Positions 1-64,000 of a DNA stretch of 64,000 bases are shown in pieces. The stretch comes from an uncultured Actinomycetota bacterium. Its GTDB lineage: Bacteria; Actinomycetota; Actinomycetes; Mycobacteriales; Jatrophihabitantaceae. The stretch lies in the NCBI GenBank assembly GCA_963850835.1, contig CAWKNB010000021.1, positions 8,525 through 72,524 of the forward strand. Direction: 5' to 3'. The first letter of the stretch is position 1. Each line of letters begins with the position of its first letter. The notes under the pieces are model-generated. The model saw nothing but the letters and a program-made list of their open reading frames with translations. It did not search any database and had not been told where the DNA came from. Both the position numbers and the translations under genes were made by a program.

Positions 1-899
1 ACTGCCCCGGCCGGCGGCGTACGCGCACCGCGCCACACCGCACGCAAGGTGCGGCGCAGGTCGACCCCGTCGACCGGCACGGCGCGCAACTGACCAGCGG
101 TCACATCGTCGGCGACGGCCAACTCACTGAGCACTGCCGGGCCCGCTCCGGCCCGCACCGCCTGCCGAACGCCGGCCGACGTGGACAACTCGAGCGCCGG
201 CGCAGCGATCACCGCGTCGTGTCCCAACGCCGCGACGAGCGCGCTGCGCAGCGCGTCGCGAGTGCCCGATCCGGGTTCGCGGGCGACGAGCGGCGTACCG
301 GCAAGCGTTGTGGCCGATACCGGCCGGGTCCGGCGCGCCCACGGGTGGTCGGGCGGCACGACGAGCGTGAGCACGTCATGCCCCACGACCCGACTGCGCA
401 GCGTGCGTGGCACCCGCGGCCCTTCGACGAATCCCAGCTCGGCCGTGCCGCGCTGCACGTGTTCGAGCACGGTGTCGCTGTTCGTCGTGGTGAGCACGAC
501 CTCCGGCGGCGTGCTCCCCCGGACACTCGCCGCGAGTCGTAGCGAGACCAGCCAGCCGGGCAGCAACTGTTCGGCGACGGTCAGGCTCGCACTGATCTTC
601 AGCCGGCGCCGACTGTCGTCGCGCAGCGCTGCGATGCCGGCGTCGACCTCGGCGGCGACCCGCAGCAACCGATCGGCCCATTCGACGACGACCGCGCCTG
701 CTGCGGTGAGCGTCGAGCCGTGCGCGCTGCGCACCAGCAGCGTCACGCCGGTGCGGGCCTCGAGTGCGGACACGCGCGCCGAGATCGCTTGCTGCGTCAC
801 GCCGAATTCGGCGGCGGTGGCGTTCAGGCTGCCGGTGCGTGCCACAGACAGCAGCACGTCGAATGCGGCGAGTTCGGGCATCCGCGGTCCGAGCACCAC
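1..899 (-). CDS. LysR-family transcriptional regulator (3' end runs off the window)
   Basis: Not in the ORF track; translated by hand from GTG at 899: VVLGPRMPELAAFDVLLSVARTGSLNATAAEFGVTQQAISARVSALEARTGVTLLVRSAHGSTLT (LysR HTH), ending ...LRRTLRAVWRGARTPPAGA at the window edge. An in-frame stop upstream at 909-911 bounds the start. Confidence 0.9.
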   Translation of the reverse strand, partial: MVLGPRMPELAAFDVLLSVARTGSLNATAAEFGVTQQAISARVSALEARTGVTLLVRSAHGSTLTAAGAVVVEWADRLLRVAAEVDAGIAALRDDSRRRLKISASLTVAEQLLPGWLVSLRLAASVRGSTPPEVVLTTTNSDTVLEHVQRGTAELGFVEGPRVPRTLRSRVVGHDVLTLVVPPDHPWARRTRPVSATTLAGTPLVAREPGSGTRDALRSALVAALGHDAVIAAPALELSTSAGVRQAVRAGAGPAVLSELAVADDVTAGQLRAVPVDGVDLRRTLRAVWRGARTPPAGA

Positions 900-950
900 G
901 GTCGAAGCCTAAATCGTGTCGCTAAGCTGGGCGCGACCAGATGATGCCCT

Positions 951-1003
951 GGTGTGGAGGCCCGCCTCCCGAACCGCCGACCGTCCGGCTGATGGCTTCT
1001 GCG
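951..1003 (+). ncRNA. Fluoride (crcB) riboswitch, variant
   Basis: GGTGTGGAGGCCCGCC...GAACCGCC...GGCTGATGGCTTCT matches the crcB-motif layout. GGTG/CGCC forms P1 and GAGGCC/GGCTTC the pseudoknot. It lies directly upstream of two crcB genes. Matched by eye, not with a covariance model. Confidence 0.7.
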
Positions 1004-1013
1004 GCGTTCGTCG

Positions 1014-1472
1014 TTGTCCGCGGAAGGAGGTCCGGCTGATGGTCGCGGTGCGCCCTCCGCGCCGCCTCGCCTGCTGCCGCGTCTCGACGTGCGCGAGGTG
1101 GCCGCAGTGTTCGTCGGCGGCGCCGTCGGCACGCTGCTGCGCGCCGCACTCGCACAGGCGTGGAGGCACGGTCCGCACAACTGGCCCTGGCCGACCTTCA
1201 TCGTCAACGTCGTGGCAGCTGCGCTACTCGGGTATTTCGTGACCCGGCTGCAGGAGCGGCTGCCGCTGTCCAGCTATCGCCGACCGCTGCTCGGCACCGG
1301 GATCTGCGGCGGGTTGTCGACGTTCTCCACCATGCAGGTCGAGCTGGTGAGGATGATCGACGCGCACGCCTACGGCCTGGCCGCTGCATACGCCGCGACG
1401 TCGATCGTCGTCGGTTACGCCGCCGTACACCTGTCCACCGCAGCGGTCCGTCGCACCTGGACGCGCCGATGA
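1014..1472 (+). CDS. crcB: Fluoride efflux channel CrcB/FluC (copy 1)
   Basis: [15 protein letters not shown]-like WPTFIVNV, and [12 protein letters not shown] motifs. The start is uncertain: a strong SD (AAGGAGG) with ATG at 1039 is out of frame. Confidence 0.92.
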
Positions 1473-1834
1473 GCGTGTGGATCTGGCCGCTCGTGACGCT
1501 CATCGGCGGCGCCGGGTCGGTGGCCAGATTGATGGTCGACGGCGCGGTCGGCGCTCGCCTGGGCCGCGACTTCCCGTACGGCACGCTCGTCGTGAACGTT
1601 TCCGGCGCGGTGATCCTCGGTGTGCTCAGCGGGCTCGCCCTCTCCGACGACGCGGCGTTGTTGGCCGGCACCGCGGCCGTCGGCTCCTACACCACGTTCT
1701 CGACCTGGATGTTGGAGACGCAACGGCTCACCGAGGAGCGCCAGTATCGGCCGGCGATCGTCAACATCGTGGCGAGCCTGGCGCTCGGTGTGGCGGCCGC
1801 GGCACTCGGAAAGTGGTTGGGGGTGCGCATATGA
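1469..1834 (+). CDS. crcB: Fluoride efflux channel CrcB/FluC (copy 2)
   Basis: ATG at 1469 overlaps the crcB1 stop (ATGA). Motifs [20 protein letters not shown] and GSYTTFSTW. Confidence 0.93.
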
Positions 1835-2908
1835 GTGACGATGCGTTGAAACTGACGGCCTACTTCGGCGAACGAAAGCGGACCGAGGGCAGGTTCGTCG
1901 CCGAGGCGCTGCTCGACCTGTTCGCGCAGCACCAGCTCGCGACGTCGATCCTGATGCGTGGCGTCGAAGGCTTCGGGATCAGGCACCACCTGCGTACCGA
2001 CAGCTCGCTCACGCTGTCCGAAGACCTGCCGGCAGTGGCCGTCGCCGTGGACACGCGGCAACGCATCGATGCCCTCGTCGGCGACGCCGCCGCCGTCTGC
2101 GAAGGCGCGCTGTTGACCCTCGAACGCGCGCGGCTGTTCAGCGGCAACGACCACGCCATCGCGGTGCCGCCCGCACTCGGCGCGGAAACAAAACTGACCG
2201 TCTACCTCGGCCGGCACGAGCGGGCTGCCGGCTCGCCGGCGTACGCCGCGGTCTGCGACCTCTTGCGGCGCCGCGAGATCGCCGGCGCCAGCACCCTGCT
2301 CGGCGTCGACGGCACGGCGCGCGGCGCTCGGGAACGAGCCCGCTTCTTCGGCGGTAACGCCACGGTGCCGACCATGGTCATTGCGGTCGGCGCGTCCGAG
2401 CGGATCGCCCTGGCGCTGCCCGAGCTGAGCAGCCTGCTGCGCGATCCGCTGGTCACGCTCGAACGCATCCAGGTCTGCAAGCGCGACGGACAGCTGCTCA
2501 GCACCCCGCACCCGTTGCCGGGGACCGATGAGCACGGCCTGACGCTGTGGCAGAAGTTGATGATCTACACGTCGGAGTCGCAGCTGTGGCAGGGTCAGCC
2601 GCTCCACCGCGTCATCACCCGCCGGCTGCGCAGCGCCGGTGCTGCGGGTGCAACCACGCTGCGCGGCATCTGGGGATTCCACGGCGCGGGCGTCCCGCAC
2701 GGCGATCGCACCTGGCAGCTCGGCAGGCAGGTGCCCACGGTCACGATCGCGATCGACACGCCCGCGCGGACCGCGAAATGGTTCGAGATCGTCGACGAGT
2801 TGACGGCCGAGGCCGGCCTGGTCACCAGCGAGATGGTGCCGGCGCTGCGCACCGGTGAGGGTGACGGCGGCGCGGGGCGGGTTGCGCCTGGCCCGGCATC
2901 GATACTGA
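1831..2908 (+). CDS. DUF190 double-domain protein (PII-like), 1-bp frameshift near 2875
   Basis: [14 protein letters not shown]..., ILMRGVEGFG and TTLRGIWGFHG. Removing one G from the G-run at ~2871-2881 gives the natural end ...GGLRLARHRY* (TGA 2906-2908). crcB-crcB-DUF190 is a known actinobacterial arrangement. Confidence 0.85.
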
Positions 2909-2914
2909 CGTCGA

Positions 2915-3419
2915 TCAACCGCGTCCGGGCGTTGTTCTTGCGCTCCAGATGCTCGACGGGCATGCCGGGGCCGGGCTGCGCCTGCACGGTGGCCGGTTCG
3001 GCGATCGGACCGCACGTCTCGCACACCAGCTGCTGCCCCACCGCGGTTCCGCACGTGGCGTGCCGGTAGAGGATCGGCGGCCCGTCCGGCGCCGCCCACG
3101 TGTCACCCCACGCGGTGAGCGCGACGAGCGCGGCGGTCAGGTCGCGGCCCATCTCGGTGAGGATGTACTCGTGCACGTCGGGCTGCCCGGGCGCCGGTTC
3201 GCGGCACATGAGCCCGGCTGCCACGAAGCTGTCCAGGCGATTCTGCAGGACGTTGGTGGCGATCCCCAGCGAGCGCTGGAAATCGCTGTAGCGCGTCGTG
3301 CCCGCAAAGACCGCATCGCGAATGATGAGCAGGCTCCACCGCTCGCCGACGAATTCCAGCGCGCGCGAGATCGAACAGATCTCTGCGTCGTAGGTCCTGC
3401 CGAGCACCCTGTCGAGCAT
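2915..3419 (-). CDS. HxlR-family winged-helix regulator (3' end uncertain)
   Basis: CSISRALEFVGERWSLLIIRDA, RYSDFQRSLGIATNVLQNRL and EYILTEMGRDL. The ORF reads through to 2595; a stop at 2915 is reachable with one indel. Confidence 0.85.
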
Positions 3420-3483
3420 AGACACCGAGCTTGCATGACGAAAGCGACGCAGGCTGCGTCATAGCCGAGGACCGGCTGCGAGG

Positions 3484-6400
3484 ATGTCGCCTGTGATCGA
3501 TGGGTCGGGAACCGCCGAACAGCTCGCGGTGCGCCCGCGAATCCTCGGCGACCACGACGACGCCCCGCCGGCCCGGACGCTGCTGGACGTGTTCGCGGCG
3601 AGCGTGGCCGCCCATCCCGATGCGCCGGCCGTCGACGACGGACGCACCGCGATGTCGTACAGCGAGCTGGCCGGCGCTGCCGAGGCGCTCGCCGACCGGC
3701 TGGCCGCCGCGGGCGTGGGTCGTGGCGATCGCGTCGGCGTCCGGCTGCCCTCGGGAACGTGCGGGCTCTACGTCGCGATCCTCGGCGGTGCTGGCGGCCG
3801 GGGCGGCGTACGTGCCGGTCGACGCGGACGACCCCGACGAACGCGCCCGGCTGGTCTTCGGCGAGGCCGGGGTCACATTGGTCCTGGATGCGGACTCGAA
3901 TCTGCCCGGCGTGGACGGCGTGCTCCGCCAGCGACCGCAGCTCGGCGACGACGCCTGGATCATCTTCACCTCGGGGTCGACCGGGACGCCGAAAGGGGTG
4001 GCGGTCAGCCACCGCAGCGCGGCCGCGTTCGTCGACGCCGAGGCGCGGTTGTTCCTGGTGCGGCGAGCCGATCCGCCCGGGTGACCGGGTGCTCGCCGGC
4101 CTGTCGGTGGCGTTCGACGCGTCGTGCGAAGAGATGTGGTTGGCGTGGCGCCACGGCGGATGCCTGGTACCCGCGCCGCGCTCCCTGGTGCGCAGCGGGG
4201 TCGACCTGGGTCCGTGGCTCGTGGATCAGCGGATCACGGTGGTGTCCACCGTGCCGACCCTGGCCGCGCTGTGGCCGCACGACTGCCTCGACGGCGTCCG
4301 GTTGCTCATCTTCGGCGGTGAAGCGTGTCCGCCGGAGTTGGCCGAGCGGTTGGTCGAGGACGGCCGCGAGGTGTGGAACACCTACGGCCCGACGGAGGCC
4401 ACCGTGGTGGCCTGTGCAGCGCCGTTGACCGAAGACGGCCCGGTGCGCATCGGGCTGCCGCTCGACGGCTGGGAGCTCGCCGTCGTCGACAAGGACCGGC
4501 GGCCGGTCGACGTCGGCGAGATCGGCGAACTGATCATCGGCGGGGTGGGCCTGGCCCGGTATCTCGATCCGGCGAAGGACGCCGAGAAGTTCGCCGCGAT
4601 GCCCGAACTCGGCTGGCCGCGGGCGTATCGCAGCGGCGACCTCGTGCGGTTCGACCCGGCCGGGTTGCTGTTCGTCGGCCGCGCCGACGAGCAGGTCAAG
4701 CTCGGCGGCCGCCGGATCGAGCTCGGCGAGGTCGACGCGGCGCTGCAGGCGTTGCCGGATGTGGCGGGCGCCGCCGCAGCAGTTCGGAAAACGAAGGCCG
4801 GGAATCAGATCCTGGTCGGGTACGTCGTCGCCGGGTCGGGGTTCGACCAGAACGCGGCTGTGGCGCACCTGCGCGACGTGCTGCCCGCGGCGCTGGTCCC
4901 GAGCCTGGCCGTCGTCGAGACGTTGCCGACCCGGACGTCCGGCAAGGTCGACCGTGATGCGCTGCCCTGGCCGCTGCCGTCGGTGCAGGGCGCACCGGCC
5001 CACAACCTCACCGGCACCGCCGGCTGGCTGGCGACCCACTGGTCGGAGATCCTCGGCGCGGCGGTCACCGGGCCGGACGACGACTTCTTCGCCCACGGTG
5101 GCGGCAGCCTGTCGGCTGCGCAACTGGTCTCGGTGTTGCGAACCCGCTATCCGCAGGCGACCGTCGCGGATCTCTATCAGCACCCGCGTCTCGGCGATCT
5201 GGCGCAGTTGCTCGACTCCACATCGACGTCTGCCGCAATCGAGACGCGGACGGTGCGCCCGACGCCGCTGACGTCGCAGGCGGTGCAGATCGCGGTCACT
5301 GCCGTGGTGAACACGCTTGCCGGGTTGCGCTGGCTCACCGTCCTCGCGGCTCTGAACAACCTGCTCAGCTGGACCGGCAGCTACTCGTGGGCACCGACGC
5401 TGTCCTGGTGGTGGGTGCTGGCCGGCTTCGTGGTGTTCATGAGCCCGCTCGGCCGGATGGCGATCTCGATCGCCGGCGCCCGGTTGCTGCTGCGCGGGCT
5501 GCGGCCGGGCACGTACCCGCGCGGCGGCAGCGTGCATCTGCGGATCTGGTCGGCCGAACGTCTGGCCGAGGCGGTGGGTGCTGCCAACCTTGCCGGCGCA
5601 CCGTGGATCGTCTACTACGCAAAGGCGTTGGGCGCCAAGGTGGGCCGCGGCGTCGACCTGCACACGCTGCCACCGATCACCGGGATGATGACGCTCGGCA
5701 AGTTCTGTTCGATCGAACCCGAGGTCGATCTGTCCGGCTACTGGGTCGACGGCGACCTGCTCCGGCTGGGCGCCGTCCGGGTCGGCGCCAACACGACCGT
5801 GGGCTCGCGCAGCACGCTCGGTCCGGGCACCCAGATCGGCGCGAGCGCTCAAGTGGCACCGGGGTCGTGGGTGTCCGGAGTGATCCCCGACGGCGAGCGA
5901 TGGGCCGGCGCGCCCGCGGCCAAGGAGGGCCGGGCCCGGCACGAGGGCCCGAACCGCCGCCCACCACGCGCCGTCGGATGGTTGGTGATGTACGGATTCA
6001 CCTCGGCGTTCCTGTCCGCGTTGCCGTTGCTGGCAGCGATCCCCGGACTGCTCATCATCGCCGCGTTCGTCCGGCACTCCGGTTCCTTGGCGTCGGCGGC
6101 GGGCGGGGCGATGGCGGCCGTACCGCTCGCTACGCTCGCCTGGCTGGTCACCTACGCCGTGCTGACGGTGGTGATCGTCCGGATGCTCGGCATCGGATTG
6201 CGCGAGGGCTACCACCCGGTGCGCAGCCGGATCGGCTGGCAGGCCTGGGCCACCGAGCGGGTCATGGACGCCGCCCGTACCTTGCTCTTCCCGCTGTACT
6301 CCAGCCTGCTCACCCCGGTGTGGCTGCGGGCGCTCGGTGCCAAGGTGGGCCGCGACGTCGAGGCATCGACGGTGTTGTTGCTGCCCAAGATGACCACGGT

Positions 6401-7361
6401 CGGCGACGGCGCGTTCCTCGCCGACGACACCATGGTCGCGTCCTACGAACTCGCCGGCGGCTGGCTGCACATCTCCCCCGCCCGGGTCGGGAAGCGCGCC
6501 TTCCTCGGCAATTCCGGGATGGCCGCGCCCGGTCGCGTCGTGCCGAAGAACGGCCTCGTGGCAGTGCTGTCCGCAGCGCCGCAGAAGGCCAAGAAGGGTT
6601 CGTCCTGGCTCGGCAGCCCGCCGGTGCAGCTGCGCCGGGCGGCCGACACCGCCGACCAGAGCCGCACGTTCGCACCGCCGGTGCGCCTCAAGGTGGCCCG
6701 CGCCGCGGTGGAGACCGGGCGATTGATCCCGACGATGTGCACCGTCGCGATCGGGGTCGGGTTGCTGCTGACGCTCGAGCTGATCGTCGGCGAGATCTCG
6801 TTCCTCGCGGCGGGTCTGCTGGGCGGGCTGACACTGCTCGCGGCCGGAGCCGTGGCCGGCGGGGTGGCCGCAGTGGCCAAGTGGGTGCTGGTCGGCCGCA
6901 TCCGGGTCACGGAATACCCACTGTGGAGCTCGTTCGTGTGGCGCAACGAGGTGATGGATACCTTCGTCGAGATGGTCGCCGCGCCGTGGTTCGCGAGCGC
7001 CGCGTCGGGGACGTCGGTGCTCAACCTGTGGCTACGCAGCCTCGGCGCGCGCATCGGGCGGGGCGTGTGGTGCGAGACCTACTGGCTGCCGGAGGCCGAC
7101 CTGATCACGCTCGGTGACGGCGCCACCGTGAATCGCGGGTGCGTGCTGCAGACCCACCTGTTCCATGATCGGATATTGCGGATGGACACCGTCGAGCTCG
7201 CCCCGGGCGCCACGCTGGGGCCGCACGGCATCGTCCTGCCCGCCGCGTCGATCGGCCCGGGCGCCACCGTCGGGCCGGCCTCACTCGTGATGCGCGGCGA
7301 GGCGGTCCCGGCCGGGTCTCGGTGGATCGGCAATCCGATCGCGCCGTGGACCACGACGTGA
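3484..7361 (+). CDS. pls: Pls/PosA-family membrane-bound NRPS (epsilon-poly-L-lysine synthetase-like), two +1 frameshifts (~3785, ~4060)
   Basis: A-domain cores IIFTSGSTGTPKG, FDASCEEMWLAW, NTYGPTEAT, YRSGDL and PTRTSGKVDR. PCP motif FFAHGGGSLSAAQL. Three TM-pair plus left-handed beta-helix repeats. Assembled from the three ORFs at 3484, 3500 and 3759. Confidence 0.9.
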
Positions 7362-8701
7362 AGCCGCACGCTTCGGACTCGCCCAGTCACGGCTCGAGCT
7401 CCGCCGGTGACCCGTACGTGCCCGACAGCGGCAACGGCGGCTACCGGATCACCCGCTACGAACTCGACCTCACCTACCGAATGAGCAGCAATCTGTTGCA
7501 CGGACGCGCTCGGCTGTTCGCGGTGGCCGGTCAGTCGTTGTCGCGATTCACCCTCGACCTCGCCGGTCTGCGGGTGGCGAAGGTCAGCGTGAACGGACAC
7601 CGGGCGCATCGCTTCAGCAACCGGGGTCGCAAGCTGCGTGTGTGGCCGCATCAGCCCGTGAGCGTCGGCGCGACCTTCACCGTCGACATCCAGTACTCGG
7701 GGAACCCGCGACCGCTCCGTGGTCCGTGGGGCGAACTCGGCTGGGACGAGCTCACCGACGGTGCGCTGGTGGCCAACCAGCCCAACGGCGCGGCGTCGTG
7801 GTTCCCCTGCAACGATCACCCCAGTAACAAGGCCAGCTACCGGATCACCGTCACCACCGATTCCCCGTATCGCGTCGTCGCCAACGGCCGCCTGCTGGAC
7901 CACACGGTGCGCGGCAGCAACACCACGTGGGTCTACGACCAGCCCGAGCCGATGGCCACCTATCTCGCGAGCGTGCAGATCGGCCAGTACGAACTTCTCA
8001 ACGTCGCCAAGAAGCCGGTGCGACAACAGGCGGCGTTGCCCCAGCGCCACCGTCAGGAATTCGCGACTCGGTTCGGCCGCCAGCCGGAGATGATGTCAGC
8101 CTTCGAGAAGCTGTTCGGTCCATTTCCTTTTCCGCAATACACGATCGTAGTCACCGACGACGACCTCGAGATCCCGATCGAGGCGCAGAGCATGTCGATC
8201 TTCGGCGCCGACATCCTGGGCGACGACGGTGACGAACGGCTGATCGCCCACGAACTTGCGCATCAGTGGTTCGGCAACAGCCTGACCGCGGATGCCTGGG
8301 AACACATCTGGTTGCACGAGGGATTCGCGTGCTACGCCGAGTGGTTGTGGTCCGAGGAGTCCGGCAGTACGTCGGCCGCGCGCCTGGCCGCCCGCCACCA
8401 CGAACGGCTGGCGGGCCTGCCGCAGGATCTCGTGATCGCCGATCCGGGGCCGCAGCTGATGTTCGACGACCGGCTCTACAAGCGCGGCGCGCTGACGTTG
8501 CACGCGATTCGGCGCACCGTGGGTGACAAAGCGTTCTTCGCGCTGCTGCGCGACTGGGTGGCCGCTCACCGACACGGCAGCGTCAACACGGCGCTGTTCG
8601 TGGCGCACGCCGAGCAGTACGCCGAGCGCTCGCTGCGTCCGTTGTTCACCGAGTGGCTCCTCCACAAACCGCTGCCCGCCCTGCCGGCCGGTCGCCGGTG
8701 A
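7358..8701 (+). CDS. M1-family zinc metallopeptidase
   Basis: HELAH...WLHEGFA (HExxH-18-E) and YKRGALTLH. GTG at 7358 overlaps the pls stop (GTGA). Confidence 0.92.
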   Translation: MKPHASDSPSHGSSSAGDPYVPDSGNGGYRITRYELDLTYRMSSNLLHGRARLFAVAGQSLSRFTLDLAGLRVAKVSVNGHRAHRFSNRGRKLRVWPHQPVSVGATFTVDIQYSGNPRPLRGPWGELGWDELTDGALVANQPNGAASWFPCNDHPSNKASYRITVTTDSPYRVVANGRLLDHTVRGSNTTWVYDQPEPMATYLASVQIGQYELLNVAKKPVRQQAALPQRHRQEFATRFGRQPEMMSAFEKLFGPFPFPQYTIVVTDDDLEIPIEAQSMSIFGADILGDDGDERLIAHELAHQWFGNSLTADAWEHIWLHEGFACYAEWLWSEESGSTSAARLAARHHERLAGLPQDLVIADPGPQLMFDDRLYKRGALTLHAIRRTVGDKAFFALLRDWVAAHRHGSVNTALFVAHAEQYAERSLRPLFTEWLLHKPLPALPAGRR

Positions 8702-9765
8702 CGCCGGACGACCACGCCGCCATCGCGGCGCAGTTCGTCGGCGCCGGCGCCGAGGACTTCCCGACCTCGCCGCTGTATCGCTCGCTGCGCCCGGTGGTGG
8801 CCGGGCAACCGGACCTGCTCGAGCTGCTGAGCCATCGCCGGCCCGGTCAGCAGGCGCCCTACCTGTTCTTCGGCGCGGTGCACTACCTGCTGCTGGCCGG
8901 CGCCGAACATCCGCTGCGGGACTACTTCCCTTCGCTTGTGGGTGATGCGGCGAAGGACCCGAACGATGCCGGCTCGGTGCTGCTCGACTTCTGCCGCGAG
9001 CATGTCGACCACCTGGAACCATTGATCCGCACCCGACTCGTCCAGACCAACGCGGTACGCCGCGTCGTCGGGCTCCGGGTGGCGCTGGCGGCGATCTGCG
9101 CGCAGACCCACGGCACACCGGTCCATCTCGTCGAGGTCGGCGCCAGCGCAGGAGTCCATCTGTTCGTCGATCGGTATCGGTACGACCTCGACGGGATCTT
9201 CGCCGGTCCGCCCGATGCCGAGGTCACGATCCGAAGCACGTGGCGTGGGCCGGGCGCGGCGCCTCCGCTCGATCCCGTTCCGCCGATCGCGAGCCGGGTC
9301 GGGATCGACCTGCACCCGGTCGATGTCACCGACCCCGACGAGCGTCGCTGGCTGCGGGCGCTCGTCTGGCCGGAGAACCTGGCCGATGCCGAGCTCCTCG
9401 AACACGCCATGGACGTCGTCGCCGCCGACCCGCCCCCGCTCGTCGCGGGCGATGCCATCGACATGGTGCCGGAGATCGGCGCCGGCCTGCCGGACGGCGA
9501 ACCGTGCGTGGTCTTCCACGCCGCCACACGCATGCACGTTCCGACGGATCGCCGCGCCGCCTTCGACGACGCGATCGATGCGCTGGCCGGGCGCGGGCCG
9601 CTGATCCACATCTGGCTCGAGCCCGATCCGCACCGGGGCGACGCCGCCGACGACCGGCCGGCGCTGCGAATGCACCGCGACCGCGAAGCCACCCAGAACG
9701 TGATCCTGATGAGTGGTCACGGTCAATGGCTGGCACCGATCAGCGAGCGCGACGCGCCTCGATGA
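8698..9765 (+). CDS. DUF2332-family protein (SAM-methyltransferase-like motif I)
   Basis: VQTNAVRR, LVEVGASAGVHL, RVGIDLHPVD and WLRALVWPE. GTG at 8698 overlaps the peptidase stop (GTGA). Confidence 0.8.
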   Translation: MTPDDHAAIAAQFVGAGAEDFPTSPLYRSLRPVVAGQPDLLELLSHRRPGQQAPYLFFGAVHYLLLAGAEHPLRDYFPSLVGDAAKDPNDAGSVLLDFCREHVDHLEPLIRTRLVQTNAVRRVVGLRVALAAICAQTHGTPVHLVEVGASAGVHLFVDRYRYDLDGIFAGPPDAEVTIRSTWRGPGAAPPLDPVPPIASRVGIDLHPVDVTDPDERRWLRALVWPENLADAELLEHAMDVVAADPPPLVAGDAIDMVPEIGAGLPDGEPCVVFHAATRMHVPTDRRAAFDDAIDALAGRGPLIHIWLEPDPHRGDAADDRPALRMHRDREATQNVILMSGHGQWLAPISERDAPR

Positions 9766-10495
9766 GGTGCCGGGTCGAATGGGCCACGAACACGCCGTCG
9801 CGCCTGATCCGCGCGTCGAGAGCGCGAAGCCGGTCGCGGTAACGCCCCACGCCGAAGTCCGGCACCCACCAGACGCACTTGCGCAGGATGTAGACCACGG
9901 CAGCGATGTCGAAGAAGTCCATCCGGCACCGGGCCGTGCGCAGGTCGGTCACGACCAGACCGGCACTCTCGGCGGCCGCTGCCTCGCGGAGCGGATCTCG
10001 TTCCAGCCGGTGGTCCGGTAACGGGCCGAGGAAGTACTCGATCAGCTCGAATGCCGACGCCGGGCCGACGTGTTGGGCCAGGTAGTGGCCACCAGACACC
10101 AGTACACGGTGGAACTCTGTCCAATCAGGTCGCACCGGATGTCGCGCGGTGACCAGGTCGAACGTCGCATCGGCGAACGGGAGCGGCATGCCTTCCCGCG
10201 TGACATGCACCTCGACCCCACGCGGTCCGAGCAACTCCCGCGCCCGGGCGGCGTTCGGCGGCCACGACTCCGTGACACACATCCGGGCCGGCAGCCGGGC
10301 GGCTTCGGCGAGCACCTCGCCGCCGCCGGTGTCGATGTCCACTGCGGATCGCACCGTCGGCAGCCGCCTGGCCAACAAGCGCGCGTAACCCCACGGCGGC
10401 CGTTCCTCGGTCGCCCGCCCGTCGAGCCAGCTGAAGTCCCATCCCGTCACGTCAGCCGACGCGCCCTCGGCCACCAGCTCGTCGAAGGCCCGCAC
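9740..10495 (-). CDS. Class I SAM-dependent methyltransferase
   Basis: GWDFSWLDGR, VDIDTGGGE, TESWPPN and LPFADATFDLVTARHP. Confidence 0.88.
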   Translation of the reverse strand: MRAFDELVAEGASADVTGWDFSWLDGRATEERPPWGYARLLARRLPTVRSAVDIDTGGGEVLAEAARLPARMCVTESWPPNAARARELLGPRGVEVHVTREGMPLPFADATFDLVTARHPVRPDWTEFHRVLVSGGHYLAQHVGPASAFELIEYFLGPLPDHRLERDPLREAAAAESAGLVVTDLRTARCRMDFFDIAAVVYILRKCVWWVPDFGVGRYRDRLRALDARIRRDGVFVAHSTRHLIEARRAR

Positions 10496-10680
10496 ACCCG
10501 AGATTGTGGCTCAACGAGGTGACGGTCGTTGCAGCAGGTCGAGCCCGGGTGTCATCGCCCCCGTCGCGGCTCGGTACGAGTGTCCTCCCGGCGCACGCGC
10601 CGTTCCAGGGCACTGCACAACCGTTCCCGCGGGAGTCACGCCTTCCACGTGACAGCGTTCTGGTCCCGAAGGAGGACACC

Positions 10681-11061
10681 ATGCCCAGCACCAATCGGAT
10701 GTCGACCCCGGTCGGCGTCGACATCGAGCAGCTCGAGGGGCGCTATGCCCCGCTTGGCGACTACACCGTCGGCTTCGAGCGTTTCAAGCAGGACACCGAC
10801 CCAGCGCCGTACTTCGTCGGGCTGCCCGACGACCGCTGCCAGTGTCCGCACTGGGGCGTGGTGAATGCGGGACAGCTCACCTTCCGCTGGCTTGACCACG
10901 AGGAGACCTACGTCGCGGGCGACGCGTACTACGCACCGCCCGGGCATCTTCCGTTGTTGACCGGCGGCACGTCGATCGTCGAGTTCAGCCCGAGCGCGGA
11001 TCTGGCGGCGACCATGGCCGTCGTCGAACGGAACCTGACCGCGCAAGCAGCGACATCATGA
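10681..11061 (+). CDS. Cupin-fold protein
   Basis: SD AAGGAGG at 10669-10675. CQCPHWGVVNAGQL and AGDAYYAPPGHLP are cupin motifs 1 and 2. Confidence 0.75.
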   Translation: MPSTNRMSTPVGVDIEQLEGRYAPLGDYTVGFERFKQDTDPAPYFVGLPDDRCQCPHWGVVNAGQLTFRWLDHEETYVAGDAYYAPPGHLPLLTGGTSIVEFSPSADLAATMAVVERNLTAQAATS

Positions 11062-11474
11062 GCGCCGCACAAGCACCCACGACCGCCGGCACCGCCGTGG
11101 CCGACCTCATCCGGTTCCTGGAGACCGGCATCGTGGCGGACCGGCTGTTCGCGCCGGACCTGTTCGCCGACCTGTCCCTGCCCCACTGGCGGATCCAGAC
11201 GGAAACCGCAGCCGACATCCTCGCCGAGCGCGTGGCAGGCCACCCGTTCCCGGGGCAGGTCCGGGTCGAGCGGGTCGAGCACACCGGCCACGGGTTCACG
11301 ATCGAGTTCGAGGAGCGCTGGGAGCACGAGGGCCAGCACTGGTACTGCCGGGAGATGATCCGCGCCGACGTCGAGGGCGACACCATCGTGGACATGTCGA
11401 TCTACTGCACCGGCGACTGGGACGAGGCGAAGCAACGCGAGCATGCGGCCTCGGTCCGATTGATCCGCCCGTGA
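11058..11474 (+). CDS. NTF2/SnoaL-like fold protein
   Basis: LFAPDLFADLSLPHW...IEFEERW...YCTGDWD. ATGA overlap with the cupin gene. Confidence 0.65.
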   Translation: MSAAQAPTTAGTAVADLIRFLETGIVADRLFAPDLFADLSLPHWRIQTETAADILAERVAGHPFPGQVRVERVEHTGHGFTIEFEERWEHEGQHWYCREMIRADVEGDTIVDMSIYCTGDWDEAKQREHAASVRLIRP

Positions 11475-11503
11475 TCTACGGCGTCGTCCTACGATGAGGC
11501 GCG

Positions 11504-13303
11504 ATGAGCGCATCGTCGACCAGCGTCGATCTGCTCGACCGGGCCGATGCAGCCCGTGCAGCCGGCCGAGCGGACGAGGCTGCGCGCCTCTACGACGAGG
11601 CGATCAGCGAATGTCGCGACCTCGACGACCTCGCCGGCTGGATCCGGGCCGCACTCGGAGCGGCGTCGCTGTACCTGTTCGGCACCGATCCCGGCAAGCT
11701 GCCCGCGCAGCTGTACGACGTGCTGGCCCGGACCACCGACGACGCCGACCGGGCCCGGTTGGCCGCGGCGTTGGCCCGTTGCTGGGCCTACGCCGGTCAG
11801 CCGGCCCGGGCGGTGCGGTTCGCCGACGAAGCTGTCGCGCACGCGCAGCGGCGAGCCGAGCCGCAGTTGCTCGCCGATTGCCTCGATGCGGCGCTCGCGA
11901 CGCACTGGGGGCCGGACGAACTTCAAACCCGGATCACCCTGGTGGCCCGGCTGGACGAGGTCGCGGCACACGTACTGGACCCGGTGGCGCGCACCCAGGC
12001 GCACCTCTGGGGCTTGCAGATCGCCTGCGAGGTGCTCGACATCCCGGCCATGCACCAGCACATGCGGGCGCTCGAGCGACTGGGCGAGGAATCACCTCGG
12101 GCCGAGTTCTTCGCGGCGTCGCGGCGGCTCATGCTCGATCTGATGCGCGGGCGCACCGACACCGCGGATCGGCTGATCGAGGTGGCTGCGCAGGCCGGAC
12201 GGCGGTCGGGGCTGGCCGATGCCTGGATGGTGATCGCAGCGCTGACCGGATACACGGCGGTCCAGTCCGGTGACACCGTCCTGTGCGCCCGGCTGGCGGC
12301 GCAGTGCGAGGAGTTCGCGCTCGCCGAGGGCGCCACGACGGTGTGCGCCGAAGCAGCGTTCCTGTGGGCCGGCGCCGGCGATCTCGACCGGGCCCGGCGG
12401 CTGGTGCGCACCTTCGCCGGTTCCGTGTTGGACGAGTTGCCGCGCGACGTCAACTGGCTGCTCGTCCAGCAATGCGTGCTCGAGGCGGCGTTGGCGAGCG
12501 GCGAGCGTCCGGTCATCGAGACCGGGGCGCGGCTCCTCGGGCCGTACGCCGGGCGCGCGGTCGTCAACGCGGGGGCGGTGATGTTCCACGGAGTCACGGA
12601 CGACACCCTTGCCCGTGCTGCCGAGGTGCTCGGTGACGCCGCGGCAGCGCAGGCGTTTCGCGCCAGAGCGTTGGCGACCTACGAGCGCATCGGCGCGAGT
12701 TGGTGGCGTGAGCGACTTCGGAACTGGAAATCTCCGCTCGTGCCCGTGGCTGCGCCGCGTGTGCGCCTGCACGAGACCGCCGACGGTCTCTGGCTCATCG
12801 GTGCGGTCGACTCGGCCGTCCCCATGCGGGCGCTGCGCGGCTACGGCTACCTGCACACGCTCGTCGAACACGTGGGGCGACCCGTGCCGGCGCTCGACCT
12901 CATCGCCGGCGATGGGCACGTCACCCAATCGGATCTGGGCGAGGTGATCGACAAGCAGGCGGTCACCGCGTACCGGCAGCGCTTGCGCGATATCGACGAC
13001 GACCTCGCGCAGGCCGATGAGTGGTGCGACAGCGCACGCTCGGCGCGGCTGAGCGCCGAACGCGATGCGCTGATCCGAGAACTCGCCGCAGCGACCGGTC
13101 TCGGCGGCCGGGCCCGCACCACCGGTTCCAGCCAGGAGCGGGCCCGGATCGCCGTGACCAAAGCGATCACGGCTGCGATCACTCGGATCACCGCGGTGGA
13201 CGCGGCACTCGGCCAACACCTGCGCGGTGCCGTGCACACCGGTGCGCGATGCAGTTACGAGCCGCCTGCGGGCGACGGGCCGGAATGGATCCTCGCGCAG
13301 TGA
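11504..13303 (+). CDS. Putative transcriptional regulator (TPR-like helical region plus C-terminal DNA-binding-like domain)
   Basis: 599 aa, Ala/Arg-rich helical repeats. The C-terminus ERARIAVTKAITAAITRI...HLRGAVHTGARCSYEP resembles the tail of actinobacterial ATP-binding regulators. No Walker A seen. Confidence 0.6.
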   Translation: MSASSTSVDLLDRADAARAAGRADEAARLYDEAISECRDLDDLAGWIRAALGAASLYLFGTDPGKLPAQLYDVLARTTDDADRARLAAALARCWAYAGQPARAVRFADEAVAHAQRRAEPQLLADCLDAALATHWGPDELQTRITLVARLDEVAAHVLDPVARTQAHLWGLQIACEVLDIPAMHQHMRALERLGEESPRAEFFAASRRLMLDLMRGRTDTADRLIEVAAQAGRRSGLADAWMVIAALTGYTAVQSGDTVLCARLAAQCEEFALAEGATTVCAEAAFLWAGAGDLDRARRLVRTFAGSVLDELPRDVNWLLVQQCVLEAALASGERPVIETGARLLGPYAGRAVVNAGAVMFHGVTDDTLARAAEVLGDAAAAQAFRARALATYERIGASWWRERLRNWKSPLVPVAAPRVRLHETADGLWLIGAVDSAVPMRALRGYGYLHTLVEHVGRPVPALDLIAGDGHVTQSDLGEVIDKQAVTAYRQRLRDIDDDLAQADEWCDSARSARLSAERDALIRELAAATGLGGRARTTGSSQERARIAVTKAITAAITRITAVDAALGQHLRGAVHTGARCSYEPPAGDGPEWILAQ

Positions 13304-13323
13304 CACCTGCTCGGCGGCCGATC

Positions 13324-13878
13324 TCAGCGCCGCCGACGGTATCGGGTGAGCACGGTGCCGCTCTCGAACGCTGTGCACTCGGCGAGTCCCAGCGACAGCG
13401 CCGGCGTCTCCCGGAACAACCGCTCCCCCCGTCCGCGGGCGTACGCGAAGGTGAACAGGCGGAACTCGTCGACCAGGTCAGCCGCGATCAGCGCCCGGCA
13501 CAGCGTGATGCTGCCGGTACACACGATGTCGGCGCCCGGTCGTTGCTTGATCTCGGCGACGGCGTCCGGCAGTGGACCGCGCAAGACCTCGGTGTTGTCC
13601 CACCGCGGCTCGGTGAGCGTCGAGGAGACCACGTACTTCGCGACCCGGTTGAGGTGCGCCGTCACGCCGGTGGTGTCGTCGGTCTTCGGCGCCCAGTAGT
13701 CACGCATCGCCTCGAAGGTGAGGCGGCCGGTGAGGAAGCCGTCGGACGCATCGCGTTGCGCGGCCAGGGCCGCCACCTGATCGGCGCTGACGTTCTCCCC
13801 GGTGAGCGCGAACCAATCGTCGGTCGCCTCGATCACGCCGTCGACCGTGCAGTTCTGGGTGATGATGAGATCTCTCAC
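13324..13878 (-). CDS. Dihydrofolate reductase/RibD C-terminal-domain family protein
   Basis: ITQNCTVDGVIEA, LTGRLTFE, KYVVSSTL, GSITLCRAL and VDEFRL. Confidence 0.88.
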   Translation of the reverse strand: MRDLIITQNCTVDGVIEATDDWFALTGENVSADQVAALAAQRDASDGFLTGRLTFEAMRDYWAPKTDDTTGVTAHLNRVAKYVVSSTLTEPRWDNTEVLRGPLPDAVAEIKQRPGADIVCTGSITLCRALIAADLVDEFRLFTFAYARGRGERLFRETPALSLGLAECTAFESGTVLTRYRRRR

Positions 13879-13996
13879 GACATCACTATGGCTCGTTGCC
13901 TTCAGTTTATACCCGATTCGCAAACCTCATGAGGCGCCGATCTGTGGCGCAGAATCGCCGCGGACGTGCGACCAGAACGAATGAGGAGCTGCGGAA

Positions 13997-16543
13997 TTGG
14001 GCTACATATCGACTCTTCAGGAGACCGACCGGAACCAGGTCTCGGTGGTGGGCGGCAAGGGCGCGCAGCTGGGCGAGCTTTCGCACATCGACGGTGTCCG
14101 GGTGCCGGACGGCTTCTGTGTGACGACCGATGCCTGGCGCCAGATCATGGCCCGAACGCCGTCGATCGACGTCATGCTCGATCGGCTCGCACGCCGAGAT
14201 CCCGACGACCGCGATGCGATCCGCGTCTCGAGCGCGCAGATCCGCGATGCGATCGAGACAATCGCGATCCCGAACGATGTGGCGGCGGCGATACGCACAC
14301 AGCTGGCACGGCTCGGTGAACAGGCTGCCTACGCCGTGCGATCCAGCGCGACCGCGGAGGACCTGCCGGGCGCATCGTTCGCCGGTCAGCAGGACTCCTA
14401 CCTGAACGTCGTGGGTCCGGCGGAGATCCTCCGACACGTCAGCCGGTGCTGGGCCTCGCTGTTCACCGAGCGGGCCGTGACGTATCGCATGCGCAACGGG
14501 TTCGACCACCGCCGCGTCCAGATGGCCGTGATCGTGCAGCAGATGGTGTCCGCGCACGCGGCCGGCGTCATGTTCACGGCCGACCCGGTGACCTCCAACC
14601 GCAGGGTCGTCTCCATCGAGGCGATTCTCGGTCTCGGTGAGGCCCTCGTCTCGGGTTCGGCGAACCCCGACACCTACCAGGTGCGTGACGGCAAGCTCGT
14701 CATCAAGCCGATCACGACTGCGGGCCCGGTGCCGGCGCTGACGGACGAGCAGGTCGTGCGGCTCGCGCAGCTGGGCCGGCTGATCGAGTCCCACTTCGGG
14801 TGTCCGCAGGACATCGAATGGTGCCGCGTCGACGACGACTTCTCCTTCGTCCAGAGCCGGCCGATCACCACGCTGTTCCCGGTTCCTGCAACGAAAGACG
14901 ACCAGAACCATGTGTACGTGTCCGTCGGGCACCAGCAGATGATGACCGACCCGATGAAGCCGCTCGGCCTGTCCGTGTGGCAGCTGACCACACCACGGCC
15001 GATGGCCGAGGCCGGCGGACGCTTGTTCGTCGACGTCGGCCCGGCGCTGGCTTCGCCGGGGAGTCGTGCGAGTGTCCTCGACGCGTTGGGCAAGTCCGAT
15101 CCGTTGATCACCGACGCGTTGCAGTCGGTACTCGACCGCGGCGATTTCATCATCGAGGTGCCGGAGCCCGATGCCGACGGGAAGCACGACGGTGAGGCGC
15201 CCGCACCGATCGCGACCGATCCGGCCGTGGTCACCGAACTGATCGAGGACAGCCGGTCGTCCCTCGCCGCCCTGGAACAAGACATCCGAACCGTCTCCGG
15301 GCCGGCGCTGTTCGACTTCATCCTGACCAACATCCGCGGCGAGCTGAAACGGCACCTGTTCAGTCCGCTCAGCATGCAAGTGATCATGGCCGGGATGGAG
15401 GCACGGTGGTGGCTCAACGACCGGCTCCAGGAGTGGCTCGGCGAGAAGAGCGTGGCCGACACCCTCACCCAATCGGTCCCGCACAACATCACGTCCGAGA
15501 TGGGTCTCGCGCTGCTCGACCTCGCCGACGTCATCCGTCCGTATCCGGAGGTGGTGGCGTTCCTGCAGGACGTGGAGAACGAAGACCGCGACGACGGCGG
15601 CTTCCTCACCGAACTGTCGACACTCGCGGGCGGCCGCGAGTCCCGAGATGCCATCTGTGGGTACCTCGACACGTACGGCATGCGCTGCGCCGGCGAGATC
15701 GACATCACCCGCCCGCGCTGGAGCGAGCAGCCCGCCACGCTCGTGCCCATCATCCTGAGCAACATCAAGAACTTCGAGCCGGGCGCTGCGAAGCGGCGGC
15801 TCGAGCAAGGGCGACGCGAGGCCGAGCAGAAGGAACACGAATTGGTGGCCCGCTTGCAGGTGCTGCCGGACGGCGCGCAGAAGGGGGATGAGGTCAAGCA
15901 GATGATCGACCGCGTCCGGACCTTCGCCGGGTTTCGCGAATACCCGAAGTACGGCATGGTCTGCCGCTACTTCGTCTACAAGCAAGCACTGCTGCGCGAA
16001 GCCGAACGCCTCGTCGACGCGCACACGCTGCACGACAAGGAAGACATCTTCTACCTGCGCTTCGAAGAGCTCCACGACGTCGCACGCACGAATCGGGTGG
16101 ACCAGCACCTCATCGATCAGCGCAAGCGGGCGTTCGAGTCGTATGCCGCGCTCGCGCCACCGCGGGTGCTCACCTCCGACGGCGAAGCCATCACCGGCGA
16201 GTACCGGCGCACCGATCTTCCGGCCGGCGCACTGGCCGGCCTCGCGGTGTCGACCGGGACGATCGAAGGGCGCGCCCGCGTGATCACCGACATGGCGCAG
16301 GCCGACGTCGAGGCGGGCGACATCCTGGTCACGCCCTACACCGACCCCAGCTGGACGCCGTTGTTCGTCACCGTCGCCGGTCTGGTGACCGAGGTCGGCG
16401 GCTTGATGACGCACGGTGCCGTGATCGCTCGCGAATACGGCCTGCCGGCCGTCGTCGGGGTCGAGAACGCCACCCGGCTGATCCTGGACGGACAGCGAAT
16501 CCGGGTGCACGGTACGGACGGCTACGTCGAGATCCTCGGCTGA
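13997..16543 (+). CDS. rph: Rifamycin-inactivating phosphotransferase (PEP-synthase-like)
   Basis: ATP-grasp VGGKGAQL, VRSSATAEDLPGASFAGQQ. Rifamycin-binding GHQQMMTDP and REYPKY. His-swivel GGLMTHGAVIAREYGLPAVVG. SD GAGGAG upstream of TTG. Confidence 0.9.
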   Translation: MGYISTLQETDRNQVSVVGGKGAQLGELSHIDGVRVPDGFCVTTDAWRQIMARTPSIDVMLDRLARRDPDDRDAIRVSSAQIRDAIETIAIPNDVAAAIRTQLARLGEQAAYAVRSSATAEDLPGASFAGQQDSYLNVVGPAEILRHVSRCWASLFTERAVTYRMRNGFDHRRVQMAVIVQQMVSAHAAGVMFTADPVTSNRRVVSIEAILGLGEALVSGSANPDTYQVRDGKLVIKPITTAGPVPALTDEQVVRLAQLGRLIESHFGCPQDIEWCRVDDDFSFVQSRPITTLFPVPATKDDQNHVYVSVGHQQMMTDPMKPLGLSVWQLTTPRPMAEAGGRLFVDVGPALASPGSRASVLDALGKSDPLITDALQSVLDRGDFIIEVPEPDADGKHDGEAPAPIATDPAVVTELIEDSRSSLAALEQDIRTVSGPALFDFILTNIRGELKRHLFSPLSMQVIMAGMEARWWLNDRLQEWLGEKSVADTLTQSVPHNITSEMGLALLDLADVIRPYPEVVAFLQDVENEDRDDGGFLTELSTLAGGRESRDAICGYLDTYGMRCAGEIDITRPRWSEQPATLVPIILSNIKNFEPGAAKRRLEQGRREAEQKEHELVARLQVLPDGAQKGDEVKQMIDRVRTFAGFREYPKYGMVCRYFVYKQALLREAERLVDAHTLHDKEDIFYLRFEELHDVARTNRVDQHLIDQRKRAFESYAALAPPRVLTSDGEAITGEYRRTDLPAGALAGLAVSTGTIEGRARVITDMAQADVEAGDILVTPYTDPSWTPLFVTVAGLVTEVGGLMTHGAVIAREYGLPAVVGVENATRLILDGQRIRVHGTDGYVEILG

Positions 16544-16562
16544 CGGCCGAGTCCACCGATCG

Positions 16563-17465
16563 TCACTCGACCGACAGTACGAGCTTCCCGCGCAGGTGGC
16601 CGTGCTCGCCGACCCGGTGCGCCTCGGCGATGTCGGCCAGCCGGAAGGTCTGCGCCACCGCGACCGACAAGCGCCCGGACTCGATCAGGTCCCCGATCTC
16701 GTCGAGCACGTGCATTGCGCGGCCGGCGTCGCCGCGGCTGAACCTGACCCCGAATTCCTGGGCGCCGCTGAAGTCGGCGACGGTGATGACGCGCTCGGCC
16801 CCGCCGGTGAGTTCGATGAGCTCGGGCAGCACCCCGCTCCCTGCGACGTCGAGCGCGAGGTCGACACCGCCGGGCGCCAGCGTGCGGACCCGCTCCACCA
16901 GGCCGTCGCCGTACGCGACGGGCACGGCGCCCAACGCGCGCAGGTACTCGTGGTTGACCGGGCCGGCGGTGCCGATCACGCTCGCGCCACGCGCCACCGC
17001 CAGCTGCACCGCCGCGCTCCCCACACTCCCGGAGGCACCGTTGACGAGCACCGTGGCGCCGCTGCCGACGCCGAGCTGATCCAGCGCGCGCGTCGCCGTC
17101 TCGACAGCAGCCGGCAACGCAGCAGCTTCGGCGAAATCGAGCGACGGCGGGATCGGCGCGTAGTAGGCCAGCACCGCCAGCTCGGCCTGCGCGGCCTCGT
17201 CGGCGGTGAAGCCGAACACCCGATCGCCGACGGCCACGTCCGTGACACCCTCGCCGAGCTCGTCGACCACGCCCGCAGCCTCATGACCCATCGTCTGCGG
17301 CAGTGCTTCGTCCATCAATCCTTCGCGCTTCTTCCAGTCGCTGGGATTGATGCCCGCCGCGCGTACCGCGATCCGGACCTCACCCGGACCCGGATGCGGA
17401 TCGGGCAGGTCCACGATCTCGAGCACCTCCGGGCCGCCGAACCGGCTGAACCGGGCTGCTTTCAT
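16563..17465 (-). CDS. NADP-dependent (MDR/quinone) oxidoreductase
   Basis: MKAARFSRFGGPEVL, AGINPSDWK, LVNGASGSVGSAAVQLA and HLRGKLVL. Confidence 0.9.
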   Translation of the reverse strand: MKAARFSRFGGPEVLEIVDLPDPHPGPGEVRIAVRAAGINPSDWKKREGLMDEALPQTMGHEAAGVVDELGEGVTDVAVGDRVFGFTADEAAQAELAVLAYYAPIPPSLDFAEAAALPAAVETATRALDQLGVGSGATVLVNGASGSVGSAAVQLAVARGASVIGTAGPVNHEYLRALGAVPVAYGDGLVERVRTLAPGGVDLALDVAGSGVLPELIELTGGAERVITVADFSGAQEFGVRFSRGDAGRAMHVLDEIGDLIESGRLSVAVAQTFRLADIAEAHRVGEHGHLRGKLVLSVE

Positions 17466-17566
17466 CGTCTGCTCCGATCTGGCATCGGCGGGTAATCGGT
17501 ATGCGTGCGATCTACGCTGCGAAACATGTATCACTGGCCGCGATTGCTCGACACACGGGGTCACGA

Positions 17567-18769
17567 GTGACCACTGGCGGGTTCTCGTCGAAACGGTTGT
17601 CCCGGGTGCGTGACGTGCTCGCTCGTCACATCGACGCCGGCGACGGTCCCGGCGCGGTCGCCGTCGTCGCCCGCCGCGGCGAGGTCCACATCGATGCACT
17701 CGGCAAGCTCGCCTTCGATGGCGCCGGCTCGACGACGCCGATGGCGCCCGACTCCATCTGCCGCATCGCCTCGATGACGAAGCCCATCGTCGCCGCGTGC
17801 GCGATGACCCTCGTCGAGGATTGCACGCTGCGCCTCGACGATCCGGTCGACGAGCTCCTTCCGGAACTGGCCGACATGAGGGTGCTCGCCGATCCGAACG
17901 GCCCGCTGGACAACACGGTCGCGACACGACGCCCGATCACGCTGCGGGATCTGCTCACCTTCACTCTCGGCACCGGGATGGCCGTCGGCATCGACATCGG
18001 CGCCGCACCGGGCGACGAGCCGGCAACCACCCCGATCGCCGAACTGGTGAACGCGCTCGAGCCGCCCCCGCCGCCGGACGAGTACATCCGCCGGATCGGC
18101 GATCTTCCGCTGTTCTTCCAACCGGGCGAGCGATGGATGTACGAGCTCGCCGCGGACGTGACCGTGGTGCTCGTCGCCCGGGCCACCGGGATGTCCTTCG
18201 GGGACGCCCTGCAGGAGCGCATTTGCCGGCCGCTCGGGATGAACGACACCGCCTTCAGCGTGGCCGGCGAGAGCCTCGACCGGTTGGCGACCGCATACCG
18301 GCGTGACAGCGACACCGGCAAGGCCGTCGTCGAAGACGGCCGCGACGGCTACTGGAGCCGGCCGCCGGACTTCGAGTCCGGCGGCGGCGGGCTCGTGTCG
18401 ACCGCCAACGACTACTTCGCCTTCGCCTCGGCACTGCGCGCGGGCGGCACACACGACGGCGAGCGGATCCTGTCGCCGGCGGCGGTGACGCTGATGACCA
18501 CCGACCACCTCAGTCCGGCGCAGAAAGCGGTCTCCGGATTCTGGCCGGGGTACTTCGACGACTTCGGTTGGGGATTCGGGATGTCGGTCCGCACCCGCCG
18601 CACGGACCTCGGACCCTGCGTCGGCAGCTACGGATGGAACGGATTCGGTTGCGCTTGGTACAACGACCCCGCCGAGGACATGACGACGATCCTGATGGCC
18701 CAGCAGTTCAACGCGCCACAGTGGCGCCTCGACTTCCTGACGGCTGCCTACCAGGCCGTCGAGGATTGA
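17567..18769 (+). CDS. Serine hydrolase, beta-lactamase (class C-like) family
   Basis: SxxK in RIASMTKP, plus LLTFTLG, FQPGERWMY and SGGGGLVST. Confidence 0.88.
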   Translation: MTTGGFSSKRLSRVRDVLARHIDAGDGPGAVAVVARRGEVHIDALGKLAFDGAGSTTPMAPDSICRIASMTKPIVAACAMTLVEDCTLRLDDPVDELLPELADMRVLADPNGPLDNTVATRRPITLRDLLTFTLGTGMAVGIDIGAAPGDEPATTPIAELVNALEPPPPPDEYIRRIGDLPLFFQPGERWMYELAADVTVVLVARATGMSFGDALQERICRPLGMNDTAFSVAGESLDRLATAYRRDSDTGKAVVEDGRDGYWSRPPDFESGGGGLVSTANDYFAFASALRAGGTHDGERILSPAAVTLMTTDHLSPAQKAVSGFWPGYFDDFGWGFGMSVRTRRTDLGPCVGSYGWNGFGCAWYNDPAEDMTTILMAQQFNAPQWRLDFLTAAYQAVED

Positions 18770-19456
18770 TCACCGGCGGTCGACCAGCATGCTGATGGCG
18801 ATGTACTGACAGATCCACGCGGCGATCGTGCACGCGTGGAACACCTCGTGGAAGCCGAACCACGACGGCGCCGGGTCAGGGCGCTTGATCGCGTACACCA
18901 CCGCGCCCGCCGTGTAGAGCACACCGCCGGCAAGCGTCAGCACGAACACCGCGACCCCGGCCGAGTGCAGGAGGTCGCCGAGGACCGGCGTGATCGACCA
19001 ACCGAGCGCGACGTAGAGCACTGTGTACAGCGCCCGTGGCGCGGTGGGCCACAGGTAGCGAAACCCGACGCCGAGCGCCGCGCCGGCCCAGATCAGCCAC
19101 AGCATCACGGTCCTGGTGGTGCCGCTGAGGGCGAGCGTCACGACCGGTGTGTAGGTGCCGGCGATGAGCAGGTAGACGTTGCCGTGGTCGGCCCGGCGCA
19201 GCCACGCATACGCGCGGGCACCCCAGGTGCCGCGGTGGTAGACCCCGCTGGTGGCGAACAGCGCGAGACCGCAGATCGTGTACACGACCACGGCAAGGCG
19301 CGGCGCACCGGCCGGCGCCATCACGATGAGCACGAGGCCGGCCACGAGCACGAGCGGTGCCATCACCGCGTGCAGCCAACCACGCATCCGGGGCTTCACC
19401 GGATCGGCATGCGTCGCGACAGGTCGCTCGATCATCGGATCGTCGTGACCGTCCAT
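18770..19456 (-). CDS. Hemolysin III/PAQR family membrane protein
   Basis: KPRMRGWLH, SGVYH, RRADHGNVYLLIAGTYTP and FGFHEVFH. Confidence 0.92.
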   Translation of the reverse strand: MDGHDDPMIERPVATHADPVKPRMRGWLHAVMAPLVLVAGLVLIVMAPAGAPRLAVVVYTICGLALFATSGVYHRGTWGARAYAWLRRADHGNVYLLIAGTYTPVVTLALSGTTRTVMLWLIWAGAALGVGFRYLWPTAPRALYTVLYVALGWSITPVLGDLLHSAGVAVFVLTLAGGVLYTAGAVVYAIKRPDPAPSWFGFHEVFHACTIAAWICQYIAISMLVDRR

Positions 19457-19485
19457 GACACCGAGCCTGTCACGAGACTCGCCGC

Positions 19486-19911
19486 TCAGGTCGGGAGGAT
19501 GCCGCGCAGGTCCCATGCTCGGGCACCGTCGAGACCCAGGCGCAGGATCGCACCCGGGCCGCGGTTGGCGGTGAAGCGGTCGCCGTCGTCGGTGCCGAGG
19601 TAGAGCCGGGCGATCGCACGTCGGGCTTCGGTGACGCCGTCGCGGTCGAGCACCGGGCTGCCCTCGATGCGCACCGCGCGGAACGGGGCCGTCGCCTCGA
19701 AGACCAGCAGCGCGCACAGCGGACGGCGTTGCAGGTGCTGCAGTTTGACGTCGCCGTCGGCGATGACGACCTCGAGCGCGTCGCCGAAACGCCGGAACCA
19801 CACCGGTGAGCCGACCGCACTGCCGTCCTTCCGGTAGGTGGTCAGCACGGCGGGTGACGGGTTGTCGAGCAAGGTGTCGAACTGCTCATCTGTCGCGTTC
19901 ATCGGTGTCAT
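19486..19911 (-). CDS. PPOX-class (split-barrel, probable F420-binding) protein
   Basis: AVLTTYRKDGSAVGSPVWF and KLQHLQRRPLCALLV. Confidence 0.8.
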   Translation of the reverse strand: MTPMNATDEQFDTLLDNPSPAVLTTYRKDGSAVGSPVWFRRFGDALEVVIADGDVKLQHLQRRPLCALLVFEATAPFRAVRIEGSPVLDRDGVTEARRAIARLYLGTDDGDRFTANRGPGAILRLGLDGARAWDLRGILPT

Positions 19912-19971
19912 CTCTTGCTGCCGGCAGGTCGGGACGTGGACCGATCGACGTGCGAAGGCGCAGTCGTTCGG

Positions 19972-20550
19972 TCAGCTTGGTGAGCGAGTGGAGGAAAAGG
20001 AGTACTCGCTGCCGCTGGAACTCACGAGGTCGACGAACAGCTGCCCGTAGGCGGCACTGAAGTGGCCACCGTCGGGCGCATAGAAGGTCATCGGCCCGAA
20101 GTTCCACGTGCAGCTCTTCGCGTCGGTGCACGTGACGTTGTGGGTGAGCACTTCCTGCTGCCCGCTCGCCGAGCAACTGAACCCGGACGGGAACCCGACC
20201 GAGCAACCCGACAGCCCCGCTCCGGTCAGGATGAATTCGAAGTGCATCTTGATCTTGTGCGCCGTTCTTCCGTACCCGGAGTAGCAGTCCATCAGGTCGT
20301 GGACCTTCGCTACGCCGCCGGAATACACGGAAAGCTTGTCGCTGTACAGATAGCCGGTCCACGACCAGTTGTATTGCGCGTCGCCGCCCAGTTTCGACGC
20401 CCAGCTGGTGCCCCACGCCCTCGAGCACGCAGACGTGCCCGACTTGGCAGCGATCCAGGACCCGCCACTGGCATTCGCTGGGGTGACGCCGAGCGCGATC
20501 GTGAGCAACGCTGCCGCCAACACGACGACTGTCCGACGGATGCGATGCAC
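19972..20550 (-). CDS. Hypothetical secreted protein, 6 Cys
   Basis: Signal peptide MHRIRRTVVVLAAALLTIALGVTPANA. Ser/Gly/Thr/aromatic-rich mature part with coding-like codon usage. Confidence 0.7.
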   Translation of the reverse strand: MHRIRRTVVVLAAALLTIALGVTPANASGGSWIAAKSGTSACSRAWGTSWASKLGGDAQYNWSWTGYLYSDKLSVYSGGVAKVHDLMDCYSGYGRTAHKIKMHFEFILTGAGLSGCSVGFPSGFSCSASGQQEVLTHNVTCTDAKSCTWNFGPMTFYAPDGGHFSAAYGQLFVDLVSSSGSEYSFSSTRSPS

Positions 20551-20692
20551 GTGTCCCCCCGGTGGTCGTGAGCGTATGGATTACAGCACAGGCCACGGTG
20601 AGATAGCGAGCACTTCGTGAAGTCGATGCTGTCGACCTGGTTCGCGTGCTACGACTGGGACAGGAACAACAGGATCGGGACGGAGACCGTCG

Positions 20693-21187
20693 ATGGACCG
20701 CGAAGAGATCAACGAGGAATTGGGAGTGCCCGAAGCGCAAGAAATGCTCGCATCGACATCGGCAGCCCACTTGGCCTACGTTGCCGCGGACGGCACGCCG
20801 CGAGTCATTCCGGTCGGATACTTCTGGACCGGCGCGGAATTCGTCGTCGCTACGGCGCCGGCCTCGCCGAAAGTCAAAGCACTCTCGACTCGTCCGGACG
20901 TCTCATTGGCCATCGACTCGGGCGGTACACCTGGCTCGGCGCGAGCCCTGTCGATTCGCGGACGAGCGCGTGTCGAGATCGTCGACGGTGTCGTGCCGGA
21001 GTACCTCGCCGCCGCCCGGAAGAGCATGGACGCCGAGGCCGCGGCAGAGTTCGAGCGCAACGTTCGCGCGATGTACGACCAGCAGGCCCGAATCGCAATT
21101 ACCCCGGAATGGGTGCGGTTCTACGACTTCGGTGCCGGCCGCATGCCGAAGTTCCTCAAGGACCTGGCCGAGCGTGACCGCGGATAG
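20693..21187 (+). CDS. Pyridoxamine 5'-phosphate oxidase-family (split-barrel) protein
   Basis: AHLAYVAADGTPRVIPVGYFW and KVKALSTRPDVSLAID. Confidence 0.85.
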   Translation: MDREEINEELGVPEAQEMLASTSAAHLAYVAADGTPRVIPVGYFWTGAEFVVATAPASPKVKALSTRPDVSLAIDSGGTPGSARALSIRGRARVEIVDGVVPEYLAAARKSMDAEAAAEFERNVRAMYDQQARIAITPEWVRFYDFGAGRMPKFLKDLAERDRG

Positions 21188-21292
21188 TGAGCCCGTCGAG
21201 GGCCAGCTCGAACAGGCACAGTCCGTCGATGAGCGCGGACGTGTCAGGGGACGTGGCCTGGACAACCATCGGATCGACGCTGACGTTCTGAA

Positions 21293-22628
21293 TCAGAAGG
21301 CCAGGACATCAAGGCCGTGCGTGACACCGATCAGGAGTCTTCGGCCGGACACGGCGGGCGTGGTGAACTGGGTCGGGAGCACACCGATCGTCACCGTCGC
21401 CCGCAGGGCGCCGGTGGTGGCGCTGTAGCCGTAGAGAACGTGAGCCGCCGTGTTCAGCGACCAGATGACACCACCGCCGTACACCGGCGACGCCGTGGCA
21501 TTCGCGGCGTGCCAGAGGACATGCATCGCGCCGGCGGCATCGATGCGCACCGCGCGGATACCGTCCTTGCAGGGCACGTAGACGACATCGTTGATCACGC
21601 TCGTGCCGCCGAAGGAGCGGCACAGGTCGACCTGGCTGACTTCGCCGCCGATCCCGCCGAGATCGTCCTGCCGCAAGACGTAGGCCGGCCCGGACTTTCC
21701 TGCGACGAAGATCCACGGCCCGACGAGGGCCGGTTGTTGCGAGCCCAGGCCGACGTCGCCCTGGTTGTTCTCGGCCCAATCGCTCGGCGCGAACGAGTCG
21801 AGCACGGTGCCGGTGGCCGAGGAGAGCTCCAGCAGCGAGTTGGTGAAGTCGTAGGCATCGCCGGGGAACGCGGCACCGTTCGCCGACACGACGAACAAGT
21901 GACCCTTCCCGTCAGTGGTCGGGCCGGAAGGCGCCCAGATGCCGCCACCACGCTCGGTCGGCGCCGTGTAGGCGAGCGTTGAACCACTGCCCGACAGCGG
22001 AACACCTACGAGTCGGCCCTTGTAGTTGCCGCAGTCGCCGGCGAGCGCGCCGAACGGCACCCAAACGCGACCGACAGAAAAGGTCAGCGCGCCGCGCTGC
22101 TGCATCGCGGCCGGATCGACACCTGACAGATCAAGACTGTGCGAGAACCGAATTGCGCCGGTGCGGGCGTTCAGCGCGTACAGCCGATGAGTGGGCGGCG
22201 AGGTCCCCAGCTCGGCCGCCACGTACATGGTGTCCGTGGCGGAGTAATAGACCGGGGTGCTCGTGATGCCGAGCGGGTCGATGTCGCCGCATGGGCGTTG
22301 ACTCGCCGGCGACGGCGCGCCCAGATTCCGCTTCCACACCAGCTTGTTGTTGACGTCGAAGGCGTACACGCTGTTGTTCTCGGTCGCTGCGTAGGTCAGA
22401 CCGTCCGCGACGATCGGCTGTGCGTAGACCGCGCCGTCGAGCACCAACCGCCTGATGATGTGCATACCGCCGGTGTAGGTCGGCATGCTCGTCGCGTAGC
22501 CCGTTCGCTGCGCCGTTGCCGTGGTAGGCCCACCAGGCATTCGCCGTCAGCGCGGCCGCGCCGCTCGGCGCGGCGGTCAGGAACGGGGCGAGGACGACGA
22601 GGATCGCGAGCACAAACCTGCGGCGCAT
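21293..22628 (-). CDS. Secreted PQQ-like beta-propeller protein, frameshift ~22510
   Basis: The signal peptide MRRRFVLAILVVLAP...WWAYHGN is in one frame. The propeller blades (LDGAVYAQP, VYAFD...LVWKRNLG, GGGIWAPSG, DVGLGS) are in the next frame. Confidence 0.8.
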
Positions 22629-22840
22629 ACGGACAGTGTGCACGCATTACGGACTGTAGCGAAGGCCTCGGCGCCATCGACCTCGCAACCCGTCGCGGAA
22701 TCGCCCTGTTTGCTACGTCCGTGGCGGTGCGGCTGGATTCAGCGCGTCGCTTTCGTGGCCACTACTGGTCTTCCGGCGTCCACGGCGGCCCTCGCATCGG
22801 TATTTCCGATATCGAGAACCGGGCAACGACTGGAGGCACG

Positions 22841-23668
22841 ATGCGAAGAGCGCTAGGCATGCTGTTGGTAGTGACGGCTGGATTGGTGGCGGCTCTGATG
22901 GCGGTCGCGGCACCGTCCGGCGCGGCTGGTCCGGCCAAGGTGAGTGTGGTGCACGGAATTCCGAACACACCCGTGAACGTCTTCGTCAACGGCAAGTCGA
23001 CACTGCAGGATTTCAAGCCCGGTAGCGTCGCCGGGCCACTCGACCTGGCAGCCGGCACCTACACGGTCACGATCTTCCCGGCCTCGAACACGAAAGGCAC
23101 CGGCACACCGGTGATCAAGGCGACGGCGAGCGTCACAGCGGGCAACAACTACTCGCTCGTCGCACATCTGACCACCGCGGGCAAGCCGACGCTGACGGCC
23201 TATCAGAACGATGTCTCGAAGGTCGCCGCAGGCAAGGCCCGACTCGTCGTACGGCACGACGCGGCAGCTCCGGCGGTCGACGTACGCGCCAACGGCAAGG
23301 TCGCCTTCGCGAACCTCACCAACCCCAACCAGGCAAAGGCGGACCTGCCGGCCGGCTCGATCAAGGCCGACGTGGTGCTGGCCGGCACGTCGACGGTCGC
23401 AATCGGCCCGGCGACGCTCGACCTCGGCGAGGGCACCGCGACCATCGTCTACGCGATCGGTTCTGCAACCGGCAAGACCTTGGCGCTCGTGACCCAGACC
23501 ATCGACGGGCTGCACATGGCACCCGGCGGCGTGCCGGCTGGATCAGGCGGCCTGCTGGACCGCGACCCGGGCACTCCGGGATGGGTGTGGTTCGCCGGCG
23601 CAAGCGCGTTGCTGGTGGCGCTGCTCGGCGCGGGTGGCGCATACCGCCTCACCCGCACCGGAGGCTGA
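22841..23668 (+). CDS. DUF4397-domain secreted protein with C-terminal VPAG + TM sorting signal
   Basis: SD GGAGG, signal peptide, VSVVHGIP and RLVVRHDAAAPAVDV, C-terminal GGVPAGSGG followed by a hydrophobic helix and RLTR. Confidence 0.85.
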   Translation: MRRALGMLLVVTAGLVAALMAVAAPSGAAGPAKVSVVHGIPNTPVNVFVNGKSTLQDFKPGSVAGPLDLAAGTYTVTIFPASNTKGTGTPVIKATASVTAGNNYSLVAHLTTAGKPTLTAYQNDVSKVAAGKARLVVRHDAAAPAVDVRANGKVAFANLTNPNQAKADLPAGSIKADVVLAGTSTVAIGPATLDLGEGTATIVYAIGSATGKTLALVTQTIDGLHMAPGGVPAGSGGLLDRDPGTPGWVWFAGASALLVALLGAGGAYRLTRTGG

Positions 23669-23687
23669 TGATCGAGGAGCACCAGAG

Positions 23688-24440
23688 GTGAGACGGCGCA
23701 CGGCGCTGATCGCGTGCACGGCGGCAATCGTCGTCGGCAGCGCCGGCGCCGTCGCCATACCGCTGATCTGGGGAGCATCGCGGCATCACGTCACCGCGGT
23801 GGCGCCGGTCGGCACCGGTGCTGCCACCAGGCTGGCAGCCGAAACCCCCGCGCCGGTCGCGTCGCCGTCTGCAGCGGCGCGACCGTCGCCGACCGTTCGA
23901 CATCGCACGCCGGTACCGCACTCGAGTTCGCATGGCCGATCGACCCACTCGGCCACATCCACGCTCGGCGGCCGGCCGGGGCCGATCGGGCGCGGCCCGG
24001 GGCCGGTGTCCGTCGCCGCGCCGAGCGTCGGTATCCGGGCCGCGGTCTACCCCGTCGGCGTCGACGCGGCCGGCGAGGTCGCGATACCCGAACGGGTCGA
24101 CACCGTCGGTTGGTACCGGTTCGGTGCACGACCGGGATCGGCGCAGGGATCCACCGTGCTCGTCGGGCACGTCGACTCGGCCGTGCAGGGCGCGGGTGCG
24201 TTCTTCCGTTTGCAGGAGATCAAACGCGGTGCCCGCATCGCGCTGACGCTGCCTTCCGGGCGGACCGCGGCCTATCACGTGGTTGCGCGCGAAGCGTTCC
24301 GCAAGGGTTCGGTTCCGCTCGATGCCCTGTTCTCACTCACCGGCGCACCTCGGCTGACCATGATCACCTGCGGCGGCTCGTTCGACCCGCGCGCCCGCTC
24401 GTACCGCGACAACGTGGTCGTCACAGCGGTGCCCATCTGA
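23688..24440 (+). CDS. Class F sortase
   Basis: VGWY...PG...VLVGHVDS and LTMITCGG...YRDNVVV, with an N-terminal TM anchor. Confidence 0.9.
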   Translation: MRRRTALIACTAAIVVGSAGAVAIPLIWGASRHHVTAVAPVGTGAATRLAAETPAPVASPSAAARPSPTVRHRTPVPHSSSHGRSTHSATSTLGGRPGPIGRGPGPVSVAAPSVGIRAAVYPVGVDAAGEVAIPERVDTVGWYRFGARPGSAQGSTVLVGHVDSAVQGAGAFFRLQEIKRGARIALTLPSGRTAAYHVVAREAFRKGSVPLDALFSLTGAPRLTMITCGGSFDPRARSYRDNVVVTAVPI

Positions 24441-24460
24441 CCTGCTCGCGCGCGAGGACA

Positions 24461-24865
24461 ATGCCGGACATGCCCAGTGAGTGGACGCAACCAGACCTGG
24501 CGAAGATCGAGGGCGCCGACGAGCTGCGGATCGCGACGAGGCGTCCGGACGAAACGCTGCGACGTGCCGTACCGATCTGGGCGGTCGCGGTCGACGGGTG
24601 CGTCTACGTGCGCACCTGGCATCGGCGCGCCACCGGTTGGTTCGGCCACGCCGTCAGCTCCGGCGCCGCGCGGATCGCCGTGCCGGGCCTGGACACCGAC
24701 GTCACGGTCGTGCAGGTCGGCCCGCATCGGCGGGCGCGCATCGACGCTGCCTACCGGACCAAGTACGGCGGCTACGGTGCCGCGACCGTCGCACAGATGG
24801 TGAACGACGACGCCGTGGAAACCACGCTCCGGCTCGACGCGACCGAGACGGCCCCGACCCCGTAG
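24461..24865 (+). CDS. DUF2255-family protein
   Basis: ELRIATRRPDETLRRAVPIWAV and IDAAYRTKY. Confidence 0.8.
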   Translation: MPDMPSEWTQPDLAKIEGADELRIATRRPDETLRRAVPIWAVAVDGCVYVRTWHRRATGWFGHAVSSGAARIAVPGLDTDVTVVQVGPHRRARIDAAYRTKYGGYGAATVAQMVNDDAVETTLRLDATETAPTP

Positions 24866-25024
24866 CCCTTGCAACTCTCCTTGACGGCAAGTCGTGGCAT
24901 CACGAATTGTCCGTGGACGACCTGGGGACGATGCCGGATTCGGCGCCGGCCCGCGAGGCTGCGAGGAATAGCCCGACCGGAGAGATGCTTACGGCACGAA
25001 CAGCCCACGAGCGAAGGAGATCCG

Positions 25025-25927
25025 GTGCTCGCATTGCAGTATCACGCCTATGGAGGGCCCGAGCAGCTCGAGGTGGCAGAGGCTCCCGAGCCGCACGCCG
25101 GGGCCGGCCAGGTACGTATCGCCGTCCGCGCGGTCAGCGTCAACCCGCTCGATTGGAAGTTGCTGTCCGGAGCCATGTCCGGCGGCGAGGCCCCCGACGG
25201 CCCCGGGTTCCTCGGCTTCGACGCGTCCGGGGTCGTCGACCAGGTCGGCGAAGGGGTGTCGGGCGTGTCCGTGGGCGACGAGGTCTTCGGCACCGGTCAG
25301 AACACCGACGCGCAGTTCGCCGTGCTGAACGCCTGGGCGCCGAAGCATCCGTCGATCGATTGGGCCGTCGCGGCCGCCGCCGGGGTCGCGGGCGAGACGT
25401 CCGAGCGCGTGCTGCGGCTGCTGGGCGTCACGAGCGGTGACACGATCTTCATCGACGGCGGCGCGGGCGGCGTCGGCGCAGTAGCCGTCCAGGTGGCCGT
25501 CGCGGATGGCCTGCGCGTGGTCGCGTCGGCGGGCCCCGACAACCAGGACTACTTGCGCGAGATCGGCGCGACACCGGTGCTCTACGGCGACGGCGTCGCC
25601 GATCGGGTACGCGCGGCGGCCGATGCCACGATCGCCGGCGTCGTCGACGTCGCCGGCAAAACCCCGATCGACGTGCTGATCGGTCTCGTCGCGGAACCCC
25701 GCCAGGTCGTCACGATCGCCAATTTCGGTGCCGGTGAATCAGGCGTCCAGATCACCGGCGGCGGCGCAGACGCGCACCCGTTCGAAGCCCTCACCCAGAC
25801 CGCCGGGCTGCTCGAGCAGGGCAAGCTCGTCATCAAGGTGCAGACCTTCCCGATGGACCGCGCCGGCGAGGCGTTCCAGATCAGCCGGTCCGGGCATGTC
25901 CGCGGCAAACTCGTCCTCCTTCCCTAG
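25025..25927 (+). CDS. NADP-dependent (MDR/quinone) oxidoreductase
   Basis: SD GAAGGAG before GTG. YGGPEQL, VNPLDWK, IDGGAGGVG and HVRGKLVL. Confidence 0.9.
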   Translation: MLALQYHAYGGPEQLEVAEAPEPHAGAGQVRIAVRAVSVNPLDWKLLSGAMSGGEAPDGPGFLGFDASGVVDQVGEGVSGVSVGDEVFGTGQNTDAQFAVLNAWAPKHPSIDWAVAAAAGVAGETSERVLRLLGVTSGDTIFIDGGAGGVGAVAVQVAVADGLRVVASAGPDNQDYLREIGATPVLYGDGVADRVRAAADATIAGVVDVAGKTPIDVLIGLVAEPRQVVTIANFGAGESGVQITGGGADAHPFEALTQTAGLLEQGKLVIKVQTFPMDRAGEAFQISRSGHVRGKLVLLP

Positions 25928-25962
25928 CCGGGCTCGAAATCGCGTCCGGTAGAACTGGCAGG

Positions 25963-26830
25963 GTGCGCTACTCGATCAACATTCCCAACTTCGGCGAGTT
26001 CGCCGACGCCCGCACGGTAGCGACGGTCGCCGCCGCGGCCGAGGCAGCGGGGTGGGATGGCTTGTTCGTCTGGGACCACGTCGTTCACGACAAGCGAGCG
26101 CGCCGGGGACAGCCGTTCGGAGATCCGTGGATGTTGTTGACCGCCGCCGCGCTGACGACGTCGACACTGCGGATCGGCACGCTGGTGACTCCGGTAGCGC
26201 GCCGCCGCCCTGAACAGCTGGCTCGCCAGGTTGCCACCCTCGACCTCATGTCCGGCGGCCGTGTCGTTTTCGGCGCCGGGCTGGGGGGTCCGATCGATGA
26301 TGAGTTCGCGAGTTTCGGCGACACCACCGATCCGCGGGTTCTCGCCGAACGGCTCGACGAGGGCCTGGGAGCTGCTCGGCCGGTACTGGTCCGGTGAGAC
26401 GGTCGATCACGACGGGCGGCACTACCGAGTCCGTGACACCGCGCTCCTGCCCGCGACGGTCCAGCGGCCCCGACCTCCGGTATGGATCGCCGGCTATTGG
26501 CCGCACCGCCGGCCGATGCGCCGCGCGGCACAGTGGGACGGTGCGGTGCCGTTGTTCGAGTCCGCGCGGCACGGTCAGGCGCCATCGCCGGAGCAGGTGC
26601 GCGATCTCGCTGACTACCTCGGCAGGCATCGCGGTGAGCGGCGAGAGCAGCCGTTCGACATCGTCGTCGGCGGCGTGAGCGACCCGTCGAGCGCCCCTGG
26701 GCTGATCAGAGCACTCCGCGACGCCGGCGCCACCTGGTGGGACGAACGCCAGCTTCAGACGACCCCAGACCTCTACCGCGCCGATTCGGTGCTGCGCCGT
26801 ATCGAAGCCGGGCCACCCGCAATCGACTGA
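25963..26830 (+). CDS. LLM-class flavin-dependent oxidoreductase, +1 frameshift ~26368
   Basis: GWDGLFVWDH, DPWMLL and RQVATLDLMSGGR, continuing in the 26231 frame with VQRPRPPVWIAG. Confidence 0.85.
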
Positions 26831-26838
26831 CCGCCGCG

Positions 26839-28542
26839 TCAGCCGGTGATCCAAACGATGTAGATCACGCCGGCCTGGTTCGTCGCGTCGGTGGTGAGGG
26901 TGGTGTTGCTGAACTGCGCGGAGATCGTCGAGGATCCGGCTCCCCCGCCCCCGCCGGCGCCGATGCCATCGCCGCTGCCGGCCGTCCCGGCGGATCCGCC
27001 TTTGACGCCACCGCCGCCACCACCACCGGTGTCGTCGTACTGGTCGCTGCTCGCGGTTTGGCCGACACCGGTGGACATGTATCCGCCCTTGCCGGTGCCA
27101 CCGCCGTCGATACCGCCACCCGAACCGCCGTTGTCGGCCTTGGCCCCGGCAGCGCCACCGTTGCCGTGCTCTGCCGTCCCGGCATTCGGGTAACCGGATC
27201 CTGCGCCGCCTCCGCCGCCGGCGACCATGATCGGGGTGCCGTCGCTGGTCTGCACGACAGAGGCCGTTCCGCCCCCTCCGCCACCGGTGGAATCGGAAGC
27301 CTTGCCGCCGCCGACCGTTCCGCCGGCACCGCCCTGGTAGGCGGCGAGCCCTTGCCCGGCGACGCCGCCGGAGCCGCCGCCAGAAGTGCGGAACTGTCCC
27401 TGCCCGCCGGCGGTCAACGTGAGCTGTTCTCCCGCTGTCACCGTGAGCGTTCCGGCGGCGAGAGCGCCGTTCCCGCCGTGACCGGCATCGTGGATGCCGC
27501 CGGTGCTGCCTCCACCGCCACCGATCGCGACGAAGGTGCCGCCCGTGACGCCTGCTGGCACCGTGATGGTCTGGGTCTGGCCGTTGACCGGGATCAGGAC
27601 GCCGGGCAGGCCTTGCCAGTAGACCGTCACCGACCCGCCGTTGGTGGTCGTGCCGGGCCGGATGGACGACACGGTCACCCGGGAGGGATCGGTCCACGAG
27701 CTCCCGGCGCCGCCGCCACCCCCACCGGCGGACTGGTGCTGATTGGCCGTCTGTCCTGCATCGCCGGCGGCGCCGCCGCGATAACCGCCACCGCCGCCAC
27801 CGCCACCGATGGCGCTCGCCGTGTACTGGCCGCCCGCTCCGCCGCCGGCGCTCTGACCCCCACCTGCACCGCCGGCGGCGGTGTATCCGGGGTAAGAGCA
27901 ACCGGACCCGTTGAACGCCGGGGTCCCGTCTGCACCGCCGGTGCCTCCGGTGCCGTAGCAGGAACTGAAGCCGGACTGTTGACCGTTCCCACCACCGCCG
28001 CCGGCGACGATCAACGGGGCGCCGCTCGAATCGAGGATGGCTGTCGCGCCTCCCCCGCCACCACCAGGCGACGACGCTTCACCGAGGCCGCCGCCGTCGC
28101 CACCGTTCATTCCACCGGGGCCCGCGCCGCCGTTCCCGTCGCTGCCGTCGGCACCGACACCGACCGTCAGGTCCTCACCCGGGGTCACCGACAGCGTTCC
28201 AGTGACCGAAGCCCCCGGCCGGAACGCGCCATGCCCACCGCTGTCGCCCGCGCCACCCTGCAGGAACACGATCGCCTGCGTCACGCCCTGCGGAACATGC
28301 ACCGAGTTCGTCGAACCCGGCGTGCTGTACGAAGCCTGCAGACCGGACGGCACCGGAGGAACCGGTGCGTCGGCGACTGTGGCGCGCGACGTGGTCGATT
28401 TCATCATCGGCCCGGCGGCGCTGACATCGTCGGAATCGGCACTGGAGCAGGCTGTCAACGCCAGGGCCGACACGGCGACCAGCGTGGCCGTCGCAGTCGT
28501 CGTCACGGTGCGCAATGTGGCTCGAGTCCGGTCGAGGCTCAT
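26839..28542 (-). CDS. Glycine-rich secreted lipoprotein with two tandem Gly-rich (polyglycine-II-type) domains
   Basis: Lipobox ALTAC. Two repeats of VPxGVT...GG.G...GTL(S/T)VT(P/A)GE.LT...GGGGG...P(L/I)(I/M)VAGGGGG. Confidence 0.75.
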   Translation of the reverse strand: MSLDRTRATLRTVTTTATATLVAVSALALTACSSADSDDVSAAGPMMKSTTSRATVADAPVPPVPSGLQASYSTPGSTNSVHVPQGVTQAIVFLQGGAGDSGGHGAFRPGASVTGTLSVTPGEDLTVGVGADGSDGNGGAGPGGMNGGDGGGLGEASSPGGGGGGATAILDSSGAPLIVAGGGGGNGQQSGFSSCYGTGGTGGADGTPAFNGSGCSYPGYTAAGGAGGGQSAGGGAGGQYTASAIGGGGGGGGYRGGAAGDAGQTANQHQSAGGGGGGAGSSWTDPSRVTVSSIRPGTTTNGGSVTVYWQGLPGVLIPVNGQTQTITVPAGVTGGTFVAIGGGGGSTGGIHDAGHGGNGALAAGTLTVTAGEQLTLTAGGQGQFRTSGGGSGGVAGQGLAAYQGGAGGTVGGGKASDSTGGGGGGTASVVQTSDGTPIMVAGGGGGAGSGYPNAGTAEHGNGGAAGAKADNGGSGGGIDGGGTGKGGYMSTGVGQTASSDQYDDTGGGGGGGVKGGSAGTAGSGDGIGAGGGGGAGSSTISAQFSNTTLTTDATNQAGVIYIVWITG

Positions 28543-28758
28543 CGTGTGGTCCTTCGGTGCAAGAGGGTCGGCTCGTGCCGAGTTGCAGGAACCGACAGCA
28601 CCGTAGGTCCCGACGTGCCGCACCGTCTGTTCGAACGCTGACAGTGCGCGGGTGATCGCGGCGACATCACCGACGCCCGATGCGAGGTGAACGAGGGCAG
28701 CGGCTTCGCCGACGAGTTCGGATGGTACGAAGGAGCACATCCGACCAAGGAGCTGACA

Positions 28759-30663
28759 GTGCCCTACAGCCCGAACGACGCGACGTCGGCCACCGCGCAG
28801 TTCAACCGTGACGCGATCGCGCGCTACGACATGGACGACCGGCAGGATTTCGCCGATGCCGACCGCGGGCTGATCGCGCCGTTGCCGGGGCCGGTCTTGG
28901 GCCCGGACGGCCACGTCATCTATGACGCGGATTGGCTTGATTACCTCGGCGATGAGCAACCGACGCCGGACACGGTGAACCCGAGCCTGTGGCGGCAGTC
29001 GCAGCTCATCAAACGCGGTGGTCTGTACAAGGTCGTGGACGGGCTCTACCAGGTCCGCAACAACGACATCGGGGATCTCACCATCGTCGAGGGCGACGAC
29101 GGCCTGGTGATCGTCGACTGCACGAGTTCGGTCGAGAGCGCCAGACAAGGCCTCGACCTGTTCCACGAACACGTGAGTGACAAGCCGGTCGTCGCAGTGA
29201 TCTACACGCACACCCACATCGATCACTACGGCGGCGTGAAAGGGGTCGTGGACCCGGCCGACGTGGCATCGGGCAAGGTGCCGATCATCGGGCCCGGCAC
29301 CATCGCCTCGTTCGACAAGTTCGCGATCGGCGAGAACGTAGTAGCCGGCAATGCGATGTCACGGCGCGCGCAGTACGCGTTCGGCGGTCTGCTCGATCTT
29401 GGCCCGACGGGAACGGTTTCGTGCGGTATCGGCATGCTGTCGACCCGTGGCCCGAGCATCTCCTACATCTCGCCGACCGACGCGATCACCGAGACCGGTA
29501 CCAAGCGCGAGCTCGCCGGGCTGGAGTTCGAGTTCCTGTACGCGCCGGACACCGAGGCGCCGGAGGAGATGCACATCTGGATCCCGCAGCTCAAGGCATT
29601 GACCTGCGCGGAGAACGCCAACCACTCGCTGCACAACATCCAGACCCTGCGGGGAGCCCGAACCCGCGATGCCCGCAACTTCGCCCGCTACCTCGACGAG
29701 ACCCTCGAACGCTGGGGCGATCAGGCCGAGGTCCACTACGGGCCGCACACCTGGCCGGTATGGGACAACGCCAACATCGTCGGGTTCATCGAGTCGCAGC
29801 GCGACACCTACAAGTACGTCCACGACCAGGCGCTGCGGCTGGCGAACAAGGGCTACACCCCGCTCGAGGCAGCCGAGGTGATCGAGCTGCCCGAGGAGCT
29901 GGGCCGCAAGTGGTACAACCGCGGCTACCACGGCACGCTGCACCACGACGTGCGAGCCGTGTACACCAAGGAGCTGGGCATGTGGGACGGCGACCCGGTG
30001 TCGCTGCACCCACACCCACCCGTCGAATCCGCGAAACGGTTCGTCGACCTGCTCGGCCCCGAGAAGATCCTCGCCGAGGGCAAGCGAGCCTTCGATGCCG
30101 CCGATTACCGATGGGCCGCCGAGATACTGCACAAGCTGGTGTTCGCCCAGCCCGACAACACCGAGGCCAAGAACCTGCAGGCCGACGCCTACGAACAGAT
30201 GGGTTACCAGGCCGAAGGACCTCAGTGGCGCGGCATCTTCCTCACCGCCGCCCGTGAACTGCGCGAAGGCGCACTCCCCGCCGCGTTCGCCACGGCCAGC
30301 CAGGACTCGATCATGGCGATGCCGATCGACATCTTGTTCGACTTCGCGGCCGTGCACGTCGACGGCGACAAGGCCGCCGAGGTCGACCTACGGATCGACT
30401 TCGTGTTCACCGACCTCGACGAGACCTGGACGGTGTGGGTCAGGCGCGGCGTGTTGAACGCCCGGCGCGGCGCGTCGGCAGACACCCACGTCACCGTCTC
30501 CGGGCCCAAGGCGGCCCTCGTCGGCGCTGTCCTCCAACCCGCGGCGGCGGGCAAACTGGCCGAGGCCGGTCAGCTCACCCTCGACGGCGACGCGACGGTG
30601 CTGCAGACCTACGCCGGCGTCCTCGACGAGTTCGATCCCAACTTCAACATCGTCACCCCGTAA
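28759..30663 (+). CDS. Alkyl/aryl sulfatase (SdsA1/YjcS family; MBL fold + dimerisation + SCP2 domain)
   Basis: DFADADRG, NPSLWRQ, YTHTHIDHYGG, TEAPEEM, HNIQTLRGARTRD and a C-terminal SCP2-like region. SD AAGGAG. Confidence 0.92.
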   Translation: MPYSPNDATSATAQFNRDAIARYDMDDRQDFADADRGLIAPLPGPVLGPDGHVIYDADWLDYLGDEQPTPDTVNPSLWRQSQLIKRGGLYKVVDGLYQVRNNDIGDLTIVEGDDGLVIVDCTSSVESARQGLDLFHEHVSDKPVVAVIYTHTHIDHYGGVKGVVDPADVASGKVPIIGPGTIASFDKFAIGENVVAGNAMSRRAQYAFGGLLDLGPTGTVSCGIGMLSTRGPSISYISPTDAITETGTKRELAGLEFEFLYAPDTEAPEEMHIWIPQLKALTCAENANHSLHNIQTLRGARTRDARNFARYLDETLERWGDQAEVHYGPHTWPVWDNANIVGFIESQRDTYKYVHDQALRLANKGYTPLEAAEVIELPEELGRKWYNRGYHGTLHHDVRAVYTKELGMWDGDPVSLHPHPPVESAKRFVDLLGPEKILAEGKRAFDAADYRWAAEILHKLVFAQPDNTEAKNLQADAYEQMGYQAEGPQWRGIFLTAARELREGALPAAFATASQDSIMAMPIDILFDFAAVHVDGDKAAEVDLRIDFVFTDLDETWTVWVRRGVLNARRGASADTHVTVSGPKAALVGAVLQPAAAGKLAEAGQLTLDGDATVLQTYAGVLDEFDPNFNIVTP

Positions 30664-30682
30664 TTGCCAGGGAAGGTCTCGA

Positions 30683-31084
30683 CTACGGAGCGACCGTGAA
30701 CAGCACCTTCGAGGTTCCCTTGCACGTGGTGTGTTGCATCTCGAGGTTGGCGCCCTTGAGGTGGACGGACAGGTCGAACCGGGCGGTCAGCACCAACTTC
30801 TGAGGGCCGAACAGCGCGACCGTCATGGCCTTTTCGAGCGCGTTGAGATTGCCCACCGGGGCCAGGCCTTTGGCCACCATGTTCTTCTCCACGTACCGCT
30901 GCGCCTCCACCGACACGCTGCTGAAGTTGTATGCCTTCAGCGCGGTGACGAACTTGACGATGTGCGGTTTCGGGATCTTCTTGGCGGTCAACGCCTTCTC
31001 GACCTTCGTGACCGTTTCGGGTTCCTTCGGATACTTGGGCTTGTTGACCGACTTGATCGTGTCGAACGTGTACACCACTGCCAT
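30683..31084 (-). CDS. Hypothetical lysine-rich 133-aa protein
   Basis: MAVVYTFDTIKSVNKPKYPKEPE...; 18 Lys against 2 Arg, with G/C-ending codons consistent with a real gene. Confidence 0.7.
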   Translation of the reverse strand: MAVVYTFDTIKSVNKPKYPKEPETVTKVEKALTAKKIPKPHIVKFVTALKAYNFSSVSVEAQRYVEKNMVAKGLAPVGNLNALEKAMTVALFGPQKLVLTARFDLSVHLKGANLEMQHTTCKGTSKVLFTVAP

Positions 31085-31278
31085 GATCGGACTCCCGCAC
31101 GGTTTTGGATCGGGCGAGGAAATACTCGTGCGGCGTCCGGCGCCCACGCAAGGTCTCGGCCTGTCGGATATTTGTCGATCTCGGCGGAGCAACGCTGCCG
31201 GACCGGTGGTATCAGCGCACCGGCATCGCGCCTCCTACGGTCGGGAAGGGTTCCCGCGGCTGGTTTCAGGGGGTTGTC

Positions 31279-32004
31279 ATGGCAGGTCGGTTTTCACTAC
31301 GTCGTCGAAGCGTTGCTGTCTTCGCCGCCGGCGCTGTGTCCGCGGTGATCGTGATCGGCGGCGGGGCCGCCATCGCCTCCATTCCATCGACCACAACCGG
31401 GGCCATTACTGCCTGCGTGAAGACGTCCAGCGGTGGGGTGCGAATCATCGACGCTCAAGCCGGCCACCGCTGTGTCACGGGCGAGACGACACTGAACTGG
31501 TCGAAGGGCTACACCTACCGCGGTGCCTGGTCGGCCTCCGTGACCTACAGCGTTCTCGACGTCGTCACCAGCGGCGGCACGTCCTACCTCGCCAGGGCCG
31601 CCTCGCACGGCAAGGCCCCGACAACCAACCCGACGTACTGGAGCGTGCTCGCCGCCCGCGGCGCGACCGGTGCCACCGGCGCGACCGGTGCGGCCGGACC
31701 ACAGGGCCCCGCCGGTCCTCAGGGCCCGGCCGGCGCCAGCGGTTACAACGTGGTCACGCAATACGTCACCGTCAACACCGGAACCCAGCAGCTCGTCGAT
31801 GTCCACTGCCCTTCGGGGCAGGTTCCCGTCGGAGGCGGCGCACACTACGGCAACGCCTTCCCCGGTCTGGGCAACGCGCAGTGGGCCTACGTCTCCGAAT
31901 CGAGCATCGACGAGAGCCGAACCGGCTGGGCGTCGACCTTGGTCGTCACCTCCAACCAGTACAACACCTATTTCGAGGCGAATGCGATCTGCATCAACGC
32001 ATGA
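31279..32004 (+). CDS. Secreted collagen-like protein with CBM5/12-like module
   Basis: Signal/TM region, ITACVK...RIID, YRGAWSASVTYSVLDVV...YW and (Gly-X-Y)9. Confidence 0.75.
   Translation: MAGRFSLRRRSVAVFAAGAVSAVIVIGGGAAIASIPSTTTGAITACVKTSSGGVRIIDAQAGHRCVTGETTLNWSKGYTYRGAWSASVTYSVLDVVTSGGTSYLARAASHGKAPTTNPTYWSVLAARGATGATGATGAAGPQGPAGPQGPAGASGYNVVTQYVTVNTGTQQLVDVHCPSGQVPVGGGAHYGNAFPGLGNAQWAYVSESSIDESRTGWASTLVVTSNQYNTYFEANAICINA
31660..31740 (+). repeat. Collagen Gly-X-Y repeat (9 triplets)
   Basis: GAT GAT GAT GAA GPQ GPA GPQ GPA GAS. Confidence 0.9.
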
Positions 32005-32044
32005 CTGGAGCGGGGACGAGTGCGCGCGGTGAGCCGTACCTCAA

Positions 32045-32608
32045 CTACGCCGACCTCACGGCAGGCAGTCCGGCACCATGGCTGACGTTCACGCACGCTT
32101 CGCAGATACTCCCTCGGATGAGTCCGATACGCATCAGTGCGGCGAATATTCGGCACCCCACGCACACCGCCGCGAGCGATTCGAGGGACGCGAAGACGAT
32201 GATCATCGCAAGCAGGATCTGGGCGACTCCGTACTGACCGACGGCCGTCAGCACGACGACGCACGTGGTGACGACTGCGCCGATCGCCTGCGCGAACCGT
32301 TTCGGCGGGCCCGGAACCAATCGCGGCGCACCCAACCGGGGCGCAACGACGCGAGTGGCGAGCTGGGCGAGTGGGCTCAGCGTCGGGCCCGAGGCGACCC
32401 GGGCGAGGAAGCCGTACGCGAGGAACACACTGAGCCAGAGCCAGTTCGCTCCAGCGGTCAGGCTCAGAACGAGCGTGACAAGCGCCAACAGCAGGACGCC
32501 GGCGGCGACTGTTCGCGCCGCTCGTTCGTTGACCGGGTTCGGGAACGTGAAGAGTCCGCCCGCCCGCTCTCGCCGCTCGAGCCGCGTGGGCGCGGTATCG
32601 GAGATCAT
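32045..32608 (-). CDS. DUF4395-family membrane protein
   Basis: [28 protein letters not shown] and [15 protein letters not shown] overlap with the carbonic anhydrase stop. Confidence 0.88.
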
Positions 32609-33183
32609 GTCGCACGTCCGGCCGCTGTCGCCTCCGGCACCTCGACGAGCCGGCCGGTGGCCACGTCGTAGATGTAGCCATAGATCGGGATGCGACCAGG
32701 GACGAGCGGATGCCGGCGGATGCGGGAGACGTCGTCGGCGACGCTGCGGGCGTTGTCGGAGATGGTGAGCCAGTCGATGTAAGCGCCCTCGGCCGAACCC
32801 GGTCCGGTGCCGACGTCGCGGAAGCCGTCCGCGCCGAGTTCGGCAGTGTCGAGACTGTTCGCGAGCAGGTCGCGGATGACGTCGTCGGTGAAGAACTCCA
32901 TGCCGCAGTTCGTGTGGTGGATGACGAACCATTCGGTGGTGCCGAGCAGCTTGTAGGAGATCACCAGCGAGCGGATGGCGTCATCGCTGGCGCGGCCACC
33001 GGCGTTGCGGATGACGTGCGCGTCGCCTTCACTCAGCCCGGCATATTTCGCCGGGTCGAGCCTGGCGTCCATGCACGTCAGTATGGCGAATCCGCGAGCC
33101 GGCGGGAGCGCAAGGTCGGCTTTGGCGCCGAACGTTGCCGCGTACTGCTCGTTGGCCTCGAGGACCTCGGTGATCACAGACAT
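32605..33183 (-). CDS. Beta-class carbonic anhydrase (clade D, Rv1284-like)
   Basis: Zn ligands CMDARL and HHTNCGM, plus IRNAGGR. Confidence 0.93.
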
Positions 33184-33245
33184 CGTTACTCCCGTTGTTC
33201 GGTCGGCATGACGGTAGCAGGCGCCTGACCGCGTACTCTATTAAC

Positions 33246-33264
33246 TCTATCGGTATGATAGACA
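33246..33264. promoter_or_regulatory. Palindromic operator copy A (TCTA-N9-TAGACA), overlapping a TATGAT -10
   Basis: TCTATCGGTATGATAGACA, in the divergent region between the carbonic anhydrase and ABC operons. Confidence 0.75.
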
Positions 33265-33270
33265 ATACGA

Positions 33271-33351
33271 GTGAACTCCGGAGCGACGTTGACGTGGATG
33301 ACGGTGGTCGGCCGACCGCGCCACGCAGGCCCTTGTTGTCCGACGTCCTGA
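33271..33351 (+). CDS. Putative Cys-containing leader peptide (MNSGATLTWMTVVGRPRHAGPCCPTS)
   Basis: GTG...TGT TGT...TGA, 26 aa, between operator A and the SBP gene. Confidence 0.5.
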   Translation: MNSGATLTWMTVVGRPRHAGPCCPTS

Positions 33352-33412
33352 CTCCCCTCGCCGATCCTTCGTCGCCGGCCACAGCCGCACCAGAACCCAC
33401 GCAGGAAGTGTC

Positions 33413-35011
33413 ATGCAGACATCGCCCGTTCCCGTTCCCACTCGCCGTTCATTCCTGGCCGCAGCCGGTGCCAGCGGCCTGCTCGCGGTCCTGGCCGCGT
33501 GCACCTCCGGCGATCCGAATGCTCCCGAGTCGTCCGGTGCCAGCCAGTCGGCCGCCGGGTCGGCCCGCAAGCGCGGCGGCACCATCAAGGTCGGCATTCC
33601 GGCACCCCCGACCGCGGTGGACCCGGTGACGATGTACGACGGCTCGGCAATCATCATCGTCCAACTCGTTGCCGACTATCTGATCTGGCTCGACAGCGAC
33701 CTGAAGCTCGTGCCCCGCCTTGCGACGAAGTGGACGGCCGAGCAGGGCGGAAAACGCTGGGCGTTCACGCTGCGCTCCGGCGTGTCCTTCTCCGATGGCA
33801 CGCCGCTGACCGCCCAGGCGGTGAAGGCCTCGTTCGACCGGCTCCTCGACCCCAAGAACAAGTCCGCGGCGTTGTCGGCCTTCGATGGCATCCTCGCCAG
33901 TGGCGGGGTGACCATCCGTGACTCGAGGACGGTCGTCTTCACCCTGCAGCGGACTTTCTCCGACTTCCCCTACCTCGTCTCCGCCGGCAACTACAACGCC
34001 GTCATCCTCAAGGCCGATTACGCCGGCGACTTCGCCAAGAAGCCGATCGGGACCGGCCCGTTCCTGCTCGGCAGCTACAGCACATCTGGTGGAGCGACGC
34101 TGACGCGCAACCCGAAGTATTGGCAGTCCGGCAAGCCCTATCTCGACGGCGTGCAGATCCACTTCTATGCCGACAGCCAGGCCCAGACCTTGGCACTGCA
34201 GGGCGGAGCCGTGGACGTCCTGGGCCTCACCCAGATCAACGATGTGCCGACCGGCGGCAATATTGCCATCGACAAGACGCCGGGCACCGGCATCACCACC
34301 TTCACGCTGCGCACGGACAAGGCGCCCTTCGACAAGAAGGAGGTACGGCAGGCCGTCGCATACGCATTGGACCGCCCGGCGATCAACACCGCCACGAACG
34401 ACGGCATCGGCCAGCTCGGCAATGATCACCTGCTGGCGCCGCTGTTCCCGGCCGCGCCGAAGGACATCGCCCAGCGTGCGAAGAACGTGGCGAAGGCGCG
34501 CTCCCTGCTCTCGACGGCCGGGGTCGACAAGCTCGCGTTCACCCTCACCTATGATCCGCCGAGCAAGGACTTCGCCCTCGCCGTCCAGGATCAGCTCAAG
34601 GACGCCGGGATCACCGTCACCCTCGATCAGCAGAGTTCGCAGGCGTTCTACGGCGGCAACCAGACGAAGGACACACCGTGGCTGTTCTCGACGGCTAATC
34701 TGGTGGGTTGGGCCGGGCGCGCCGTACCGAGCCAGTTCGTCGCCCCGATGGTCACCAGCAAGGGGGTGTGGAACGGCTCGAAGTACGCGAACCCGAAGCT
34801 CGACGCGGCGCTCGTCGCCTACGACGCCGCGGCGACGGCTGCCGAGCGGGCGGCGCAGGCCGAGATCATCGCCTCCGCGATGCACGAGGACGTGCCGGTG
34901 ATCATCGCGGTGTGGAACGGCGCAGCCCGTGCCTACGACCGGACCACGTTCGTCGGCGTGCGGGCCCACCCGGAGAGCTTTCTCGACCTGACTGACGTAT
35001 CCCGGGTCTGA
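33413..35011 (+). CDS. ABC transporter substrate-binding protein (family 5, peptide/nickel type), Tat lipoprotein
   Basis: TRRSFL twin-arginine motif, LAAC lipobox, PRLATKW...FTLRSGVSFSDGTPLTA and PIGTGPF. Confidence 0.92.
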   Translation: MQTSPVPVPTRRSFLAAAGASGLLAVLAACTSGDPNAPESSGASQSAAGSARKRGGTIKVGIPAPPTAVDPVTMYDGSAIIIVQLVADYLIWLDSDLKLVPRLATKWTAEQGGKRWAFTLRSGVSFSDGTPLTAQAVKASFDRLLDPKNKSAALSAFDGILASGGVTIRDSRTVVFTLQRTFSDFPYLVSAGNYNAVILKADYAGDFAKKPIGTGPFLLGSYSTSGGATLTRNPKYWQSGKPYLDGVQIHFYADSQAQTLALQGGAVDVLGLTQINDVPTGGNIAIDKTPGTGITTFTLRTDKAPFDKKEVRQAVAYALDRPAINTATNDGIGQLGNDHLLAPLFPAAPKDIAQRAKNVAKARSLLSTAGVDKLAFTLTYDPPSKDFALAVQDQLKDAGITVTLDQQSSQAFYGGNQTKDTPWLFSTANLVGWAGRAVPSQFVAPMVTSKGVWNGSKYANPKLDAALVAYDAAATAAERAAQAEIIASAMHEDVPVIIAVWNGAARAYDRTTFVGVRAHPESFLDLTDVSRV

Positions 35012-35013
35012 CC

Positions 35014-35976
35014 GTGCGTCGGATGCTCGCGCGCCGCCTGCTGACGCTCCCGCTGGTGCTGCTGGCGGTGTCGGCGTTGGTGTTCGTCGCGACGCAGGTG
35101 CTTCCGGGTGACGTCGCACGGGCGGTGCTCGGTCGGGAAGCGTCGGATGAATCGGTGCGCGAGTTGCGCGACCAATTGCACCTCGACGATCCGATCGTCG
35201 CGCAGTATCTGCGCTGGCTGGGTCACTTCGTCACGGGTGACTGGGGCCAGTCGTACACCCTGCGGGTGCCAGTGCGTGAGCTCGTCCTCGATCGACTCGG
35301 CAACAGCATGTTGCTGGCCGGGTTCGCGTTCGTCCTGCTCGTCCCGGTCTCGCTCGGCCTGGGCATCGTCGCCGGCCTCTGGCATGACCGCCCCGTCGAT
35401 CGGGGCATCTCGGTCCTGAGCCTGGTGTTCGGCGCGATCCCCGAGTTCGTGACCGGTGTCGTCCTGTTGCTGGTCTTCGCCGTGCAACTGGGGTGGTTCC
35501 CGGTCTCGGGACAGGTCCTACCTGGCACCGGGCTGGTCGAGCGGCTCTACCACCTCGTGCTGCCCGCAATCACGCTCGTGCTCTTGTGCACCGGTTACGT
35601 CGCGCGCCACGTCCGCGCCAGCACCATCGCGGTCGTGGAGAGTCCGTACGTGCGCGCTTCGGCACTGCGTGGCGTGTCATGGTCGGCGATCGTGCGGCGT
35701 CACGTGTTGCGAAACTCGACGGTCCCGGCGACCAGCGCGCTGGGTGTGCAGGCGCAGTTCCTGCTCGGCGGGCTCGTCGCCGTCGAGTTGCTCTTCGACT
35801 ACCCGGGTATCGGTGCGCTGCTGCTGTCCTCCGCGGTGAACAAGGATCTGCCCACCCTGCAGGCCACGGCGATCGTCCTGGGCTTCATCTACCTGCTGAT
35901 CATGTTGGCCGTCGAGGTCGTGTATCGGCTGTTGGATCCGCGTATCCGTGCTGCAGGCGAGCGGGTGAGCATATGA
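35014..35976 (+). CDS. ABC permease (DppB-like)
   Basis: LPGDVA, QYLRWL...GDWGQS and EAA loop SPYVRASALRG. Confidence 0.92.
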   Translation: MRRMLARRLLTLPLVLLAVSALVFVATQVLPGDVARAVLGREASDESVRELRDQLHLDDPIVAQYLRWLGHFVTGDWGQSYTLRVPVRELVLDRLGNSMLLAGFAFVLLVPVSLGLGIVAGLWHDRPVDRGISVLSLVFGAIPEFVTGVVLLLVFAVQLGWFPVSGQVLPGTGLVERLYHLVLPAITLVLLCTGYVARHVRASTIAVVESPYVRASALRGVSWSAIVRRHVLRNSTVPATSALGVQAQFLLGGLVAVELLFDYPGIGALLLSSAVNKDLPTLQATAIVLGFIYLLIMLAVEVVYRLLDPRIRAAGERVSI

Positions 35977-36836
35977 CCGTCGTGCTCGCGAAGGACACCG
36001 CGCCGACGCTCGAGGACTCGCCGCCCCCGGTCGTCCGGCGGCGCCGCCCGATCGCGCTCGTCATCGGAGTCACGATGATCGGGGTCTGGGTGGTGTCTGC
36101 GATCGCCTGGCCATGGCTCGTCCCGTTCGACCCGGCGCACTTCGACATCACGCACCGGTTCGCCGCCCCGAGTAGGGAGCATCTGCTCGGCACCGATCAG
36201 TTCGGTCGCGACACCTTCTCGCGGCTGCTCGCCGGCGCGCGTCCGGTGCTGGAGGTGGCACCCATCGCCACTGCGGTGTCGGTCGCGTGCGGAACGGCGT
36301 TGGGCCTGCTCGCCGGTGCTTCGGGGGGACGGGTCGACACGGTGATCATGCGAGCACTCGACATCGTGATGGTGTTCCCGGCGATCATCGCAAGCATCCT
36401 GTTCGTGGCTTTACTCGGTCGTTCGACCACAGTGCTCGTGATCGTCATCGGGCTCGCGTTCGTTCCGATCGTCACCCGCAGCGTGCGCGCCGCCACACTC
36501 GTGCAGCGTGAGCTGCCCTACGTCGATGCCGCCCGCCTGCGTGGTGAGCCGCAATGGTCACTGCTGGCTCGCGAGATCCTGCCCAACGTCAACCGCACCG
36601 TGCTCGTCGAGGCGACCTCCCGTCTCGGCGACGCGGTCTTCGCCGCGGCAACGCTGTCGTTCATCGGTCTCGGTCAGCCGCCCGGCTCGCCCGACTGGGG
36701 CGCATCGGTCGCGGACAACCGGTCGTGGTTGCCGATCGCGCCATGGACTGTTCTCGCCCCGGCCCTTGCTATTGCGTCCCTCGTCATCGGCGTGGCGCTC
36801 GTCAGCGACGACCTGCGCTACCGGCTGGACGCCTGA
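35973..36836 (+). CDS. ABC permease (DppC-like)
   Basis: HLLGTDQFGRDTFSRL, YVDAARLRGE and ILPNV; ATGA overlap. Confidence 0.92.
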   Translation: MTVVLAKDTAPTLEDSPPPVVRRRRPIALVIGVTMIGVWVVSAIAWPWLVPFDPAHFDITHRFAAPSREHLLGTDQFGRDTFSRLLAGARPVLEVAPIATAVSVACGTALGLLAGASGGRVDTVIMRALDIVMVFPAIIASILFVALLGRSTTVLVIVIGLAFVPIVTRSVRAATLVQRELPYVDAARLRGEPQWSLLAREILPNVNRTVLVEATSRLGDAVFAAATLSFIGLGQPPGSPDWGASVADNRSWLPIAPWTVLAPALAIASLVIGVALVSDDLRYRLDA

Positions 36837-36837
36837 C

Positions 36838-38610
36838 ATGGACGGGTTGCGCGCACACTCGCTCTCTGTCGATTTCGCGACCCGCCGCGGCCCAGTCCAC
36901 GTGCTGCGATCCGTCGACATCGCCTGCGCACCCGGTCGGATGCTCGGCGTTGTCGGTGAGTCCGGCTCGGGCAAAACCACCCTCGGCCGAGCATTGGGCA
37001 ACGGGCTCGACCCCGGTGCGCGGGTGAGCGGCAAGGTCGAGGTCGACGGCGTGGATGTGCTCGGTCTCTCGGGCCGGGCGCTGCGCGAGTGGCGGGCGTC
37101 CTCGCTCGCCGTCGTCCATCAGGAGGCGGGTGCCTCGCTCGACCCGACGATGCGCATCGGCACGCAGCTCGCCCAGATCCTCGAACTGCACGGCGTGCCG
37201 CGTGCCCGGCGCACCGAACAGGCCGCAGCATTGCTGGATCAGGTACGGCTGCCAACCACTGCGGCCCAGCGCTATCCCTATCAACTGTCCGGCGGTCAAC
37301 AGCAGCGCGTGGTCATCGCGGCCGCCCTGGCCGGCCGGCCCCGGTTGCTCGTTCTCGACGAACCGACCACCGGCCTGGACGCCTCGGTCGAGGCCGGTGT
37401 GCTGGCCCTCATCGAGGAGCTGCGGGTCCAGCTCGACTGCGCTGTCATTCTGATCAGCCACGACCTCGGCCTGGTGGGTCACCTGTGCGACGACGTCACC
37501 GTGCTCCACGCCGGGCGAGTTGTCGAACACGGTGCCGCCGCCGAGGTGCTCACCCGTCCTGACCACCCCTACACGCGCACATTGCTGCAAGCCGTTCCAG
37601 AGCTCGGCGTTCCCCGCAGCCGGCGTCGCCTCACTCCGACGACCGAGGATGGCGAGATCCCGCCAGAACCAGGCGATGCCCTGCTCGAGGTGCGCGACCT
37701 GCGCCGCAGCTACGGGCGACACGTCGCCGTCGACGGCATCGATCTCGACGTGCGGGCCGGTGAGGTGCTCGGCATCGTGGGCGAGTCGGGCAGCGGCAAG
37801 TCCACGCTGGCGCGGGCGATCGTCGGCCTCGGCCCCCGCGGCGGCGGCACCGTTCGCCTCGCCGGCGAGCCGCTGGCCGAGCAGGTGGCGCGTCGTCCGC
37901 GAGAAGTGCTGCGCCGGCTGCAGATGGTCTTCCAGGAGCCCGACGCGACGCTGAACCCGGCGCACACGACCGCTCGGGTGCTGTCCCGCGCGATCCGCAC
38001 GCTCGGCGGCACGCGTTCGGCCGAACAGCTGGCCGAATGGGCGCATCTCGAGCCGGCGCTGCTGCCGGCCCGGACATCGACGCTGTCCGGCGGGCAGAAG
38101 CAACGGGTGGCCATCGCCAGAGCGTTCGCGGGGTCGGCCGACCTGGTGGTGTTGGACGAACCGGTCTCGGCACTGGACGTCAGCGTGCAGGCCCAGATCC
38201 TCGACCTGCTCGCGGACAGCGCAGCCCGCGAGCGCACCGCGTATCTGTTCGTGTCGCACGACCTGGCCGTCATCAGCTACCTCGCGGACCGGGTAGCGGT
38301 GATGTACCGGGGCCAGGTCCTCGAAAGCGGATCGACGACCGACGTCATCGACGGCCCGCACCATCCCTACACCGCCGAGTTGGTCGGCGCGGCCCGACGC
38401 CGGCCGGTGTCTACCGGCACGGGGAAAACGCTCGACCATCGGGCGGATGACCGCGGTTGCCGGTATGCGGACCGCTGCCCGTTGCATCTCGGCGACGTCT
38501 GCGACGAGCAGACGCCGCCACTGCGCGACATCGCGGCGGGGCATGCCGTGCGGTGTCACCTGCCTGTGCCACAACTGCCTGTCAGCTCAACAGAAAGGAG
38601 ATCAGCATGA
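36838..38610 (+). CDS. ABC ATP-binding protein, fused double domain (DppD/F-like)
   Basis: Two Walker A motifs (GESGSGKT, GESGSGKS), two LSGGQ signatures and a C-terminal CRYADRCP...C...C oligopeptide-type tail. Confidence 0.93.
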   Translation: MDGLRAHSLSVDFATRRGPVHVLRSVDIACAPGRMLGVVGESGSGKTTLGRALGNGLDPGARVSGKVEVDGVDVLGLSGRALREWRASSLAVVHQEAGASLDPTMRIGTQLAQILELHGVPRARRTEQAAALLDQVRLPTTAAQRYPYQLSGGQQQRVVIAAALAGRPRLLVLDEPTTGLDASVEAGVLALIEELRVQLDCAVILISHDLGLVGHLCDDVTVLHAGRVVEHGAAAEVLTRPDHPYTRTLLQAVPELGVPRSRRRLTPTTEDGEIPPEPGDALLEVRDLRRSYGRHVAVDGIDLDVRAGEVLGIVGESGSGKSTLARAIVGLGPRGGGTVRLAGEPLAEQVARRPREVLRRLQMVFQEPDATLNPAHTTARVLSRAIRTLGGTRSAEQLAEWAHLEPALLPARTSTLSGGQKQRVAIARAFAGSADLVVLDEPVSALDVSVQAQILDLLADSAARERTAYLFVSHDLAVISYLADRVAVMYRGQVLESGSTTDVIDGPHHPYTAELVGAARRRPVSTGTGKTLDHRADDRGCRYADRCPLHLGDVCDEQTPPLRDIAAGHAVRCHLPVPQLPVSSTERRSA

Positions 38611-39140
38611 CTGCCGCACCTGTCGGCCCGGAGAACGAGTTCGCCGACCTGTCCGGAGAAGTCACCGTGCAACGTCACTGGTTCACCGCCTCCGTCGGCG
38701 GACATGTCAGCGCCGTCGTCTGGGGCACCGGCACACCGCAGTTCGTGGTGCTGCCCGACGACGGTGTGACCGCCCGCGACCTCGACGAACTGGGGGCTCG
38801 CCTGAGCACCCCCGTCGTCCTGGTCGACCGACTCGGCACCGGACGATCGAGCGGTCCCGCACCCTCGACGCCCGCGCGCGAGGCTCGTCCGCTCGCCGAA
38901 GCCGCGTGGTCGTTCGCACCGAAAACCGAAACACTCGTCGGGCTCGGCGGCGGTGGGGCCGCCGCCGCACTCGCCGCAGCCGCGCGAGCCCGCTCGATCA
39001 CCCGCGTCGTGCTCGTCGGAGTCCCGGCGCCTGACAACCCACCACCCGCGCTCGCCGAGCGCGGTATCCAGATCACCACCCATCCCGACACCGACCCAAC
39101 AGCCCCGGCCGCGGTAGCGGCCCTGCTCGCTAGGCAATAG
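38607..39140 (+). CDS. Truncated alpha/beta-hydrolase-fold protein lacking the nucleophile Ser
   Basis: VSAVVWGTGTPQFVVL and VLVDRLGTGRSS. The elbow reads LVGLGGGG. ATGA overlap and SD AAGGAG. Confidence 0.6.
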   Translation: MTAAPVGPENEFADLSGEVTVQRHWFTASVGGHVSAVVWGTGTPQFVVLPDDGVTARDLDELGARLSTPVVLVDRLGTGRSSGPAPSTPAREARPLAEAAWSFAPKTETLVGLGGGGAAAALAAAARARSITRVVLVGVPAPDNPPPALAERGIQITTHPDTDPTAPAAVAALLARQ

Positions 39141-39156
39141 AGAGGAACGGATCACC

Positions 39157-40194
39157 ATGACCACAACCCCTACCGAGAACATCGCCTTGATCGATCTCGG
39201 CCGCGCTCTCGACGGCGACCGCACCGAGCTCGACCGGCTGCGGTTCGCCGGCCAAGACCTCGGCATCATCCAGGTCGTCGATCACGGCGTCGATCAGGCG
39301 CTGATCGAGGAGTTCCACGATCGCATCGCGGCAATCCTGGCCCTGCCTCGCGAGGACAAGATCGAGTTGGCGAGTCCGACCGGGCACCCGTACCGCGGCT
39401 GGCGGCAGTGGCCGGACGATTTCGGTCGACTCGAACTCGAACGGTTCACCTTCGGCAAGTACGACTCGACGGAAGACGCGCGCAACGCGGGTCTCGAGCC
39501 TGAGTACAGCCTGGAGTACGCGCACGCCAACGTCTGGCCGCCGCAGCAGCCGGGCCTGCGGGAGGTCGCGAAGGCCTATCACGCGGCGGCCGATGCACTG
39601 GCACGGCGGGTGCTGGGTGCCTATGCACTCGCGCTCGGGCACGAGCCGTCGGTGTTCCCGGTGGGCGACGGACCGGATCACAGTCGACTGGTCGTGAACA
39701 ACTATCCGACGTGGACCTGGGACGGCTACGACGCGTCGGCGCCGGACGAGCAGAAACTCCTGCTCCTCGAGCACGCCGACGGCAACGTGCTCACCGTGCT
39801 GCACCAACGCGGCGACTACAACGGCTTGCAGGGCCAGCGCGAGGACGGCACCTGGATCACCGTGCCGATCATTCCCGGCGCCCTGCAGGTCTTCTCGGGA
39901 GGCAATCTCGCGCGCTGGACCAACGGCGCGCTGAAGCCGGGCCGGCACCGCGTCGTCGCGGGCGGCAGCGTCACCCGTCTGTCCAGCGGCATGTTCTGGA
40001 GTCCACGCGTCGACACCACCATCGAACCGTTGGCCGCCTTCGTCGGTGACGGCGAGGCGGAGTTCGACCCGGTGGTGATCTGGGACGGCGTCAAGAACGA
40101 CGTCGACGAGTACCTCGCGGTCTTCGGCAGGCCCGAGCAGATCGCGGCCTGGCGCGAAGGCCGCCCGTTCGTCGCCACGTTGGCCGACGCATGA
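39157..40194 (+). CDS. Isopenicillin-N-synthase-family 2OG-Fe(II) oxygenase
   Basis: QVVDHGVD, EHADGNVLTVL (HxD), PGRHRV (distal His) and RLS (RxS). Confidence 0.9.
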   Translation: MTTTPTENIALIDLGRALDGDRTELDRLRFAGQDLGIIQVVDHGVDQALIEEFHDRIAAILALPREDKIELASPTGHPYRGWRQWPDDFGRLELERFTFGKYDSTEDARNAGLEPEYSLEYAHANVWPPQQPGLREVAKAYHAAADALARRVLGAYALALGHEPSVFPVGDGPDHSRLVVNNYPTWTWDGYDASAPDEQKLLLLEHADGNVLTVLHQRGDYNGLQGQREDGTWITVPIIPGALQVFSGGNLARWTNGALKPGRHRVVAGGSVTRLSSGMFWSPRVDTTIEPLAAFVGDGEAEFDPVVIWDGVKNDVDEYLAVFGRPEQIAAWREGRPFVATLADA

Positions 40195-40964
40195 CCCAGA
40201 CTGCCCTGCAGGCGTCACGGCGCCATCCGGTGCCGGCGGGCGTGCTGACCTGGGAGCCGAGCGAGCGTCATGTCCACGGTGACCTCGGCGGCGTCACCGT
40301 CGTCGACTCGTTCCGGCCGGTACTGGTGTGGGAGCCCGATGCACCCGTCCCCCTCTACGCCTTCCCGCAGGAGGACGTTCGCACCGACCTGCTGCGTCCG
40401 AGCGACCGCGCCGGCGACCGTCCCGGCGCGGTCGCGTGGTTCGACCTGTCCGTGGCCGGTGAGCGGCGCGAAGCGATCGCCTGGCGTTACGGCGGGGCCG
40501 GTGAGCTGGACGAGCTGATCGGCTTCGACTGGTTCCGTCGCCGCAGTCCCGGTCTCGACCACTGGTTCGAGGAGGACGAGGAGGTGTTCGTGCACCCGCG
40601 CGACCCGTACAAGCGGGTCGATGCGTTACCGACGAGCCGGCACGTCGTGGTTTCGTCGGGGGGTGAGGTGCTGGCCGAATCGGACAACACGGTTGCGGTA
40701 TTCGAAACTCGCCTGCCGACCCGGTGGTACTTGCCGGTTGAGGACGTTCGCACCGACCGGCTGCACCTGGCGCCGCACACCACCCGTTGCCCGTACAAGG
40801 GCATCGCCGACGCGTTCACCCTGGCCGGCGCCGACGGCAGTGACATCGCATGGCGCTACCGGGACCCGCTCCCGGCCGTCGAGCCCATCCGCGATCGCAT
40901 CGCGTTCTACAGCGAGCAGGTCGACATCCAGGTCCGACCGGCAAAGGACGTGTCCGAGGAATGA
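40191..40964 (+). CDS. DUF427 protein (two domains)
   Basis: HWFEEDEEVFVHPRDPYKRVD, FETRLPTRWY and TRCPYKG; ATGA overlap. Confidence 0.88.
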   Translation: MTQTALQASRRHPVPAGVLTWEPSERHVHGDLGGVTVVDSFRPVLVWEPDAPVPLYAFPQEDVRTDLLRPSDRAGDRPGAVAWFDLSVAGERREAIAWRYGGAGELDELIGFDWFRRRSPGLDHWFEEDEEVFVHPRDPYKRVDALPTSRHVVVSSGGEVLAESDNTVAVFETRLPTRWYLPVEDVRTDRLHLAPHTTRCPYKGIADAFTLAGADGSDIAWRYRDPLPAVEPIRDRIAFYSEQVDIQVRPAKDVSEE

Positions 40965-40992
40965 CGCCACCTCCGCACGTGTTGGTGAGGAC

Positions 40993-41382
40993 ATGACAGC
41001 TACCGCAACCGGTTACCTGCAGCGGCCCGACTACCGCGTCGACCTGCTCCGGCGCCGCAACCGCGTCGTCGTGCGGCAGGGCGACGTGGAGCTCGCCGAC
41101 ACGAGCGCGAGCATCGTCGTCGACGAGCAGGATCACGGGCTCGTCTTCTACATCCCGGTGCAAGATGTGCGCCGCGATCTGTTGGTCGAGACCGACGACG
41201 AGTCGCGGTGCCCGTACAAGGGTGATGCCAGGTATTGGCGTCTCTCGGACGGGCGCGAGCCGGTCGCGTGGGATTACCCCGAGCCCTACGACGAGGTAGC
41301 CCGGCTGCGCGACCACATCGCCTTCTACCAGGACCGGGTCGACGTGCTCGTGGGTGTCGCCACGCCCGCCGTGTCGCGATGA
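40993..41382 (+). CDS. DUF427 protein (single domain)
   Basis: DEQDHGLVFYIP, SRCPYKGDARYW, AWDYPEP and IAFY. SD GAGGA. Confidence 0.88.
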   Translation: MTATATGYLQRPDYRVDLLRRRNRVVVRQGDVELADTSASIVVDEQDHGLVFYIPVQDVRRDLLVETDDESRCPYKGDARYWRLSDGREPVAWDYPEPYDEVARLRDHIAFYQDRVDVLVGVATPAVSR

Positions 41383-41383
41383 G

Positions 41384-41482
41384 TCAGCTGTAGCGCCGCG
41401 CGAGCGTCGCAACGACGTCCGCATCGGAACCGAGCAGCGCCGCGGACACGTAGCCGTGCCACCAGCGGCGAAGCAGCGTCAT
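41384..41482 (-). CDS. Unannotated 32-aa small protein (MTLLRRWWHGYVSAALLGSDADVVATLARRYS)
   Basis: ATG 41482 overlaps the LLM stop (ATGA). It fills the gap almost exactly and has GC3-biased codons. Confidence 0.6.
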   Translation of the reverse strand: MTLLRRWWHGYVSAALLGSDADVVATLARRYS

Positions 41483-42603
41483 CGATGCCGCCATTCGTTC
41501 GCCAGCAGCTCGTAGGAGCGCACGCGGTCGGAGTGGTCATGAGTGATCGTGGTGATCAGGAGCTCGTCGGCCTCGGTCGCGTCGCGTAGGCGCTCGAGCT
41601 GATCGGCGACATGTCGTGCGGACCCGACGAACTGCGTCTGCACCCGGTCTTCGACCAGGGCACGGTCGGCGTCCGTCCAGCGGTGGCGCCGGGCCTGCTC
41701 CGGGGTTGGGAATGCGATCGCGCCCTCGCCCGATCGGATGCTACGCACCCACAGCGGATACCCGGTGGCCAGCTCCTGAGCCGCGCCGTCGTCCTCGGCC
41801 ACCACGACATCGGCAGAGACGATCACATACGGCGCTTCGAGATCGGCCGACGGCCGGAAGGCGGCTCGGTATCCGTCGACCGCCTCGAGCACGGTCGCCG
41901 GGCTGACATGGTAGTTCGCGCCGAAGCGCAGCCCGCGTTCACCGGCAAGCACTGCGCTTTCCCCGCCGCTGCTCCCCAGGATCCACACCTGCAGTCCAGC
42001 ACCCTCGCCGGGGACGACGTGCGCCTCCTGCCCGTCCTTGACGTACCGCCCGGCGAACAGGTCGAGGATGTCACGCACCTGCTCGGTGTAGTTCTGCGGA
42101 TGCGCGTCGGGCTGCGTGAGCAGTGTCTTCTGCAGCACGAAGCGGGGTGAGGACAACAGGGCGGCCGGGGACCACTTCTTCGGAATGCGAAGACCGTTGT
42201 CGGTCCATCCGTCAACGACCCGTTCACGACCGTTGACCACCGCAGGCTCTCTGACCGGTGCCGGTTTGCCGCCGGAACGGCCCAGGCCGAGATCGAGGCG
42301 GCCGGGGTGCAGGGCGTCGATCAACCCGAATTCCTCGACCGTCGACAGGGCGGTGCGGTGACCGAGCTGGACCGCCCCTGACCCGAGCCGGATCTCGGTC
42401 GTCGCCGCGGCGGTGAGTGCCAGCACGACTGCCGGCGAGGTACCGGCGACACCCGGGTTCAGGTGATGTTCGGCGAACCAGTATCGGGTGTAGCCCTGTC
42501 GTTCGCCGTGTTGCGCGAGATCAATGCTGTTTCGCAGCGCTTCGGGCGCTGACGAGCCCGAGGAGATCGGGACGAGGTCGAGAATGCCGAGCGGTGTGTT
42601 CAT
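41479..42603 (-). CDS. LLM-class luciferase-like monooxygenase (CmoO/YhbW-like)
   Basis: ILDLVPI, YWFAEHH, IRLGSGAVQL, GRLDLGLGRS and WILGSSG. Confidence 0.9.
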   Translation of the reverse strand: MNTPLGILDLVPISSGSSAPEALRNSIDLAQHGERQGYTRYWFAEHHLNPGVAGTSPAVVLALTAAATTEIRLGSGAVQLGHRTALSTVEEFGLIDALHPGRLDLGLGRSGGKPAPVREPAVVNGRERVVDGWTDNGLRIPKKWSPAALLSSPRFVLQKTLLTQPDAHPQNYTEQVRDILDLFAGRYVKDGQEAHVVPGEGAGLQVWILGSSGGESAVLAGERGLRFGANYHVSPATVLEAVDGYRAAFRPSADLEAPYVIVSADVVVAEDDGAAQELATGYPLWVRSIRSGEGAIAFPTPEQARRHRWTDADRALVEDRVQTQFVGSARHVADQLERLRDATEADELLITTITHDHSDRVRSYELLANEWRHR

Positions 42604-42625
42604 GCGAATGCTCCGGTCAGGTATT

Positions 42626-44003
42626 TCACGAAGCCACCCCGGTGGCGGTGCGGACGGCCGGCAACGGCGCGAGGCCGAGGTGATCGCGAAGTGTCGTGCC
42701 GGTGTAGTCGGTGCGGAAGCTGCCCCGTTCCTGCAGCAACGGGACGACGGTGTCGGCGAATTCGTCCAGGCCGCCGGGAGTGATGTGCGGGACGAGGATG
42801 AATCCGTCGCTCGCGTCCTCCTGGACGAACCGGTCGATGGTGTCTGCCACGGTCGCGGGAGTACCGATGAACGACTGCCGGCCGGTGACCTCGACGATGA
42901 GTTCGCGGCTGGTCAGATTCTGCGCCTCGGCCTTGGCGCGCCACTCGTTGGCCGTCGCGATCGGATCACGGTGCATGCGGACGCTGGCCCGTCCCTTCGC
43001 GATGGTGTTCTCCCCGACGACCGGATCGACCACCGGCAGCGGCCCGTCCGGATCGTGATCGGAAAGGTCGCGGTTCCACAGCTGTTCGAGGAACTTGATC
43101 GCGGTCGCCGGGCTGACCTGCTGCAGGCGTATCTCGCGCGCCTTGTCGGCCGCATCGCGTTCGGAGTCGACCGAGGACGAACGTCGCGGCGGGCAGGATC
43201 TTGAGTTCGTCAGGCTTGCGACCGTAGCGGGGCAGGCGGCTCTTGAGGTCTCGATAGAAGGCCTTGCCGTCACTGAACGTCGAGTGCCGGCTGAAGATCG
43301 CATCGGCACTGGACGCGGCGAATTCCCGGCCCTCGTTCGAGTCACCGGCCTGGAAGATGACCGGATGGCCCTGTGGGCTGCGTGGCACCGGGAACTGCCC
43401 GGAGATGTCGAAGTGCGCGTCGTGATGCTCGAACGTGCCGGCAAGACCGTCGGTCAGGAATCGGCCCGATGCCTTGTCCGCGACGACCTCGTCACCGTGC
43501 CAGGAATCCCAGAGCTCGATCGCGGTCTGCAGGAACGTCCTGGCCCGCTCGTAGCGGTCCTCCTCGGCCAGGAAACCGCCGCGGCGGAAGTTCTCTCCGG
43601 TGAACGCGTCCCAGGAGGTCACGACGTTCCAGGCAGCCCGGCCGGCCGACAGGTGATCCAGCGTGGCGAACTGCCGAGCCACCTCGAACGGCTCGTTGAA
43701 CGTGGAATTGATCGTGCCGGCCAGGCCGAGCCGCTCGGTCACCGCGGCGAGCGCGGACAGGATCGCGAACGTGTCCGGACGGCCGACCACATCCAGGTCG
43801 TAGATCCGACCGCCCTGCTCGCGCAGGCGCAGTCCCTCGGCGAGGAACAGGAAGTCGAACTTCGCCCGCTCCGCGGTCTGCGCGAATTGCTGGAACGAGC
43901 TGAATTCGATGTGACTGCCCGCCGCCGGGTCGCTCCATACCGTGGTGTTGTTGACCCCCGGGAAGTGCGCAGCGAGATGGATCTGCTTGCCGGCCCTGCT
44001 CAT
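42626..44003 (-). CDS. NtaA/DmoA/DszA-family FMN-dependent monooxygenase, frameshift ~43170
   Basis: IHLAAHFPG, AERAKFDFLFLAEGL, PRSPQGHPVIFQAGDS and, after the shift, LQERGSFRTDYTGTTLRDHLGL. Confidence 0.9.
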
Positions 44004-44034
44004 GCATGTCCTCCGGTGCGTTCGGGTCGCCGGT

Positions 44035-45232
44035 TCATGCGGCGTAACGGTTTGACGGCCGCGGCAACCCGAGCCGACCGCGCAGGGTGTCGGACCCGTA
44101 CGCGGTGCGGAACGCGCCACGGCGTTGCAGCTCGGGGATCAGCGACCGGGTGATCCTCGTCAGGTCATCAGGAATCGCGGCCGGTCGCAGCCGAAATCCG
44201 GACAGGCCGACGTGCTGCCACTCCTGCAGCAGATCGGCCAGCTCGGCCGCGGTGCCGGCGAAGATCAGGGCATCGCTGCGGTATTCCCCGCCCGCCGTGT
44301 CGTCCAGGCGACGCAGCCGAGCGCGTGCGGCCGTCGACGTGTCACCCAGGATCACGACGAGATCGCCCCATACGTGCAGGCGCTGGCCCGACCGACCGGC
44401 GGCAGCTGTCTCCCGGCGGATCTCGGTCACGATGTCGCGGGCACTGTCGGCGTTGTCCGGGGTGACGAACACCAGATCAGCGGATGTGGCGGCCAGCCGG
44501 TAGGGGATCGCCTGGTGCGCCAGGAGGCTCACGATCGGTTGGCCCTGCGGCGGCCGTGGCGTGATCGAGGGCCCGCGGACGCTGAACCTCGGCCCGTCGA
44601 AGTCGATGTAGTGCAACTTGTCGATGTCGATGAACCGGCCGGTGCCGGCGTCGCGGATCTCGGCGTCGTCCTCCCAACTGTCCCAGAGCCGGCGAACGAC
44701 CTCCACCCAGTCGCGGGCCTCGTCGAACAGCTCCTCGATCAAACGCTGCGATCTCGGGCCGGTCGCGTTCGGCGTAGCCGAACCTGGGGATCGTTCGGCG
44801 ACCGAAGTGCGCTGCCTCGTGGGCGCGGGCCGAGACCTGCACGCGGACTCCGGCCCGGCCGCCGCTGACGTAGTCGAGCGTCGCGACCGCCTTGGAGAGG
44901 TGAAACGGCTCGGTGTGCGTGACGACGGCAGTGGGAACCAAGCCGATGTGACGGGTCAACGGAGCCACTCGGTTCGCCACCAGCACCGCGTCCAACCGGC
45001 CGCGCACACGATCGGTCCGCGGCTGGGGGCCGGACCAGTGGCCGGTCTGCAGACCGAGCGAGTCCTCGATGGTGACGATGTCGAGCAGCCCGGCTTCTGC
45101 CTCGCCGACCAGATCCGCCCAGTAACCGGCCGTGAACAACTCATCAGGACGGGCCGCCGGCTCGCGCCACGCGGCCGGGTGCCAGCCGGCGCCGTCCAGC
45201 GCCACAGCCAGATGGAACGGATCGCTAGGCAT
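44035..45232 (-). CDS. LLM-class FMNH2-dependent monooxygenase (DszA-like), frameshift ~44744
   Basis: HLAVALDGAGWHPAAWR, TEPFHLSKAVATLDYVSGGRAG, WDSWEDDAEIRD, PRPPQGQP and TLRGRLGL. Confidence 0.88.
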
Positions 45233-45285
45233 GTGTGGCTCCTCGACGTCGACGCAGCGCTACCGATGCTGCAAGGGAATAGTCT

Positions 45286-45304
45286 TGTCCATTATTCCGC
45301 TAGG
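45286..45304. promoter_or_regulatory. Palindromic operator copy B (reverse: CCTA-N9-TGGACA)
   Basis: TGTCCATTATTCCGCTAGG, in the divergent region between the LLM and FMN reductase genes. Confidence 0.65.
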
Positions 45305-45364
45305 TAACATATGCATTGCTGATTTCCCTTGGTTCATCGACCTGCGGACAGGAGGACGACCGTT

Positions 45365-45871
45365 GTGAGCACCGCCGTCGTGGTCGGCAATCCGAAGCCG
45401 CAATCGCGCACGTTGCAGGCTGCTGTGCTCGTCGTCGAACGCCTGACCGGGTCCGCGCCCGACCTGGTCGTCGATCTGGTCGGACTCGGTGCCGACCTGC
45501 TCGACGGGAACAACCCTCGCGTGGCCGGCCTCGTCGAGTCCGTGGGTTCCGCGGAGCTGGTCGTGTTCGCGAGCCCGACCTACAAAGCCACCTTCACCGG
45601 CCTGTTGAAGCTCTTCCTCGAACGGTACGGCGCCGGCTCCCTCGCGGCGATGACGGCGATCCCGCTCATGCTCGGCGGCGATCTGCGCCATTCGCTGGCG
45701 CCGGAGGCGTTCCTCAAACCGGTCCTTGCCGAGCTGGGGGCAAGCACGCCCACCCGTGGGCTGTTCCTTCTCGACTCGGACTTCACCGACTCCGAAGCGC
45801 TGCGCTCGTGGCTCGACCTGGCCCGTCGGCAATTGCCGCAGCACCTGCTCGATCCTGCCGGGGCGACGTGA
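45365..45871 (+). CDS. NAD(P)H-dependent FMN reductase (SsuE-like)
   Basis: VVGNPKPQSRT and FASPTYKATFTGLLKLFLE. SD AGGAGG. Confidence 0.9.
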   Translation: MSTAVVVGNPKPQSRTLQAAVLVVERLTGSAPDLVVDLVGLGADLLDGNNPRVAGLVESVGSAELVVFASPTYKATFTGLLKLFLERYGAGSLAAMTAIPLMLGGDLRHSLAPEAFLKPVLAELGASTPTRGLFLLDSDFTDSEALRSWLDLARRQLPQHLLDPAGAT

Positions 45872-46356
45872 GCCGCCCCTCCGTTCTCGATCCCATGCGA
45901 TTACGCGAGGCGTTCAGCACCTTCCCGTCCGGTGTCACCGCGGTGGCTGCGCTCGTCGGCGGCGCCCCCGTCGGCTTGGCAGCGAGTTCGTTCACCTCGG
46001 TCTCCCTGGATCCGCCGCTGGTGTCCGTGTGCATTGCACACATCTCCACCACGTGGCCGGTGCTTCGCGCCGCCGGGATGTTCGGCCTGAGCGTGCTCTC
46101 CGCTGATCAGGAACAGGCCTGTCGGCAGCTGTCCGCTCCCAGCACCGATCGGTTCGCCGATCTCGACTGGCACTCGACCGCGGCGGGTGCCGTGCTGCTC
46201 GACGGCGCGACGGCGTGGTTGGAGTGCAGCATCGAGGCCGAGCACCGGGCCGGCGATCACGACATCGTCGTGCTCGGGGTGCACGACCACCGCGCCGACC
46301 ACGACATCCATCCACTCGTGTTCCACGGCCGGCGGTTCCGGCGGCTGGCACCATGA
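45868..46356 (+). CDS. Flavin reductase (DszD/HpaC-like)
   Basis: LREAFSTFPSGV, SSFTSVSLDPPLV and AGDHDIV; GTGA overlap. Confidence 0.92.
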   Translation: MSRPSVLDPMRLREAFSTFPSGVTAVAALVGGAPVGLAASSFTSVSLDPPLVSVCIAHISTTWPVLRAAGMFGLSVLSADQEQACRQLSAPSTDRFADLDWHSTAAGAVLLDGATAWLECSIEAEHRAGDHDIVVLGVHDHRADHDIHPLVFHGRRFRRLAP

Positions 46357-47240
46357 CCACGGTCGAGTCGAGATTCGCGAGCCCGATCGATGCCGCCGCG
46401 TTCGGGGAGCATCGCGTGGCCCCGGCCCGGCCCGGTGCTCGCAGGTGGCGATTCACCGCACGGATCGTCGACGACGGCACGGCGAACGGTCTGCTGACGT
46501 CGTCGCGGTATCACCTCTACGCCGGCTGGTTCTGCCCCGGTTCACACCGCGCCACCATCGTGCGAGCTCTCGCCGGACTCGGCGCGATGATCTCCGTCAG
46601 CTACGTCGACCCCATGCGTGACGCCCGGGGATGGGCATTCCGAGAACGCACGGGCCCGGACGAGGTCAACGGATTCACCCTGCTTCGCGACGCCTACGAG
46701 GCATCGGACCCCGGCTACGACGGTGTCGTGACGGTGCCGGCGCTGTGGGACCGCCGCGACGGGCGCATCGTCACCAACGATCCGGATCTGATCGACATCG
46801 ACCTGGCCACCGCGCTGCCGGCCGCCGCCACCGTCGACCTCTACCCGCACGCGTTGCGCGCAGCCATCGACACCGCGCAGGCGGAGATCGCCAATCTCCG
46901 CAAGACGATCACCCGAGCGGTGTATCTGGACTCGGCCAAAGTGGAGCTGCGCAGTCAGCTGCGGGCGTTCGACACCCGCGTCGAGCGTCACCCGTACCTG
47001 CTGGGAGACCGCCTCACGCTCGCCGATATCCGATTGTGGGTGTTGCTCGTCCGCTACGACGCGGGTCCGAACGCGACCGGTGCGGCAGGGCCGCGCCTGA
47101 GTGCGTTCACGAACCTCTGGGCGTACGCGCGAGCCCTGTACGCGTTCCCCGCGTTCCGCGACACCACCGACTTCGACTCCTTCACCGCCCCGCTCACACC
47201 GCTTCTCGACTGGACCCTGCCGGCGACCCGTAAGGAGTGA
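46353..47240 (+). CDS. Xi/omega-class GST-fold protein (glutathionyl-hydroquinone reductase-like)
   Basis: RYHLY...CPGSHR, GWAF...GPDEVNG, TVPALWD and LTLADIRLWVLLVRYD; ATGA overlap. Confidence 0.82.
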   Translation: MTTVESRFASPIDAAAFGEHRVAPARPGARRWRFTARIVDDGTANGLLTSSRYHLYAGWFCPGSHRATIVRALAGLGAMISVSYVDPMRDARGWAFRERTGPDEVNGFTLLRDAYEASDPGYDGVVTVPALWDRRDGRIVTNDPDLIDIDLATALPAAATVDLYPHALRAAIDTAQAEIANLRKTITRAVYLDSAKVELRSQLRAFDTRVERHPYLLGDRLTLADIRLWVLLVRYDAGPNATGAAGPRLSAFTNLWAYARALYAFPAFRDTTDFDSFTAPLTPLLDWTLPATRKE

Positions 47241-47241
47241 G

Positions 47242-47757
47242 ATGGAGACCTGGGATGCGATTCGTGCGCGTCGAAACGTTCGTGACTATGCGCCCGACTC
47301 GGTACCCGCCGACGATCTGTCACGCATCCTCGAAGCGGGCTGGCGGGCCCCGTCGGCGGCGAACCGCCAGCACTGGGACTTCGTGCTCGTCACCGATCGT
47401 CAACAGCTGGGCGAGTTGGCCACGGTGTGGCAGGGAGCACGCCACATCGCTGATGCCGCGGCGGCGATCGCTCTCGTCGTACCCGAACCGGGCGATGATC
47501 GGACCCGGGTCATCGATCAGTACGACCTCGGTCAGGCGACGTACGCGATGATCCTCGCTGCGACTGATCTGGGCATCGGGACCGGGCACTCGTCGGTGGG
47601 CGACCAGGACCGGGCACGCGCGATTCTCGGCGTCCCGGAGCGTCACATGGTGTCGTTCTTGATCGGCGTCGGATACCCGGCCGGTCGGCCTCTGCGTCCC
47701 ATCGCCACGCCGGACCGCCGGCCCTTCGACGACGTGGTCCACCGCGGCCGCTGGTGA
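47242..47757 (+). CDS. Nitroreductase-family protein
   Basis: IRARRNVRDY, APSAANRQHWDF and LAATDLGIGT. SD AAGGAG. Confidence 0.9.
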   Translation: METWDAIRARRNVRDYAPDSVPADDLSRILEAGWRAPSAANRQHWDFVLVTDRQQLGELATVWQGARHIADAAAAIALVVPEPGDDRTRVIDQYDLGQATYAMILAATDLGIGTGHSSVGDQDRARAILGVPERHMVSFLIGVGYPAGRPLRPIATPDRRPFDDVVHRGRW

Positions 47758-47770
47758 GCAGCCTCATTCG

Positions 47771-48674
47771 TCAGGCGCCGACTTCCCGGGGCCCGACGGG
47801 AATGTCGCCGCGCAGGGTGATGCGGTGCATGACGCGACGGAAGTCGGCGTAGTTGAAGTCGGCGTAGTGGGCGGTGCTGCGGTTGTCCCACATGACGACG
47901 TCACCGGGCTGCCACCGGTGCCGGACCATGTGTTCGGGCTTGGTGACGTGCGCAAAGAAGGCGTCGAGCAGACCGCGGCTCTCCGCGTCACTCACGTCGC
48001 GGATGCGGGTCGTGAAGCCGGGATTCACGAACAGTGAGCGTCGTCCTGTCTCAGGATGGACACGCACGACCGGATGAGGGACGGGCTTGAGCTGACGTAC
48101 GGGTTCGCCATCCCACTCGTTGCCCTCGCCGCCACGTCGCTGCTCGAGGTAGTCGGCGAACTCGCGGCTGCCGTCGTGTTCGGCGGTGAGTTGATCCGCG
48201 AGCTCACGCATCGCGGGATGCAGCGAGTCGTAGGCGGCCTCGAGGTCGACCCAGTTCGTGTTCCCGCCTACGGTCGGGATGTTCACGGCGCGCAGGATCG
48301 ATGCCATCGGTGGACGCGGCATGAACGTCACGTCGGTGTGCCACACGTCCGAGCGGCCGCCGTCGAGGCTGTCGAGTTCGTACACCTCGGGATGGTCGGG
48401 TGTCGCGCCCGCAACGACGGGATGCGACACCGTTACTTCACCGATGGCCCGGCCGAGTTCGATCTGGCTGTCGTCGTCGAGGTCCTGTGCGGAGAAGAAC
48501 AGCACCTTGTGCTCGGCGAGCAGATCGCGCAGCGCTCGCGGCATCGCCCTGCGCCACGACGTCACGTAGATCGACTCTGCGGATGCGGGCGGCGAACGAC
48601 GGGACCAGTCGCTCGATCGACCATGTCGACGCTCGGGTCGGTTCGCCGACATCGGTCGTGTGGATGGCGGTCAC
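47771..48674 (-). CDS. tauD: TauD/TfdA-family 2OG-dependent dioxygenase, frameshift ~48545
   Basis: EHKVLFF, WHTDV (HxD), HPVVRVHPETGR, WDNRSTAH and RVMHR. The N-terminus is in the 48438..48674 frame. Confidence 0.88.
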
Positions 48675-48690
48675 AACTCACCTCGCAGGT

Positions 48691-48719
48691 TTGACTTCGC
48701 TTATGTCTACAGAGATTAT
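48691..48719 (+). promoter_or_regulatory. Sigma70-type promoter TTGACT-N17-GATTAT, predicting a leaderless start at GTG 48727
   Basis: -35 at 48691-48696 and -10 at 48714-48719, with a 7-nt spacer to the GTG. Confidence 0.6.
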
Positions 48720-48725
48720 AGACAT
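48703..48725. promoter_or_regulatory. Palindromic operator copy C (perfect ATGTCTA-N9-TAGACAT)
   Basis: ATGTCTACAGAGATTATAGACAT overlaps the -10, in the divergent tauD / ABC region. Confidence 0.8.
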
Positions 48726-48726
48726 T

Positions 48727-48804
48727 GTGAGTGAGACTCGGCGCCGGAGCGGCTGCGGTTGTCCGCGTCGGCAGATCGGCGCGGCCTTGGGCTGTCGACG
48801 CTGA
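48727..48804 (+). CDS. Putative leaderless Cys-containing leader peptide (MSETRRRSGCGCPRRQIGAALGCRR)
   Basis: 25 aa with 3 Cys, starting at the predicted TSS. Its stop lies inside the hairpin at 48800-48837. Confidence 0.65.
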   Translation: MSETRRRSGCGCPRRQIGAALGCRR

Positions 48805-48899
48805 TCAGGAGCAGTTCTCCTCACACCTTCGATCAGCTGTGCAGTGGGTGCCGCACCCGCGCCCAATGAATTCGCAAACTCCCACGGAGGAACCCGTCC

Positions 48900-49992
48900 A
48901 TGCGCAACTCGTCAACCAGAGCGTTCGCCTCGTCCGGCCGAGCGAGACTGATGCAGGTGGCCGCGCTCGCCAGCACAGCGATGTTGGCGCTCGCGGGATG
49001 CAGCTCGTCCGGTTCGGGCGGCGGCGGCGCTGGTGGAGGTGGCGGAACCGAGGTCGGTGTCGGCTACTTCGAGAGCGCGACGATCGGTCCCGAGGTGCTC
49101 GTGGCCGGCAACGCCGACCTTGCCGGCAAGGTCGGCGGCAAGCTCAAGCTCACGCCGATCGACTCGGGCGTCACCGGTCTCGCGTCGCTGCGCGGCGGCG
49201 CCTTCCCGTTCGCGTCCGGCGTCGGCAACCCGCCGGTCACGGGCGCCATCGCCAACGACACCAAGCTCAAGGTGGTCTTCGCCGAGTACTACGACGCCGC
49301 CCAGCTCATCGTCGGGTCGAAGATCAAGGCAAACGCCGACCTGGCCGGCAAGACGGTCGGTGACCTCCAAGGCTCGTCCGAGGACTACGAGATCCGCGGT
49401 TGGTTGAAGACGCAGGGGCTCGACGGCAAGGTCAAGGTCGTCGGCTTCCCCAGCGAGCAGGCCGTCGAGGCCGCATACAAGTCCGGCCGCATCGACGGCG
49501 GTTACGTCGAGATCGCCCAGGCGCAGGAACTGTTGAAGAACACCGTCGAACCGCACCGTGGTCACGGCCCAGCAGATCGCCAAGCTCGGCTACGCCTCAC
49601 TCAACGTGTTGGTGGTCACCGACGCGTTCGCAAGCAAGAACAAGACGATCGTGCAGAACCTGGTGTGCCAGATGATCAAGGCGCAGGCGAAGGTCGCCGG
49701 TTCCGACGGCGACACCTACATCACCAATGGCTCCAAGCTCGTCGGCGCGACACCTGCGACGGCCATCGCCGCCACCAAGGGCCTGCCGTTCGTGTCGGCG
49801 CAGGACCAGCTGACGTGGTTCGGCACCTCCAAGGATGCGTCGAACAGCAAGATCGCCGACTCCTACGTCAAGACCGGTCAGTTCCTCAAGGAGCAGGGCC
49901 GCGTCACGAGCGTCCCGACGAAGGCACAGATCGGTGCGCACATCGACCCGACCTACGTTCAGCAGGCGGTCAAGGACGGCTGCGGCTCGTGA
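48900..49992 (+). CDS. Taurine/sulfonate ABC substrate-binding lipoprotein (TauA-like), frameshift ~49550
   Basis: Lipobox LAGC, LRGGAFPFASGVGNPP and DLAGKTVG, continuing in the 49558 frame. SD GGAGG. Confidence 0.82.
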
Positions 49993-50810
49993 CCGCGGCC
50001 CCGGAGGCGCCGAGTAGGTCGTCGGGCAACGCGCCGATCGCTGTCGAGATCAACGGCGTTCGCAAGCAGTTCGCCGGCCGCTCCCGACGGTCGGCGGGTC
50101 GCCTCGCGCTCGACGGGTTCGATCTGACCGTGCGCGAGGGCGAGTTCCTGTGCCTGCTCGGCCCGTCCGGGTGCGGCAAGTCGACGCTGCTCAACCTGCT
50201 CGCCGGCTTCTCCGATGCCGACGGCGGCGAGGTGCTGGTGGACGGGTCCCCGGTGCGCGGCCCGGGCACCGACCGGGGCGTGCTCTTCCAGACACCGATG
50301 CTCTTCCCGTGGCTCACCGCGCTGGACAACGTCCTCTACGGCCCGCGTGCCCGCCACGAGAGCGGCAAGCAGGTGCGCGATCGGGCGATCGAACTGCTCG
50401 AGACGGTGGGCCTCGGCAGTGCGGTGCACTCCTACCCGCACGAGCTGTCCGGCGGCATGCGGCACCGGGCCGCGTTCGCCCGGGTGCTGATCAACAAACC
50501 GAAGCTGCTGCTCATGGACGAGCCGTTCGGTGCGCTCGACGCGATCACCCGGGTGGCCATGCAGAGGTTCCTGCTCGATCTGTGGCAACGCGAACGGATC
50601 ACGATCGTGTTCGTCACCCACGACGTCGAGGAGGCCGCGCTGCTCGGCGACCGGGTGTGCGTCATGACCGGCAGCCCCGGACGTGCCCGGTTGCAGTTGA
50701 CCGTCGACCTGCCGCGCCCGCGCACCATCGAGACCACCGAGACGCTCGAGTTCGTGCGCATCAAGCGCCAGATCCGCGAGGCCCTCGAAAGCAGGGAGGA
50801 CGAGCGATGA
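49989..50810 (+). CDS. Taurine/sulfonate ABC ATP-binding protein (TauB-like)
   Basis: LGPSGCGKST, LFPWLTALDNV, ELSGGMRHR, LLMDEPFGALD and FVTHDVEEA; GTGA overlap. Confidence 0.9.
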   Translation: MTAAPEAPSRSSGNAPIAVEINGVRKQFAGRSRRSAGRLALDGFDLTVREGEFLCLLGPSGCGKSTLLNLLAGFSDADGGEVLVDGSPVRGPGTDRGVLFQTPMLFPWLTALDNVLYGPRARHESGKQVRDRAIELLETVGLGSAVHSYPHELSGGMRHRAAFARVLINKPKLLLMDEPFGALDAITRVAMQRFLLDLWQRERITIVFVTHDVEEAALLGDRVCVMTGSPGRARLQLTVDLPRPRTIETTETLEFVRIKRQIREALESREDER

Positions 50811-51662
50811 GTGACACCGACGTGCAGGAGGACTACAAGGTCGTCGTCGACGACGCGGACCTGGAGCTGGCCGAGCCGCGGCAGCGGCGCCGTTTCTCCT
50901 GGGCCCGCATCGGGTTCGGCGTGCTCGGCCTGCTGGTGTTCCTCGCGATCTGGCAGATCGCCGCCCTGATCAAGGACGACCCGGCGATCCTGCCGACGGT
51001 GCCGGCAACGGCAAAGACCTTCTGGCACTACCTGTTCAACGACTACCCGTCCGTCGGCGGACACACGCTTGTGGGGCACGCGCTCACGAGCACGCGCCGC
51101 ATCCTGACGGGCTGGGCCATCGGCGTGATCATCGGCGTGGCACTCGGCGGGGCCGATGGCCTCGCTACGCGTCCTGCGGTTCATGGTCGACCCGATCATC
51201 GAGCTCACCAGGCCGCTGCCGCCGCTGGCCTTTCTTCCGCTGCTCATCGTCTGGTTGGGCATCGACGACGCCCGAAGATCACGTTGATCGTCATCGGCGT
51301 CACCCCGATCATCACCATCGCGACGGTCACGGCGCTCGATGCCGTCCCACAGGAGCTGGTGCAGGCGAGTCGCAGCCTCGGGGCGTCGCCGCTCTGGTCG
51401 TTGCTGCACCGTGCGCCTGCGCGCCGCGTTACCGACGATCATCACGGGCATGCGCCTGGCCATGGGCGGCGCGTGGACCAGCATCGTGGCCGCCGAGCTC
51501 ATAGCCAGCACGAGCGGCCTGGGCTACCTGATCAATCAGGCCGGCCAGAACCTGCAGATGTCCCTGCTCGTCAGCGGCATCGTGGCAATCGCCATCATCG
51601 GGCTCGCGCTCGACAGCCTGTTGCGGCTGCTGCACCGCCGCACCGACCCCACCAGCCGGTAG
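50807..51662 (+). CDS. Taurine/sulfonate ABC permease (TauC/SsuC-like), about 3 frameshifts (~51150, ~51270, ~51410)
   Basis: Pieces STRRILTGW, PIIELTRPLPPLAFLPL, ASRSLGAS and GGAWTSIVAAELIASTSGLGY. Confidence 0.82.
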
Positions 51663-51666
51663 CAGC

Positions 51667-52795
51667 ATGTCTTTGCACCTGCACTGGTACCTGCCCACCA
51701 ACGGCGACGGGCGCGGGATCGTGGGCTCCGGCCGGGCCGGAGCGGGCGGTGTCGGCGAGACCTACGCCGTGGAACGGCAGCCGACCATCGACTACCTCGG
51801 CCAGATCGCCCGCTCGGTCGAGCAACTCGGCTTCGAGGCGGTGCTCACGCCGACCGGTAGTTGGTGCGAGGACGCGTGGCTCACGACGGCGGCGCTGTCG
51901 CAGGTGACCAAACGCTTGAAGTTCCTCGTCGCGTTCCGACCGGGTTTCATCAGCCCGACGCTGGCCGCGCAGCAGGCCGCAGACCTTCCAGCGGATCAGC
52001 GGGGGACGGCTGCTGCTCAACGTGGTCACCGGCGGCGATCCCATCGAACAGCGGCGCTTCGGCGACTTCCTGGCCCATGACGAGCGGTACGCGCGGACCG
52101 CCGAGTTCCTCCAGGTGTTGCGCGGCGCGAGCAGCGGTACGCCGTTCGACTTCACCGGGGACCATTTCCGGGTCGAGGGTGCGACCGCCGCGCTGAGCCC
52201 CTGGGGGATGCCGCCGCTGTTCTTCGGCGGCGCGAGCCCGGCTGCGGAGAACGTCGCCGCGAGCCACGTCGACGTCTACCTCGCCTGGGGTGAGACACCG
52301 CCGCAGATCAAACAACGGCTGGACCGGATGCGCGAAAAAGCCGCAACGGCGGGCCGCGAGCTCACCTTCGGGATTCGCCTGCACGTGCTCAGCCGGGACA
52401 CCGCGAAGCAGGCCTGGGCCGAGGCGCAACGCATGGTCGATGATCTCGACCCGGCCCGGGTCGCCGAGGTGCAGGCGCAACTCGCCGCGATGGACTCGGT
52501 GGGGCAACGCCGCATGCAGACGCTGCACAGCGGCGGGCGCCGCGACGAACTGGAGATCTACCCCAACCTGTGGGCCGGCTACGGGCTGGTCCGCGGCGGG
52601 GCCGGCACCGCGCTCGTCGGCAGCCACGAGGAGGTCGCCGAGCGACTCGAGGAATATCACGCCCTCGGCATCGATCACGCCATCCTGTCGGGTCAGCCGC
52701 ATCTGGAGGAGGCGTACTGGTTCGGCGAGGGTCCCGGCCGGTTGCTTCGCCAGCAGGGTGTCGTGGCCGCCGAGGCGAGGTCAGCGGCCGGGTAA
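51667..52795 (+). CDS. ssuD: Alkanesulfonate monooxygenase-like LLM enzyme, frameshift ~51980
   Basis: HWYLPTNGD, LTPTGSWCEDAW, FLVAFRPG, LNVVTGGD, LEIYPNLWAG, GGAGTALVGSH and EEAYWFGE. Confidence 0.85.
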
Positions 52796-54055
52796 CCCGG
52801 CTGCCTGGTGAATCGCCGGGCCGGCGTAGAGGGCGGCGTGCCCCGACGCCACACGTCCGGCGCGGACCTCGTCCACCGCTGCCCGGAGGGCCTCGACCAG
52901 ATCGGGCATCACCCGCGCATGCAGCGGCGAGAGCATGACATGCAAACCGCCCGGCTGCCGGTTGAGCCACCAGCGACGATCTTCGAGCGCGTCACCAACC
53001 GCCGCCATGTCGAGGGTGTCACTCGTGAACTGCAGCACCGGGCCGTCCGGCGGCGCGGTCAGGCGCAGGCCGTCGATCGTTTCGACGGCGCCGACCAACG
53101 CGCGCCGCGCGGCCAGCACCGCTTGTGCCTTGGCGCGGTAGCCGGCATGCCCGTGATACGTCAGCGCCGCCCATGCTCCGGCAATCGGCGGCGCGGGGCG
53201 CGTGCCCGCTGGTGTCGGGGTGGCGTACAGACCACCACCCCATACCTGGTCGTCGAACCAGATCCGTTTGCCTGCGAGCTCCGGCGTGCCGAACGCGATG
53301 ATCGAAGCGCCCTTGAAGCTGTATCCGTACTTGTGTACGTCGGCGCTGATACTCGTCACTCCGGGGACGCGGAAGTCCCAGGGCGGCACCGGTTCACCGA
53401 GCTCCTCGAAGAACGGCAGCACCAACCCACCCAGACACGCGTCCACATGACACAAGATGTCGCGTTCGAGCGCGAGCCGGGCGACCGGCCCGACCGGATC
53501 GACCACGCCGAACGGGTAGCACGGTGCGCTGGCGACGAGCAGCGCTGTGTCCGCTGTGATCGCCGCCGCCAGGGCCTCGGCGTTCAAGCGTTTGTCGGCG
53601 CCGACAGGTACCCGGACCTGCTCGATGTCGAGCAGGTGACACGCTTTGGCGAACGCCGGATGGGCCGTGGTCGCGGTGATGATCTGCGGGTACTCGATCC
53701 CACGCTCGTGGGCGACGGTGCGCGCGACCGCGACCGCGACGAAGATGGACTCGGTGCCGCCGCTGGTGAGCCCGGCCGCGCCCGCCGGACCGTGGAGCAA
53801 CCCGCTCACCATGTCGGTCGCCTGGATCTCCAACCGGGCAAGGCTCGGGAACTTCATCGGATTCAGGGCGTTCTCGGCGAGGTACTCATTGCTCACCTGC
53901 CGGAGCAGATCCTCGAGGACCGGATCGTCCGGCGGGAAGATCAGGCTGAAGATGCGGCCCTGCCGCCACGGCGCGTCGCCATCACGGTTGGCCCGCAGCC
54001 GCGCCATGACCTCGCCTGGCTCGGTGCCGTCCTCGGGCAACCCGTGGTCGCTCAC
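52781..54055 (-). CDS. Group II PLP enzyme, sphingosine-1-phosphate-lyase-like
   Basis: TSGGTESI, AHPAFAKA, PCYPFGVVDP, CHVDACLGG, SISADVHKYGY (PLP Lys) and WGGGLYATPT.AGTRP; GTGA overlap with the upstream DsbA-fold gene. Confidence 0.85.
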   Translation of the reverse strand: MSDHGLPEDGTEPGEVMARLRANRDGDAPWRQGRIFSLIFPPDDPVLEDLLRQVSNEYLAENALNPMKFPSLARLEIQATDMVSGLLHGPAGAAGLTSGGTESIFVAVAVARTVAHERGIEYPQIITATTAHPAFAKACHLLDIEQVRVPVGADKRLNAEALAAAITADTALLVASAPCYPFGVVDPVGPVARLALERDILCHVDACLGGLVLPFFEELGEPVPPWDFRVPGVTSISADVHKYGYSFKGASIIAFGTPELAGKRIWFDDQVWGGGLYATPTPAGTRPAPPIAGAWAALTYHGHAGYRAKAQAVLAARRALVGAVETIDGLRLTAPPDGPVLQFTSDTLDMAAVGDALEDRRWWLNRQPGGLHVMLSPLHARVMPDLVEALRAAVDEVRAGRVASGHAALYAGPAIHQAAGLPGR

Positions 54056-54660
54056 CGCGGGATGGTCGTGCGTTTGAACTCGTTGAGGTCGGTCCAGCCG
54101 GACAACAGGTCCACGACCCGTTCGACGGTCCGGATCGATGCGGCCGCGGCGGAACCGAGCGGGGCACGGTCCATCAGCCGGACGAACACGGCCTGGTCGC
54201 CGGCAACGAAGGTGGGCACGCCCCACAAGCTGTGCGACTCGGCGTGGCGCACGTGCTCGGCCCGGACCCGGCGGAGGGCTTCGCCGGAATCGACCAGGGC
54301 GAAGACCGGCCCGGACGGCACATCGTTGCCCTCGAGCACGCGCGCGACGGCGGCTCGGTCGTCGAGCTGCTTGGCCTCGTCGTGGCGCAACGCGAACAGC
54401 GCACGGTGCACGGCAGCGAACTCGTCGGGGTGCTCATCGCGTACCACGACACCGACCTGCAGCGCGAAAATGCCGGTGTCCTGCTCGGGCTTGTCCCAGA
54501 CATCGGGTTGGCCCTCCTCGACATGAACCTGCCCCAACGAGAAGGGCACGAAGCCGACCTGCCAGTCGGCTCCAGCAGCCAGACCGGTGAGAACGTGTTC
54601 GTGCGCGTTGCGCGCGAACGGGCAGCGGTAGTCCCAAGTGACGTCGAACGACGTTGTCAT
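54052..54660 (-). CDS. DsbA/thioredoxin-fold protein, single Cys (CPFA)
   Basis: VTWDYRCPFA and WGVPTF (cis-Pro loop). Confidence 0.8.
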   Translation of the reverse strand: MTTSFDVTWDYRCPFARNAHEHVLTGLAAGADWQVGFVPFSLGQVHVEEGQPDVWDKPEQDTGIFALQVGVVVRDEHPDEFAAVHRALFALRHDEAKQLDDRAAVARVLEGNDVPSGPVFALVDSGEALRRVRAEHVRHAESHSLWGVPTFVAGDQAVFVRLMDRAPLGSAAAASIRTVERVVDLLSGWTDLNEFKRTTIPR

Positions 54661-54694
54661 GCCAACCCAACCCAACGCTCATGCACAGATATTC

Positions 54695-54711
54695 CCTACT
54701 TGTCCAGTAGA
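54695..54711. promoter_or_regulatory. Palindromic operator copy D (CCTA-N9-TAGA)
   Basis: CCTACTTGTCCAGTAGA, upstream of the dsbA-like gene. Confidence 0.55.
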
Positions 54712-54764
54712 GATTACGAAGACCGCCGCGTCAACAAGCGAGCAGGCGGTCCACGGGTTATATT

Positions 54765-54783
54765 CCTATCAATTTTATAGACA
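54765..54783. promoter_or_regulatory. Palindromic operator copy E (CCTA-N9-TAGACA)
   Basis: CCTATCAATTTTATAGACA, immediately before the SD AGGAG of the FAD/TPR gene. Confidence 0.75.
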
Positions 54784-54796
54784 TAGGAGCACACCG

Positions 54797-57466
54797 ATGA
54801 GCACTCGGGCCGTCATCGCGGTGGTCGGTGCGGGCGCGAGCGGCACGCTCGCCGCGGCGCACCTTGCCCGCGAGGCAGCGAGCCGTCAGCGGGCGCTCGA
54901 CATCGTGGTGTTCGACTCCCAGCCGGCCGGACGTGGCGTCGCCTACTCGACGACGGATCCGCGACATCGACTCAATGTCGCGGCCAAAGGGATGAGCGCG
55001 TGGCCGGACGACGGTGACCACTTCCTGCGCTGGCTGCGCCGGCACGTGGCGGCGGACTTTCCCGTAGGCGGCTTCGCGCCTCGCATTCACTACGCGCAAT
55101 ACCTCGCCGACGTGCTCGACACGGCCGCCCGCGCATCCGCGCAGGTCCATCTCGACATCGTGCGCGCGCGAGTGACCGACGTGACCGTGATCGGCCGCCG
55201 GCTCCGCATCTCGCTCGATGACGGCCGCAGTCGGCCGGCAGACGCCGTCGTGCTGGCACTCGGGCACGGTGAACCCGCCACCGGTTGGGTGCCGGCCGAA
55301 CTCCGCCGCAGTCCACGGTTCGTGGCCGACCCGTGGCGCACGACTCCGGACATCCAACTCGAGTTCGGCGACGACGTCGTCGTTGTCGGCGCTGGCCTCA
55401 CCGCGCTCGACCTGGCCCAGCAATGGGGACGCTCCGGAACTCGCGTGCACGTCGTGTCACGGCACGGAATGCTGCCGTTGCCGCACGCGACGTCACCGGC
55501 ATCGGCCGTACCCTCCGTCGACGCTCTGGCACCGACCGTTGCCGCAGCACGGCGATCGGTGTTCACCGCCATCAGGAAGGCCGACGGAGACTGGCGACGC
55601 GTCGTCGACGGACTGCGACCGGTCACTGCCGATACGTGGGCCGGCTGGGCCGAGGGCGAACGGCGGACGTTCCTGCGCGCGGCGTGTCGTCGCTGGGATC
55701 GAGTCCGGCATCGCATCGATCCTGCCCTGCATGCCTGGGTCGAGCAGCGCCGTGCCGACGGGTCCCTGGTCGTGCACGACGGCACAGTGGCCGCTGCCTC
55801 GACCGACGGCGACCACCCAGTGCTCAGCTTGACCGACGGGTCCGTCATCCGCGCCGCGGCGGTATTGAACTGCACCGGCAGTTGCACCAGCATCGACCGC
55901 AGTTCGGACCCGCTGATGATGAACCTGCTGACCAATGGGCTCGTCACCTCCGGCCCGTTGGATCTGGGCCTGGCGACCGACGGACGAGGAAGACTGCGCG
56001 GCAGCGGCGGCGCCGCGCCCATGTGGACATTGGGTCCGCTGCGGCGCGGACAACTGTGGGAAAGCACTGCAGTTCCGGAGATCCGCGCTCAAGCACAGCA
56101 GCTGGCGGTCGATGTGCTCACCGCGCTGCCGCCCGAGACCGTGCGGCGCCGCCCGCGCGATCCCTACGGGCTGCCGATCAGCGCATCGTCGTCGGCCGCT
56201 GCGCAGTACGTGAAAGCGCTGCACCGCATCCTTCGGGTGCAGTCCGGCGCCGAGACCCTCGTGGCAGATGCGGTCCAGGCGGACCCGCAGTTCGCGCTCG
56301 GCCATGCGGTCCTCGCGCTGCTCGGCACCGAATGGGGTGCTGACGTCGATGCGACAGAATCGCTCGCGGCCGCACAAGCGCTCAGCGGTAACGCCGACGA
56401 GCGCGAGCGTCGATTCATCGAGGTTGCTGCCGCTCGAGTGAACGCTCCGGGACAGGCCTCGGCCGCTGCCTTGATCGCTTACCTGCAGTCATATCCCGAA
56501 GACGCGCTCGCGGTCAGTCTGGCGGTACCGACGATCGCTTTCGGCGGAGCCACGGACGTACCGACCGAGGCGTGGGCGCTCGTCGACACGTTGCAACCCG
56601 CCTACGGTGACGACTGGTGGTATCTCGGGCTGCTCGCCTTCACCCGTCAGGAACAGGAACGCTTCGCCGAGGCCGGCGAACTTGCCGCGCGTGCACTCGC
56701 ACTCGAACCAGCGTCAGGGCACGCAGTCCATGCGCAGGCCCACGTGCACTATGAAACCGGCAAACACCGCGCCGGGCTGGCCTGGCTGGACGCATGGATC
56801 GCAACCTGCGGCGCCAGGGCGTCGCACCTGGCTCACTTCTCCTGGCACGCCGCACTGCACGAGCTTGCGCTCGACGACGCAGCGGCGGCGGTGGCGCGCT
56901 ATCGAGCGCAGTTGGCGCCGCCGGCGGCCAGCGGGATGCGTGCACTGGTCGATTCGGCGTCGCTCGTGTGGCGGATCCGGATGACCGGGGCCGGCAGGAT
57001 CGCCAACGTCGCCGACGTGCTCGACAGCGTGCCGGAGCGACTCCTGATCGCGCCACCCACACCGTTCGCCGCGCTGCACGCTGCAATCGCGCTCGCCGGC
57101 GCCGGCGATTGCCACCGACTGGTGGCGTTGCGTCGCTATGCCCGCACGCGCCCCGGTGCGCTGGCCGACATCGTCGCGCCGTTCGCCGATGCGTTGAGCG
57201 ATCTGGTTCACGACGACCCACAAGGCGCGCTGGAGACCCTGCTCGGTCTCGGTCCGGCCGAGGCGTGGGTGCCACTCGGCGGCAGCGCCGCCCAACGTGA
57301 GATCGTGCAAGAGACGCTGATCCATTGCGCAGCTGCCGCCGGTCGCCTCGACCTCGCTGCCGACATCCTGGCGAGCCGCATCGATCGCCGCAACTCCCCC
57401 GCGGACCGTCGTCGGCGCGAGCAGCTCGTGCACACAGCGACTCCGCAAACCCGTGACGCCGGCTGA
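54797..57466 (+). CDS. FAD/NAD(P)-binding protein (YdhS-like) fused to a TTC38-like TPR domain
   Basis: Two Rossmann motifs (VVGAGASG, VVGAGLTALD), GRGVAYST and LGPLRRGQLWESTAVPEIR, then HAVHAQAHVHYE, HFSWHAAL, LVDSASLVWR and GGSAAQRE. One uninterrupted ORF. Confidence 0.85.
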   Translation: MSTRAVIAVVGAGASGTLAAAHLAREAASRQRALDIVVFDSQPAGRGVAYSTTDPRHRLNVAAKGMSAWPDDGDHFLRWLRRHVAADFPVGGFAPRIHYAQYLADVLDTAARASAQVHLDIVRARVTDVTVIGRRLRISLDDGRSRPADAVVLALGHGEPATGWVPAELRRSPRFVADPWRTTPDIQLEFGDDVVVVGAGLTALDLAQQWGRSGTRVHVVSRHGMLPLPHATSPASAVPSVDALAPTVAAARRSVFTAIRKADGDWRRVVDGLRPVTADTWAGWAEGERRTFLRAACRRWDRVRHRIDPALHAWVEQRRADGSLVVHDGTVAAASTDGDHPVLSLTDGSVIRAAAVLNCTGSCTSIDRSSDPLMMNLLTNGLVTSGPLDLGLATDGRGRLRGSGGAAPMWTLGPLRRGQLWESTAVPEIRAQAQQLAVDVLTALPPETVRRRPRDPYGLPISASSSAAAQYVKALHRILRVQSGAETLVADAVQADPQFALGHAVLALLGTEWGADVDATESLAAAQALSGNADERERRFIEVAAARVNAPGQASAAALIAYLQSYPEDALAVSLAVPTIAFGGATDVPTEAWALVDTLQPAYGDDWWYLGLLAFTRQEQERFAEAGELAARALALEPASGHAVHAQAHVHYETGKHRAGLAWLDAWIATCGARASHLAHFSWHAALHELALDDAAAAVARYRAQLAPPAASGMRALVDSASLVWRIRMTGAGRIANVADVLDSVPERLLIAPPTPFAALHAAIALAGAGDCHRLVALRRYARTRPGALADIVAPFADALSDLVHDDPQGALETLLGLGPAEAWVPLGGSAAQREIVQETLIHCAAAAGRLDLAADILASRIDRRNSPADRRRREQLVHTATPQTRDAG

Positions 57467-57500
57467 GTCCGAGCTACGCGAAGTTGCGCCGTGCCGTTGG

Positions 57501-58270
57501 TCAGGCGGTTCGAGCGCCGGTCATGATCGCGACTGCGTCGTCCATCGAATGTGTTGACGGCGAGATCACCGCGGCACGACGACCGAGCCGCTGGACGTGG
57601 ATGCGGTCGGCCAGTTCGAACACACTTGGCATGTCGTGGCTGATCAACACGATCGGCAGGCCGTTCTCGCGCAGCCGCTTGATCAGGTCGACGACCTGGC
57701 CGGACTCGCGCACGCCGAGCGCCGCCGTCGGCTCGTCGAGGATGACGACCTTGCTGCCGAACGCGGCCGCGCGCGCGACGGCGACGGCCTGGCGCTGCCC
57801 GCCGGACAGCGTCTCGACCGCCTGGGTGATGTCCTGCAGCGTGGCGATGCCGAGAGCCTTGACCTGCTCCTGCGCCTGCTCGCGCATGCGTGGCGGTGTC
57901 GAGGAAGCGGAACGCTCGCCCGAGCGGGTCCGCTGCGGCGGATCTCCCGGCCGAGGTACATGTTCGAGGCGATGTCGAGCGCCGGCGCGACGGCGAGGGT
58001 CTGGTAGACGGTCTCGATCCCTGCGGCCTTCGCCTGCTGCGGCGTGCGGAAGCGCACCGGCTCGCCGTCGAGCAGGATCTCGCCCTCATCCGGGACGGCC
58101 GCCCCGGACAGGCACTTGATCAGCGACGACTTGCCGGCGCCGTTGTCGCCGATGACGGCGAGGATCTCGCCCGGCAGCAGTTCGAAGTCGGCGCCGCGCA
58201 GCGCCGCCACCCGTCCGTAGAACTGCCAGAGGCCTTTCGCCTGCAGCACCGGGGTCTTCTCGTCGCTCAT
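57501..58270 (-). CDS. Sugar ABC ATP-binding protein (FrcA-like), frameshifted
   Basis: IGDNGAGKSSL, ETVYQTLA, LSGGQRQ and ILDEPTAALG, spread over frames. Confidence 0.85.
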
Positions 58271-59319
58271 CTGCGTACCCTCCGGATCCACTGGTCGACG
58301 CTCACCGCGGCGATCACCAGCAGCCCCTCCGCGAGTTGCTGGTACAGGTCGGGCACGCCGGCCAGGGCGAGCCCGTTCTGGAACACCTGCACGATCAGCG
58401 CGCCGAAGAGCGTGCCGATGACGACGCCGCGGCCGCCGAACAGGCTGATGCCGCCGATGACCGCGGCGGTGATGCTGTCGAGGTTGAGCGTTGAGGAGAT
58501 GTTGGTACTGGCGTCGCCGACCCGGCCGATCTGCACCCAGGCGGCGATGCCGTAGACGACGCCCGCGGTGACGTAGACGCTGAAGAGCACCCGCGTGGTC
58601 GGGATGCCCATCAGCCGGGAGGCTTCCTGGTCGTCGCCGACCGCGTAGACGTGCTTGCCCCACGCGGTTCGTGCCCAGCGCCACGCCGACGAGGACGTAG
58701 AGCACGAGCATGATCAGCACGCCGGTGGTGATGTGGAACGTCGCCGAACTTGATGATCTTGCCGGTCCACAGCAGCAAGCTGCCGCTGCGCCGGGGTGAT
58801 GGTCTGGCCGTTCGCGTACTTCAACCCGACGGCGGTGAACACCCCGAGCGTGCCCAGTGTGGCGATGAACGGGGGGATCGCGCAGTTTCGTGACGAGCGG
58901 CGCCGTTGACCAGACCGGTCACGAGCGCCGCGATCAGCCCGATGATGATCGCGAGCGCCGCCGGGACGCCGGAGTTGACGGCGAGACCCGCCATCACCAT
59001 CTGCGAGAGGATCATCGCGGCGCCGACCGAAAGGTCGATGCCGGCGGTGAGGATGATGAGGCTCTGCCCGAGCGCGAGCAGCCCGATGACCGCGACTTCC
59101 TGGAGCATGATCGACAGGTTGGCCAGCTGCACGAACCGGGTGTTGATGCACGCGAACACCACGGCGGCGACGATCAGCACCGCGAGCGGACCGAGGGCCG
59201 GGTGTGCGTGCAGCTGCGCCTGGATCGGATTCTGCCGACGCTGCGGATGCGTCGTCCGGCTCGGCGGGAGAATCGTCCGGCGCGCCGGCAGTCTCTGACG
59301 AGGTGACGCTGGTAGTCAT
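58267..59319 (-). CDS. Sugar ABC permease (FrcC-like), frameshifted
   Basis: ILTAGIDLSVG, PPFIATLG, HVYAVGDD and LDSITAAVIGGISLFGGRG, spread over frames. Confidence 0.85.
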
Positions 59320-59325
59320 GTCGTT

Positions 59326-60407
59326 TTACCACCCCAACAGATCTTCTGGGCCTGCGTTGTCGTCAACCCAGCGACGCCGTGCTGCGGATCGTCGGTGTAC
59401 AGCTTCGTACCGGTGTTGATGAAGTCCTGGCCCGGTTGATTCGTCGGTCTTCTTACCGGTCTTCGCGAATTTGGCGACCGCGTCGACGCCGAGCCGGGCC
59501 ATCTTGTCCGGGTACTGGCCGGCGGTTGCGCCGATCGCGCCGCTCTTCACGAAGTGCAGCGCGGCGCAGCCGCCGTCGACGGTGACCACGGTGACGTCCT
59601 TCTTCCCCTGATTGCGCAGCGCCGTCGTCGCGCCCTCGGCTGAAGGCTCGTTGATCGTATAGACGGTGTTGATCTTCGGGTCTTTCGACAGGCACGTTTC
59701 CATCGCCTGTTGACCGCCGGTCTCGGCCCCCTGCGTGGCGAGTTGGCAACTGATCTTGTAGGTACCGCCCTTGCCGCCGGTGTAGTGCCCGCTCTTCGGC
59801 TCCGCGCCGTTGACGCCCGGGTTGCCGACCGGGATGCCCATGCCTTTGAGGAACCCGTGATCGCGGCTGACATCGACGCTGAGCACCTGGTCGGACAGGT
59901 CATCGAGCAACGCGATATCGGCGGACTTGCCGTTGAGCTTGGTCGCCATCCATTTGCCGACCAGCATGCCGGCCTGGGTGTTGTCGGTGGCATAGGTGAC
60001 GTCGGCCGTACTCGCCGGCACCGGCGCCGTGTCGAGGACGACCACGGTGATGCCATAGGTCTTGGCCTGGTTCAACGCAGTGTTCACCGCGTCGCCGTTC
60101 GGGGTGATGATGATGCCCTTGACGCCCTCGGCGATCGCGGCGTCGACCTGGTTGATCTGTGAATACGTGTCGTCGTCGGTCTTTCCGGCGGTCACCTGCA
60201 AGTACAGATGTTGCTTGGCGGCCTCCGTCTTGGCAGCGGCCTCCATCGAGATCCAGTAGGGGTTCGTGAACTCCTTGAGGATGAGCGCAACCTTCGGCGG
60301 CCACCACCAGGGCCACTGCACGCGACGAGCAACGCCGCGGCGACACACATCGGAACAACGAACGCAACCAACCGGGTGAACCGGCCGATCGCACTCCGTC
60401 GAACCAC
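59326..60407 (-). CDS. Sugar ABC substrate-binding lipoprotein (FrcB-like), frameshifts near both ends
   Basis: Lipobox LVAC in one frame. Core LILKEFTNPYW, ATDNTQAG and YTINEP. The C-terminus INTGTKLYTD...AQKICWGG* is restored by an indel. Confidence 0.82.
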
Positions 60408-60518
60408 GCAAGAGTGCTTGCCCGGCACCTCCCCTGGATTAACACACGCCTTCACGATCGTTCAGGTGCGCGGCAACTAGGCTTCTCCCATGACCAGTTC
60501 ACGTGAACGGCAGCGCTG

Positions 60519-60968
60519 ATGTCCGACCAGGTGCATTACCGAGAACCGGGCTGGTTCACCCGCAACGTGGCCAATCGTGTCGTCGCGGGGTTGACTCGGG
60601 CCGGCATCAGCGTGTGGGGCAGTCGCGTGCTCGAGGTGCCCGGTCGGACCAGCGGTGTACCCCGGCGGGTGCCGGTGAACCTGTTGCGCCTCGAAGGGCG
60701 CGACTACTTGGTGTCCGCACGCGGAACCGGCTCGTGGGTTCGCAACGTCCGAGCCGCCGACGGCAGCCTCACGTTGCTTCTCGGCAAGCGTCGCGAACGG
60801 CGGCACGCCACCGAATTGCCGGACGCGGACAAGGTGCCGGTGCTGCGCGCCTATCTGGCGAAGTGGAAGGCAGAGGTCGGCGCCTTCTTCGACGGCGTCG
60901 ACGCGAAATCCTCGGACCAGCAGATCGCCGCGATCGCCGCCAAGCACCCCGTCTTCGTCCTCGACTGA
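60519..60968 (+). CDS. Deazaflavin (F420)-dependent nitroreductase-family protein
   Basis: LEVPGRTSGVPRRVPV, GSWVRNVRA and HPVFVL. Confidence 0.85.
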   Translation: MSDQVHYREPGWFTRNVANRVVAGLTRAGISVWGSRVLEVPGRTSGVPRRVPVNLLRLEGRDYLVSARGTGSWVRNVRAADGSLTLLLGKRRERRHATELPDADKVPVLRAYLAKWKAEVGAFFDGVDAKSSDQQIAAIAAKHPVFVLD

Positions 60969-61012
60969 ATCCGAGCACTGGGCCCCAGTCGCGTGACCAC
61001 CAGTTGGATGGA

Positions 61013-62093
61013 TCAGTCGGTCGCGTAGCGGGCGAGCACGTCGTCGTCCCAATTGACACCGGTGCCGGGCGCGTCCTCGTCGATGACAGCGTGGCCGTCG
61101 TTGAGGGTGAGCGGCTGTTCCAACACGGTGTTCCACCAGTCGGCGTACTCCAACCGGTGCGCCGTCGGGGTGACGCACAGCAGGTGCGCGCTGATCTCGG
61201 GGAACAGGTGGCTGCTGACCGGCAGTTGATGCGCGGCGGCGAGTCTGCGACACGCAGCCAGCCGGTCACTCCGCCGACCTTCATGACGTCGGGCATCAGG
61301 TGGTCGCTCGCGCTGAGTCGGACGGCGGGCCGAATTCCTCCGGCCCACCAGCTTTCCCCGGCCTGCAGCGGCGTGCGGATCTCGCGGGCGAGCGCGGCCA
61401 TGCCGGTGTAATCGTGGCTGGCCAGCGGCTCCTCGATCCACGCGAGGCCCTCGTCGTCGAGGGCGCGTAGCCGCACCCGGGCCTCGGCCGGGTCGAGTGA
61501 CTGGTTGTAGTCGACCATGATCTCGACGTCGGGACCGACGGCAGCGCGGATCGCCCGCACCACCGCGAGGTCCTCCGCGAGCGTCGGGTAGCCGATCTTC
61601 GGCTTGACCCCGCGCACCCCCTGCTCGACCCAGGCCGCAGCCCGAGCAGCGGACTTGTCAGCGCCGTCGTAGCCGATGCCGCCGTACACCGGGATGGGAC
61701 GAGCGCGGGCGCCGAGCAACCGCACCAACGAGAGCCCGCGCTGCGCGCCAGCGCATCCCAGACCGCCATGTCGATGGCCGCGATTGCCATTCCGGTGAGG
61801 CCGTGCGTTCCGACGAGCCGGAACTTCGCGGTCAACGTCCGGGAAACGTCGGCCGGCGAGAGCGCCGCGCCGACCAGCAGCGGCGCGGCGTCGTCGATCA
61901 GCCGAGCCGTCGGTGCAAGCGCTTCGACGCAATAGGTAAATGCCATACCGCGCCCGCGCACTCCGTCGCTCGTCCTGAGCTCGACGAGGACCAGCGGCGA
62001 CTCGTGGACGGTGCCGGCCGCCGTGCGGTGCGGATGCGGCATCGGCACCCGCACAGCGTGGGCAGTGAGTCGTTCGATGTTCGGAGGCGCCAT
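61013..62093 (-). CDS. Mandelate racemase-like enolase-superfamily enzyme, several frameshifts
   Basis: VKPKIGY (KxK), MVDYNQSL, WIEEP, QAGE, MPDVMKVGGVTGW, SSHLF and LEY. Confidence 0.85.
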
Positions 62094-62141
62094 GGCGCCA
62101 TCGCTACGCCGCCACCCGCGCCGGTGTCAATGGACCCTGCC

Positions 62142-62800
62142 TCATCGTGCGAACGCCCACGCCACCATCTTCGGGAATTCCCGACGCCAGAACGGATCGC
62201 CGTGTGATCCGGCGCGCTCCGTCATGACGACGTCCGCGCCGGCCGCTTGGAATGCCGCCGCCCACCGGGTCGCGTTCGCGTGAAAGAACGGCTCCTCGGT
62301 TCCGGCGACGAAGTACGCCCGTGGTAGCGGCGTCGGCATCACCGCAGGCGGTCGGAACCCCGCGCCCGGCGAGGCGCAGAATATGGCGCCGTAGGTGTTC
62401 GGGTGACGGAGTCCCATAGCCAGCGCCAACTCCCCGCCGGCCGAGACGCGAGCACCGCTGTGCGTTCAGCGGGCACCGCCACACCGAACCGAGATGTCGT
62501 CCATCTCCGGACCTCATCGACGAAGAACGCCTCATGAGCCGTGAACCGTTGCGGATCGAAGCTCGGCGAGTACTCCTGAAGCCGCAGCGTCTCGTCGGCC
62601 CGTCGGTGAACACCGACGATCAACGTGGGCGGCATGTCGGCCGCCTCGAGGTCGACGCCCCAACGTGTGAGCTCCTGACCATCTCCGGCGAACACGACCG
62701 CCTCGGGCCGCTCCGGGGGCACATACACCGTCACCTGCCGCCCTTCGTCGTACTTGAACGTCTCGGTGACGAACTCGCCGTCGGCGAACGGCATCATCAT
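62142..62800 (-). CDS. Putative esterase (alpha/beta hydrolase), frameshift ~62450
   Basis: RQVTVYVPP, AGDGQ and RLQEYSP. The (G)VSAGG elbow is restored by one base. Also CASPG and SHGDPFW. Confidence 0.8.
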
Positions 62801-62831
62801 CGCCTCCCCTCATGTCGGTGATACTCAATGG

Positions 62832-63195
62832 ATGATTCACGTCGAACCGCCGCCCGGCTACCGGTCGGTCACTCCGCGATTCGTCTCTGGCGTCGCTGCC
62901 GCCGTCGAGTTCCTCCGATCGGTTTTCGGCGCGACCGGCGAACTGCAACCGGCGCGTCCGGCAAGCTGCGGATCGGGACTCACTCGTCATGATCAGCGAG
63001 GCGGGCGAACGCGGGCCATTTCCCGTCTTCCTCTACGTCTACGTCGACGACGCCGACTCGATATGCCCGGGCCGTCGCAGGCGGAGCGTGAGCATGGAGG
63101 AGCCACTCGACACTCCCTACGGCGATCATCGCGCGATGGTGCGTGACCGCTGGGGCAACCTCTTCCAGATCGCGCATCCCCTGACGACGACCTGA
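62832..63195 (+). CDS. VOC/glyoxalase-family protein, frameshifted
   Basis: YRSVTPRF...FLRSVFGA, then LRIGDSLVMISE, LYVYVDDAD and PYGDHRAMVRDRWGNLFQI. Confidence 0.8.
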
Positions 63196-63207
63196 TCGGC
63201 TCATACT

Positions 63208-63231
63208 CATATACGCTTGCACATATATATG
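63208..63231. promoter_or_regulatory. Probable ArsR autoregulatory operator (CATATA-N12-TATATG)
   Basis: AT-rich inverted repeat just upstream of arsR. Confidence 0.5.
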
Positions 63232-63251
63232 TTGATACGTATGTTGAATCG

Positions 63252-63599
63252 GTGCCAGCAACCTCGACGGTCCTCGAAGTGATCGCTGAACCAACGCGGC
63301 GGCGGATCCTCGATGCCGTTCGCGGTGGCGAACGGTCGGTCGGTGAACTGGTCGAGAAGGTCGGAATGCATCAGCCGGGCGTGTCCCGTCACCTGAAGGT
63401 GCTGCGTGACGCCGGGTTGGTGGAGGTCCGCCACGATGCTCAGCGACGGTTGTACCGCCTGCGTCCAGAGCCGCTGATGGAGCTCGACGCGTGGCTGGAG
63501 CCGTATCGAGCGGAGTGGGCAGCGCGGCTCGATTCGCTCGAGGACCACCTGGGACGCACGGCGCTTCCGGTCCCTCGAAATTCGAAAGAGCGCCGATGA
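63252..63599 (+). CDS. ArsR/SmtB-family regulator
   Basis: IAEPTRRRILD, SVGEL, QPGVSRHLKVLRDAGLV and QRRLYRL. Confidence 0.92.
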   Translation: MPATSTVLEVIAEPTRRRILDAVRGGERSVGELVEKVGMHQPGVSRHLKVLRDAGLVEVRHDAQRRLYRLRPEPLMELDAWLEPYRAEWAARLDSLEDHLGRTALPVPRNSKERR

Positions 63600-64000
63600 A
63601 CGGCCTCCCGTCCGCTTCCTACGACGGCACGTTGGAACGCACCACCGACGGTGGTGTCATCCGGTTCGAACGCCACCTTCGCTATCCGGTCCGCGAAGTA
63701 TGGGACGCGATCACGAATCCGGCGCGGCTGGCCGAATGGTGGCCGTCGTTCGACGCCGACATCACGATCGACCTCCGGGCCGGCGGCCGGATGGTGATTG
63801 CCCCGCGCAGTCAGGAGCCGATGACGATCACGTGCATGATCCTTCGCGTCGAGGCGCCCGTGTTGTTCGAGCACACCCACTTCGACGCCGAGTCGTACCT
63901 GCGTTGGGAGATCGAGCCCGTCGACAGCGGTTGCGTGTTGCGGCTGAGCCATTTCTTGACCGACCCGGCCGGCGCGATCGACAAGTCCTATGTCGCTGGG
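63596..64000 (+). CDS. SRPBCC/AHA1-family protein (3' partial)
   Basis: ATG 63596 (ATGA overlap). IRFERHLRYPVREVWDAIT.P.RLAEWW and LRWEIEP. Confidence 0.88.
   Translation, partial: MNGLPSASYDGTLERTTDGGVIRFERHLRYPVREVWDAITNPARLAEWWPSFDADITIDLRAGGRMVIAPRSQEPMTITCMILRVEAPVLFEHTHFDAESYLRWEIEPVDSGCVLRLSHFLTDPAGAIDKSYVAG

Follow-up and report, generated by a model that had tools for sequence, protein, structure and literature searches.

A likely physical concatenation of sulfur-regulon operons in an uncultured Actinomycetota bacterium

Gene content and relation to described systems

In Escherichia coli, tauABCD and ssuEADCB make up the CysB/Cbl sulfate-starvation regulon, in Corynebacterium glutamicum the ssu/seu clusters (ssuD1CBA and ssuI-seuABC-ssuD2) are under McbR/CysR/SsuR, and in Bacillus subtilis the CymR-controlled ytmI and snaA operons serve the use of S-alkylcysteine. 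We compared these systems, and the glutathione importer GsiABCD of E. coli, with positions 32045-57466 of a 64,000-nucleotide stretch of DNA (the window) from an uncultured Actinomycetota bacterium. Searches of Pfam, NCBIfam and PDB gave 25 genes, arranged as four divergent pairs of operons:

32045..32608, minus strand: DUF4395 membrane protein with two C-terminal CxxC motifs (Pfam, 104 bits)
32605..33183, minus: small beta-carbonic anhydrase (beta-CA), Rv1284-like (Pfam Pro_CA)
33413..35011, plus: family-5 solute-binding (SBP) Tat lipoprotein (Pfam SBP_bac_5; Tat motif, lipobox)
35014-35976 and 35973-36836, plus: two ABC permeases (Pfam BPD_transp_1)
36838..38610, plus: fused double ABC ATPase (two ABC_tran and two oligo_HPY stretches, Pfam)
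38604..39140, plus: 178-aa alpha/beta-fold-like protein without nucleophile serine (ORF; Abhydrolase_6 hits in orthologs)
39157..40194, plus: IPNS/EFE-like Fe(II)/2OG oxygenase (Pfam DIOX_N, 2OG-FeII_Oxy)
40191-40964 and 40993-41382, plus: two-domain and single DUF427 proteins (Pfam PF04248)
41479..42603, minus: MsnO8-family luciferase-like oxidoreductase (LLM), intact (TIGR03558)
42626..44042, minus: LLM-A, NtaA/DmoA-type, frameshifted (extra base at 43170)
44035..45232, minus: LLM-B, NtaA/DmoA-related (frame change at ~44741-44757)
45365..47757, plus: operon of FMN_red, Flavin_Reduct, Xi-class GST and nitroreductase (Pfam)
47771..48652, minus: TauD-family 2OG dioxygenase (Pfam TauD, 215 bits)
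48900..52795, plus: tau-type operon, whole span
48900 to 49992, plus: TauA-type SBP (frame shift at ~49545)
49989-50810, plus: tau-operon ATPase
to 51662, plus: TauC permease (three indels at ~51154/51274/51408)
51667-52795, plus: SsuD-like LLM (frame shift at ~51978)
52781-54055, minus: S1P-lyase-like PLP enzyme (similarity to S1P lyases in PDB)
54052-54675, minus: DsbA-like protein (Pfam DSBA)
54797..57466, plus: 889-aa FAD/NAD(P)-binding protein with a helical C-terminal half (Pfam NAD_binding_9)

The components that an earlier sequence-only reading had listed were all found in place by Pfam, NCBIfam and PDB comparisons, and its four back-to-back operon pairs are borne out by four divergent promoter regions. 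Of the ATGA/GTGA coupling that it described for most junctions, exact 4-nt overlaps account for seven same-strand junctions, and several more lie within 1-7 nt. Its FAD/TPR fusion retained the NAD_binding_9 FAD half but lost the TPR, which was not significant in the C-terminal half (E 0.03-0.3), and no relative of the 889-aa protein was found in PDB. Nor did its 32-aa peptide (41384-41482) stand, as it is not conserved and DNA similarity to four congeners ends at ~41448-41491.

The locus shares with E. coli tau/ssu a TauD and TauABC-type importer, an FMN reductase and SsuD-like monooxygenase, and sulfur-poor starvation proteins; it differs in gene order and regulator, in that tauD is divergent from the importer, and in an SsuD-like gene under the equivalog cut-off (437 vs 518 bits). 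Like the C. glutamicum clusters, it is actinobacterial, with an SsuD-type LLM and a sulfonate ABC importer, an NtaA/DszA-like LLM trio by a flavin reductase, and a putative sulfur regulon with a palindromic operator. However, that operator is YCTAY-N7-RTAGR vs the McbR box TAGAC-N6-GTCTA, no regulator is encoded nearby, and the family-5 importer/2OG/DUF427, beta-CA/DUF4395, S1P-lyase-like/DsbA and FAD-protein genes are extra here. By description, the B. subtilis ytmI/snaA operons are also alike, as sulfur-regulated operons in which LLM monooxygenases and a flavin reductase accompany an ABC importer and accessory enzymes for thioether amino acids, but they have neither a 2OG oxygenase nor DUF427. 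With GsiABCD the locus shares a family-5 SBP, two permeases and a single fused two-domain ATPase, and a PDB search ranked YliB/GsiB (1uqw) and HbpA (3m8u) among the six closest solved structures to the window SBP; however, YliB scored E 5e-26 vs 9e-41 for the top match, and the operon here runs on into three enzyme-type genes missing from gsi.

Family assignments were made against profile cut-offs and solved structures. The MsnO8-type LLM scored 301 bits vs a TIGR03558 cut-off of 167 and reads in a single frame against its orthologs. For TIGR03860 (cut-off 279.7), the congener proxy of LLM-A scored 419.8, which places it in the NtaA/DmoA subfamily, and that of LLM-B fell slightly short at 267.8. 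The intact ortholog of the SsuD-like LLM in congener G002, 88-91% identical to both window pieces, scored 436.9 vs the TIGR03565 equivalog cut-off of 518.2, and the 51667-52795 product is accordingly termed SsuD-like only. TauD matched PF02668 with 215 bits vs a cut-off of 27 over profile positions 16-267 of 267, and is 83% identical to its G002 ortholog. The PLP enzyme aligned with solved S1P lyases at E 5e-76 over ~400 residues (MfnA, 2e-22), with no counterpart to their first 35-70 residues. In PDB searches the beta-CA scored better with ordinary small beta-CAs (1e-38 to 3e-32) than with the COSase 3vqj (9e-29), and the best relatives of the Xi-class GST were YqjG-type (YqjG 3r3e, E 3e-34).

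A common operator and its distribution among congeners

A 17-bp palindrome, YCTAY-N7-RTAGR, sits in all four divergent promoters:

33246..33262: operator R1, TCTATCGGTATGATAGA
45288..45304: operator R2, degenerate (PWM rank 8 genome-wide)
48706..48722: operator R3, overlaps a sigma-70-like promoter (spacer and -10)
54695-54711: operator R4a
54765-54781: operator R4b

The window holds four strict matches vs 0.06 expected, and the 4.97-Mb genome only seven, four of them within the island. A fifth is the genome's best PWM site and lies upstream of a CDO-rhodanese operon; the presence of CDO in the same regulon could indicate cysteine/thiol catabolism rather than pure scavenging. The left half of R2 is one base short compared with congener G006, and the orthologous site in both G006 and G002 matches better.

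Across 30 congeners, the modules are either missing or spread over separate contigs, and the dispersed orthologous operons are preceded by the same operator. Congener sites are also found at CDO-rhodanese, sulfotransferase and sulfite-reductase genes. In G002, six of eight strict sites, on six contigs, stand beside DUF4395, beta-CA, the LLM trio, TauD|TauA, CDO-rhodanese and a sulfotransferase; in other congeners the site precedes sulfite reductase|siroheme synthase, TauE, NMT1-SBP|CysS, a family-3 SBP, an arylsulfotransferase and the FAD protein. The operator is directly upstream of the DUF4395 homolog in nine congeners, linked to beta-CA in three (G002, G014 and G031) and 49 bp upstream of the FAD-protein ortholog in G041. 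Since the modules are dispersed and yet bear the operator, they point to a sulfur regulon whose members are only incidentally adjacent here. The region thus likely represents some six operons of one genus-wide sulfur-limitation regulon, strung together in this genome only, with frameshifts that are assembly errors.

In the mechanism that we propose from these sequences, a regulator encoded outside the island would bind the palindrome in each divergent promoter; no regulator gene was found in the island or nearby. As the operator overlaps -10-like hexamers, this protein probably acts as a repressor. Under a shortage of assimilable sulfur (both signal and direction being presumed), the operons would be expressed and organic sulfur compounds imported and desulfurised. 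TauABC, TauD and the SsuD-like LLM would handle taurine and alkanesulfonates, and the other three LLMs, supported by the two flavin reductases, possibly sulfones, sulfonates or thioethers. The peptide-type ABC importer, the Ser-less alpha/beta-fold protein, the IPNS-like oxygenase and DUF427 may share one substrate, and the beta-CA/DUF4395, S1P-lyase-like/DsbA and FAD-protein genes would be accessory.

The sequence-only reading had proposed an integrated sulfur-scavenging island. Its co-regulated sulfur set is supported by the operator common to all four promoters, its conservation before dispersed orthologs, Cys/Met depletion and the importer-operon neighbours found elsewhere; its unity in an evolutionary sense is not, as the sub-operons stand independently in all congeners examined, the first of the two observations that this reading itself had named as refuting it, and a conspecific contig lacks the whole right half. 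One strictly integrated pathway, in which the enzymes of unassigned function yield taurine, sulfonates or sulfinates that are then desulfonated by TauD, SsuD and LLMs (an S1P-lyase-like enzyme could, for example, free taurine from a sulfonolipid), would explain the tight packing and common operator. It also fits the PLP-DsbA pair kept beside the tau operon in G002, and an importer operon that lies directly upstream of TauD-tauABC-LLM in one Streptomyces and beside LLMs in Kutzneria. However, most congeners show no linkage between the modules, each of which keeps its own operator; none of the 30 congeners has a DNA-level match to Module II, and tau or LLM genes persist in some of these; and no sulfonate genes lie within 10 kb of half of the importer-operon loci found elsewhere. 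We therefore consider such a pathway unlikely and favor the regulon reading.

Frame changes in five genes

LLM-A, LLM-B, TauA, TauC and the SsuD-like gene change frame in the assembly, and a 636-aa 'SBP+ATPase' ORF (48900-50810) is an artefact of these changes. A genome-wide survey of 74.6 kb of conserved CDS gave eight frame switches; +1 insertions of the same kind, outside homopolymers, are found in guaB, pnp and rtcB, and two of ~10 LysR genes are split. An independent conspecific contig, L186, is 99.1-99.7% identical over 37-44.6 kb with a single indel, the window's extra base at 43170; it lacks this base and encodes an intact 458-aa LLM-A, a check that covers the LLM-A lesion only. The same +1 insertions in guaB and pnp, and the absence of the LLM-A insertion from L186, suggest that assembly errors, not decay, most likely account for the five frameshifts.

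With five events in ~7.5 kb aligned, the island density is ~6x that of the genome-wide sample, which leaves room for some genuine lesions. This density would fit a decaying accessory region, with genuine inactivating mutations in a cluster that is being lost, as would the fragmented adjacent sugar ABC transporter, a conspecific contig without the whole right half (window 44666-60217 is missing there) and the GC of contig C21, the lowest among all contigs. We regard decay as improbable: the identical insertion signature occurs in guaB, pnp and rtcB, and the LLM-A insertion is missing from a 99.5%-identical independent contig. Furthermore, both halves of the shifted genes are 65-91% (mostly 70-91%) identical to orthologs with high GC3, in-frame stops and large deletions are lacking in all of these genes, and local error clusters occur elsewhere too, with three events within 7 kb on contig C12.

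Sulfur-poor proteins and the importer operon

Extreme Cys/Met depletion is a signature of sulfur-starvation proteins. Mean Cys+Met was 1.36% in 23 island proteins, four of them congener proxies, vs 2.61% in 768 background proteins (Mann-Whitney p=2e-6). The IPNS-like oxygenase has 0.29% in the window copy and 0.00% in the five lineages measured, where Cys and internal Met are both absent; for the alpha/beta-fold protein the value is 0.00% in four of five lineages and 0.47% in a Streptomyces locus; and the MsnO8-type LLM has neither Cys nor internal Met. Regulon members outside the island, including CDO, rhodanese and sulfotransferase, are also depleted, while TauD, the PLP enzyme, beta-CA and DUF4395 are not. 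By composition, the island proteins thus appear as expected of proteins made during sulfur starvation, a property conserved in the importer-operon orthologs.

This depletion, which extends to CDO, rhodanese and sulfotransferase, and the presence of sulfite reductase, siroheme synthase and sulfonate importers in the regulon make it quite unlikely that the regulator senses something other than sulfur limitation (thiol/sulfide toxicity, cysteine excess or oxidative stress) and that the cluster serves mainly detoxification. That reading draws on the genome's best site preceding CDO-rhodanese, a site at a TauE-type sulfite exporter in G039, the GST, nitroreductase and DsbA-like genes, and, as a lead only, the CTAT-N7-ATAG geometry, which we take to be like LysR/OxyR-type boxes. 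A mobile genomic island is ruled against by the lack of tRNA in the window and of integrase/transposase Pfam domains in the ORFs scanned, an island GC of 66-70% like the flanks, and modules scattered separately in congeners.

The importer operon, in which a Ser-less alpha/beta-fold protein, an IPNS-like oxygenase and DUF427 follow the family-5 ABC importer, was found at 10/10 actinomycete homolog loci, five of them with LLM, TauD, NMT1-SBP, GST or NAD_binding_9 neighbours. The whole operon is collinear with that of Kutzneria at 45-70% amino-acid identity: the SBP, with its Tat motif TRRSFL and lipobox LAAC, is 69% identical, and the two permeases, read in a single frame, 69-70%. The 178-aa protein gave no significant Pfam alpha/beta hydrolase match (E 0.13), while its orthologs (36-59% identical) carry precomputed Abhydrolase_6 hits. 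Its nucleophile elbow reads G-x-G-x-G, not G-x-S-x-G, in the window copy and four orthologs, with Gly for the elbow Ser in all five, and we rejected its assignment as an alpha/beta hydrolase. All 18 homologs compared with the 39157..40194 product, a predicted Fe(II)/2OG oxygenase of the IPNS/DOXC branch, share its HxD...H and RxS motifs (H206, D208, H264, R274 and S276) without variation. The sole PDB match of DUF427, a beta-tent fold without known function (PMC4287342), is 3djm.

We tentatively propose that this seven-gene operon may be an undescribed, conserved Actinomycetota pathway that assimilates sulfur from a peptide-like organosulfur compound, a reading that we put forward with less than even confidence. 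If true, DUF427, and via the regulon DUF4395, would gain a first functional context.

Gene content and reading frames of the cluster

As the window has a GC content of ~69%, raw ORF lists are useless here; genes were called by third-position GC and then scanned against Pfam, NCBIfam and PDB sequences. The gene list of the sequence-only reading proved exact in these scans, with 25 genes forming four divergent transcription-unit pairs at 32045-57466:

Pair 1: DUF4395 and beta-CA genes, divergent from genes for a family-5 Tat-lipoprotein SBP, two permeases, a fused ATPase, a 178-aa alpha/beta-like protein, an IPNS-like 2OG oxygenase, a two-domain DUF427 protein and a single DUF427 protein
Pair 2: three luciferase-like monooxygenases (LLMs; MsnO8-type, LLM-A and LLM-B), divergent from FMN_red, Flavin_Reduct, a Xi-class GST and a nitroreductase
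Pair 3: TauD, divergent from a TauA-type SBP, ATPase, permease and SsuD-like LLM
Pair 4: an S1P-lyase-like PLP enzyme and a DsbA-like protein, divergent from an 889-aa NAD_binding_9 protein (the FAD protein)

Seven same-strand junctions of the cluster have an exact 4-nt overlap. No Rfam family, riboswitches included, was found in the window, no tRNA gene in the cluster region and no regulator or HTH gene inside the cluster. A search for records identical to the flavin reductase protein came back empty. Just left of the cluster, window 28687-30663 (+) encodes an SdsA/YjcS-type alkylsulfatase (MBL fold, Alkyl_sulf_dimr, Alkyl_sulf_C), which lacks the operator described below and has a Cys+Met content of 1.67%.

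Several families among the cluster genes were matched by Pfam in two neighbouring frames. Frames were checked by tblastn with the intact ORFs of four congeners, which placed frame switches at about 43169 in LLM-A, about 44741-44757 in LLM-B, about 49545 in the TauA-type SBP, around 51400 in the permease and about 51979 in the SsuD-like LLM. DNA alignments against congeners showed that the window carries single extra bases, located outside homopolymers, and three indels (+1, -1, +1) in the tauABC permease; the shift in the TauA-type SBP also gave rise to a spurious 636-aa 'SBP+ATPase' ORF.

To separate gene decay from sequence error, we aligned 156 long ORFs from 400 kb of a congener (G006) to the whole 4.97-Mb genome from which the window derives (G000). 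Orthologs were present for 65 of the 156 ORFs, with 8 frame switches per 74.6 kb aligned. Seven of these eight switches were aligned as DNA, and all seven had an extra G000 base at or near the junction, a clean single +1 insertion being visible in four. The reference ORFs at four of the seven encode IMP dehydrogenase, PNPase, RtcB and acyl-CoA synthetase, and those at the other three an ABC ATPase, an MFS transporter and a solute-binding protein; furthermore, two of about ten LysR genes of G000 are split. Local clustering of assembly errors is seen in G000 at C12:536000-543000, a 7-kb stretch with three frame switches, those in pnp and rtcB among them. A conspecific, independent metagenome contig (L186) is 99.1-99.7% identical to window 37-44.6 kb; the sole indel over this stretch is the base at 43170 that the window has in excess, and L186 encodes an intact LLM-A of 458 aa. 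From the genome-wide +1 insertions, which affect even IMP dehydrogenase and PNPase, and from the intact LLM-A of L186, we conclude that the frameshifts in the cluster are assembly errors, with the independent check covering one site and the local density being about six times that of the genome-wide sample. False +1 insertions occur in this assembly at about one per 5-10 kb of coding sequence, and ORF-level readings ('fusions', 'dead' fragments, small peptides) therefore need to be checked against relatives.

Frame errors are likely at two further loci of the window. A sugar-type ABC transporter at 57501-59180 (-) is fragmented into a C-terminal ATPase piece and a BPD_transp_2 permease in at least two ORFs, which looks like the same kind of frameshift error. 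In an NRPS-like gene at 3759-7361 (+), the match to the AMP-binding domain at the start of the 4089 ORF sets in only at profile position 209, suggesting another frame change near 4085.

A shared operator and scattered modules

AT-rich palindromes are common to all four divergent intergenic regions. The window holds four copies of the predicted operator YCTAY-N7-RTAGR, compared to 0.06 expected, all within three of the four divergent regions, and the whole G000 genome only seven. With a weight matrix, a degenerate site in the fourth region (45288-45304) ranked eighth genome-wide, and the top site (C14:107835-107851) lies directly upstream of an operon for a CDO-type thiol dioxygenase and a rhodanese. 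In another congener (G002), 6 of 8 matches adjoin DUF4395, beta-CA, the LLM trio, TauD|TauA, CDO-rhodanese and a sulfotransferase. The operator is also kept where the genes are dispersed, upstream of DUF4395 homologs in nine congeners, of beta-CA in three and of the FAD protein in one, and further sites in congeners lie upstream of sulfite reductase|siroheme synthase, a TauE exporter, an NMT1 SBP|CysS pair, a family-3 SBP and an arylsulfotransferase. In 400 kb of G006 taken as control, a looser form of the pattern was matched twice. Thus, the co-regulated organosulfur-scavenging set proposed from the sequence alone is borne out by an operator that sits in the divergent regions and persists in front of dispersed congener genes. 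The sole sigma-70-like promoter found has its spacer and -10 overlapped by the operator at 48706-48722, a placement that would fit repression.

No regulator gene stands beside the operator consistently across genomes, and none of the about 10 LysR genes in G000 adjoins one. An MmyB-like candidate was beside one site in one genome only (G018), and a TetR candidate (G013) only beside a look-alike palindrome; neither was consistent across genomes. The MmyB-like gene (HTH_31 + MLTR_LBD) lies on contig C4 of G018 (L177, 2479-3901), divergent from a sulfotransferase with the operator in between. A LysR-type regulator gene occupies the window's left end (3-899, -), 31 kb from the cluster, with no operator nearby. 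The recurrent match TCTATCCCTTTCGTAGA, seen in seven congeners, was discarded as it sits at a coding gene's 3' end. Identity with the McbR box was ruled out by half-site orientation and spacing, and in the literature the operator was not matched to any described regulator.

The cluster had also been read as an integrated island, and this claim fails. DNA searches found the LLM trio in 6 of 30 congeners, and no DNA-level match among the 30 for the importer/oxygenase/DUF427 module. In G006 the LLM trio lies 240 kb from the tau operon, with the FAD gene on a separate contig; in G002 the LLM trio, a TauD|tauABC-LLM|PLP-DsbA block, the FAD gene, beta-CA and DUF4395 are spread over five contigs. Synteny with the closest relative (G005) is confined to window 1-18.8 kb and is mosaic beyond. 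Furthermore, L186 jumps from window 44665 to 60218, from mid-LLM-B to a sugar SBP gene, and lacks the 15.5 kb between (44666-60217); at its junction (L186 15509-15558), 53 nt of the DsbA-like gene (window 54350-54402) remain in inverted orientation. The right half is thus absent from some members of the population, unless L186 is chimeric. With modules apart in congeners, a mosaic relation to the closest relative and the right half missing in L186, the cluster is neither an evolutionary unit nor a mobile island. L186 also lacks window 60975-62881, and at window 33500-37000 and 29100-31000 its identity is only 81-92%, with 15-70 gaps per kb, compared to 99.5% elsewhere, reflecting either low contig quality or divergent alleles.

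A conserved importer operon with nearly sulfur-free enzymes

Cluster proteins have a mean Cys+Met content of 1.36%, compared to 2.61% in 768 background proteins (Mann-Whitney p=2e-6). The MsnO8-type LLM contains neither residue, and the oxygenase (0.29%), DUF427x2 (0.39%), the alpha/beta-like protein (0.56%) and the SBP (0.75%) fall in the 1st-6th percentiles. The CDO, rhodanese and sulfotransferase of the regulon are also depleted, while TauD, the PLP enzyme, beta-CA and DUF4395 are not.

Oxygenase homologs 55-84% identical occur across many Actinomycetota under generic names only; among 400 genomes sampled from the class, only one had the oxygenase. We examined neighbours within 10 kb at ten oxygenase-homolog loci: peptide-type ABC genes adjoined the oxygenase in all ten, a small gene lay between ATPase and oxygenase in nine, and DUF427 was adjacent in eight. 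Sulfur-type neighbours were present at five:

Kutzneria: three LLMs and FMN_red
Streptomyces: TauD, a sulfonate-type ABC system and LLMs
Dactylosporangium: LLM, GST, a family-3 SBP ABC system and an 848-aa NAD_binding_9 protein
Frankia: LLM
One MAG: NMT1 SBP

An earlier result with the two-domain DUF427 protein as anchor (80 loci, almost no sulfur or 2OG neighbours), which had indicated no conserved link for the operon, was overturned by the oxygenase anchor; the breadth of the DUF427 family had made it misleading. DUF427 has a beta-tent fold and no known function (PMC4287342).

The window and Kutzneria operons are collinear, in single frames, at 45-70% identity. The oxygenase family retains the HxD...H and RxS motifs, and the nucleophile serine is absent from all five aligned orthologs of the alpha/beta-like protein. 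Across five lineages neither Cys nor internal Met occurs in the oxygenase, the DUF427 protein contains a single Cys and lacks Met, and the alpha/beta-like protein is free of both in four, with one Cys in the Streptomyces locus. These almost sulfur-free enzymes mark the importer operon as a probable sulfur-starvation system. Literature on capnine lyase, DUF4395 and DUF427 function and actinobacterial sulfur-starvation omics gave no assignment of these genes or the operon. The suggestion that the set holds real unknowns is upheld by an operon kept in 10 of 10 loci, poor in Cys and Met and unassigned in the literature found.

Sulfonate and taurine scavenging clusters are textbook systems, and the core of the cluster is therefore ordinary, a known kind of system. 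As a practical warning, ORF-level readings of this assembly are unsafe without comparison to relatives. The parts worth pursuing are the importer/oxygenase/DUF427 operon and the operator-defined regulon. The conserved operon with its nearly sulfur-free enzymes is new and testable, and it occurs in cultivable Streptomyces, Kutzneria and Dactylosporangium. Also new and testable is the palindrome-defined, genus-wide sulfur regulon, which connects sulfur supply with DUF4395, a small beta-CA, an S1P-lyase-like enzyme and a large FAD protein.

What the first reader, a model, noticed from the sequence alone, without database searches (positions are those of the whole stretch)
33246..54783. One palindromic operator, five copies, in all four divergent promoters of a 25-kb sulfur island, with no local regulator
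Seen: TCTA-N9-TAGACA (33246-33264), TGTCCA-N9-TAGG (45286-45304, reverse orientation), ATGTCTA-N9-TAGACAT (48703-48725, perfect), CCTA-N9-TAGA (54695-54711) and CCTA-N9-TAGACA (54765-54783). All are AT-rich islands with exactly 9-nt spacing, one or two per divergent intergenic region. I did not find the motif upstream of the genes I checked outside the island. In A, C and E the first T of TAGACA is also the last base of a -10-like hexamer, which implies a repressor. Known: similar spaced palindromes are bound by Rrf2/CymR-type cysteine regulators. Inference: a trans-encoded sulfur-starvation regulator controls eight transcription units here, which assigns many unknown genes to sulfur metabolism.
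Basis: partly seen in the sequence, partly recalled or inferred. Interest (0 to 1): 0.88.

Follow-up and report, generated by a model that had tools for sequence, protein, structure and literature searches.

The report
Sulfur-regulon operator, likely Rrf2 repressor
A 25-bp palindromic DNA switch sits in all four two-way promoters of a sulfur-scavenging gene island in a Jatrophihabitans soil actinobacterium, recurs in front of sulfur genes across that bacterial family, and is probably bound by a small CymR-like (Rrf2) repressor encoded at the end of the sulfate-importer operon elsewhere in the genome.

Summary
All five sites are at the stated coordinates. With a weight matrix built only from sites in other genomes of the genus, they rank 2, 3, 4, 5 and 8 among about 5 million positions in this genome. 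Rank 1 lies upstream of a cysteine-dioxygenase/rhodanese operon.

The full motif is a 25-bp palindrome, WWTGTCTAB-N7-VTAGACAWW. Across Jatrophihabitantaceae it precedes sulfur genes: cdo, subI-cysTWA, sirA-cysH, metY, tauD, sulfonate monooxygenases and sulfotransferases.

The genome has one full Rrf2 gene. It is cysteine-free and is the last gene of subI-cysT-cysW-cysA, and that operon carries the motif in its promoter in G000 and at least nine other genomes, across five genera in all. Two family members that lack this operon also lack the motif upstream of cdo.

At site C the operator covers the spacer, the -10 and the start of a leaderless Cys-rich short ORF, which is repressor geometry. Binding and the effector remain untested.

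This is a new member of a known kind, of moderate interest.

The parts
33242..33266 (.). Operator A (25 bp, TAACTCTATCGGTATGATAGACAAT). It lies between the beta-carbonic-anhydrase/DUF4395 unit (leftward) and the Opp-like ABC operon (rightward).
   Evidence: 27.9 bits, genome rank 4. An orthologous site (30.4 bits) lies 47 nt upstream of the beta-CA ortholog in G002 (L106). It overlaps TATGAT at 33254-33259. A weak overlapping second match lies at 33233-33257 (8.6 bits).
45284..45308 (.). Operator B (CTTGTCCATTATTCCGCTAGGTAAC), the weakest copy. It lies between the luciferase-like monooxygenase unit (leftward) and the FMN-reductase unit (rightward).
   Evidence: 16.1 bits, genome rank 8. The FMN-reductase ortholog in G011 has a strong site in the same position (L034).
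48702..48726 (.). Operator C (TATGTCTACAGAGATTATAGACATT), a perfect 7+7 palindrome between tauD (leftward) and the tauABC/ssuD-like operon (rightward).
   Evidence: 29.9 bits, rank 2, and the only exact TGTCTA-N9-TAGACA in the genome. It is conserved upstream of tauD in G012 and G002.
48691..48719 (+). Sigma-70-type promoter of the tauABC-like operon: -35 TTGACT (48691-48696), a 17-nt spacer, and -10 GATTAT (48714-48719). The operator fills the spacer and overlaps the -10.
   Evidence: the only promoter-like match in the region, against 0.0 expected from shuffles. Both hexamers are conserved in the three-genome alignment. A TATAAT reads on the minus strand at 48715-48720, facing tauD.
48727..48804 (+). 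Short Cys-rich ORF (25 aa, 3 Cys). Its GTG start is the first base after operator C. It is the probable leaderless transcript start and a cysteine-sensing leader.
   Evidence: G012 and G002 also have a 25-aa or 16-aa ORF ending in CCR that starts 1-2 nt after their operator. It resembles the polycysteine leaderless sORF attenuators of mycobacteria (bioRxiv 10.1101/834739).
54691..54715 (.). Operator D (ATTCCCTACTTGTCCAGTAGAGATT), close to the start of the DsbA-like/PLP-enzyme unit (leftward).
   Evidence: 23.0 bits, rank 5. Its centre is 43 nt from ATG 54660.
54761..54785 (.). Operator E (TATTCCTATCAATTTTATAGACATA). It directly abuts the Shine-Dalgarno AGGAG (54786-54790) of the FAD/NAD-binding protein gene (ATG 54797).
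   Evidence: 29.8 bits, rank 3. The same operator-GGAG-ATG layout precedes the ortholog in G008 (L023).
32045..33183 (-). Transcription unit 1: beta-carbonic anhydrase plus DUF4395.
   Evidence: Pfam Pro_CA, DUF4395.
33413..41382 (+). Transcription unit 2: Opp-type ABC importer (SBP_bac_5, two permeases, fused ATPase), a 177-aa ORF (38607-39140) with no Pfam match, a 2OG-Fe(II) oxygenase and two DUF427 genes.
41479..45232 (-). Transcription unit 3: three luciferase-like (SsuD-type) monooxygenase genes. The promoter-proximal one (44035-45232) is split by a frameshift in this assembly.
   Evidence: Orthologs are intact and lie in one operon with rrf2 in G099.
45365..47757 (+). Transcription unit 4: FMN reductase, flavin reductase, GST-like protein and nitroreductase.
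47771..48674 (-). Transcription unit 5: TauD-family dioxygenase. The likely start is GTG 48674, which aligns with the ATG of the orthologs; the ORF also extends to ATG 48652.
48900..52795 (+). Transcription unit 6: taurine/sulfonate-type ABC importer (NMT1-like binding protein, ATPase, permease) plus a luciferase-like monooxygenase. Several frames are broken in this assembly.
   Evidence: Gene order is conserved in G012 and G002.
52781..54660 (-). Transcription unit 7: DsbA-like protein and a PLP-dependent decarboxylase/lyase-like enzyme.
54797..57466 (+). Transcription unit 8: an 889-aa FAD/NAD(P)-binding protein.
   Evidence: The ortholog in G008 is preceded by the motif.

Best explanation
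The five sites are operators of a global sulfur regulon in Jatrophihabitans. The full element is a 25-bp palindrome, WWTGTCTAB-N7-VTAGACAWW.

The most likely binder is a homodimer of the genome's single full Rrf2-family protein (G000:C12:532907-533362, 151 aa, no cysteine, CymR-like). Its gene is the last in the subI-cysT-cysW-cysA sulfate-importer operon, about a megabase-scale distance away on another contig, so it acts in trans and also regulates itself.

When sulfur is sufficient, the dimer sits on the core promoter (spacer, -10 and transcript start) and blocks RNA polymerase at both promoters of each divergent pair. When sulfur is scarce it leaves, and eight transcription units for sulfonate, sulfate-ester, peptide and other organosulfur scavenging switch on together with sulfate uptake and cdo-rhodanese. 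At least one importer operon (the tauABC-like one, possibly also the Opp-like one) has a second layer of control: a Cys-rich short leader ORF that starts at or just after the operator.

Shown here: the sites exist, they are non-random, they are conserved in front of sulfur genes, and the Rrf2 gene is linked to the motif.

Inferred: that this protein binds the motif, that it represses, and the physiological signal.
For: **Specificity**
- A matrix built from relatives only ranks the five sites 2, 3, 4, 5 and 8 in the genome. Rank 1 is upstream of cdo-rhodanese.
- Non-coding DNA holds 9 hits above 15 bits, against 0.85 in shuffles.

**Conservation**
- The strict pattern gives 44 sites against 18 for the reversed control in 31 genomes of the genus.
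- 39 of 61 cdo loci across the family carry a site of 20 bits or more upstream of cdo, and 49 of 61 carry one above 12 bits. Only 3 other hits occur in about 600 kb of flanks.
- Orthologous sites exist for A, B, C and E.
- Columns outside the search pattern are also constrained. Positions -1/+21 are never G or C in 42 half-sites of a 70% GC genome.

**Regulator link**
- There is one full Rrf2 gene. It has no Cys, scores above the TIGR00738 cut-off, and its nearest solved relatives include S. aureus and B. subtilis CymR.
- It ends the sulfate ABC operon, whose promoter carries the motif in G000 and 47-49 nt upstream of subI in G016, G002 and G045. The pattern sites lie 3.8-3.9 kb from rrf2 in G015 and G046 too. 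Variant sites occur in three more genera.
- In G099, from another family, rrf2 ends an operon made of orthologs of the window's monooxygenase and FMN-reductase genes.
- The two family genomes without rrf2 and subI have no pattern hits and no motif upstream of their cdo.
- No other transcription-factor gene recurs next to the sites.

**Geometry**
- The 25-bp size and A/T-only ends fit the 23-bp NsrR operator, where wing arginines enter the minor groove at both ends (PMC9338935). The wing RG motif is present here (SQRGADGGY).
- At C the operator spans -25 to -1 of TTGACT-17-GATTAT, with a leaderless ORF start conserved in three genomes.
- At E it abuts the Shine-Dalgarno sequence in two genomes.
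Against: - No binding, expression or transcript-start data exist.
- The protein scores only 81 bits against the CymR equivalog model, whose cut-off is 195. It is not a CymR ortholog in the strict sense.
- The motif at G000's own subI promoter is weak (15.8 bits, rank 10).
- Rrf2 orthologs occur in 103 of 151 Mycobacteriales genomes, but the strict motif is enriched only in this family.
- In G099 the promoter of the rrf2-containing operon has only a 12.8-bit match, although the recognition helix is identical.
- The joint loss of rrf2, subI and the cdo site in genus g21 is a single evolutionary event.
- The promoter tool finds a full -35/-10 pair only at C.
- cdo, a cysteine-degrading enzyme, is an odd member of a starvation regulon unless it acts on other thiols.
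- In G000 the sirA-cysH promoter has no site.
Confidence: 0.62

Rival explanations
1. The motif is a real sulfur-regulon operator, but another trans-encoded regulator binds it. Candidates include a TetR-family McbR-like protein (same GTCTA/TAGAC pentamers), a LysR-type protein (CTA-N9-TAG contains T-N11-A), or a GntR/HutC-type protein. On this view the subI-cysTWA-rrf2 operon is just one more target, and Rrf2 binds something else.
For: - The half-site pentamers equal those of the C. glutamicum McbR box TAGAC-N6-GTCTA (my recollection of Rey et al. 2005).
- In G012 the tauD site also reads TGTCTATAGACA, with no spacer.
- The core fits T-N11-A.
- The motif at G000's own subI promoter is weak, and G099's rrf2 operon lacks a good match.
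Against: - The McbR arrangement TAGAC-N6-GTCTA has no exact copy in the genome and none in the island promoters.
- Conserved positions reach +/-12 from the centre, wider than a single TetR dimer site or a 15-bp LysR box (my inference).
- No TetR, LysR or GntR gene recurs beside the sites in about 40 loci inspected.
- LysR sites usually lie near -65 next to a divergent lysR gene, whereas these sit on the core promoter.
- rrf2 is the only regulator gene repeatedly linked to the motif.
Confidence: 0.22
2. The protein that binds the motif, Rrf2 or another, is an activator, or a dual regulator that switches these promoters on under sulfur limitation in the manner of CysB/Cbl or SsuR. It would then not be a repressor.
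For: - Sulfur-starvation genes are activator-controlled in Proteobacteria (CysB/Cbl) and in C. glutamicum (SsuR, CysR); this is from my own knowledge.
- At A, B and D the promoter elements are undefined.
- Several sites lie 60-250 nt from start codons, which would suit upstream activation.
Against: - At C the site lies between -35 and +1 of a 17-nt-spacer promoter, with a conserved leaderless start.
- At E and its G008 ortholog the site touches the Shine-Dalgarno sequence, so it is at or after the transcript start.
- Sites upstream of subI and metY end 26-35 nt before the ATG, leaving room only for a leader.
- The characterised cluster-less Rrf2 sulfur regulator CymR is a repressor (PMC9338935; PMC8557817).
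Confidence: 0.1
3. The 'motif' is no operator. It would be AT-rich promoter DNA (-10-like hexamers) that looks palindromic by chance in a GC-rich genome.
For: - All sites are AT-rich and overlap -10-like hexamers: TATGAT, GATTAT/TATAAT, and TATTGT at subI.
- B and D are degenerate.
Against: - Two-fold symmetry with a fixed 9-nt spacing is kept in dozens of sites from many genomes.
- Hits are almost confined to sulfur genes.
- Shuffled intergenic DNA gives about 10 times fewer hits above 15 bits.
- The reversed-pattern control is 2.4 times lower in the genus.
- General promoters of this genome do not score.
Confidence: 0.02

Closest known systems
CymR of Bacillus subtilis and Staphylococcus aureus (cluster-less Rrf2-family master repressor of cysteine and sulfur metabolism)
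   Same: - Both are Rrf2 winged-helix proteins without the three Fe-S cysteines.
- CymR structures 3T8R and 2Y75 are among the nearest solved relatives.
- Both have a regulon of sulfur uptake, organosulfur scavenging and cysteine-related genes.
- In both, a long palindrome-like operator sits on core promoters, giving repression.
   Different: - The score against the CymR equivalog model is only 81 bits, with a cut-off of 195.
- The gene sits at the end of the sulfate ABC operon.
- The protein has no cysteine at all, so the thiol-oxidation sensing described for S. aureus CymR (PMC9338935) is impossible.
- Dependence on CysK/O-acetylserine is unknown, and the conserved C-terminus is ...DAWLPR.
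[quoted passage not shown]
   Same: - Both are actinobacterial (Mycobacteriales) cluster-less Rrf2 proteins tied to sulfur starvation.
- Rrf2 orthologs of the Jatrophihabitans protein are found in 103 of 151 genomes of the order.
   Different: - Those papers give no operator and no regulon, and they note that the Rhodococcus gene has no sulfur-gene neighbours.
- Here an operator consensus, a regulon and an autoregulatory gene context are defined.
- I did not establish orthology to the Rhodococcus protein.
McbR of Corynebacterium glutamicum (TetR-family repressor of the sulfur regulon; box TAGAC-N6-GTCTA)
   Same: - Both involve an actinobacterial global sulfur regulon under a repressor.
- The half-site pentamers GTCTA/TAGAC are identical.
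   Different: - The half-sites are in the opposite order, with a 9-nt rather than a 6-nt gap.
- The McbR arrangement is not found in this genome.
- No TetR gene is linked to the sites.
- The McbR box is quoted from memory.
Other Rrf2 operators: the S. coelicolor NsrR hmpA1 operator (23 bp) and, from memory, the RirA IRO box TGA-N9-TCA and the 25-bp IscR sites
   Same: - Both are two-fold symmetric sites of 23-25 bp.
- Recognition helices read half-sites about 1.5 turns apart.
- Wing arginines enter AT-rich minor grooves at both ends (PMC9338935).
- The trinucleotide-N9-trinucleotide core is like RirA's.
   Different: - The sequences differ.
- Those regulators carry Fe-S clusters and sense NO, iron or cluster status.
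Polycysteine leaderless short-ORF attenuators of mycobacteria (bioRxiv 10.1101/834739)
   Same: A Cys-rich short ORF begins at the predicted transcript start of the tauABC-like operon in three genomes.
   Different: In mycobacteria these leaders were proposed to act instead of a dedicated transcription factor. Here the leader is stacked directly behind an operator, so the two layers appear to be combined.

Membership tests
Rrf2-family regulator (candidate binder, G000:C12:532907-533362) | Rrf2 winged-helix domain (Pfam PF02082 / TIGR00738) above the curated cut-off | tested here: met
   PF02082 scores 114.6 bits against a cut-off of 30. TIGR00738 scores 112.4 bits against a cut-off of 73.3.
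CymR-type (cluster-less) Rrf2 sulfur repressor | Absence of the three conserved Fe-S ligand cysteines | tested here: met
   The 151-aa sequence contains no cysteine. The same holds for the 18 aligned orthologs.
CymR-type (cluster-less) Rrf2 sulfur repressor | Equivalog-level similarity to CymR (NCBIfam NF047409, cut-off 195 bits) | tested here: not met
   81 bits. CymR is the best named equivalog but lies far below the cut-off, so this protein works like CymR but is not a strict CymR ortholog.
CymR-type (cluster-less) Rrf2 sulfur repressor | Regulon made of sulfur uptake, organosulfur use and cysteine/methionine genes | tested here: met
   Genes next to the motif include tauD, tauABC, SsuD-like monooxygenases, FMN reductases and beta-CA. 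Further ones are cdo-rhodanese, subI-cysTWA, and sirA-cysH/cysG, metY and sulfotransferases.
CymR-type (cluster-less) Rrf2 sulfur repressor | Operator overlaps the core promoter (repression) | tested here: inconclusive
   Met at C and likely at E. Promoter elements are undefined at A, B and D. No transcript-start data exist.
CymR-type (cluster-less) Rrf2 sulfur repressor | Physical binding of the protein to the operator; dependence on CysK and O-acetylserine | not testable with these tools
   This needs EMSA, footprinting or ChIP. Only the genomic linkage is shown.
CymR-type (cluster-less) Rrf2 sulfur repressor | Operator sequence matches the published CymR box | not tested
   I hold the CymR box only from memory. 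By eye there is no resemblance to WWTGTCTAB-N7-VTAGACAWW.
McbR (TetR) sulfur regulon of Corynebacterium | Inverted repeat TAGAC-N6-GTCTA in target promoters | tested here: not met
   There is no exact copy in the genome. The 32 one-mismatch copies are GC-rich and look like coding sequence, and none lies in the island promoters. The sites here are GTCTA-N9-TAGAC.
LysR-type regulator box | T-N11-A core in a roughly 15-bp dyad, usually near -65 and next to a divergently transcribed lysR gene | tested here: not met
   The T-N11-A core is present (CTA-N9-TAG). However, the sites sit on the core promoter at C and E, the conserved columns extend to 25 bp, and no regulator gene is adjacent.

The most novel reading that the evidence does not exclude
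The cysteine-free Rrf2 protein encoded behind cysA is the long-sought master repressor of sulfur-starvation genes across Mycobacteriales, which includes the rhodococci whose dsz genes are sulfate-repressed. It would sense sulfur status by a mechanism that needs neither an Fe-S cluster nor a reactive thiol. It would work in series with polycysteine leaderless leader ORFs, so that one promoter integrates a transcription-factor signal and a ribosome-based cysteine signal.
Probability: 0.2. Interest if true: 0.7.

Novelty: new member of a known kind. Interest (0 to 1): 0.5.

Why it matters
How Mycobacteriales switch on sulfur scavenging is poorly understood. The Rhodococcus papers I read state that CysB, Cbl, CmbR and McbR homologues are missing there. 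They only guess at a CymR-like Rrf2 protein, with no binding site (PMC8557817, PMC9426449).

This work defines three things for one family of the order:
- an operator consensus;
- a regulon of at least ten transcription units in this genome, and more in relatives;
- a specific candidate regulator with an autoregulatory gene context.

That turns a guess into a one-protein, one-site experiment. It also places several unknown genes in the sulfur-limitation response: DUF427, DUF4395, the FAD/NAD-TPR protein, the PLP lyase-like enzyme and the cdo-rhodanese pair. Finally, it shows a transcription-factor operator stacked directly on a Cys-rich leaderless leader ORF. The mycobacterial work did not anticipate that combination.

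The motif itself appears confined to Jatrophihabitantaceae, which limits its reach.

Tried and rejected
1. **Local regulator.** Pfam scans of 50 window ORFs found no DNA-binding protein near the island. ORFs at 1-13 kb were not scanned.
2. **First matrix.** The matrix built from the five sites themselves is circular. I replaced it with a matrix built from relatives only.
3. **Non-sulfur hits.** Weak hits near a P450, an SDR, an acyl-CoA dehydrogenase and an HpcH gene on C22 dropped to 11 bits or below with the independent matrix. I treat them as noise.
4. **McbR-type arrangement.** Not present.
5. **Order-wide spread.** The strict pattern is not enriched outside the family. In family f17 the rrf2 neighbour is an AraC-type gene, not cysA. 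In G099 and G031 I found no convincing copy of this motif at the rrf2-linked operons.
6. **sirA-cysH promoter of G000.** No site, unlike in G006, G015 and G046.
7. **Literature.** Searches for the half-site words plus sulfur, for Rv1287, and for the SEED-style annotation gave no described operator.
9. **Another recurrent regulator beside the sites.** I found only one OmpR-type gene, 372 nt from a single site (L111). I dismissed it as a singleton.

Full report
**1. What is in the window**

The window is G000:C21:8525-72524 of a 4.97-Mb, 70% GC actinobacterial assembly. Record titles of close relatives identify the genus as Jatrophihabitans (Jatrophihabitantaceae, Mycobacteriales).

Pfam scans show that 28.7-57.5 kb is an organosulfur-scavenging island. 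It contains:
- an alkylsulfatase;
- a beta-carbonic anhydrase with DUF4395;
- an Opp-type ABC importer followed by a 2OG oxygenase and two DUF427 genes;
- three luciferase-like (SsuD-type) monooxygenases;
- an FMN reductase, a flavin reductase, a GST and a nitroreductase;
- TauD;
- a taurine-type ABC importer with another monooxygenase;
- a PLP enzyme with a DsbA-like protein;
- an 889-aa FAD/NAD protein.

The genes form four divergent pairs, giving eight transcription units. Several genes are split by frameshifts, as is the sulfate-importer operon elsewhere in the genome. These look like assembly indels rather than decay.

**2. The observation**

All five sites read as claimed at the stated coordinates. 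The exact pattern TGTCTA-N9-TAGACA occurs once in the genome, at site C.

To avoid circularity I searched the 31 genomes of the genus for that pattern with at most one mismatch. This gave 44 sites against 18 for the reversed control. I then built a 25-bp matrix from 15 of those foreign sites. That matrix ranks the window's sites 2 (C), 3 (E), 4 (A), 5 (D) and 8 (B) among about 5 million positions. Only eight positions reach 16 bits.

With the earlier 25-bp matrix, which also included the window's own sites, non-coding DNA holds 9 hits above 15 bits, against 0.85 in shuffles. Columns that were not part of the search pattern are also constrained. The bases flanking each half-site are never G or C in 42 half-sites, and the first spacer base is never A. 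The full consensus is WWTGTCTAB-N7-VTAGACAWW. B and D are degenerate copies.

**3. It marks sulfur genes, here and in relatives**

The best site in the genome (31 bits) lies 81 nt upstream of a cysteine-dioxygenase gene, which is followed by a rhodanese gene. Of 61 cdo loci fetched from named Jatrophihabitantaceae and related MAGs, 39 carry a site of 20 bits or more just upstream of cdo, and 49 carry one above 12 bits. Only three other hits occur in about 600 kb of flanking DNA.

Genes next to the other genus sites are:
- metY-type sulfhydrylase (five genomes);
- sirA-cysH divergent from a cysG-like gene (three genomes);
- orthologs of the window's beta-CA, FMN reductase, FAD/NAD protein, monooxygenase and tauD;
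- NMT1- and SBP_bac_3-type binding proteins;
- arylsulfotransferase-like proteins and sulfotransferases.

Sites A, B, C and E therefore have orthologous counterparts in other species. At order level the strict pattern is enriched only in this family. It occurs in 11 of 15 family genomes, and in no more than half of the genomes of any other family sampled with at least ten genomes.

**4. The regulator**

No DNA-binding protein was found among the window ORFs I scanned. The genome holds one full Rrf2 gene, C12:532907-533362. The protein has 151 residues and no cysteine. It scores above the TIGR00738 cut-off. Its best named equivalog is CymR, at 81 bits, far below the cut-off of 195. Its nearest solved relatives are 4CIC and the CymR structures 3T8R and 2Y75.

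It is the last gene of subI-cysT-cysW-cysA. The tenth-ranked site of the genome lies about 45 nt upstream of subI.

In the genus the ortholog (81-93% identity) is present in 29 of 31 genomes. Five of the pattern sites lie 3.8-3.9 kb from it on the same contig. Fetching three of these loci shows the intact operon, with the site centre 47-49 nt upstream of subI. Four genomes from three further genera of the family keep a variant site there.

Further links to the regulator:
- In G099, from another family, rrf2 (77% identical, identical recognition helix) is the last gene of an operon of orthologs of the window's monooxygenase and reductase genes.
- The two family genomes that lack rrf2 also lack subI. 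They have no pattern hit and no motif upstream of their cdo. This is one evolutionary event, so it is supportive rather than decisive.
- No other regulator gene recurs beside the sites.
- The 25-bp dyad with A/T-only ends matches the footprint logic of Rrf2 dimers. The NsrR operator is 23 bp, with wing arginines in the minor groove at both ends (PMC9338935). The wing RG motif is conserved here.

**5. Mechanism**

At site C the tool finds TTGACT-17-GATTAT, with none expected by chance. Both hexamers and the operator are conserved in G012 and G002. In all three genomes a Cys-rich short ORF starts 1-2 nt after the operator. This places a leaderless transcript start there and puts the operator at -25 to -1. 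A TATAAT on the other strand faces tauD, so one dimer would occlude both promoters.

At E, and at its G008 ortholog, the operator abuts the Shine-Dalgarno sequence. At subI and metY it ends 26-35 nt before the ATG.

This geometry indicates repression, as with CymR. At A, B and D the promoter elements are undefined. The signal is unknown. The protein cannot use an Fe-S cluster or a thiol, and CysK dependence is untestable here.

**6. Comparison and novelty**

The system works like CymR but fails the CymR equivalog test, and its operator differs. The half-site pentamers equal those of the McbR box as I recall it, but the McbR arrangement is absent.

Rhodococcus papers propose a CymR-like Rrf2 protein as a global sulfur regulator, without any site. 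I found no paper describing this operator.

I therefore class this as a new member of a known kind. It is a clean, testable regulon reconstruction. Its added feature is an operator stacked on a polycysteine leader ORF; in mycobacteria such leaders were thought to act in place of a transcription factor (bioRxiv 10.1101/834739).

**7. Verdict**

- Confidence that the element is a sulfur-regulon operator is about 0.95.
- Confidence that this Rrf2 protein binds it is about 0.7.
- Confidence in the full statement, including repression, is 0.62.
- Interest is 0.5.

Noticed in passing
window 48727-48804; L002 from 2449; L003 from 2439: A Cys-rich short ORF starts directly after operator C in three genomes. 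The sequences are G000 MSETRRRSGCGCPRRQIGAALGCRR, G012 ...VCAACCR and G002 ...FHCCR. This looks like a leaderless polycysteine attenuator of the tauABC-like operon. A similar 26-aa ORF ending ...GPCCPTS starts at 33271, 5 nt after operator A.
   Followed up: partly
window 44035-45232, 48900-52795; G000:C12:533416-537190: Many genes are split by frameshifts: a luciferase-like monooxygenase, the tauABC/ssuD-like genes, and subI-cysT-cysW. Their orthologs in relatives are intact. These are most likely indel errors of the assembly, not pseudogenes.
   Followed up: partly
G000:C14:107831-108894: The strongest site in the genome precedes a cysteine-dioxygenase-like gene that overlaps a rhodanese gene by 4 nt. 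The pair is conserved in 56 of 61 loci. Membership of a sulfur-starvation regulon suggests a thiol-scavenging role (for example a mercaptopropionate-type dioxygenase) rather than cysteine disposal.
   Followed up: partly
G000:C12:856080-856160: Upstream of sirA-cysH in G000 there is no operator. There is instead a short ORF (MAHAAPMLTSRRHIDLLRVATATC) ending in Cys, which may be a different, leader-based control of sulfite reduction.
   Followed up: no
L184 (G031:C26), about 100 nt upstream of subI: In another family with the cysA-rrf2 arrangement, the subI promoter carries a perfect GC-rich 9-2-9 palindrome, GATCGGCCG-TT-CGGCCGATC. The Rrf2 recognition helix differs there (PKKFLEAILAECRRAG). 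This may be a diverged operator.
   Followed up: no
L195, L196 (genus g21 cdo loci): The two family genomes without rrf2 and subI share a different conserved upstream block before cdo (...GTACCGTGTGCGTCGTGACG...). This suggests the control element there was replaced.
   Followed up: no
L103 (G042:C282) 650-683 and 2553-3615: Four motif copies lie within 3 kb, around a sulfotransferase gene and a second cdo-rhodanese pair. Two of them overlap with a 9-nt offset, like the weak second match at 33233-33257 beside operator A. This may indicate cooperative binding in tandem.
   Followed up: no
window 26397-28687: About 2.3 kb before the alkylsulfatase gene has no confident gene call. Its long ORFs have no Pfam match, and no operator precedes the alkylsulfatase.
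   Followed up: no

Follow-up and report, generated by a model that had tools for sequence, protein, structure and literature searches.

Why should an ABC importer be joined, in eight closely set genes, to an oxygenase, a hydrolase-like protein and two proteins of the DUF427 family? We addressed this question at a locus from an uncultured Actinomycetota bacterium (Jatrophihabitantaceae), in a window of 64,000 nucleotides that is the whole stretch of DNA analysed. The list of open reading frames and Pfam and NCBIfam searches confirmed eight co-directional genes on the + strand at 33413-41382, in the order SBP, PermB, PermC, fused ATPase, Hyd-like, Oxy, DUF427x2 and single DUF427. Their successive junctions measure +2, -4, +1, -4, +16, -4 and +28 nt, no promoter-like site was found inside the operon, and terminator-like sites inside it showed no excess over shuffles. 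The eight genes are packed closely into a single unit, as a first-pass annotation of this DNA had held when it described them as overlapping or close together; it had also stated that a peptidase or NRPS core is absent, and none of the eight genes carries such a domain. Among sequencing runs, the operon sequence appeared only in soil and rhizosphere DNA. The analysis described here indicates that the operon is probably an undescribed way to win sulfur from an imported organic compound.

The importer and conservation of the gene set

The first four genes encode an importer of the PepT type (Opp/Dpp/Nik), recognised by an SBP_bac_5 protein, a pair of BPD_transp_1 permeases whose N-termini are of OppB/OppC type, and oligo_HPY tails on the ATPase. 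The SBP (33413..35011, 532 aa; SBP_bac_5, 3e-77) is a Tat-exported lipoprotein of cluster C, with a TRRSFL twin-arginine motif (TIGR01409 at 18.5 bits, above its cut-off of 16.7) and the lipobox LAAC. Pfam and NCBIfam assign the next two genes to the OppB/NikB-type PermB (35014..35976, 320 aa) and the OppC/NikC-type PermC (35973..36836, 287 aa), whose start overlaps the PermB stop (ATGA). They are followed by a fused double ATPase of the OppD/OppF type (36838..38610, 590 aa) with two ABC_tran domains. The nearest solved relatives of the SBP, at 1e-41 to 1e-22, comprise binders of peptides, agropinic acid and glutathione together with CtaP and NikA; among them are HbpA (3m8u), GsiB/YliB (1uqw), CtaP (5isu) and AgaA, and identity to HbpA, GsiB/YliB and CtaP is low. 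On substrate-specific NCBIfam models the SBP and permeases score far below the curated cut-offs: the SBP reaches 101 bits on the GsiB model against a cut-off of 594 and also stays far under the DppA, OppA and NikA cut-offs. The transporter has the architecture and family of GsiABCD and DppABCDF, and its SBP counts GsiB and HbpA among its closest relatives of solved structure, but this SBP lies far under the curated cut-offs and the two ATPases are fused.

A seven-gene core (SBP, two permeases, fused ATPase, Hyd-like, Oxy and DUF427) is kept across at least 10 actinobacterial genera, with synteny at 50-80% identity in Kutzneria, Streptosporangiaceae, Streptomyces, Streptacidiphilus, Actinoplanes, Dactylosporangium, Frankia and a Jatrophihabitantaceae MAG. 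Among 40 loci with full flanks and an oxygenase at least 56.5% identical, Hyd adjoins Oxy in 34, DUF427 is adjacent in 32, and 29 carry the complete set of four ABC genes. The triad of Hyd, Oxy and DUF427 stays together in Trebonia-type loci even with a different or opposite-strand transporter. These counts strongly support the earlier reading that the genes are a functional module and not a chance assembly. The combination had been noted as absent from characterised pathways, and our search of the open-access literature agrees, finding no published description of an importer, oxygenase and DUF427 together.

The leader ORF and the sulfur context

Upstream of the SBP gene lies an AT-rich region (33246..33265, +) in which the palindrome TCTATC-N5-GATAGA overlaps a ATAGACAA element. 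The palindrome (33246-33262) occurs once in the window, with 0 copies expected by chance, and WTAGACAW occurs there only at 33258, 48718 and 54777 (0.69 expected). This palindrome/ATAGACA region is conserved in a second Jatrophihabitantaceae locus, L003, and is probably an operator and -10 region common to other sulfur promoters of the window. It is followed by a leader ORF of 26 codons (33271..33351, +) that runs from a GTG at 33271 to a TGA at 33351, ends in GPCCPTS* with Cys at codons 22 and 23, and stops 61 nt ahead of the SBP start. The putative operator and the Cys-Cys uORF named in the first-pass annotation were both recovered.

The start codon and the Cys-Pro codons of this ORF align with those of the L003 leader. 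A leader peptide family, RRxHVDLxRV..CxC, precedes the SBP gene at 14 orthologous loci in Streptomyces, Streptacidiphilus, Frankia and Jatrophihabitantaceae; none was found in the Streptosporangiaceae, Micromonosporaceae or Kutzneria copies. Judged by alignment, the 26-codon uORF is the positional homologue of this leader, with its RRxHVDL part lost. The Streptomyces leaders begin 5 nt past a TATCAAT box, which is what leaderless Cys attenuators would show (bioRxiv 10.1101/834739), and the spacing to the GACAAT and TATCAAT boxes would be compatible with a transcript that starts at the sORF start codon; the window's leader, a putative Cys-Cys sensor, is probably leaderless as well.

Polycysteine leaderless sORFs act as attenuators in the mycobacterial "Cys ribulon" (bioRxiv 10.1101/834739). 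The leader described here is similar in being a short ORF, predicted to stand first in its transcript and ahead of a cysteine-related operon, whose last codons include adjacent Cys codons, the arrangement by which such attenuators are recognised. It differs in having just two Cys codons, in belonging to a distinct peptide family found in Streptomyces, Frankia and relatives, and in that no stable sequestering structure was found in the window. The leader RNA folds no better than shuffles (MFE -52.1 against -58.5 kcal/mol; z = +1.47) and, with the RRxHVDL part lost, gives no support to an SD-sequestering switch. An Rfam scan of the whole window identified no riboswitch and no other RNA family. 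The leader suggests that the operon is apparently turned on when cysteine is scarce.

The encoded proteins are themselves poor in sulfur. Cys and Met together make up 0% of Hyd, 0.29% of Oxy, 0.39% of DUF427x2 and 0.75% of the SBP, compared to a genome median of 2.3%, which puts them between the 1st and 5th percentiles of 2505 ORFs of the genome. Neighbouring genes in the window encode an alkylsulfatase, MsnO8-type and NtaA/DmoA-type LLMs, a flavin reductase, TauD and tauABC, the tauABC/TauD set lying 7 kb downstream of the operon. TauD, LLM, alkylsulfatase and tauABC neighbours also occur in Streptomyces, Kutzneria and Trebonia. The S. avermitilis copy is adjoined by TauD, an ssu-like ABC system and an LLM, and the Trebonia copy by encapsulin-SufS, cysK and cysE. 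Collectively, the Cys leader in 14 loci, the Cys/Met-poor proteins, the sulfur-gene neighbours and the ATAGACA element strongly support the sulfur role proposed earlier.

The oxygenase, the hydrolase-like protein and the DUF427 proteins

Oxy (39157..40194, +, 345 aa, no Cys) belongs to the DIOX_N / IPNS / EFE family of Fe(II)/2-oxoglutarate oxygenases and has a DIOX_N region ahead of its DSBH domain, with Pfam matches to DIOX_N and 2OG-FeII_Oxy at 5.9e-15 and 3.3e-11; no NCBIfam model matches it. Its sequence and an alignment to 9ovh show H206-A-D208, H264, R274-L-S276 and NNYP intact, upholding the earlier description of complete HxD...H and RxS motifs. The closest solved structure is EFE (9ovh, 2e-19); IPNS (1bk0) matches at about 6e-10. 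Oxy shares with these enzymes the two-domain fold, the iron triad and the RxS motif, but the matches are no stronger than these values and the protein falls in a separate orthologous group, several hundred sequences strong and restricted to Actinomycetota. With this distance to 1bk0 and no NRPS in the operon such as the ACV synthetase expected of a beta-lactam cluster, isopenicillin N synthase proper was ruled out. Stand-alone homologues below 56.5% identity have no conserved neighbours, indicating that the oxygenase is not bound to the system by nature.

The preceding gene, translationally coupled to the ATPase gene, encodes the Hyd-like protein (38607..39140, +, 177 aa). It has no Pfam match and resembles the Rv0045c esterase at 8e-6. 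Its AF2 model (pLDDT 91) predicts an alpha/beta-hydrolase core, and Foldseek with this model returned 994 matches at E<=0.001, including esterases, epoxide hydrolases and dehalogenases, of which the best 50 all have the alpha/beta-hydrolase fold. The nucleophile elbow reads G-L-G-G-G, and Gly is invariant at the nucleophile position in 31 of 31 orthologues; the catalytic His is mostly lost among them, and in the window the entire C-terminal third is absent, leaving a truncated fold with neither nucleophile, acid nor His. The earlier label of a dead hydrolase thus holds. Among the top 150 representatives, 111 relatives bear Ser, and one metagenomic variant of the system (P0132) retains both Ser and a His-containing C-terminal motif; the contexts of three further Ser-bearing relatives (P0135, P0136 and P0138) were unrelated or uninformative. 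The truncated protein of the window may simply be decaying.

The last two genes encode a two-domain DUF427 protein (40191..40964, +, 257 aa) and a single-domain one (40993..41382, +, 129 aa), matching PF04248 at 1.4e-36 and 2e-25. In the two-domain protein the invariant CPYKG motif is found only in the C-terminal domain and the N-terminal copy is degenerate; the single-domain protein has CPYKG and a YW motif that its neighbour has lost. In Foldseek the C-terminal domain superposes on RSPH17029_0682 (3djm) with a TM of 0.86, followed by yippee and cereblon. The two have the C-P-x-K-G motif in common, but here the domain is duplicated in tandem and lies inside a transporter-oxygenase operon. DUF427 is present in about 60% of sampled Actinomycetes genomes, and we know of no function, and of no catalytic role, for any of its members. 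The literature that we found consists of a paper on the beta-tent fold, which places DUF427 together with MsrB and glutathione-dependent GFA (PMC4287342), and an NHISS co-occurrence table (PMC13674229). The other DUF427 paralogues of this genome, on contigs C13 and C14, have no oxygenase, hydrolase-like or ABC homologue nearby. One LLM relative adjoins the C14 paralogue.

Candidate cargoes and the proposed pathway

We consider it reasonably probable that the operon belongs to a cysteine-limitation regulon, takes up from outside the cell an organosulfur compound that is peptide-like or derived from an amino acid, and releases its sulfur by oxidation. A sulfur-containing conjugate or peptide that Oxy would oxidise is a plausible cargo. 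A rival reading, which we rate as rather unlikely, is import of a thiol peptide or S-conjugate (glutathione, gamma-Glu-Cys, Cys-Gly, mycothiol-derived mercapturates or S-alkyl-cysteine peptides), in which Oxy would dealkylate the thioether via hydroxylation beside the sulfur and DUF427 would handle the aldehyde or thiol. The glutathione binders HbpA and GsiB/YliB and the cysteine-associated CtaP among the SBP relatives, the fold that DUF427 has in common with MsrB and GFA, its matches to yippee and cereblon, and EFE as the closest solved oxygenase all speak for it. In a side reaction, EFE hydroxylates an L-arginine carbon next to a heteroatom, which also favours this chemistry. However, identity to those SBPs is low, the curated models (GsiB included) are far from reached, the operon has no gamma-glutamyl transferase or peptidase, and nothing sets such a cargo apart from other classes. 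The cargo could also be a compound without sulfur that the cell requires during sulfur stress. Uptake of a metal or metallophore (nickel/cobalt, opine-type), with the downstream genes as unrelated passengers, is highly improbable, and we rejected a nickel importer as the main explanation. For the SBP and permeases, the top NCBIfam rows are of nickel type (Opp5A_nikA 4e-45, Opp2B 1e-74, Opp2C 6e-64); with its two halves summed, the fused ATPase clears the cut-offs for NikD and NikE, and the agropinic-acid binder AgaA is among the PDB matches of the SBP. Yet these SBP and permease scores are the sub-cut-off ones described above, the ATPase scores equally on dipeptide models, and the Cys leader, sulfur-poor proteins, sulfur-scavenging neighbours and strict Hyd-Oxy-DUF427 synteny would be unexpected for nickel.

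An undescribed salvage of sulfur from 2-thioimidazoles, for which there are weak leads, appears doubtful to us. Ergothioneine or a 2-thiohistidine peptide would enter through the Opp-type importer, the IPNS-family oxygenase would oxidise the thione with loss of sulfite or sulfide, the hydrolase, ancestrally active, would remove a partner residue, and DUF427 would be the missing thioimidazole handler, a role that would explain its recurrence in ergothioneine biosynthetic loci. The di/oligopeptide class of the importer fits such a cargo, and Trebonia-type loci carry a histidine-ammonia-lyase (HAL) relative beside the triad, with G-T-G in place of A-S-G as its MIO triad; ergothionase is a MIO-less member of this fold. 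However, the Trebonia lyase is nearer true HALs (3e-49) than ergothionase 6s7j (3e-26), the HAL relative occurs in one clade only with none near the operon in the window's genome, and the annotated neighbourhoods contain no other known ergothioneine-catabolic enzyme. Known ergothioneine importers, moreover, are OpuC-type and not Opp-type. The established route of ergothionase, thiourocanate hydratase and desulfhydrase was discarded, as no HAL-like gene lies near the operon. Actinomycetes are reported to make 2-thiohistidine dipeptides (PMC13674229), and among the neighbours of EgtB-type sulfoxide synthases DUF427 (COG2343) ranks ninth by frequency, with 5.7% compared to 6.2% for EgtE (PMC13674229, Table 1). 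Proximity to egtD was nonetheless weak: among 121 Actinomycetes genomes, including the unpublished G006, G029, G031, G035 and G042, DUF427 lay within 5 kb of egtD in 0 and within 10 kb in 2 (G056 and G082, not among the unpublished ones).

Under oxidative release of sulfur from an imported organosulfur compound, the reading that we prefer, scarce Cys-tRNA would stall ribosomes at the two leader Cys codons and relieve attenuation, and a repressor at the palindromic ATAGACA operator may add transcriptional control. The Tat-exported lipoprotein would then capture the substrate for import by the permeases and ATPase, and the 2OG/Fe(II) oxygenase would oxidise it at sulfur or the adjacent carbon, by TauD logic, to give a labile C-S bond. 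The DUF427 beta-tent proteins, whose only Cys is the invariant one of CPYKG, may bind or process the oxidised sulfur species. The nucleophile-less alpha/beta protein could serve as a non-catalytic partner that binds the substrate or another protein, its presumed ancestor being a genuine serine hydrolase whose task was to take off a blocking group. Conversion to sulfite may be completed by the neighbouring FMNH2-dependent monooxygenases together with the flavin reductase.

On balance, we favour the view that the operon is a real, sulfur-regulated and uncharacterised pathway that varies the logic of tauABCD and ssuEADCB of E. coli and Pseudomonas. Like those systems, it couples an ABC importer with an oxygenase that would labilise a C-S bond, its expression is predicted to be confined to sulfur or cysteine limitation, and its proteins contain few sulfur amino acids. 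In contrast to them, the importer is of the Opp/Dpp/Nik class and not NMT1/OpuAC, the oxygenase is of the DIOX_N/IPNS family and neither a TauD-family enzyme nor an LLM, and nothing there corresponds to two conserved partners, DUF427 and the alpha/beta protein that lacks its nucleophile. (P. aeruginosa PA4191-4195 is induced by sulfate starvation; this forms no part of our argument.)

What is known of sulfur scavenging by soil actinomycetes, Frankia and Streptomyces included, concerns mostly sulfonate and sulfate-ester systems, to which the operon would add both a substrate class and an enzyme trio that are new. The operon offers DUF427 a first regulated, testable physiological context, and the Hyd-like protein appears to be a clean case of a serine hydrolase become a conserved non-catalytic protein. 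The leader family would extend cysteine-sensing leaders from mycobacteria to Streptomyces, Frankia and relatives, in which its conserved motif can be used to map the "Cys regulon".

Gene order and a conserved core

The eight genes lie exactly where the first-pass annotation had placed them, from 33413 to 41382 on the plus strand. They encode a substrate-binding protein (SBP; 33413-35011; SBP_bac_5 by Pfam and NCBIfam), two BPD_transp_1 permeases with OppB/OppC-type N-termini (35014-35976 and 35973-36836), a fused double ATPase with two ABC_tran domains plus oligo_HPY (36838-38610), a hydrolase-like protein of 177 aa without a Pfam match (Hyd; 38607-39140), a DIOX_N plus 2OG-FeII_Oxy oxygenase (Oxy; 39157-40194), and a two-domain and a one-domain DUF427 protein (PF04248; 40191-40964 and 40993-41382). 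Successive junctions measure +2, -4, +1, -4, +16, -4 and +28 nt. A simple scan of the eight-gene unit found no promoter-like sites within it, and terminator-like sites did not rise above the shuffled-sequence count. The SBP begins with a twin-arginine motif (TRRSFL; TIGR01409 score above cut-off) and a lipobox (LAAC). Its nearest solved structures are mixed, comprising a peptide binder, AgaA (agropinic acid), HbpA and GsiB (glutathione), CtaP (cysteine-linked) and NikA, and every score against curated substrate-specific models fell far under cut-off.

The oxygenase motifs described as intact are all present (H206-x-D208, H264 and R274-x-S276), together with an NNYP motif. Because the best solved match is the ethylene/succinate-forming enzyme 9ovh (2e-19) and IPNS reaches only ~6e-10, we place Oxy, by sequence, in the EFE/IPNS superfamily and outside every characterised family. 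It has hundreds of relatives, almost all actinobacterial.

We examined 80 genome loci with an oxygenase homologue, 64 of which have enough flanking DNA to judge, counting an ABC gene as present at ≥45% identity and splitting the oxygenases at 56.5% identity to that of the window. At or above this value, Hyd is adjacent in 34 of 40 loci and DUF427 in 32, and 29 carry all four ABC genes. Below it, the corresponding counts are 0/24, 1/24 and 0/24, and these 24 loci share no other conserved neighbours. Carriers include Kutzneria, Sphaerisporangium, Streptosporangium, Planotetraspora, Nonomuraea, Acrocarpospora, Microbispora, Streptacidiphilus, Streptomyces, Actinoplanes, Dactylosporangium, Frankia and one Jatrophihabitantaceae MAG, the closest relative (80% identity). 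Gene order differs among loci (Hyd-Oxy-DUF427 or Hyd-DUF427-Oxy), and in Trebonia-type loci the triad is intact even with a more distantly related transporter paralogue encoded on the opposite strand. Since order and transporter vary while these three genes stay together, the triad is the functional core that is conserved, in most cases with this particular importer. In Streptomyces avermitilis (L001 and L002) the SBP and the two permeases are missing through loss, leaving ATPase-Hyd-Oxy-DUF427; the cluster could be in decay, or its ATPase could work independently of a transporter. One of the assemblies splits the ATPase into two called ORFs.

The hydrolase-like and DUF427 proteins

Hyd had been called a dead hydrolase, and this description was borne out: all 31 orthologues carry Gly at the nucleophile position, in a G-x-G-x-G elbow, and the triad His is gone from most of them. 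The protein weakly matches the Mycobacterium tuberculosis esterase Rv0045c (8e-6). A confident AlphaFold model built from the 31-orthologue alignment (pLDDT 91) has esterases, epoxide hydrolases and haloalkane dehalogenases as Foldseek neighbours, with matches covering ~125 of 177 residues yet only ~35-40% of the targets. As modelled, the window's Hyd is a bare alpha/beta core without the cap and the last strands.

A profile search of 1.84 billion representatives returned 319 relatives at 1e-30. Among the best 150 of these, the nucleophile residue is Ser in 111 (GMSLG and similar) and Gly in 37. The top-scoring Ser-bearing relative, the metagenomic protein P0132, retains an oxyanion-hole HG motif, a GFSLG elbow and a C-terminal motif with His, and it has the cap motif of the family (DG.W.WRHH). 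Its gene is flanked on one side by a divergent SBP-permease-permease-ATPase set (53-57% identity to the window's) and on the other by an oxygenase homologue (47%). Because P0132 keeps the Ser and the His motif and sits in this system, the ancestor of the Hyd family was probably an active serine hydrolase belonging to the same system, of which the actinobacterial operon clade retains a nucleophile-less version. In this metagenomic variant (L099:4226-5868) the Ser-retaining hydrolase gene precedes the oxygenase gene, and the SBP-permease-ATPase genes are divergent. The window's Hyd and that of the closest relative, the Jatrophihabitantaceae locus L003 (196 aa), are further truncated; elsewhere the protein measures between about 210 aa, where the cap is absent, and about 340 aa.

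The two-domain DUF427 protein gave a good model (pLDDT 86). This matched only 3djm, itself a DUF427 structure (TM 0.86 for each domain), with yippee/Mis18 and cereblon next, in agreement with the published assignment of DUF427 to the beta-tent fold (PMC4287342). In an alignment of 30 orthologues, 44 columns are invariant, including C200-P-Y-K-G of the second domain, where C200 is the protein's sole cysteine. The almost invariant Y-W-S that follows reads A-F-T in the window's two-domain copy, and the additional single-domain gene retains Y-W. At L003:7520-9340, one uninterrupted 607-codon frame encodes four DUF427 domains and starts with a proline-rich APPDL(S/T) repeat. The ESM Atlas contains fusions of DUF427 with adenylate cyclase, acyl-CoA thioesterase and zf-UBP domains, a pattern that fits small-molecule binding no less well than catalysis.

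Regulatory signals and sulfur context

A 26-codon leader ORF (GTG 33271, stop 33351, plus strand) with Cys codons at 22-23 precedes the SBP gene, and its start, frame and Cys-Pro position align with those of the L003 leader. It belongs to a single peptide family, in which RRxHVDLxRV precedes C-x-C, CC or one lone C and whose members lie 200-400 nt 5' of the SBP gene at 14 loci from Streptomyces, Streptacidiphilus, Frankia and Jatrophihabitantaceae; the window's member is without the N-terminal motif and retains Cys-Cys-Pro. In mycobacteria, experiments have shown that the same leader architecture mediates cysteine-responsive operon attenuation (bioRxiv 10.1101/834739).

Streptomyces leaders start 5 nt 3' of a TATCAAT box, downstream of a GTTTC-N9-GAAAC palindrome that is a candidate operator of a sulfur regulator and distinct from the window's ATAGACA element. 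The promoter at the leader start reads TTGTC(T/C) / TATCAAT, 3' of the conserved palindrome, which in six loci (L035, L038, L042, L047, L050 and L082) precedes the leader ORF by about 60 nt. The window's element, WTAGACAW, occurs three times in 64 kb against 0.69 expected. All three copies lie in sulfur-gene promoter regions, those of the present operon, of the tauABC leader and of the 54.8-kb operon; in the present operon the element forms part of a perfect 6-5-6 palindrome. Further AT-rich islands that contain inverted repeats occur at 45266-45341, before the flavin-reductase gene, and at 54685-54723, upstream of the 54.8-kb operon (GGAATAGTCTTGTCCATTATTCC; CTACTTGTCCAGTAG); they are probably operators of the same regulon.

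The encoded proteins are themselves poor in sulfur. Hyd and the adjacent MsnO8-type luciferase-like FMN monooxygenase (LLM) have no Cys or Met beyond the initiator, Oxy contains a single Met and lacks Cys, the two-domain DUF427 protein has only its invariant Cys, and the SBP has only the lipobox Cys plus three Met. These contents fall in the 1st-5th percentile of 2505 genome ORFs (median 2.3%). Neighbours in the window include an alkylsulfatase, MsnO8 and NtaA/DmoA LLMs, a flavin reductase, TauD and tauABC. Neighbours elsewhere are TauD, a sulfonate-type ABC system and an LLM in S. avermitilis, three LLMs and an FMN reductase in Kutzneria, and a family-2A encapsulin with SufS cargo, cysK and cysE in Trebonia. 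The MsnO8-family gene (41479-42603, minus strand) is convergent with the operon and may be functionally part of its pathway; several other genera also have LLM relatives close to the triad (L014, L052, L029, L041, L043, L062 and L081). The NtaA/DmoA-family monooxygenase (44035-45232, minus strand) appears to be split across two overlapping frames, ORF 44477-45232 matching model positions 2-140 and ORF 44035-44742 positions 146-290, possibly reflecting a frameshift, a pseudogene or an assembly error in the sulfur island.

Cargo and proposed pathway

We considered whether the cargo could be a 2-thioimidazole. DUF427 (COG2343) is among the commonest neighbours of EgtB-type sulfoxide synthases (5.7%; PMC13674229), which points that way, but of the 121 Actinomycetes genomes in our sample only two have it 10 kb or less from egtD and none within 5 kb, and in the window's organism egtB and egtD are on another contig, with DUF427 not beside them. 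A further lead in the same direction is that three Trebonia-type loci encode a histidine ammonia-lyase (HAL) relative with the MIO-forming triad G-T-G rather than A-S-G. This lyase scores 296 bits against the HutH model, well under the 524 cut-off. It is nearer to true HALs than to ergothionase. A 2-thioimidazole cargo thus seems unlikely. The G-T-G gene is found at L083:6680-8149 (minus strand), L080 and L031, in Trebonia and Streptosporangiaceae MAGs, beside a Hyd-DUF427-Oxy triad.

With the regulation signals, synteny, intact oxygenase motifs and loss of the hydrolase nucleophile established, we infer a reaction, a cargo and roles for DUF427 and Hyd as follows. Cysteine limitation would induce import of an organosulfur compound, the oxygenase would then labilise its C-S bond, DUF427 would act on the oxidised sulfur species, and Hyd, an alpha/beta protein lacking its nucleophile, would serve as a non-catalytic partner. 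This is the logic of tauABCD and ssu, from which the operon differs in importer class, oxygenase family and its two accessory proteins. The combination had been noted as one not recognised from characterised pathways, and in the open-access literature searched we likewise found no paper on it. If DUF427 is a new type of sulfur enzyme, the operon would become categorically new.

Follow-up and report, generated by a model that had tools for sequence, protein, structure and literature searches.

A diverged, putatively leaderless cysteine leader ORF ahead of a tauABC-type operon in a Jatrophihabitans genome

The window, a 64,000-nucleotide stretch of DNA from an uncultured bacterium of the Jatrophihabitantaceae, encodes a 25-codon open reading frame (ORF) immediately ahead of a tauABC-type importer operon. 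We propose, with a probability of about 0.62, that the ORF is a diverged leaderless cysteine-sensing leader that provides a second layer of tauABC control, read by the ribosome and set above a repressor-type operator, or provided one until the operon decayed. The most likely type is a Cys-tRNA-sensing attenuator of the mycobacterial kind, layered on the conserved promoter operator. Judged by sequence comparison, the leader ORF is real and more than a product of chance; it is a copy, now diverged, of a cysteine-sensing leader peptide already known from actinobacteria. A preliminary description of the region had likewise proposed a leaderless Cys leader ORF of the mycobacterial attenuator kind before a tauABC-type operon, and that reading is supported by the comparisons below. 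Moreover, direct reading found every element it had named (TTGACT-N17-GATTAT-N7-GTG at 48727, the three-Cys ORF, the hairpin arms, TTCTCC, and the Shine-Dalgarno sequence [SD]) in place. The features are as follows.

47771 to 48674, minus strand: divergent tauD, taurine dioxygenase family (Pfam TauD, 2.1e-63), with a frameshift near 48540 and indels relative to G012
48691 to 48696, plus strand: -35 hexamer TTGACT of the tauABC leader promoter, from direct reading and a promoter scan
48703 to 48725, no strand assigned: operator-like perfect inverted repeat ATGTCTA-N9-TAGACAT ("operator C"), which takes in the -10 and stops 1 nt short of the start
48714 to 48719, plus strand: -10 hexamer GATTAT, separated by a 17-nt spacer from the -35 and lying 7 nt before the GTG
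48727 to 48804, plus strand: leaderless-type 25-codon leader ORF, MSETRRRSGCGCPRRQIGAALGCRR, with a GTG start at 48727 and a TGA stop at 48802-48804
48800 to 48837, plus strand: stop-spanning hairpin with outer stem GCUGAUC/GAUCAGC and inner stem AGGAG/CUCCU, present in the minimum free energy (MFE) and centroid structures
48805 to 48885, plus strand: C-rich, G-poor spacer from the sORF stop to the tauA SD, including the G-free CU tract UUCUCCUCACACCUUC (48815-48830)
48886 to 48891, plus strand: tauA SD GGAGGA, with 8 nt separating it from the ATG at 48900
48900 to 49992 (end approximate), plus strand: tauA-like gene for an NMT1-family substrate-binding lipoprotein (Pfam NMT1_2), with its ATG at 48900

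The promoter geometry would suit leaderless translation of the ORF. The GTG lies 7 nt past the -10, with a consensus-like -35, and this geometry is kept in 15 loci. TTGAC is invariant in a five-sequence alignment and was found ahead of every related leader examined, and a -10-like hexamer lies 6 to 7 nt ahead of an RTG in 13 related leaders. A promoter scan of 48300-49300 returned one site, that of the leader promoter, where 0.1 was expected. The 4.97-Mb genome has only 63 matches to the strict pattern of -35, -10, and an RTG 5 to 8 nt further on, and just 2 of the 63 sites open an ORF of 8 to 45 codons with Cys-Cys or a C-terminal Cys, one of them being the tauA leader ORF. The 34 nt of promoter and operator, TATGTCTACAGAGATTATAGACATTGTGAGTGAG, are identical in the closest relative, locus L065, whose TauA is 85% identical. 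A palindrome related to the operator is found in L002, L004, and L003, as well as in Jatrophihabitans loci that lack the sORF. The strict operator core pattern gave a single occurrence in a genome-wide search, and thus no regulon can be derived from it. McbR-type operators have the form TAGAC-N6-GTCTA; the half-sites here are similar but are arranged and spaced differently (GTCTA-N9-TAGAC), and the repeat was not assigned to McbR. We propose that the operator is of the repressor type, covers the promoter, and constitutes the first control layer on tauABC. Double control involving this operator had been suggested before; what survives is an ORF downstream of a conserved operator, but not the SD switch that was to be its second layer.

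The ORF carries Cys codons at 48754-56 (TGC, Cys10), 48760-62 (TGT, Cys12), and 48793-95 (TGT, Cys23). None are adjacent, and instead of consecutive Cys codons the window ORF has a Cys-Gly-Cys plus a lone Cys23, which stands two codons ahead of the stop and is followed by Arg24 and Arg25. An ending of the C-R or C-R-R type was found in only 1.2% of 35,620 random 15- to 30-codon sORFs from the same genome; the leaders of the window, L002, L004, L065, and L047 all have one. TGT accounts for 24 of the 32 Cys codons in 18 leaders, compared with 14.8% in long ORFs of the window's genome. Leaderless-looking sORFs occupy the same position before tauA or tauD-tauA at 14 further loci from Jatrophihabitans, Frankia, Pseudofrankia, and Frankiales MAGs. 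The leaders compared, ten of the tauA type and five of the tauD-tauA type, start 6 to 7 nt after the -10, run for 16 to 28 codons, and all place a Cys 1 to 6 codons from the stop, in most cases in a Cys-Arg(-x)-stop ending. A MAFFT alignment of eight tauA-type leaders leaves the spacer out of register and brings together only the promoter, the SD, and both ends of the sORF. At least two consecutive Cys codons occur in the leaders of L002, L004, L065, L067, L052, L054, and L055, and the ending is Cys-Cys-Arg in L002, L004, L065, and L067, all four of which have an intact tauA.

How strongly the peptide itself is constrained differs between the window and its relatives. The L065 sORF, MSEAQHRTGRSCRRQRVGTVPCCRR, has 25 codons as in the window, and the two are 69% identical in nucleotides with zero indels. 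Cys12, Cys23, Arg24, Arg25, and the stop are unchanged, while Cys10 is changed; the Cys codons, whose conservation in orthologous leaders the preliminary description had taken as a test, are thus conserved for two of the three. Counted by eye, the peptide body differs by 14 nonsynonymous and 2 synonymous codon changes, which suggests that most peptide residues are unconstrained and counts against a cysteine sensor. Among relatives that retain an RRxVDL core, the third codon positions of the core vary at 7 of 7 sites, first positions at 4, and second positions at 2, and pairwise codon differences within it comprise 224 synonymous and 96 nonsynonymous changes. We count this codon pattern in favor of the relatives' leaders probably being translated. 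The core is absent from the window peptide, where RR(H/Y/F)VD(L/F) is replaced by SGCGCPRRQ and only the C-terminal Cys-Arg is kept, and inspection by eye of the other two frames of the window sORF found no RRxVDL motif hidden by an alternative frame or an assembly indel.

The relatives' peptides are also linked to known leader-peptide families. Against NF042934, a "putative leader peptide" model (cis_reg_atten) with a curated cutoff of 27 bits, the relatives' leader peptides scored 14 to 27 bits, with weaker matches to the Cys-rich leader families Ms5788A (NF042933) and Ms4527A (NF042936); the matching relatives are Frankia, Frankiales MAGs, and other Jatrophihabitans, with the leaders before tauA or tauD. 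In the window's genome, two leader peptides exceed the NF042934 cutoff: that ahead of sulfite reductase scores 40 bits and that ahead of a rhodanese 27.5 bits. A hidden Markov model (HMM) built from ten related leader peptides recovered these sirA and rhodanese leaders in a six-frame search of the genome, and the window sORF was not listed at E <= 100. The window peptide gave no match to NCBIfam or Pfam models, and no leader-peptide model matched it even at E <= 10. It shares with the NF042934, NF042933, and NF042936 families a length of about 25 amino acids and a C-terminal Cys, but the family core RR(H/Y/F)VD(L/F)xR is lost from it. A graded series of peptides connects the window leader to the recognized families, and we count that series against chance. 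An extra Cys-Cys uORF lies at 33271 in the same genome.

The closest described counterparts are mycobacterial. Mycobacterium smegmatis uses leaderless sORFs with polycysteine tracts as attenuators of sulfur and cysteine operons (Canestrari et al. 2020, bioRxiv 10.1101/834739 / Mol Microbiol 114:93), and the leaders of this "Cys ribulon" include Ms5788A/Rv0815A, Ms4527A/Rv2391A, Ms4533A, Ms5280A, and Rv2334A (bioRxiv 10.1101/834739). Like them, the window ORF is short and unannotated, has a Cys near its 3' end, and lies in cis to, upstream of, and co-directional with a sulfur/cysteine-metabolism operon; several such leaders occur in one genome in both cases. To judge from promoter geometry, its RUG start may be leaderless, as theirs are. 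Ms4533A, the leader of a sulfate ABC importer, ends in AHCCR-stop (bioRxiv 10.1101/834739), which resembles the Jatrophihabitans endings FHCCR-stop (L004), AACCR-stop, PCCRR-stop, and GCRR-stop. In contrast to the Cys ribulon leaders, the window ORF lacks consecutive Cys codons. The mechanism demonstrated for Ms5788A is a duplex between the Cys tract and the downstream SD region (bioRxiv 10.1101/834739), whereas no such pairing appears in the ensemble of the window leader and the SD partners there are local. Finally, the Cys ribulon belongs to Mycobacterium, whereas the putative leader described here is found in Jatrophihabitans and would act on a tauABC-type importer.

The preliminary description had read the region downstream of the ORF as an SD-sequestering switch: a ribosome on the stop would free TTCTCC (48815-20) to pair with the SD (off), and a stall at the Cys-Gly-Cys motif would keep the hairpin and leave the SD free (on). 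The segments are indeed complementary, although the 6-bp match of TTCTCC to GGAGGA is short, CU rich, and low in information. The hairpin, with outer arms GCTGATC (48800-06) and GATCAGC (48831-37) enclosing AGGAG (48807-11) and CTCCT (48817-21), is predicted and on its own modestly beats chance (-14.3 kcal/mol, z = -2.16, equaled by 6 of 200 shuffles). Moreover, with a ribosome masked at Cys10 the outer stem of the hairpin rose in probability to 0.88 and the inner stem to 0.62, Cys12 is kept in L065, the L067 leader has a mid-ORF Cys at residue 10, and a CU-rich tract about 10 nt past the stop recurs in L065. The pairing on which the switch depends, however, had a probability of 0.000 to 0.071 in all modeled ribosome states and of 0.000 with the ribosome on the stop, where it was supposed to form; forcing it was 5.7 kcal/mol worse than the MFE, and the predicted SD partner is instead the adjacent CUCC at 48879-82 (P of about 0.57). 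Folding thus upheld the hairpin but not the anti-SD:SD duplex. Nor is the hairpin a conserved switch element, as the L065 spacer is 42% identical to that of the window and lacks the hairpin with its AGGAG/CTCCT element, and no CUCC-type anti-SD was seen by eye in L002 or L004. Fifteen leaders were folded by partition function with the ribosome masked at the first Cys, at the last Cys, or at the stop, and neither the SD nor the start codon changed consistently in accessibility; that of the SD was flat in L065 and L067 and independent of ribosome position in the window and 14 related leaders. A terminating ribosome, moreover, leaves the mRNA instead of keeping the hairpin open, and the best-conserved Cys is Cys23, near the stop, where a stall would open the hairpin and therefore give the wrong sign for a Cys-Gly-Cys stall as the on signal. 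We consider this switch improbable. That equilibrium folding with ribosome masks yields no structural switch in any leader also counts against an attenuator more generally, and small local hairpins that recur around the Cys and stop codons of the leaders (z from -3.3 to +1.0) include no convincing conserved element.

Whether the leader still functions in this genome is a separate matter, as the operon that it precedes looks damaged. tauA is frameshifted near 49540, where tblastn passes from frame 3 to frame 1 at about 49537-49550 with a single-base indel relative to G012. Downstream of tauA are an ABC ATPase and then a permease gene (tauC) with several frameshifts, and the nearby genes encode TauD, luciferase-like monooxygenases, and FMN reductase. 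Frameshifts affect tauD, tauA, tauC, and the neighboring monooxygenase genes, and rpoB, rpoC, fusA, and tuf are intact. The element may therefore be a relic in the window's genome, given its frameshifted operon: a sORF descended from a real leader peptide and now functionless, with any regulation left to the operator repressor alone as the operon decays. Loss of the RRxVDL core and the fast-evolving peptide body agree with this, as do five related Jatrophihabitans-lineage loci (the cultured J. endophyticus and J. fulvus, plus L063, L064, and L066) in which promoter and operator are kept and the sORF is missing, which indicates that the leader is dispensable. Decay alone, however, poorly fits a start, length, stop, Cys12, Cys23, and Arg-Arg retained against L065 despite 31% nucleotide divergence, the Cys-Cys-Arg endings beside intact tauA genes, or the retained rare TGT codons, and the tau frameshifts could be local assembly errors. 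We regard a relic as possible though unlikely. A chance ORF is much less probable still. Open frames are common in DNA of 68 to 70% G+C, about 4.9% of the genome's random short ORFs have at least three Cys, no model matches the peptide, and the whole leader folds with no extra stability over shuffles (z = +0.17), all as expected if the Cys codons and hairpin were meaningless. Conservation of position, length, and C-terminal Cys-Arg over 15 loci in several genera, the graded peptide series, and the occurrence of only one other such ORF behind a comparable promoter speak against it, and the comparative data bring it close to refuted. A riboswitch or other known structured RNA controlling tauA in place of a translated leader would suit a 5' region of about 170 nt, and we rate it the least probable explanation. 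An Rfam scan of 48400-49200 at E <= 10 returned no family at threshold and only chance matches below it, of which the best, Tymo_tRNA-like, scored 19.9 bits (E = 0.11) where the gathering score is 40, the fold z score is that given above, and the spacer sequence has diverged even in L065.

How a diverged cysteine-sensing leader would act on tauABC can be outlined. Transcription would start at the G of the GTG at 48727, and a 70S ribosome would initiate on the leaderless end, as promoter geometry suggests. When Cys-tRNA is scarce, the ribosome would pause at rare UGU codons, at Cys12 but chiefly at Cys23. From Cys23 it would cover the stop together with the 5' arm of the hairpin at 48800-48837 and hold the head of the C-rich, G-poor spacer; tauA transcription and translation would thereby be favored. 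When Cys is plentiful, the ribosome would terminate and depart, and the naked spacer would lead to attenuated expression. No intrinsic terminator was found on the plus strand of 48300-49300, and the composition of the spacer hints at Rho as the read-out. The C/G ratio is 1.61 over the 80 nt of 48805-48884, a value reached by only 3% of the genome's intergenic upstream regions (null median, 1.03), and it is at least 1.23 in 15 of 15 related leaders measured. Rho sites, however, are only loosely marked by such a C>G skew. Rut sites have been described as C>G biased (PMC13650167), and in M. tuberculosis, Rho-dependent conditional termination is coupled to translated uORFs (bioRxiv 10.1101/2022.06.01.494293). 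In both settings a uORF, presumably translated in the leader here, gives way to an untranslated stretch, rich in C and poor in G, that leads up to the main gene; the likeness is one of composition alone, and that paper makes no mention of cysteine leaders (bioRxiv 10.1101/2022.06.01.494293). Between Rho loading on the C>G spacer and occlusion of the SD, we infer that Rho is the somewhat more likely read-out. Perhaps, tau-type leaders form a subclass that does not hide the SD, in which the sensor is a single rare UGU 2 to 3 codons before the stop and the paused ribosome blocks Rho loading at the conserved C-rich spacer, but we advance this only tentatively and think it rather unlikely. If true, the Jatrophihabitans copies would show that the RRxVDL core is dispensable for sensing, and since the promoter also carries a repressor operator, sulfonate import would be under two-input (AND-type) control.

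In the classical attenuators of transcription (trpL, hisL) and of translation (ermCL, cat), a ribosome reading the regulatory codons of a leader ORF sets downstream expression, as we propose here. Neither a terminator/antiterminator pair nor an intrinsic terminator was found for the tauA leader, however; it also differs in its putatively leaderless initiation and in a sensor that may be a single rare codon beside the stop. With a cysteine-sensing leader before tauA, cysteine attenuation read by the ribosome would reach past Mycobacterium into Jatrophihabitans and Frankia, and its targets would include an ABC importer of the taurine/sulfonate type. The loci also offer a natural series for dissection, with leaders that have the full RRxVDL core, leaders that lost the core and kept Cys-Cys-Arg-stop, leaders with a single Cys, and loci in which the leader is deleted and the operator kept. 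The preference for rare TGT and the uniform C>G spacers are clues to how a pause might be read out. For annotation, current leader-peptide HMMs miss diverged members that synteny recovers. In the window's genome, the operon under control looks broken, which limits the practical importance.

A further observation concerns the divergent gene. On the opposite strand GATTAT reads TATAAT (48720-48715), which on inspection by eye is a candidate -10 for tauD, and the tauD GTG start at 48674 (N terminus read by eye) is preceded by GAGGTGAG.

Direct reading of 48301-49200 found all of the elements that the preliminary description had listed (promoter, sORF, hairpin arms, TTCTCC, SD, and ATG) in their places 5' of the tauABC-type importer operon:

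48691-48696, + strand: -35 box TTGACT
48714-48719, + strand: -10 box GATTAT, 17 nt 3' of the -35
48727-48804, + strand: sORF MSETRRRSGCGCPRRQIGAALGCRR, 25 codons, GTG start at 48727 (7 nt after the -10) and TGA stop at 48802-48804
48800-48806 and 48831-48837, + strand: outer hairpin arms GCTGATC and GATCAGC
48807-48811 and 48817-48821, + strand: AGGAG and CTCCT, inside the outer arms
48815-48820, + strand: candidate anti-SD TTCTCC
48886-48891, + strand: tauA SD GGAGGA, with the ATG at 48900

A promoter scan of 1 kb returned exactly one site, the leader promoter, where 0.1 was expected. The stop-spanning hairpin alone folded modestly better than shuffled sequences (-14.3 kcal/mol, z = -2.16), the whole leader folded no better than shuffles (z = +0.17), and an Rfam scan of the leader region returned no family at threshold.

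The sORF is more than a chance ORF, as orthologous leaders occupy the same position in related loci. The window itself belongs to Jatrophihabitans, judging from the organism names of its orthologous loci. Two same-genus genomes, G012 (locus L002) and G002 (locus L004), share the promoter, begin an RTG 6 to 7 nt after the -10, and encode MSRASQWVGHRGPTSFAPVCAACCR and MTIMGAVGRTAFHCCR, respectively. Moreover, in Frankia, Pseudofrankia, Frankiales MAGs, and soil metagenomes, the TauA orthologs are preceded at the same position by a well-conserved leader (MGDSFRGTRRRFVDLGRIGTDLCRR, MIEFRGTRRRHVDLGRITTTTCRI, MKTEFRGTRRRHVDLGHVTSASCPVTMC, MMTGFRGTRRRHVDLGRVTNMMCCAARR, MKSEFAGTRRRHVDLGRVTSMICCPPAR, and MMLEFRGVRRRHVDFVRICATFCCR), and where tauD lies 5' of tauA in the same orientation, the leader is found 5' of tauD (four other Jatrophihabitans genomes and one of another genus; for example, MTRRPLLVRRRYVDFKRLTGALCRP). 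The relatives' peptides score 14 to 27 bits against NF042934, the NCBIfam "putative leader peptide" model (cutoff, 27), and match the Cys-rich leader families Ms5788A and Ms4527A more weakly. All third codon positions of their RRxVDL core vary while the amino acids are kept (224 synonymous versus 96 nonsynonymous pairwise codon differences), a pattern that reads as the signature of translated sequence. A six-frame survey of this genome gave 35,620 RTG-to-stop ORFs of 15 to 30 codons, of which 4.9% contain at least three Cys, 3.0% contain CC, and 1.2% have a C-R or C-R-R end. Genome-wide, the strict leaderless-promoter pattern precedes two short ORFs with CC or a C-terminal Cys: the window sORF and one 5' of rpsL that is probably due to chance (MPGSFRALTCAR, C-terminal Cys; contig C4, minus strand, about 8191-8229 in reverse-complement coordinates).

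The closest relative, L065, was found by protein search followed by contig look-ups, and its TauA is 85% identical to that of the window. The 34-nt promoter/operator, TATGTCTACAGAGATTATAGACATTGTGAGTGAG, is identical in the two, and the L065 sORF, MSEAQHRTGRSCRRQRVGTVPCCRR, is also exactly 25 codons long, with 69% nucleotide identity and no indels. Codon changes counted by hand were 14 nonsynonymous and 2 synonymous. Conservation of the Cys codons held for Cys12 and Cys23 (both TGT), which are unchanged along with Arg24, Arg25, and the TGA stop, and failed for Cys10, which is Arg in L065. Comparison with L065 and a further locus, L067 (MSRESSAAPCRRFLSPGSACCRG), shows what persists in this lineage: start and length, Cys-Arg-Arg in the middle of the ORF, and (Cys-)Cys-Arg at the C terminus. 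The remainder drifts.

The window peptide matched no NCBIfam or Pfam model at an E value of 10 or lower, was missed by an HMM built from ten relatives' peptides, and lacks both the RRxVDL core and consecutive Cys codons; Canestrari et al. (bioRxiv 10.1101/834739) used the latter as their operational criterion. Judged by its sequence, therefore, the sORF is a putative diverged positional ortholog of the leader peptides rather than a recognized member. Coreless leaders with Jatrophihabitans-like ends are already present in the published M. smegmatis set, among them Ms4533A (MHSAGAMGSHVVVLPAAAGFCVADAHCCR), 5' of a sulfate ABC importer, and Ms5280A (MKARTGIKGCCRAQ) (bioRxiv 10.1101/834739). We conclude that the window leader adds a divergent example to a kind already known.

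Regulation at the promoter appears to be the more constant layer. Inverted repeats accompany both Cys-uORF promoters of the window:

48703-48725: perfect inverted repeat ATGTCTA-N9-TAGACAT (operator C), spanning the + strand -10 GATTAT
33246-33262: inverted repeat TCTATC-N5-GATAGA in the promoter of the 33271 uORF, with the same geometry
33271-33351: second uORF with Cys-Cys, MNSGATLTWMTVVGRPRHAGPCCPTS (TGT for each Cys), 5' of another ABC operon

In both promoters, the repeat has the form TCTA-N9-TAGA and the -10 box begins 5 nt after the left arm, an arrangement suggestive of one repressor operator shared by the two. Their half-sites resemble the corynebacterial McbR motif, with different order and spacing. 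The 33271 uORF is probably not strictly leaderless because its GTG lies 11 nt after the -10 TATGAT, and its peptide had no match in NCBIfam. Within operator C, the complement of the + strand -10 region (minus strand, 48715-48720) reads TATAAT; divergent tauD may thus be transcribed from inside the operator, in which case one bound protein could shut both promoters. The operator is kept in every Jatrophihabitans locus examined, including five that retain the promoter and have lost the leader ORF (J. endophyticus L003/L062, J. fulvus L061, L063, L064, and L066), with estimated 5' UTRs of about 50 to 90 nt. Thus, the double control proposed earlier is plausible, with the operator as the constant layer and the leader as an optional one. 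In J. endophyticus (L003/L062, about 1321-1403), a TTG-CTT-TGT-CGC-CCG remnant ("LCRP") directly follows the -10 in frame with tauA and looks like a leader deletion scar.

How the leader might be read out was addressed by folding. The preliminary description held that a ribosome on the stop codon frees TTCTCC to pair with the tauA SD (off), and that stalling at the CGC motif leaves the SD free (on). Base-pair probabilities were computed for the free leader and for four states with 27 nt masked and the ribosome A site at Cys10, Cys12, Cys23, or the stop. The probability of TTCTCC:GGAGGA pairing was 0.071 at Cys12 and 0.000 in all other states, and forcing it cost 5.7 kcal/mol. The predicted SD partner is instead the adjoining CUCC at 48879-48882 (P = 0.31 to 0.61), SD accessibility was flat across ribosome states (0.22 to 0.25), and masked folding of 14 related leaders gave no consistent ribosome-dependent shift in it. 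The hairpin-bearing spacer is 42% identical in L065, where neither the GCUGAUC/GAUCAGC nor the AGGAG/CUCCU stem was found, and inspection of L002 and L004 saw no CUCC-type anti-SD. The switch also requires the terminating ribosome to keep the mRNA open, and a stall at Cys23, the best-conserved Cys, would yield the wrong sign. The specific anti-SD switch is not supported by these predictions; the comparative evidence does support the broader interpretation, in which a Cys-sensing leaderless ORF is combined with an operator.

For that broader interpretation, Rho-dependent attenuation is a reasonable candidate read-out because the spacers between sORF stop and SD are richer in C than in G, a loose hallmark of Rho utilization sites (PMC13650167). 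The bias was present in 15 of 15 leaders (C/G, 1.23 to 2.11; window, 1.61), compared with a median of 1.03 across 1,694 upstream intergenic regions in the genome, only 3% of which reach 1.6. No intrinsic terminator was seen in the leader region. TGT accounts for 24 of 32 Cys codons in 18 leaders (window, L002, L004, L034, L036-L039, L043, L045-L047, L052, L054, L055, and three more of this genome), with at least one in every leader, and for only 14.8% in this genome's long ORFs. In M. tuberculosis, a single tRNA-Cys(GCA) reads both Cys codons (PMC13096801). A rare, wobble-read TGT would plausibly lengthen the ribosome pause.

Two spacers have features of their own. In L004 (Jatrophihabitans MAG G002), a C-rich unit of 10 nt, CCTACCCCGA, is repeated three times in tandem within the spacer (1195-1225), where the local C/G is 3.4. 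The tauD-type leaders (L036 294-391 and equivalent stretches of L037, L039, and L038) place two hairpins directly 5' of the SD, and pairing in the second (CGUGC-loop-GCACG) is kept in L038 by two double changes. This stretch is a candidate for a conserved expression platform, absent from window-type leaders.

The genes around the leader form a sulfur-scavenging cluster: a divergent TauD-family dioxygenase; an NMT1-family binding lipoprotein, an ABC ATPase, and a permease 3' of the leader; and luciferase-like monooxygenases, an FMN reductase, a nitroreductase, and a GST-like gene. The tauA frame shifts near 49540, comparison with G012 shows at least three single-base indels in the permease (51150-51410) and one frameshift in tauD (near 48540), and two luciferase-like monooxygenase ORFs (42966-45232) have apparent frameshifts. 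These point either to decay of the sulfonate cluster or to a locally error-prone contig C21; intact copies of rpoB, rpoC, fusA, and tuf are present elsewhere in the genome.

Two further leader peptides in this genome, both unannotated, exceed the NF042934 cutoff:

Contig C12, about 856088-856162, + strand: MAHAAPMLTSRRHIDLLRVATATC, 5' of a sulfite reductase (sirA-like), 40 bits
Contig C11, about 370205-370324, + strand: MSVALAPASMPVTVPVPVALTSRRAVDLCRVRSCLCRAA (ending in LTSRRAVDLCRVRSCLCRAA), 5' of a rhodanese/thiosulfate sulfurtransferase, 27.5 bits

Together, the sirA and rhodanese leaders represent a putative Cys "ribulon," as named by Canestrari et al., outside Mycobacterium.
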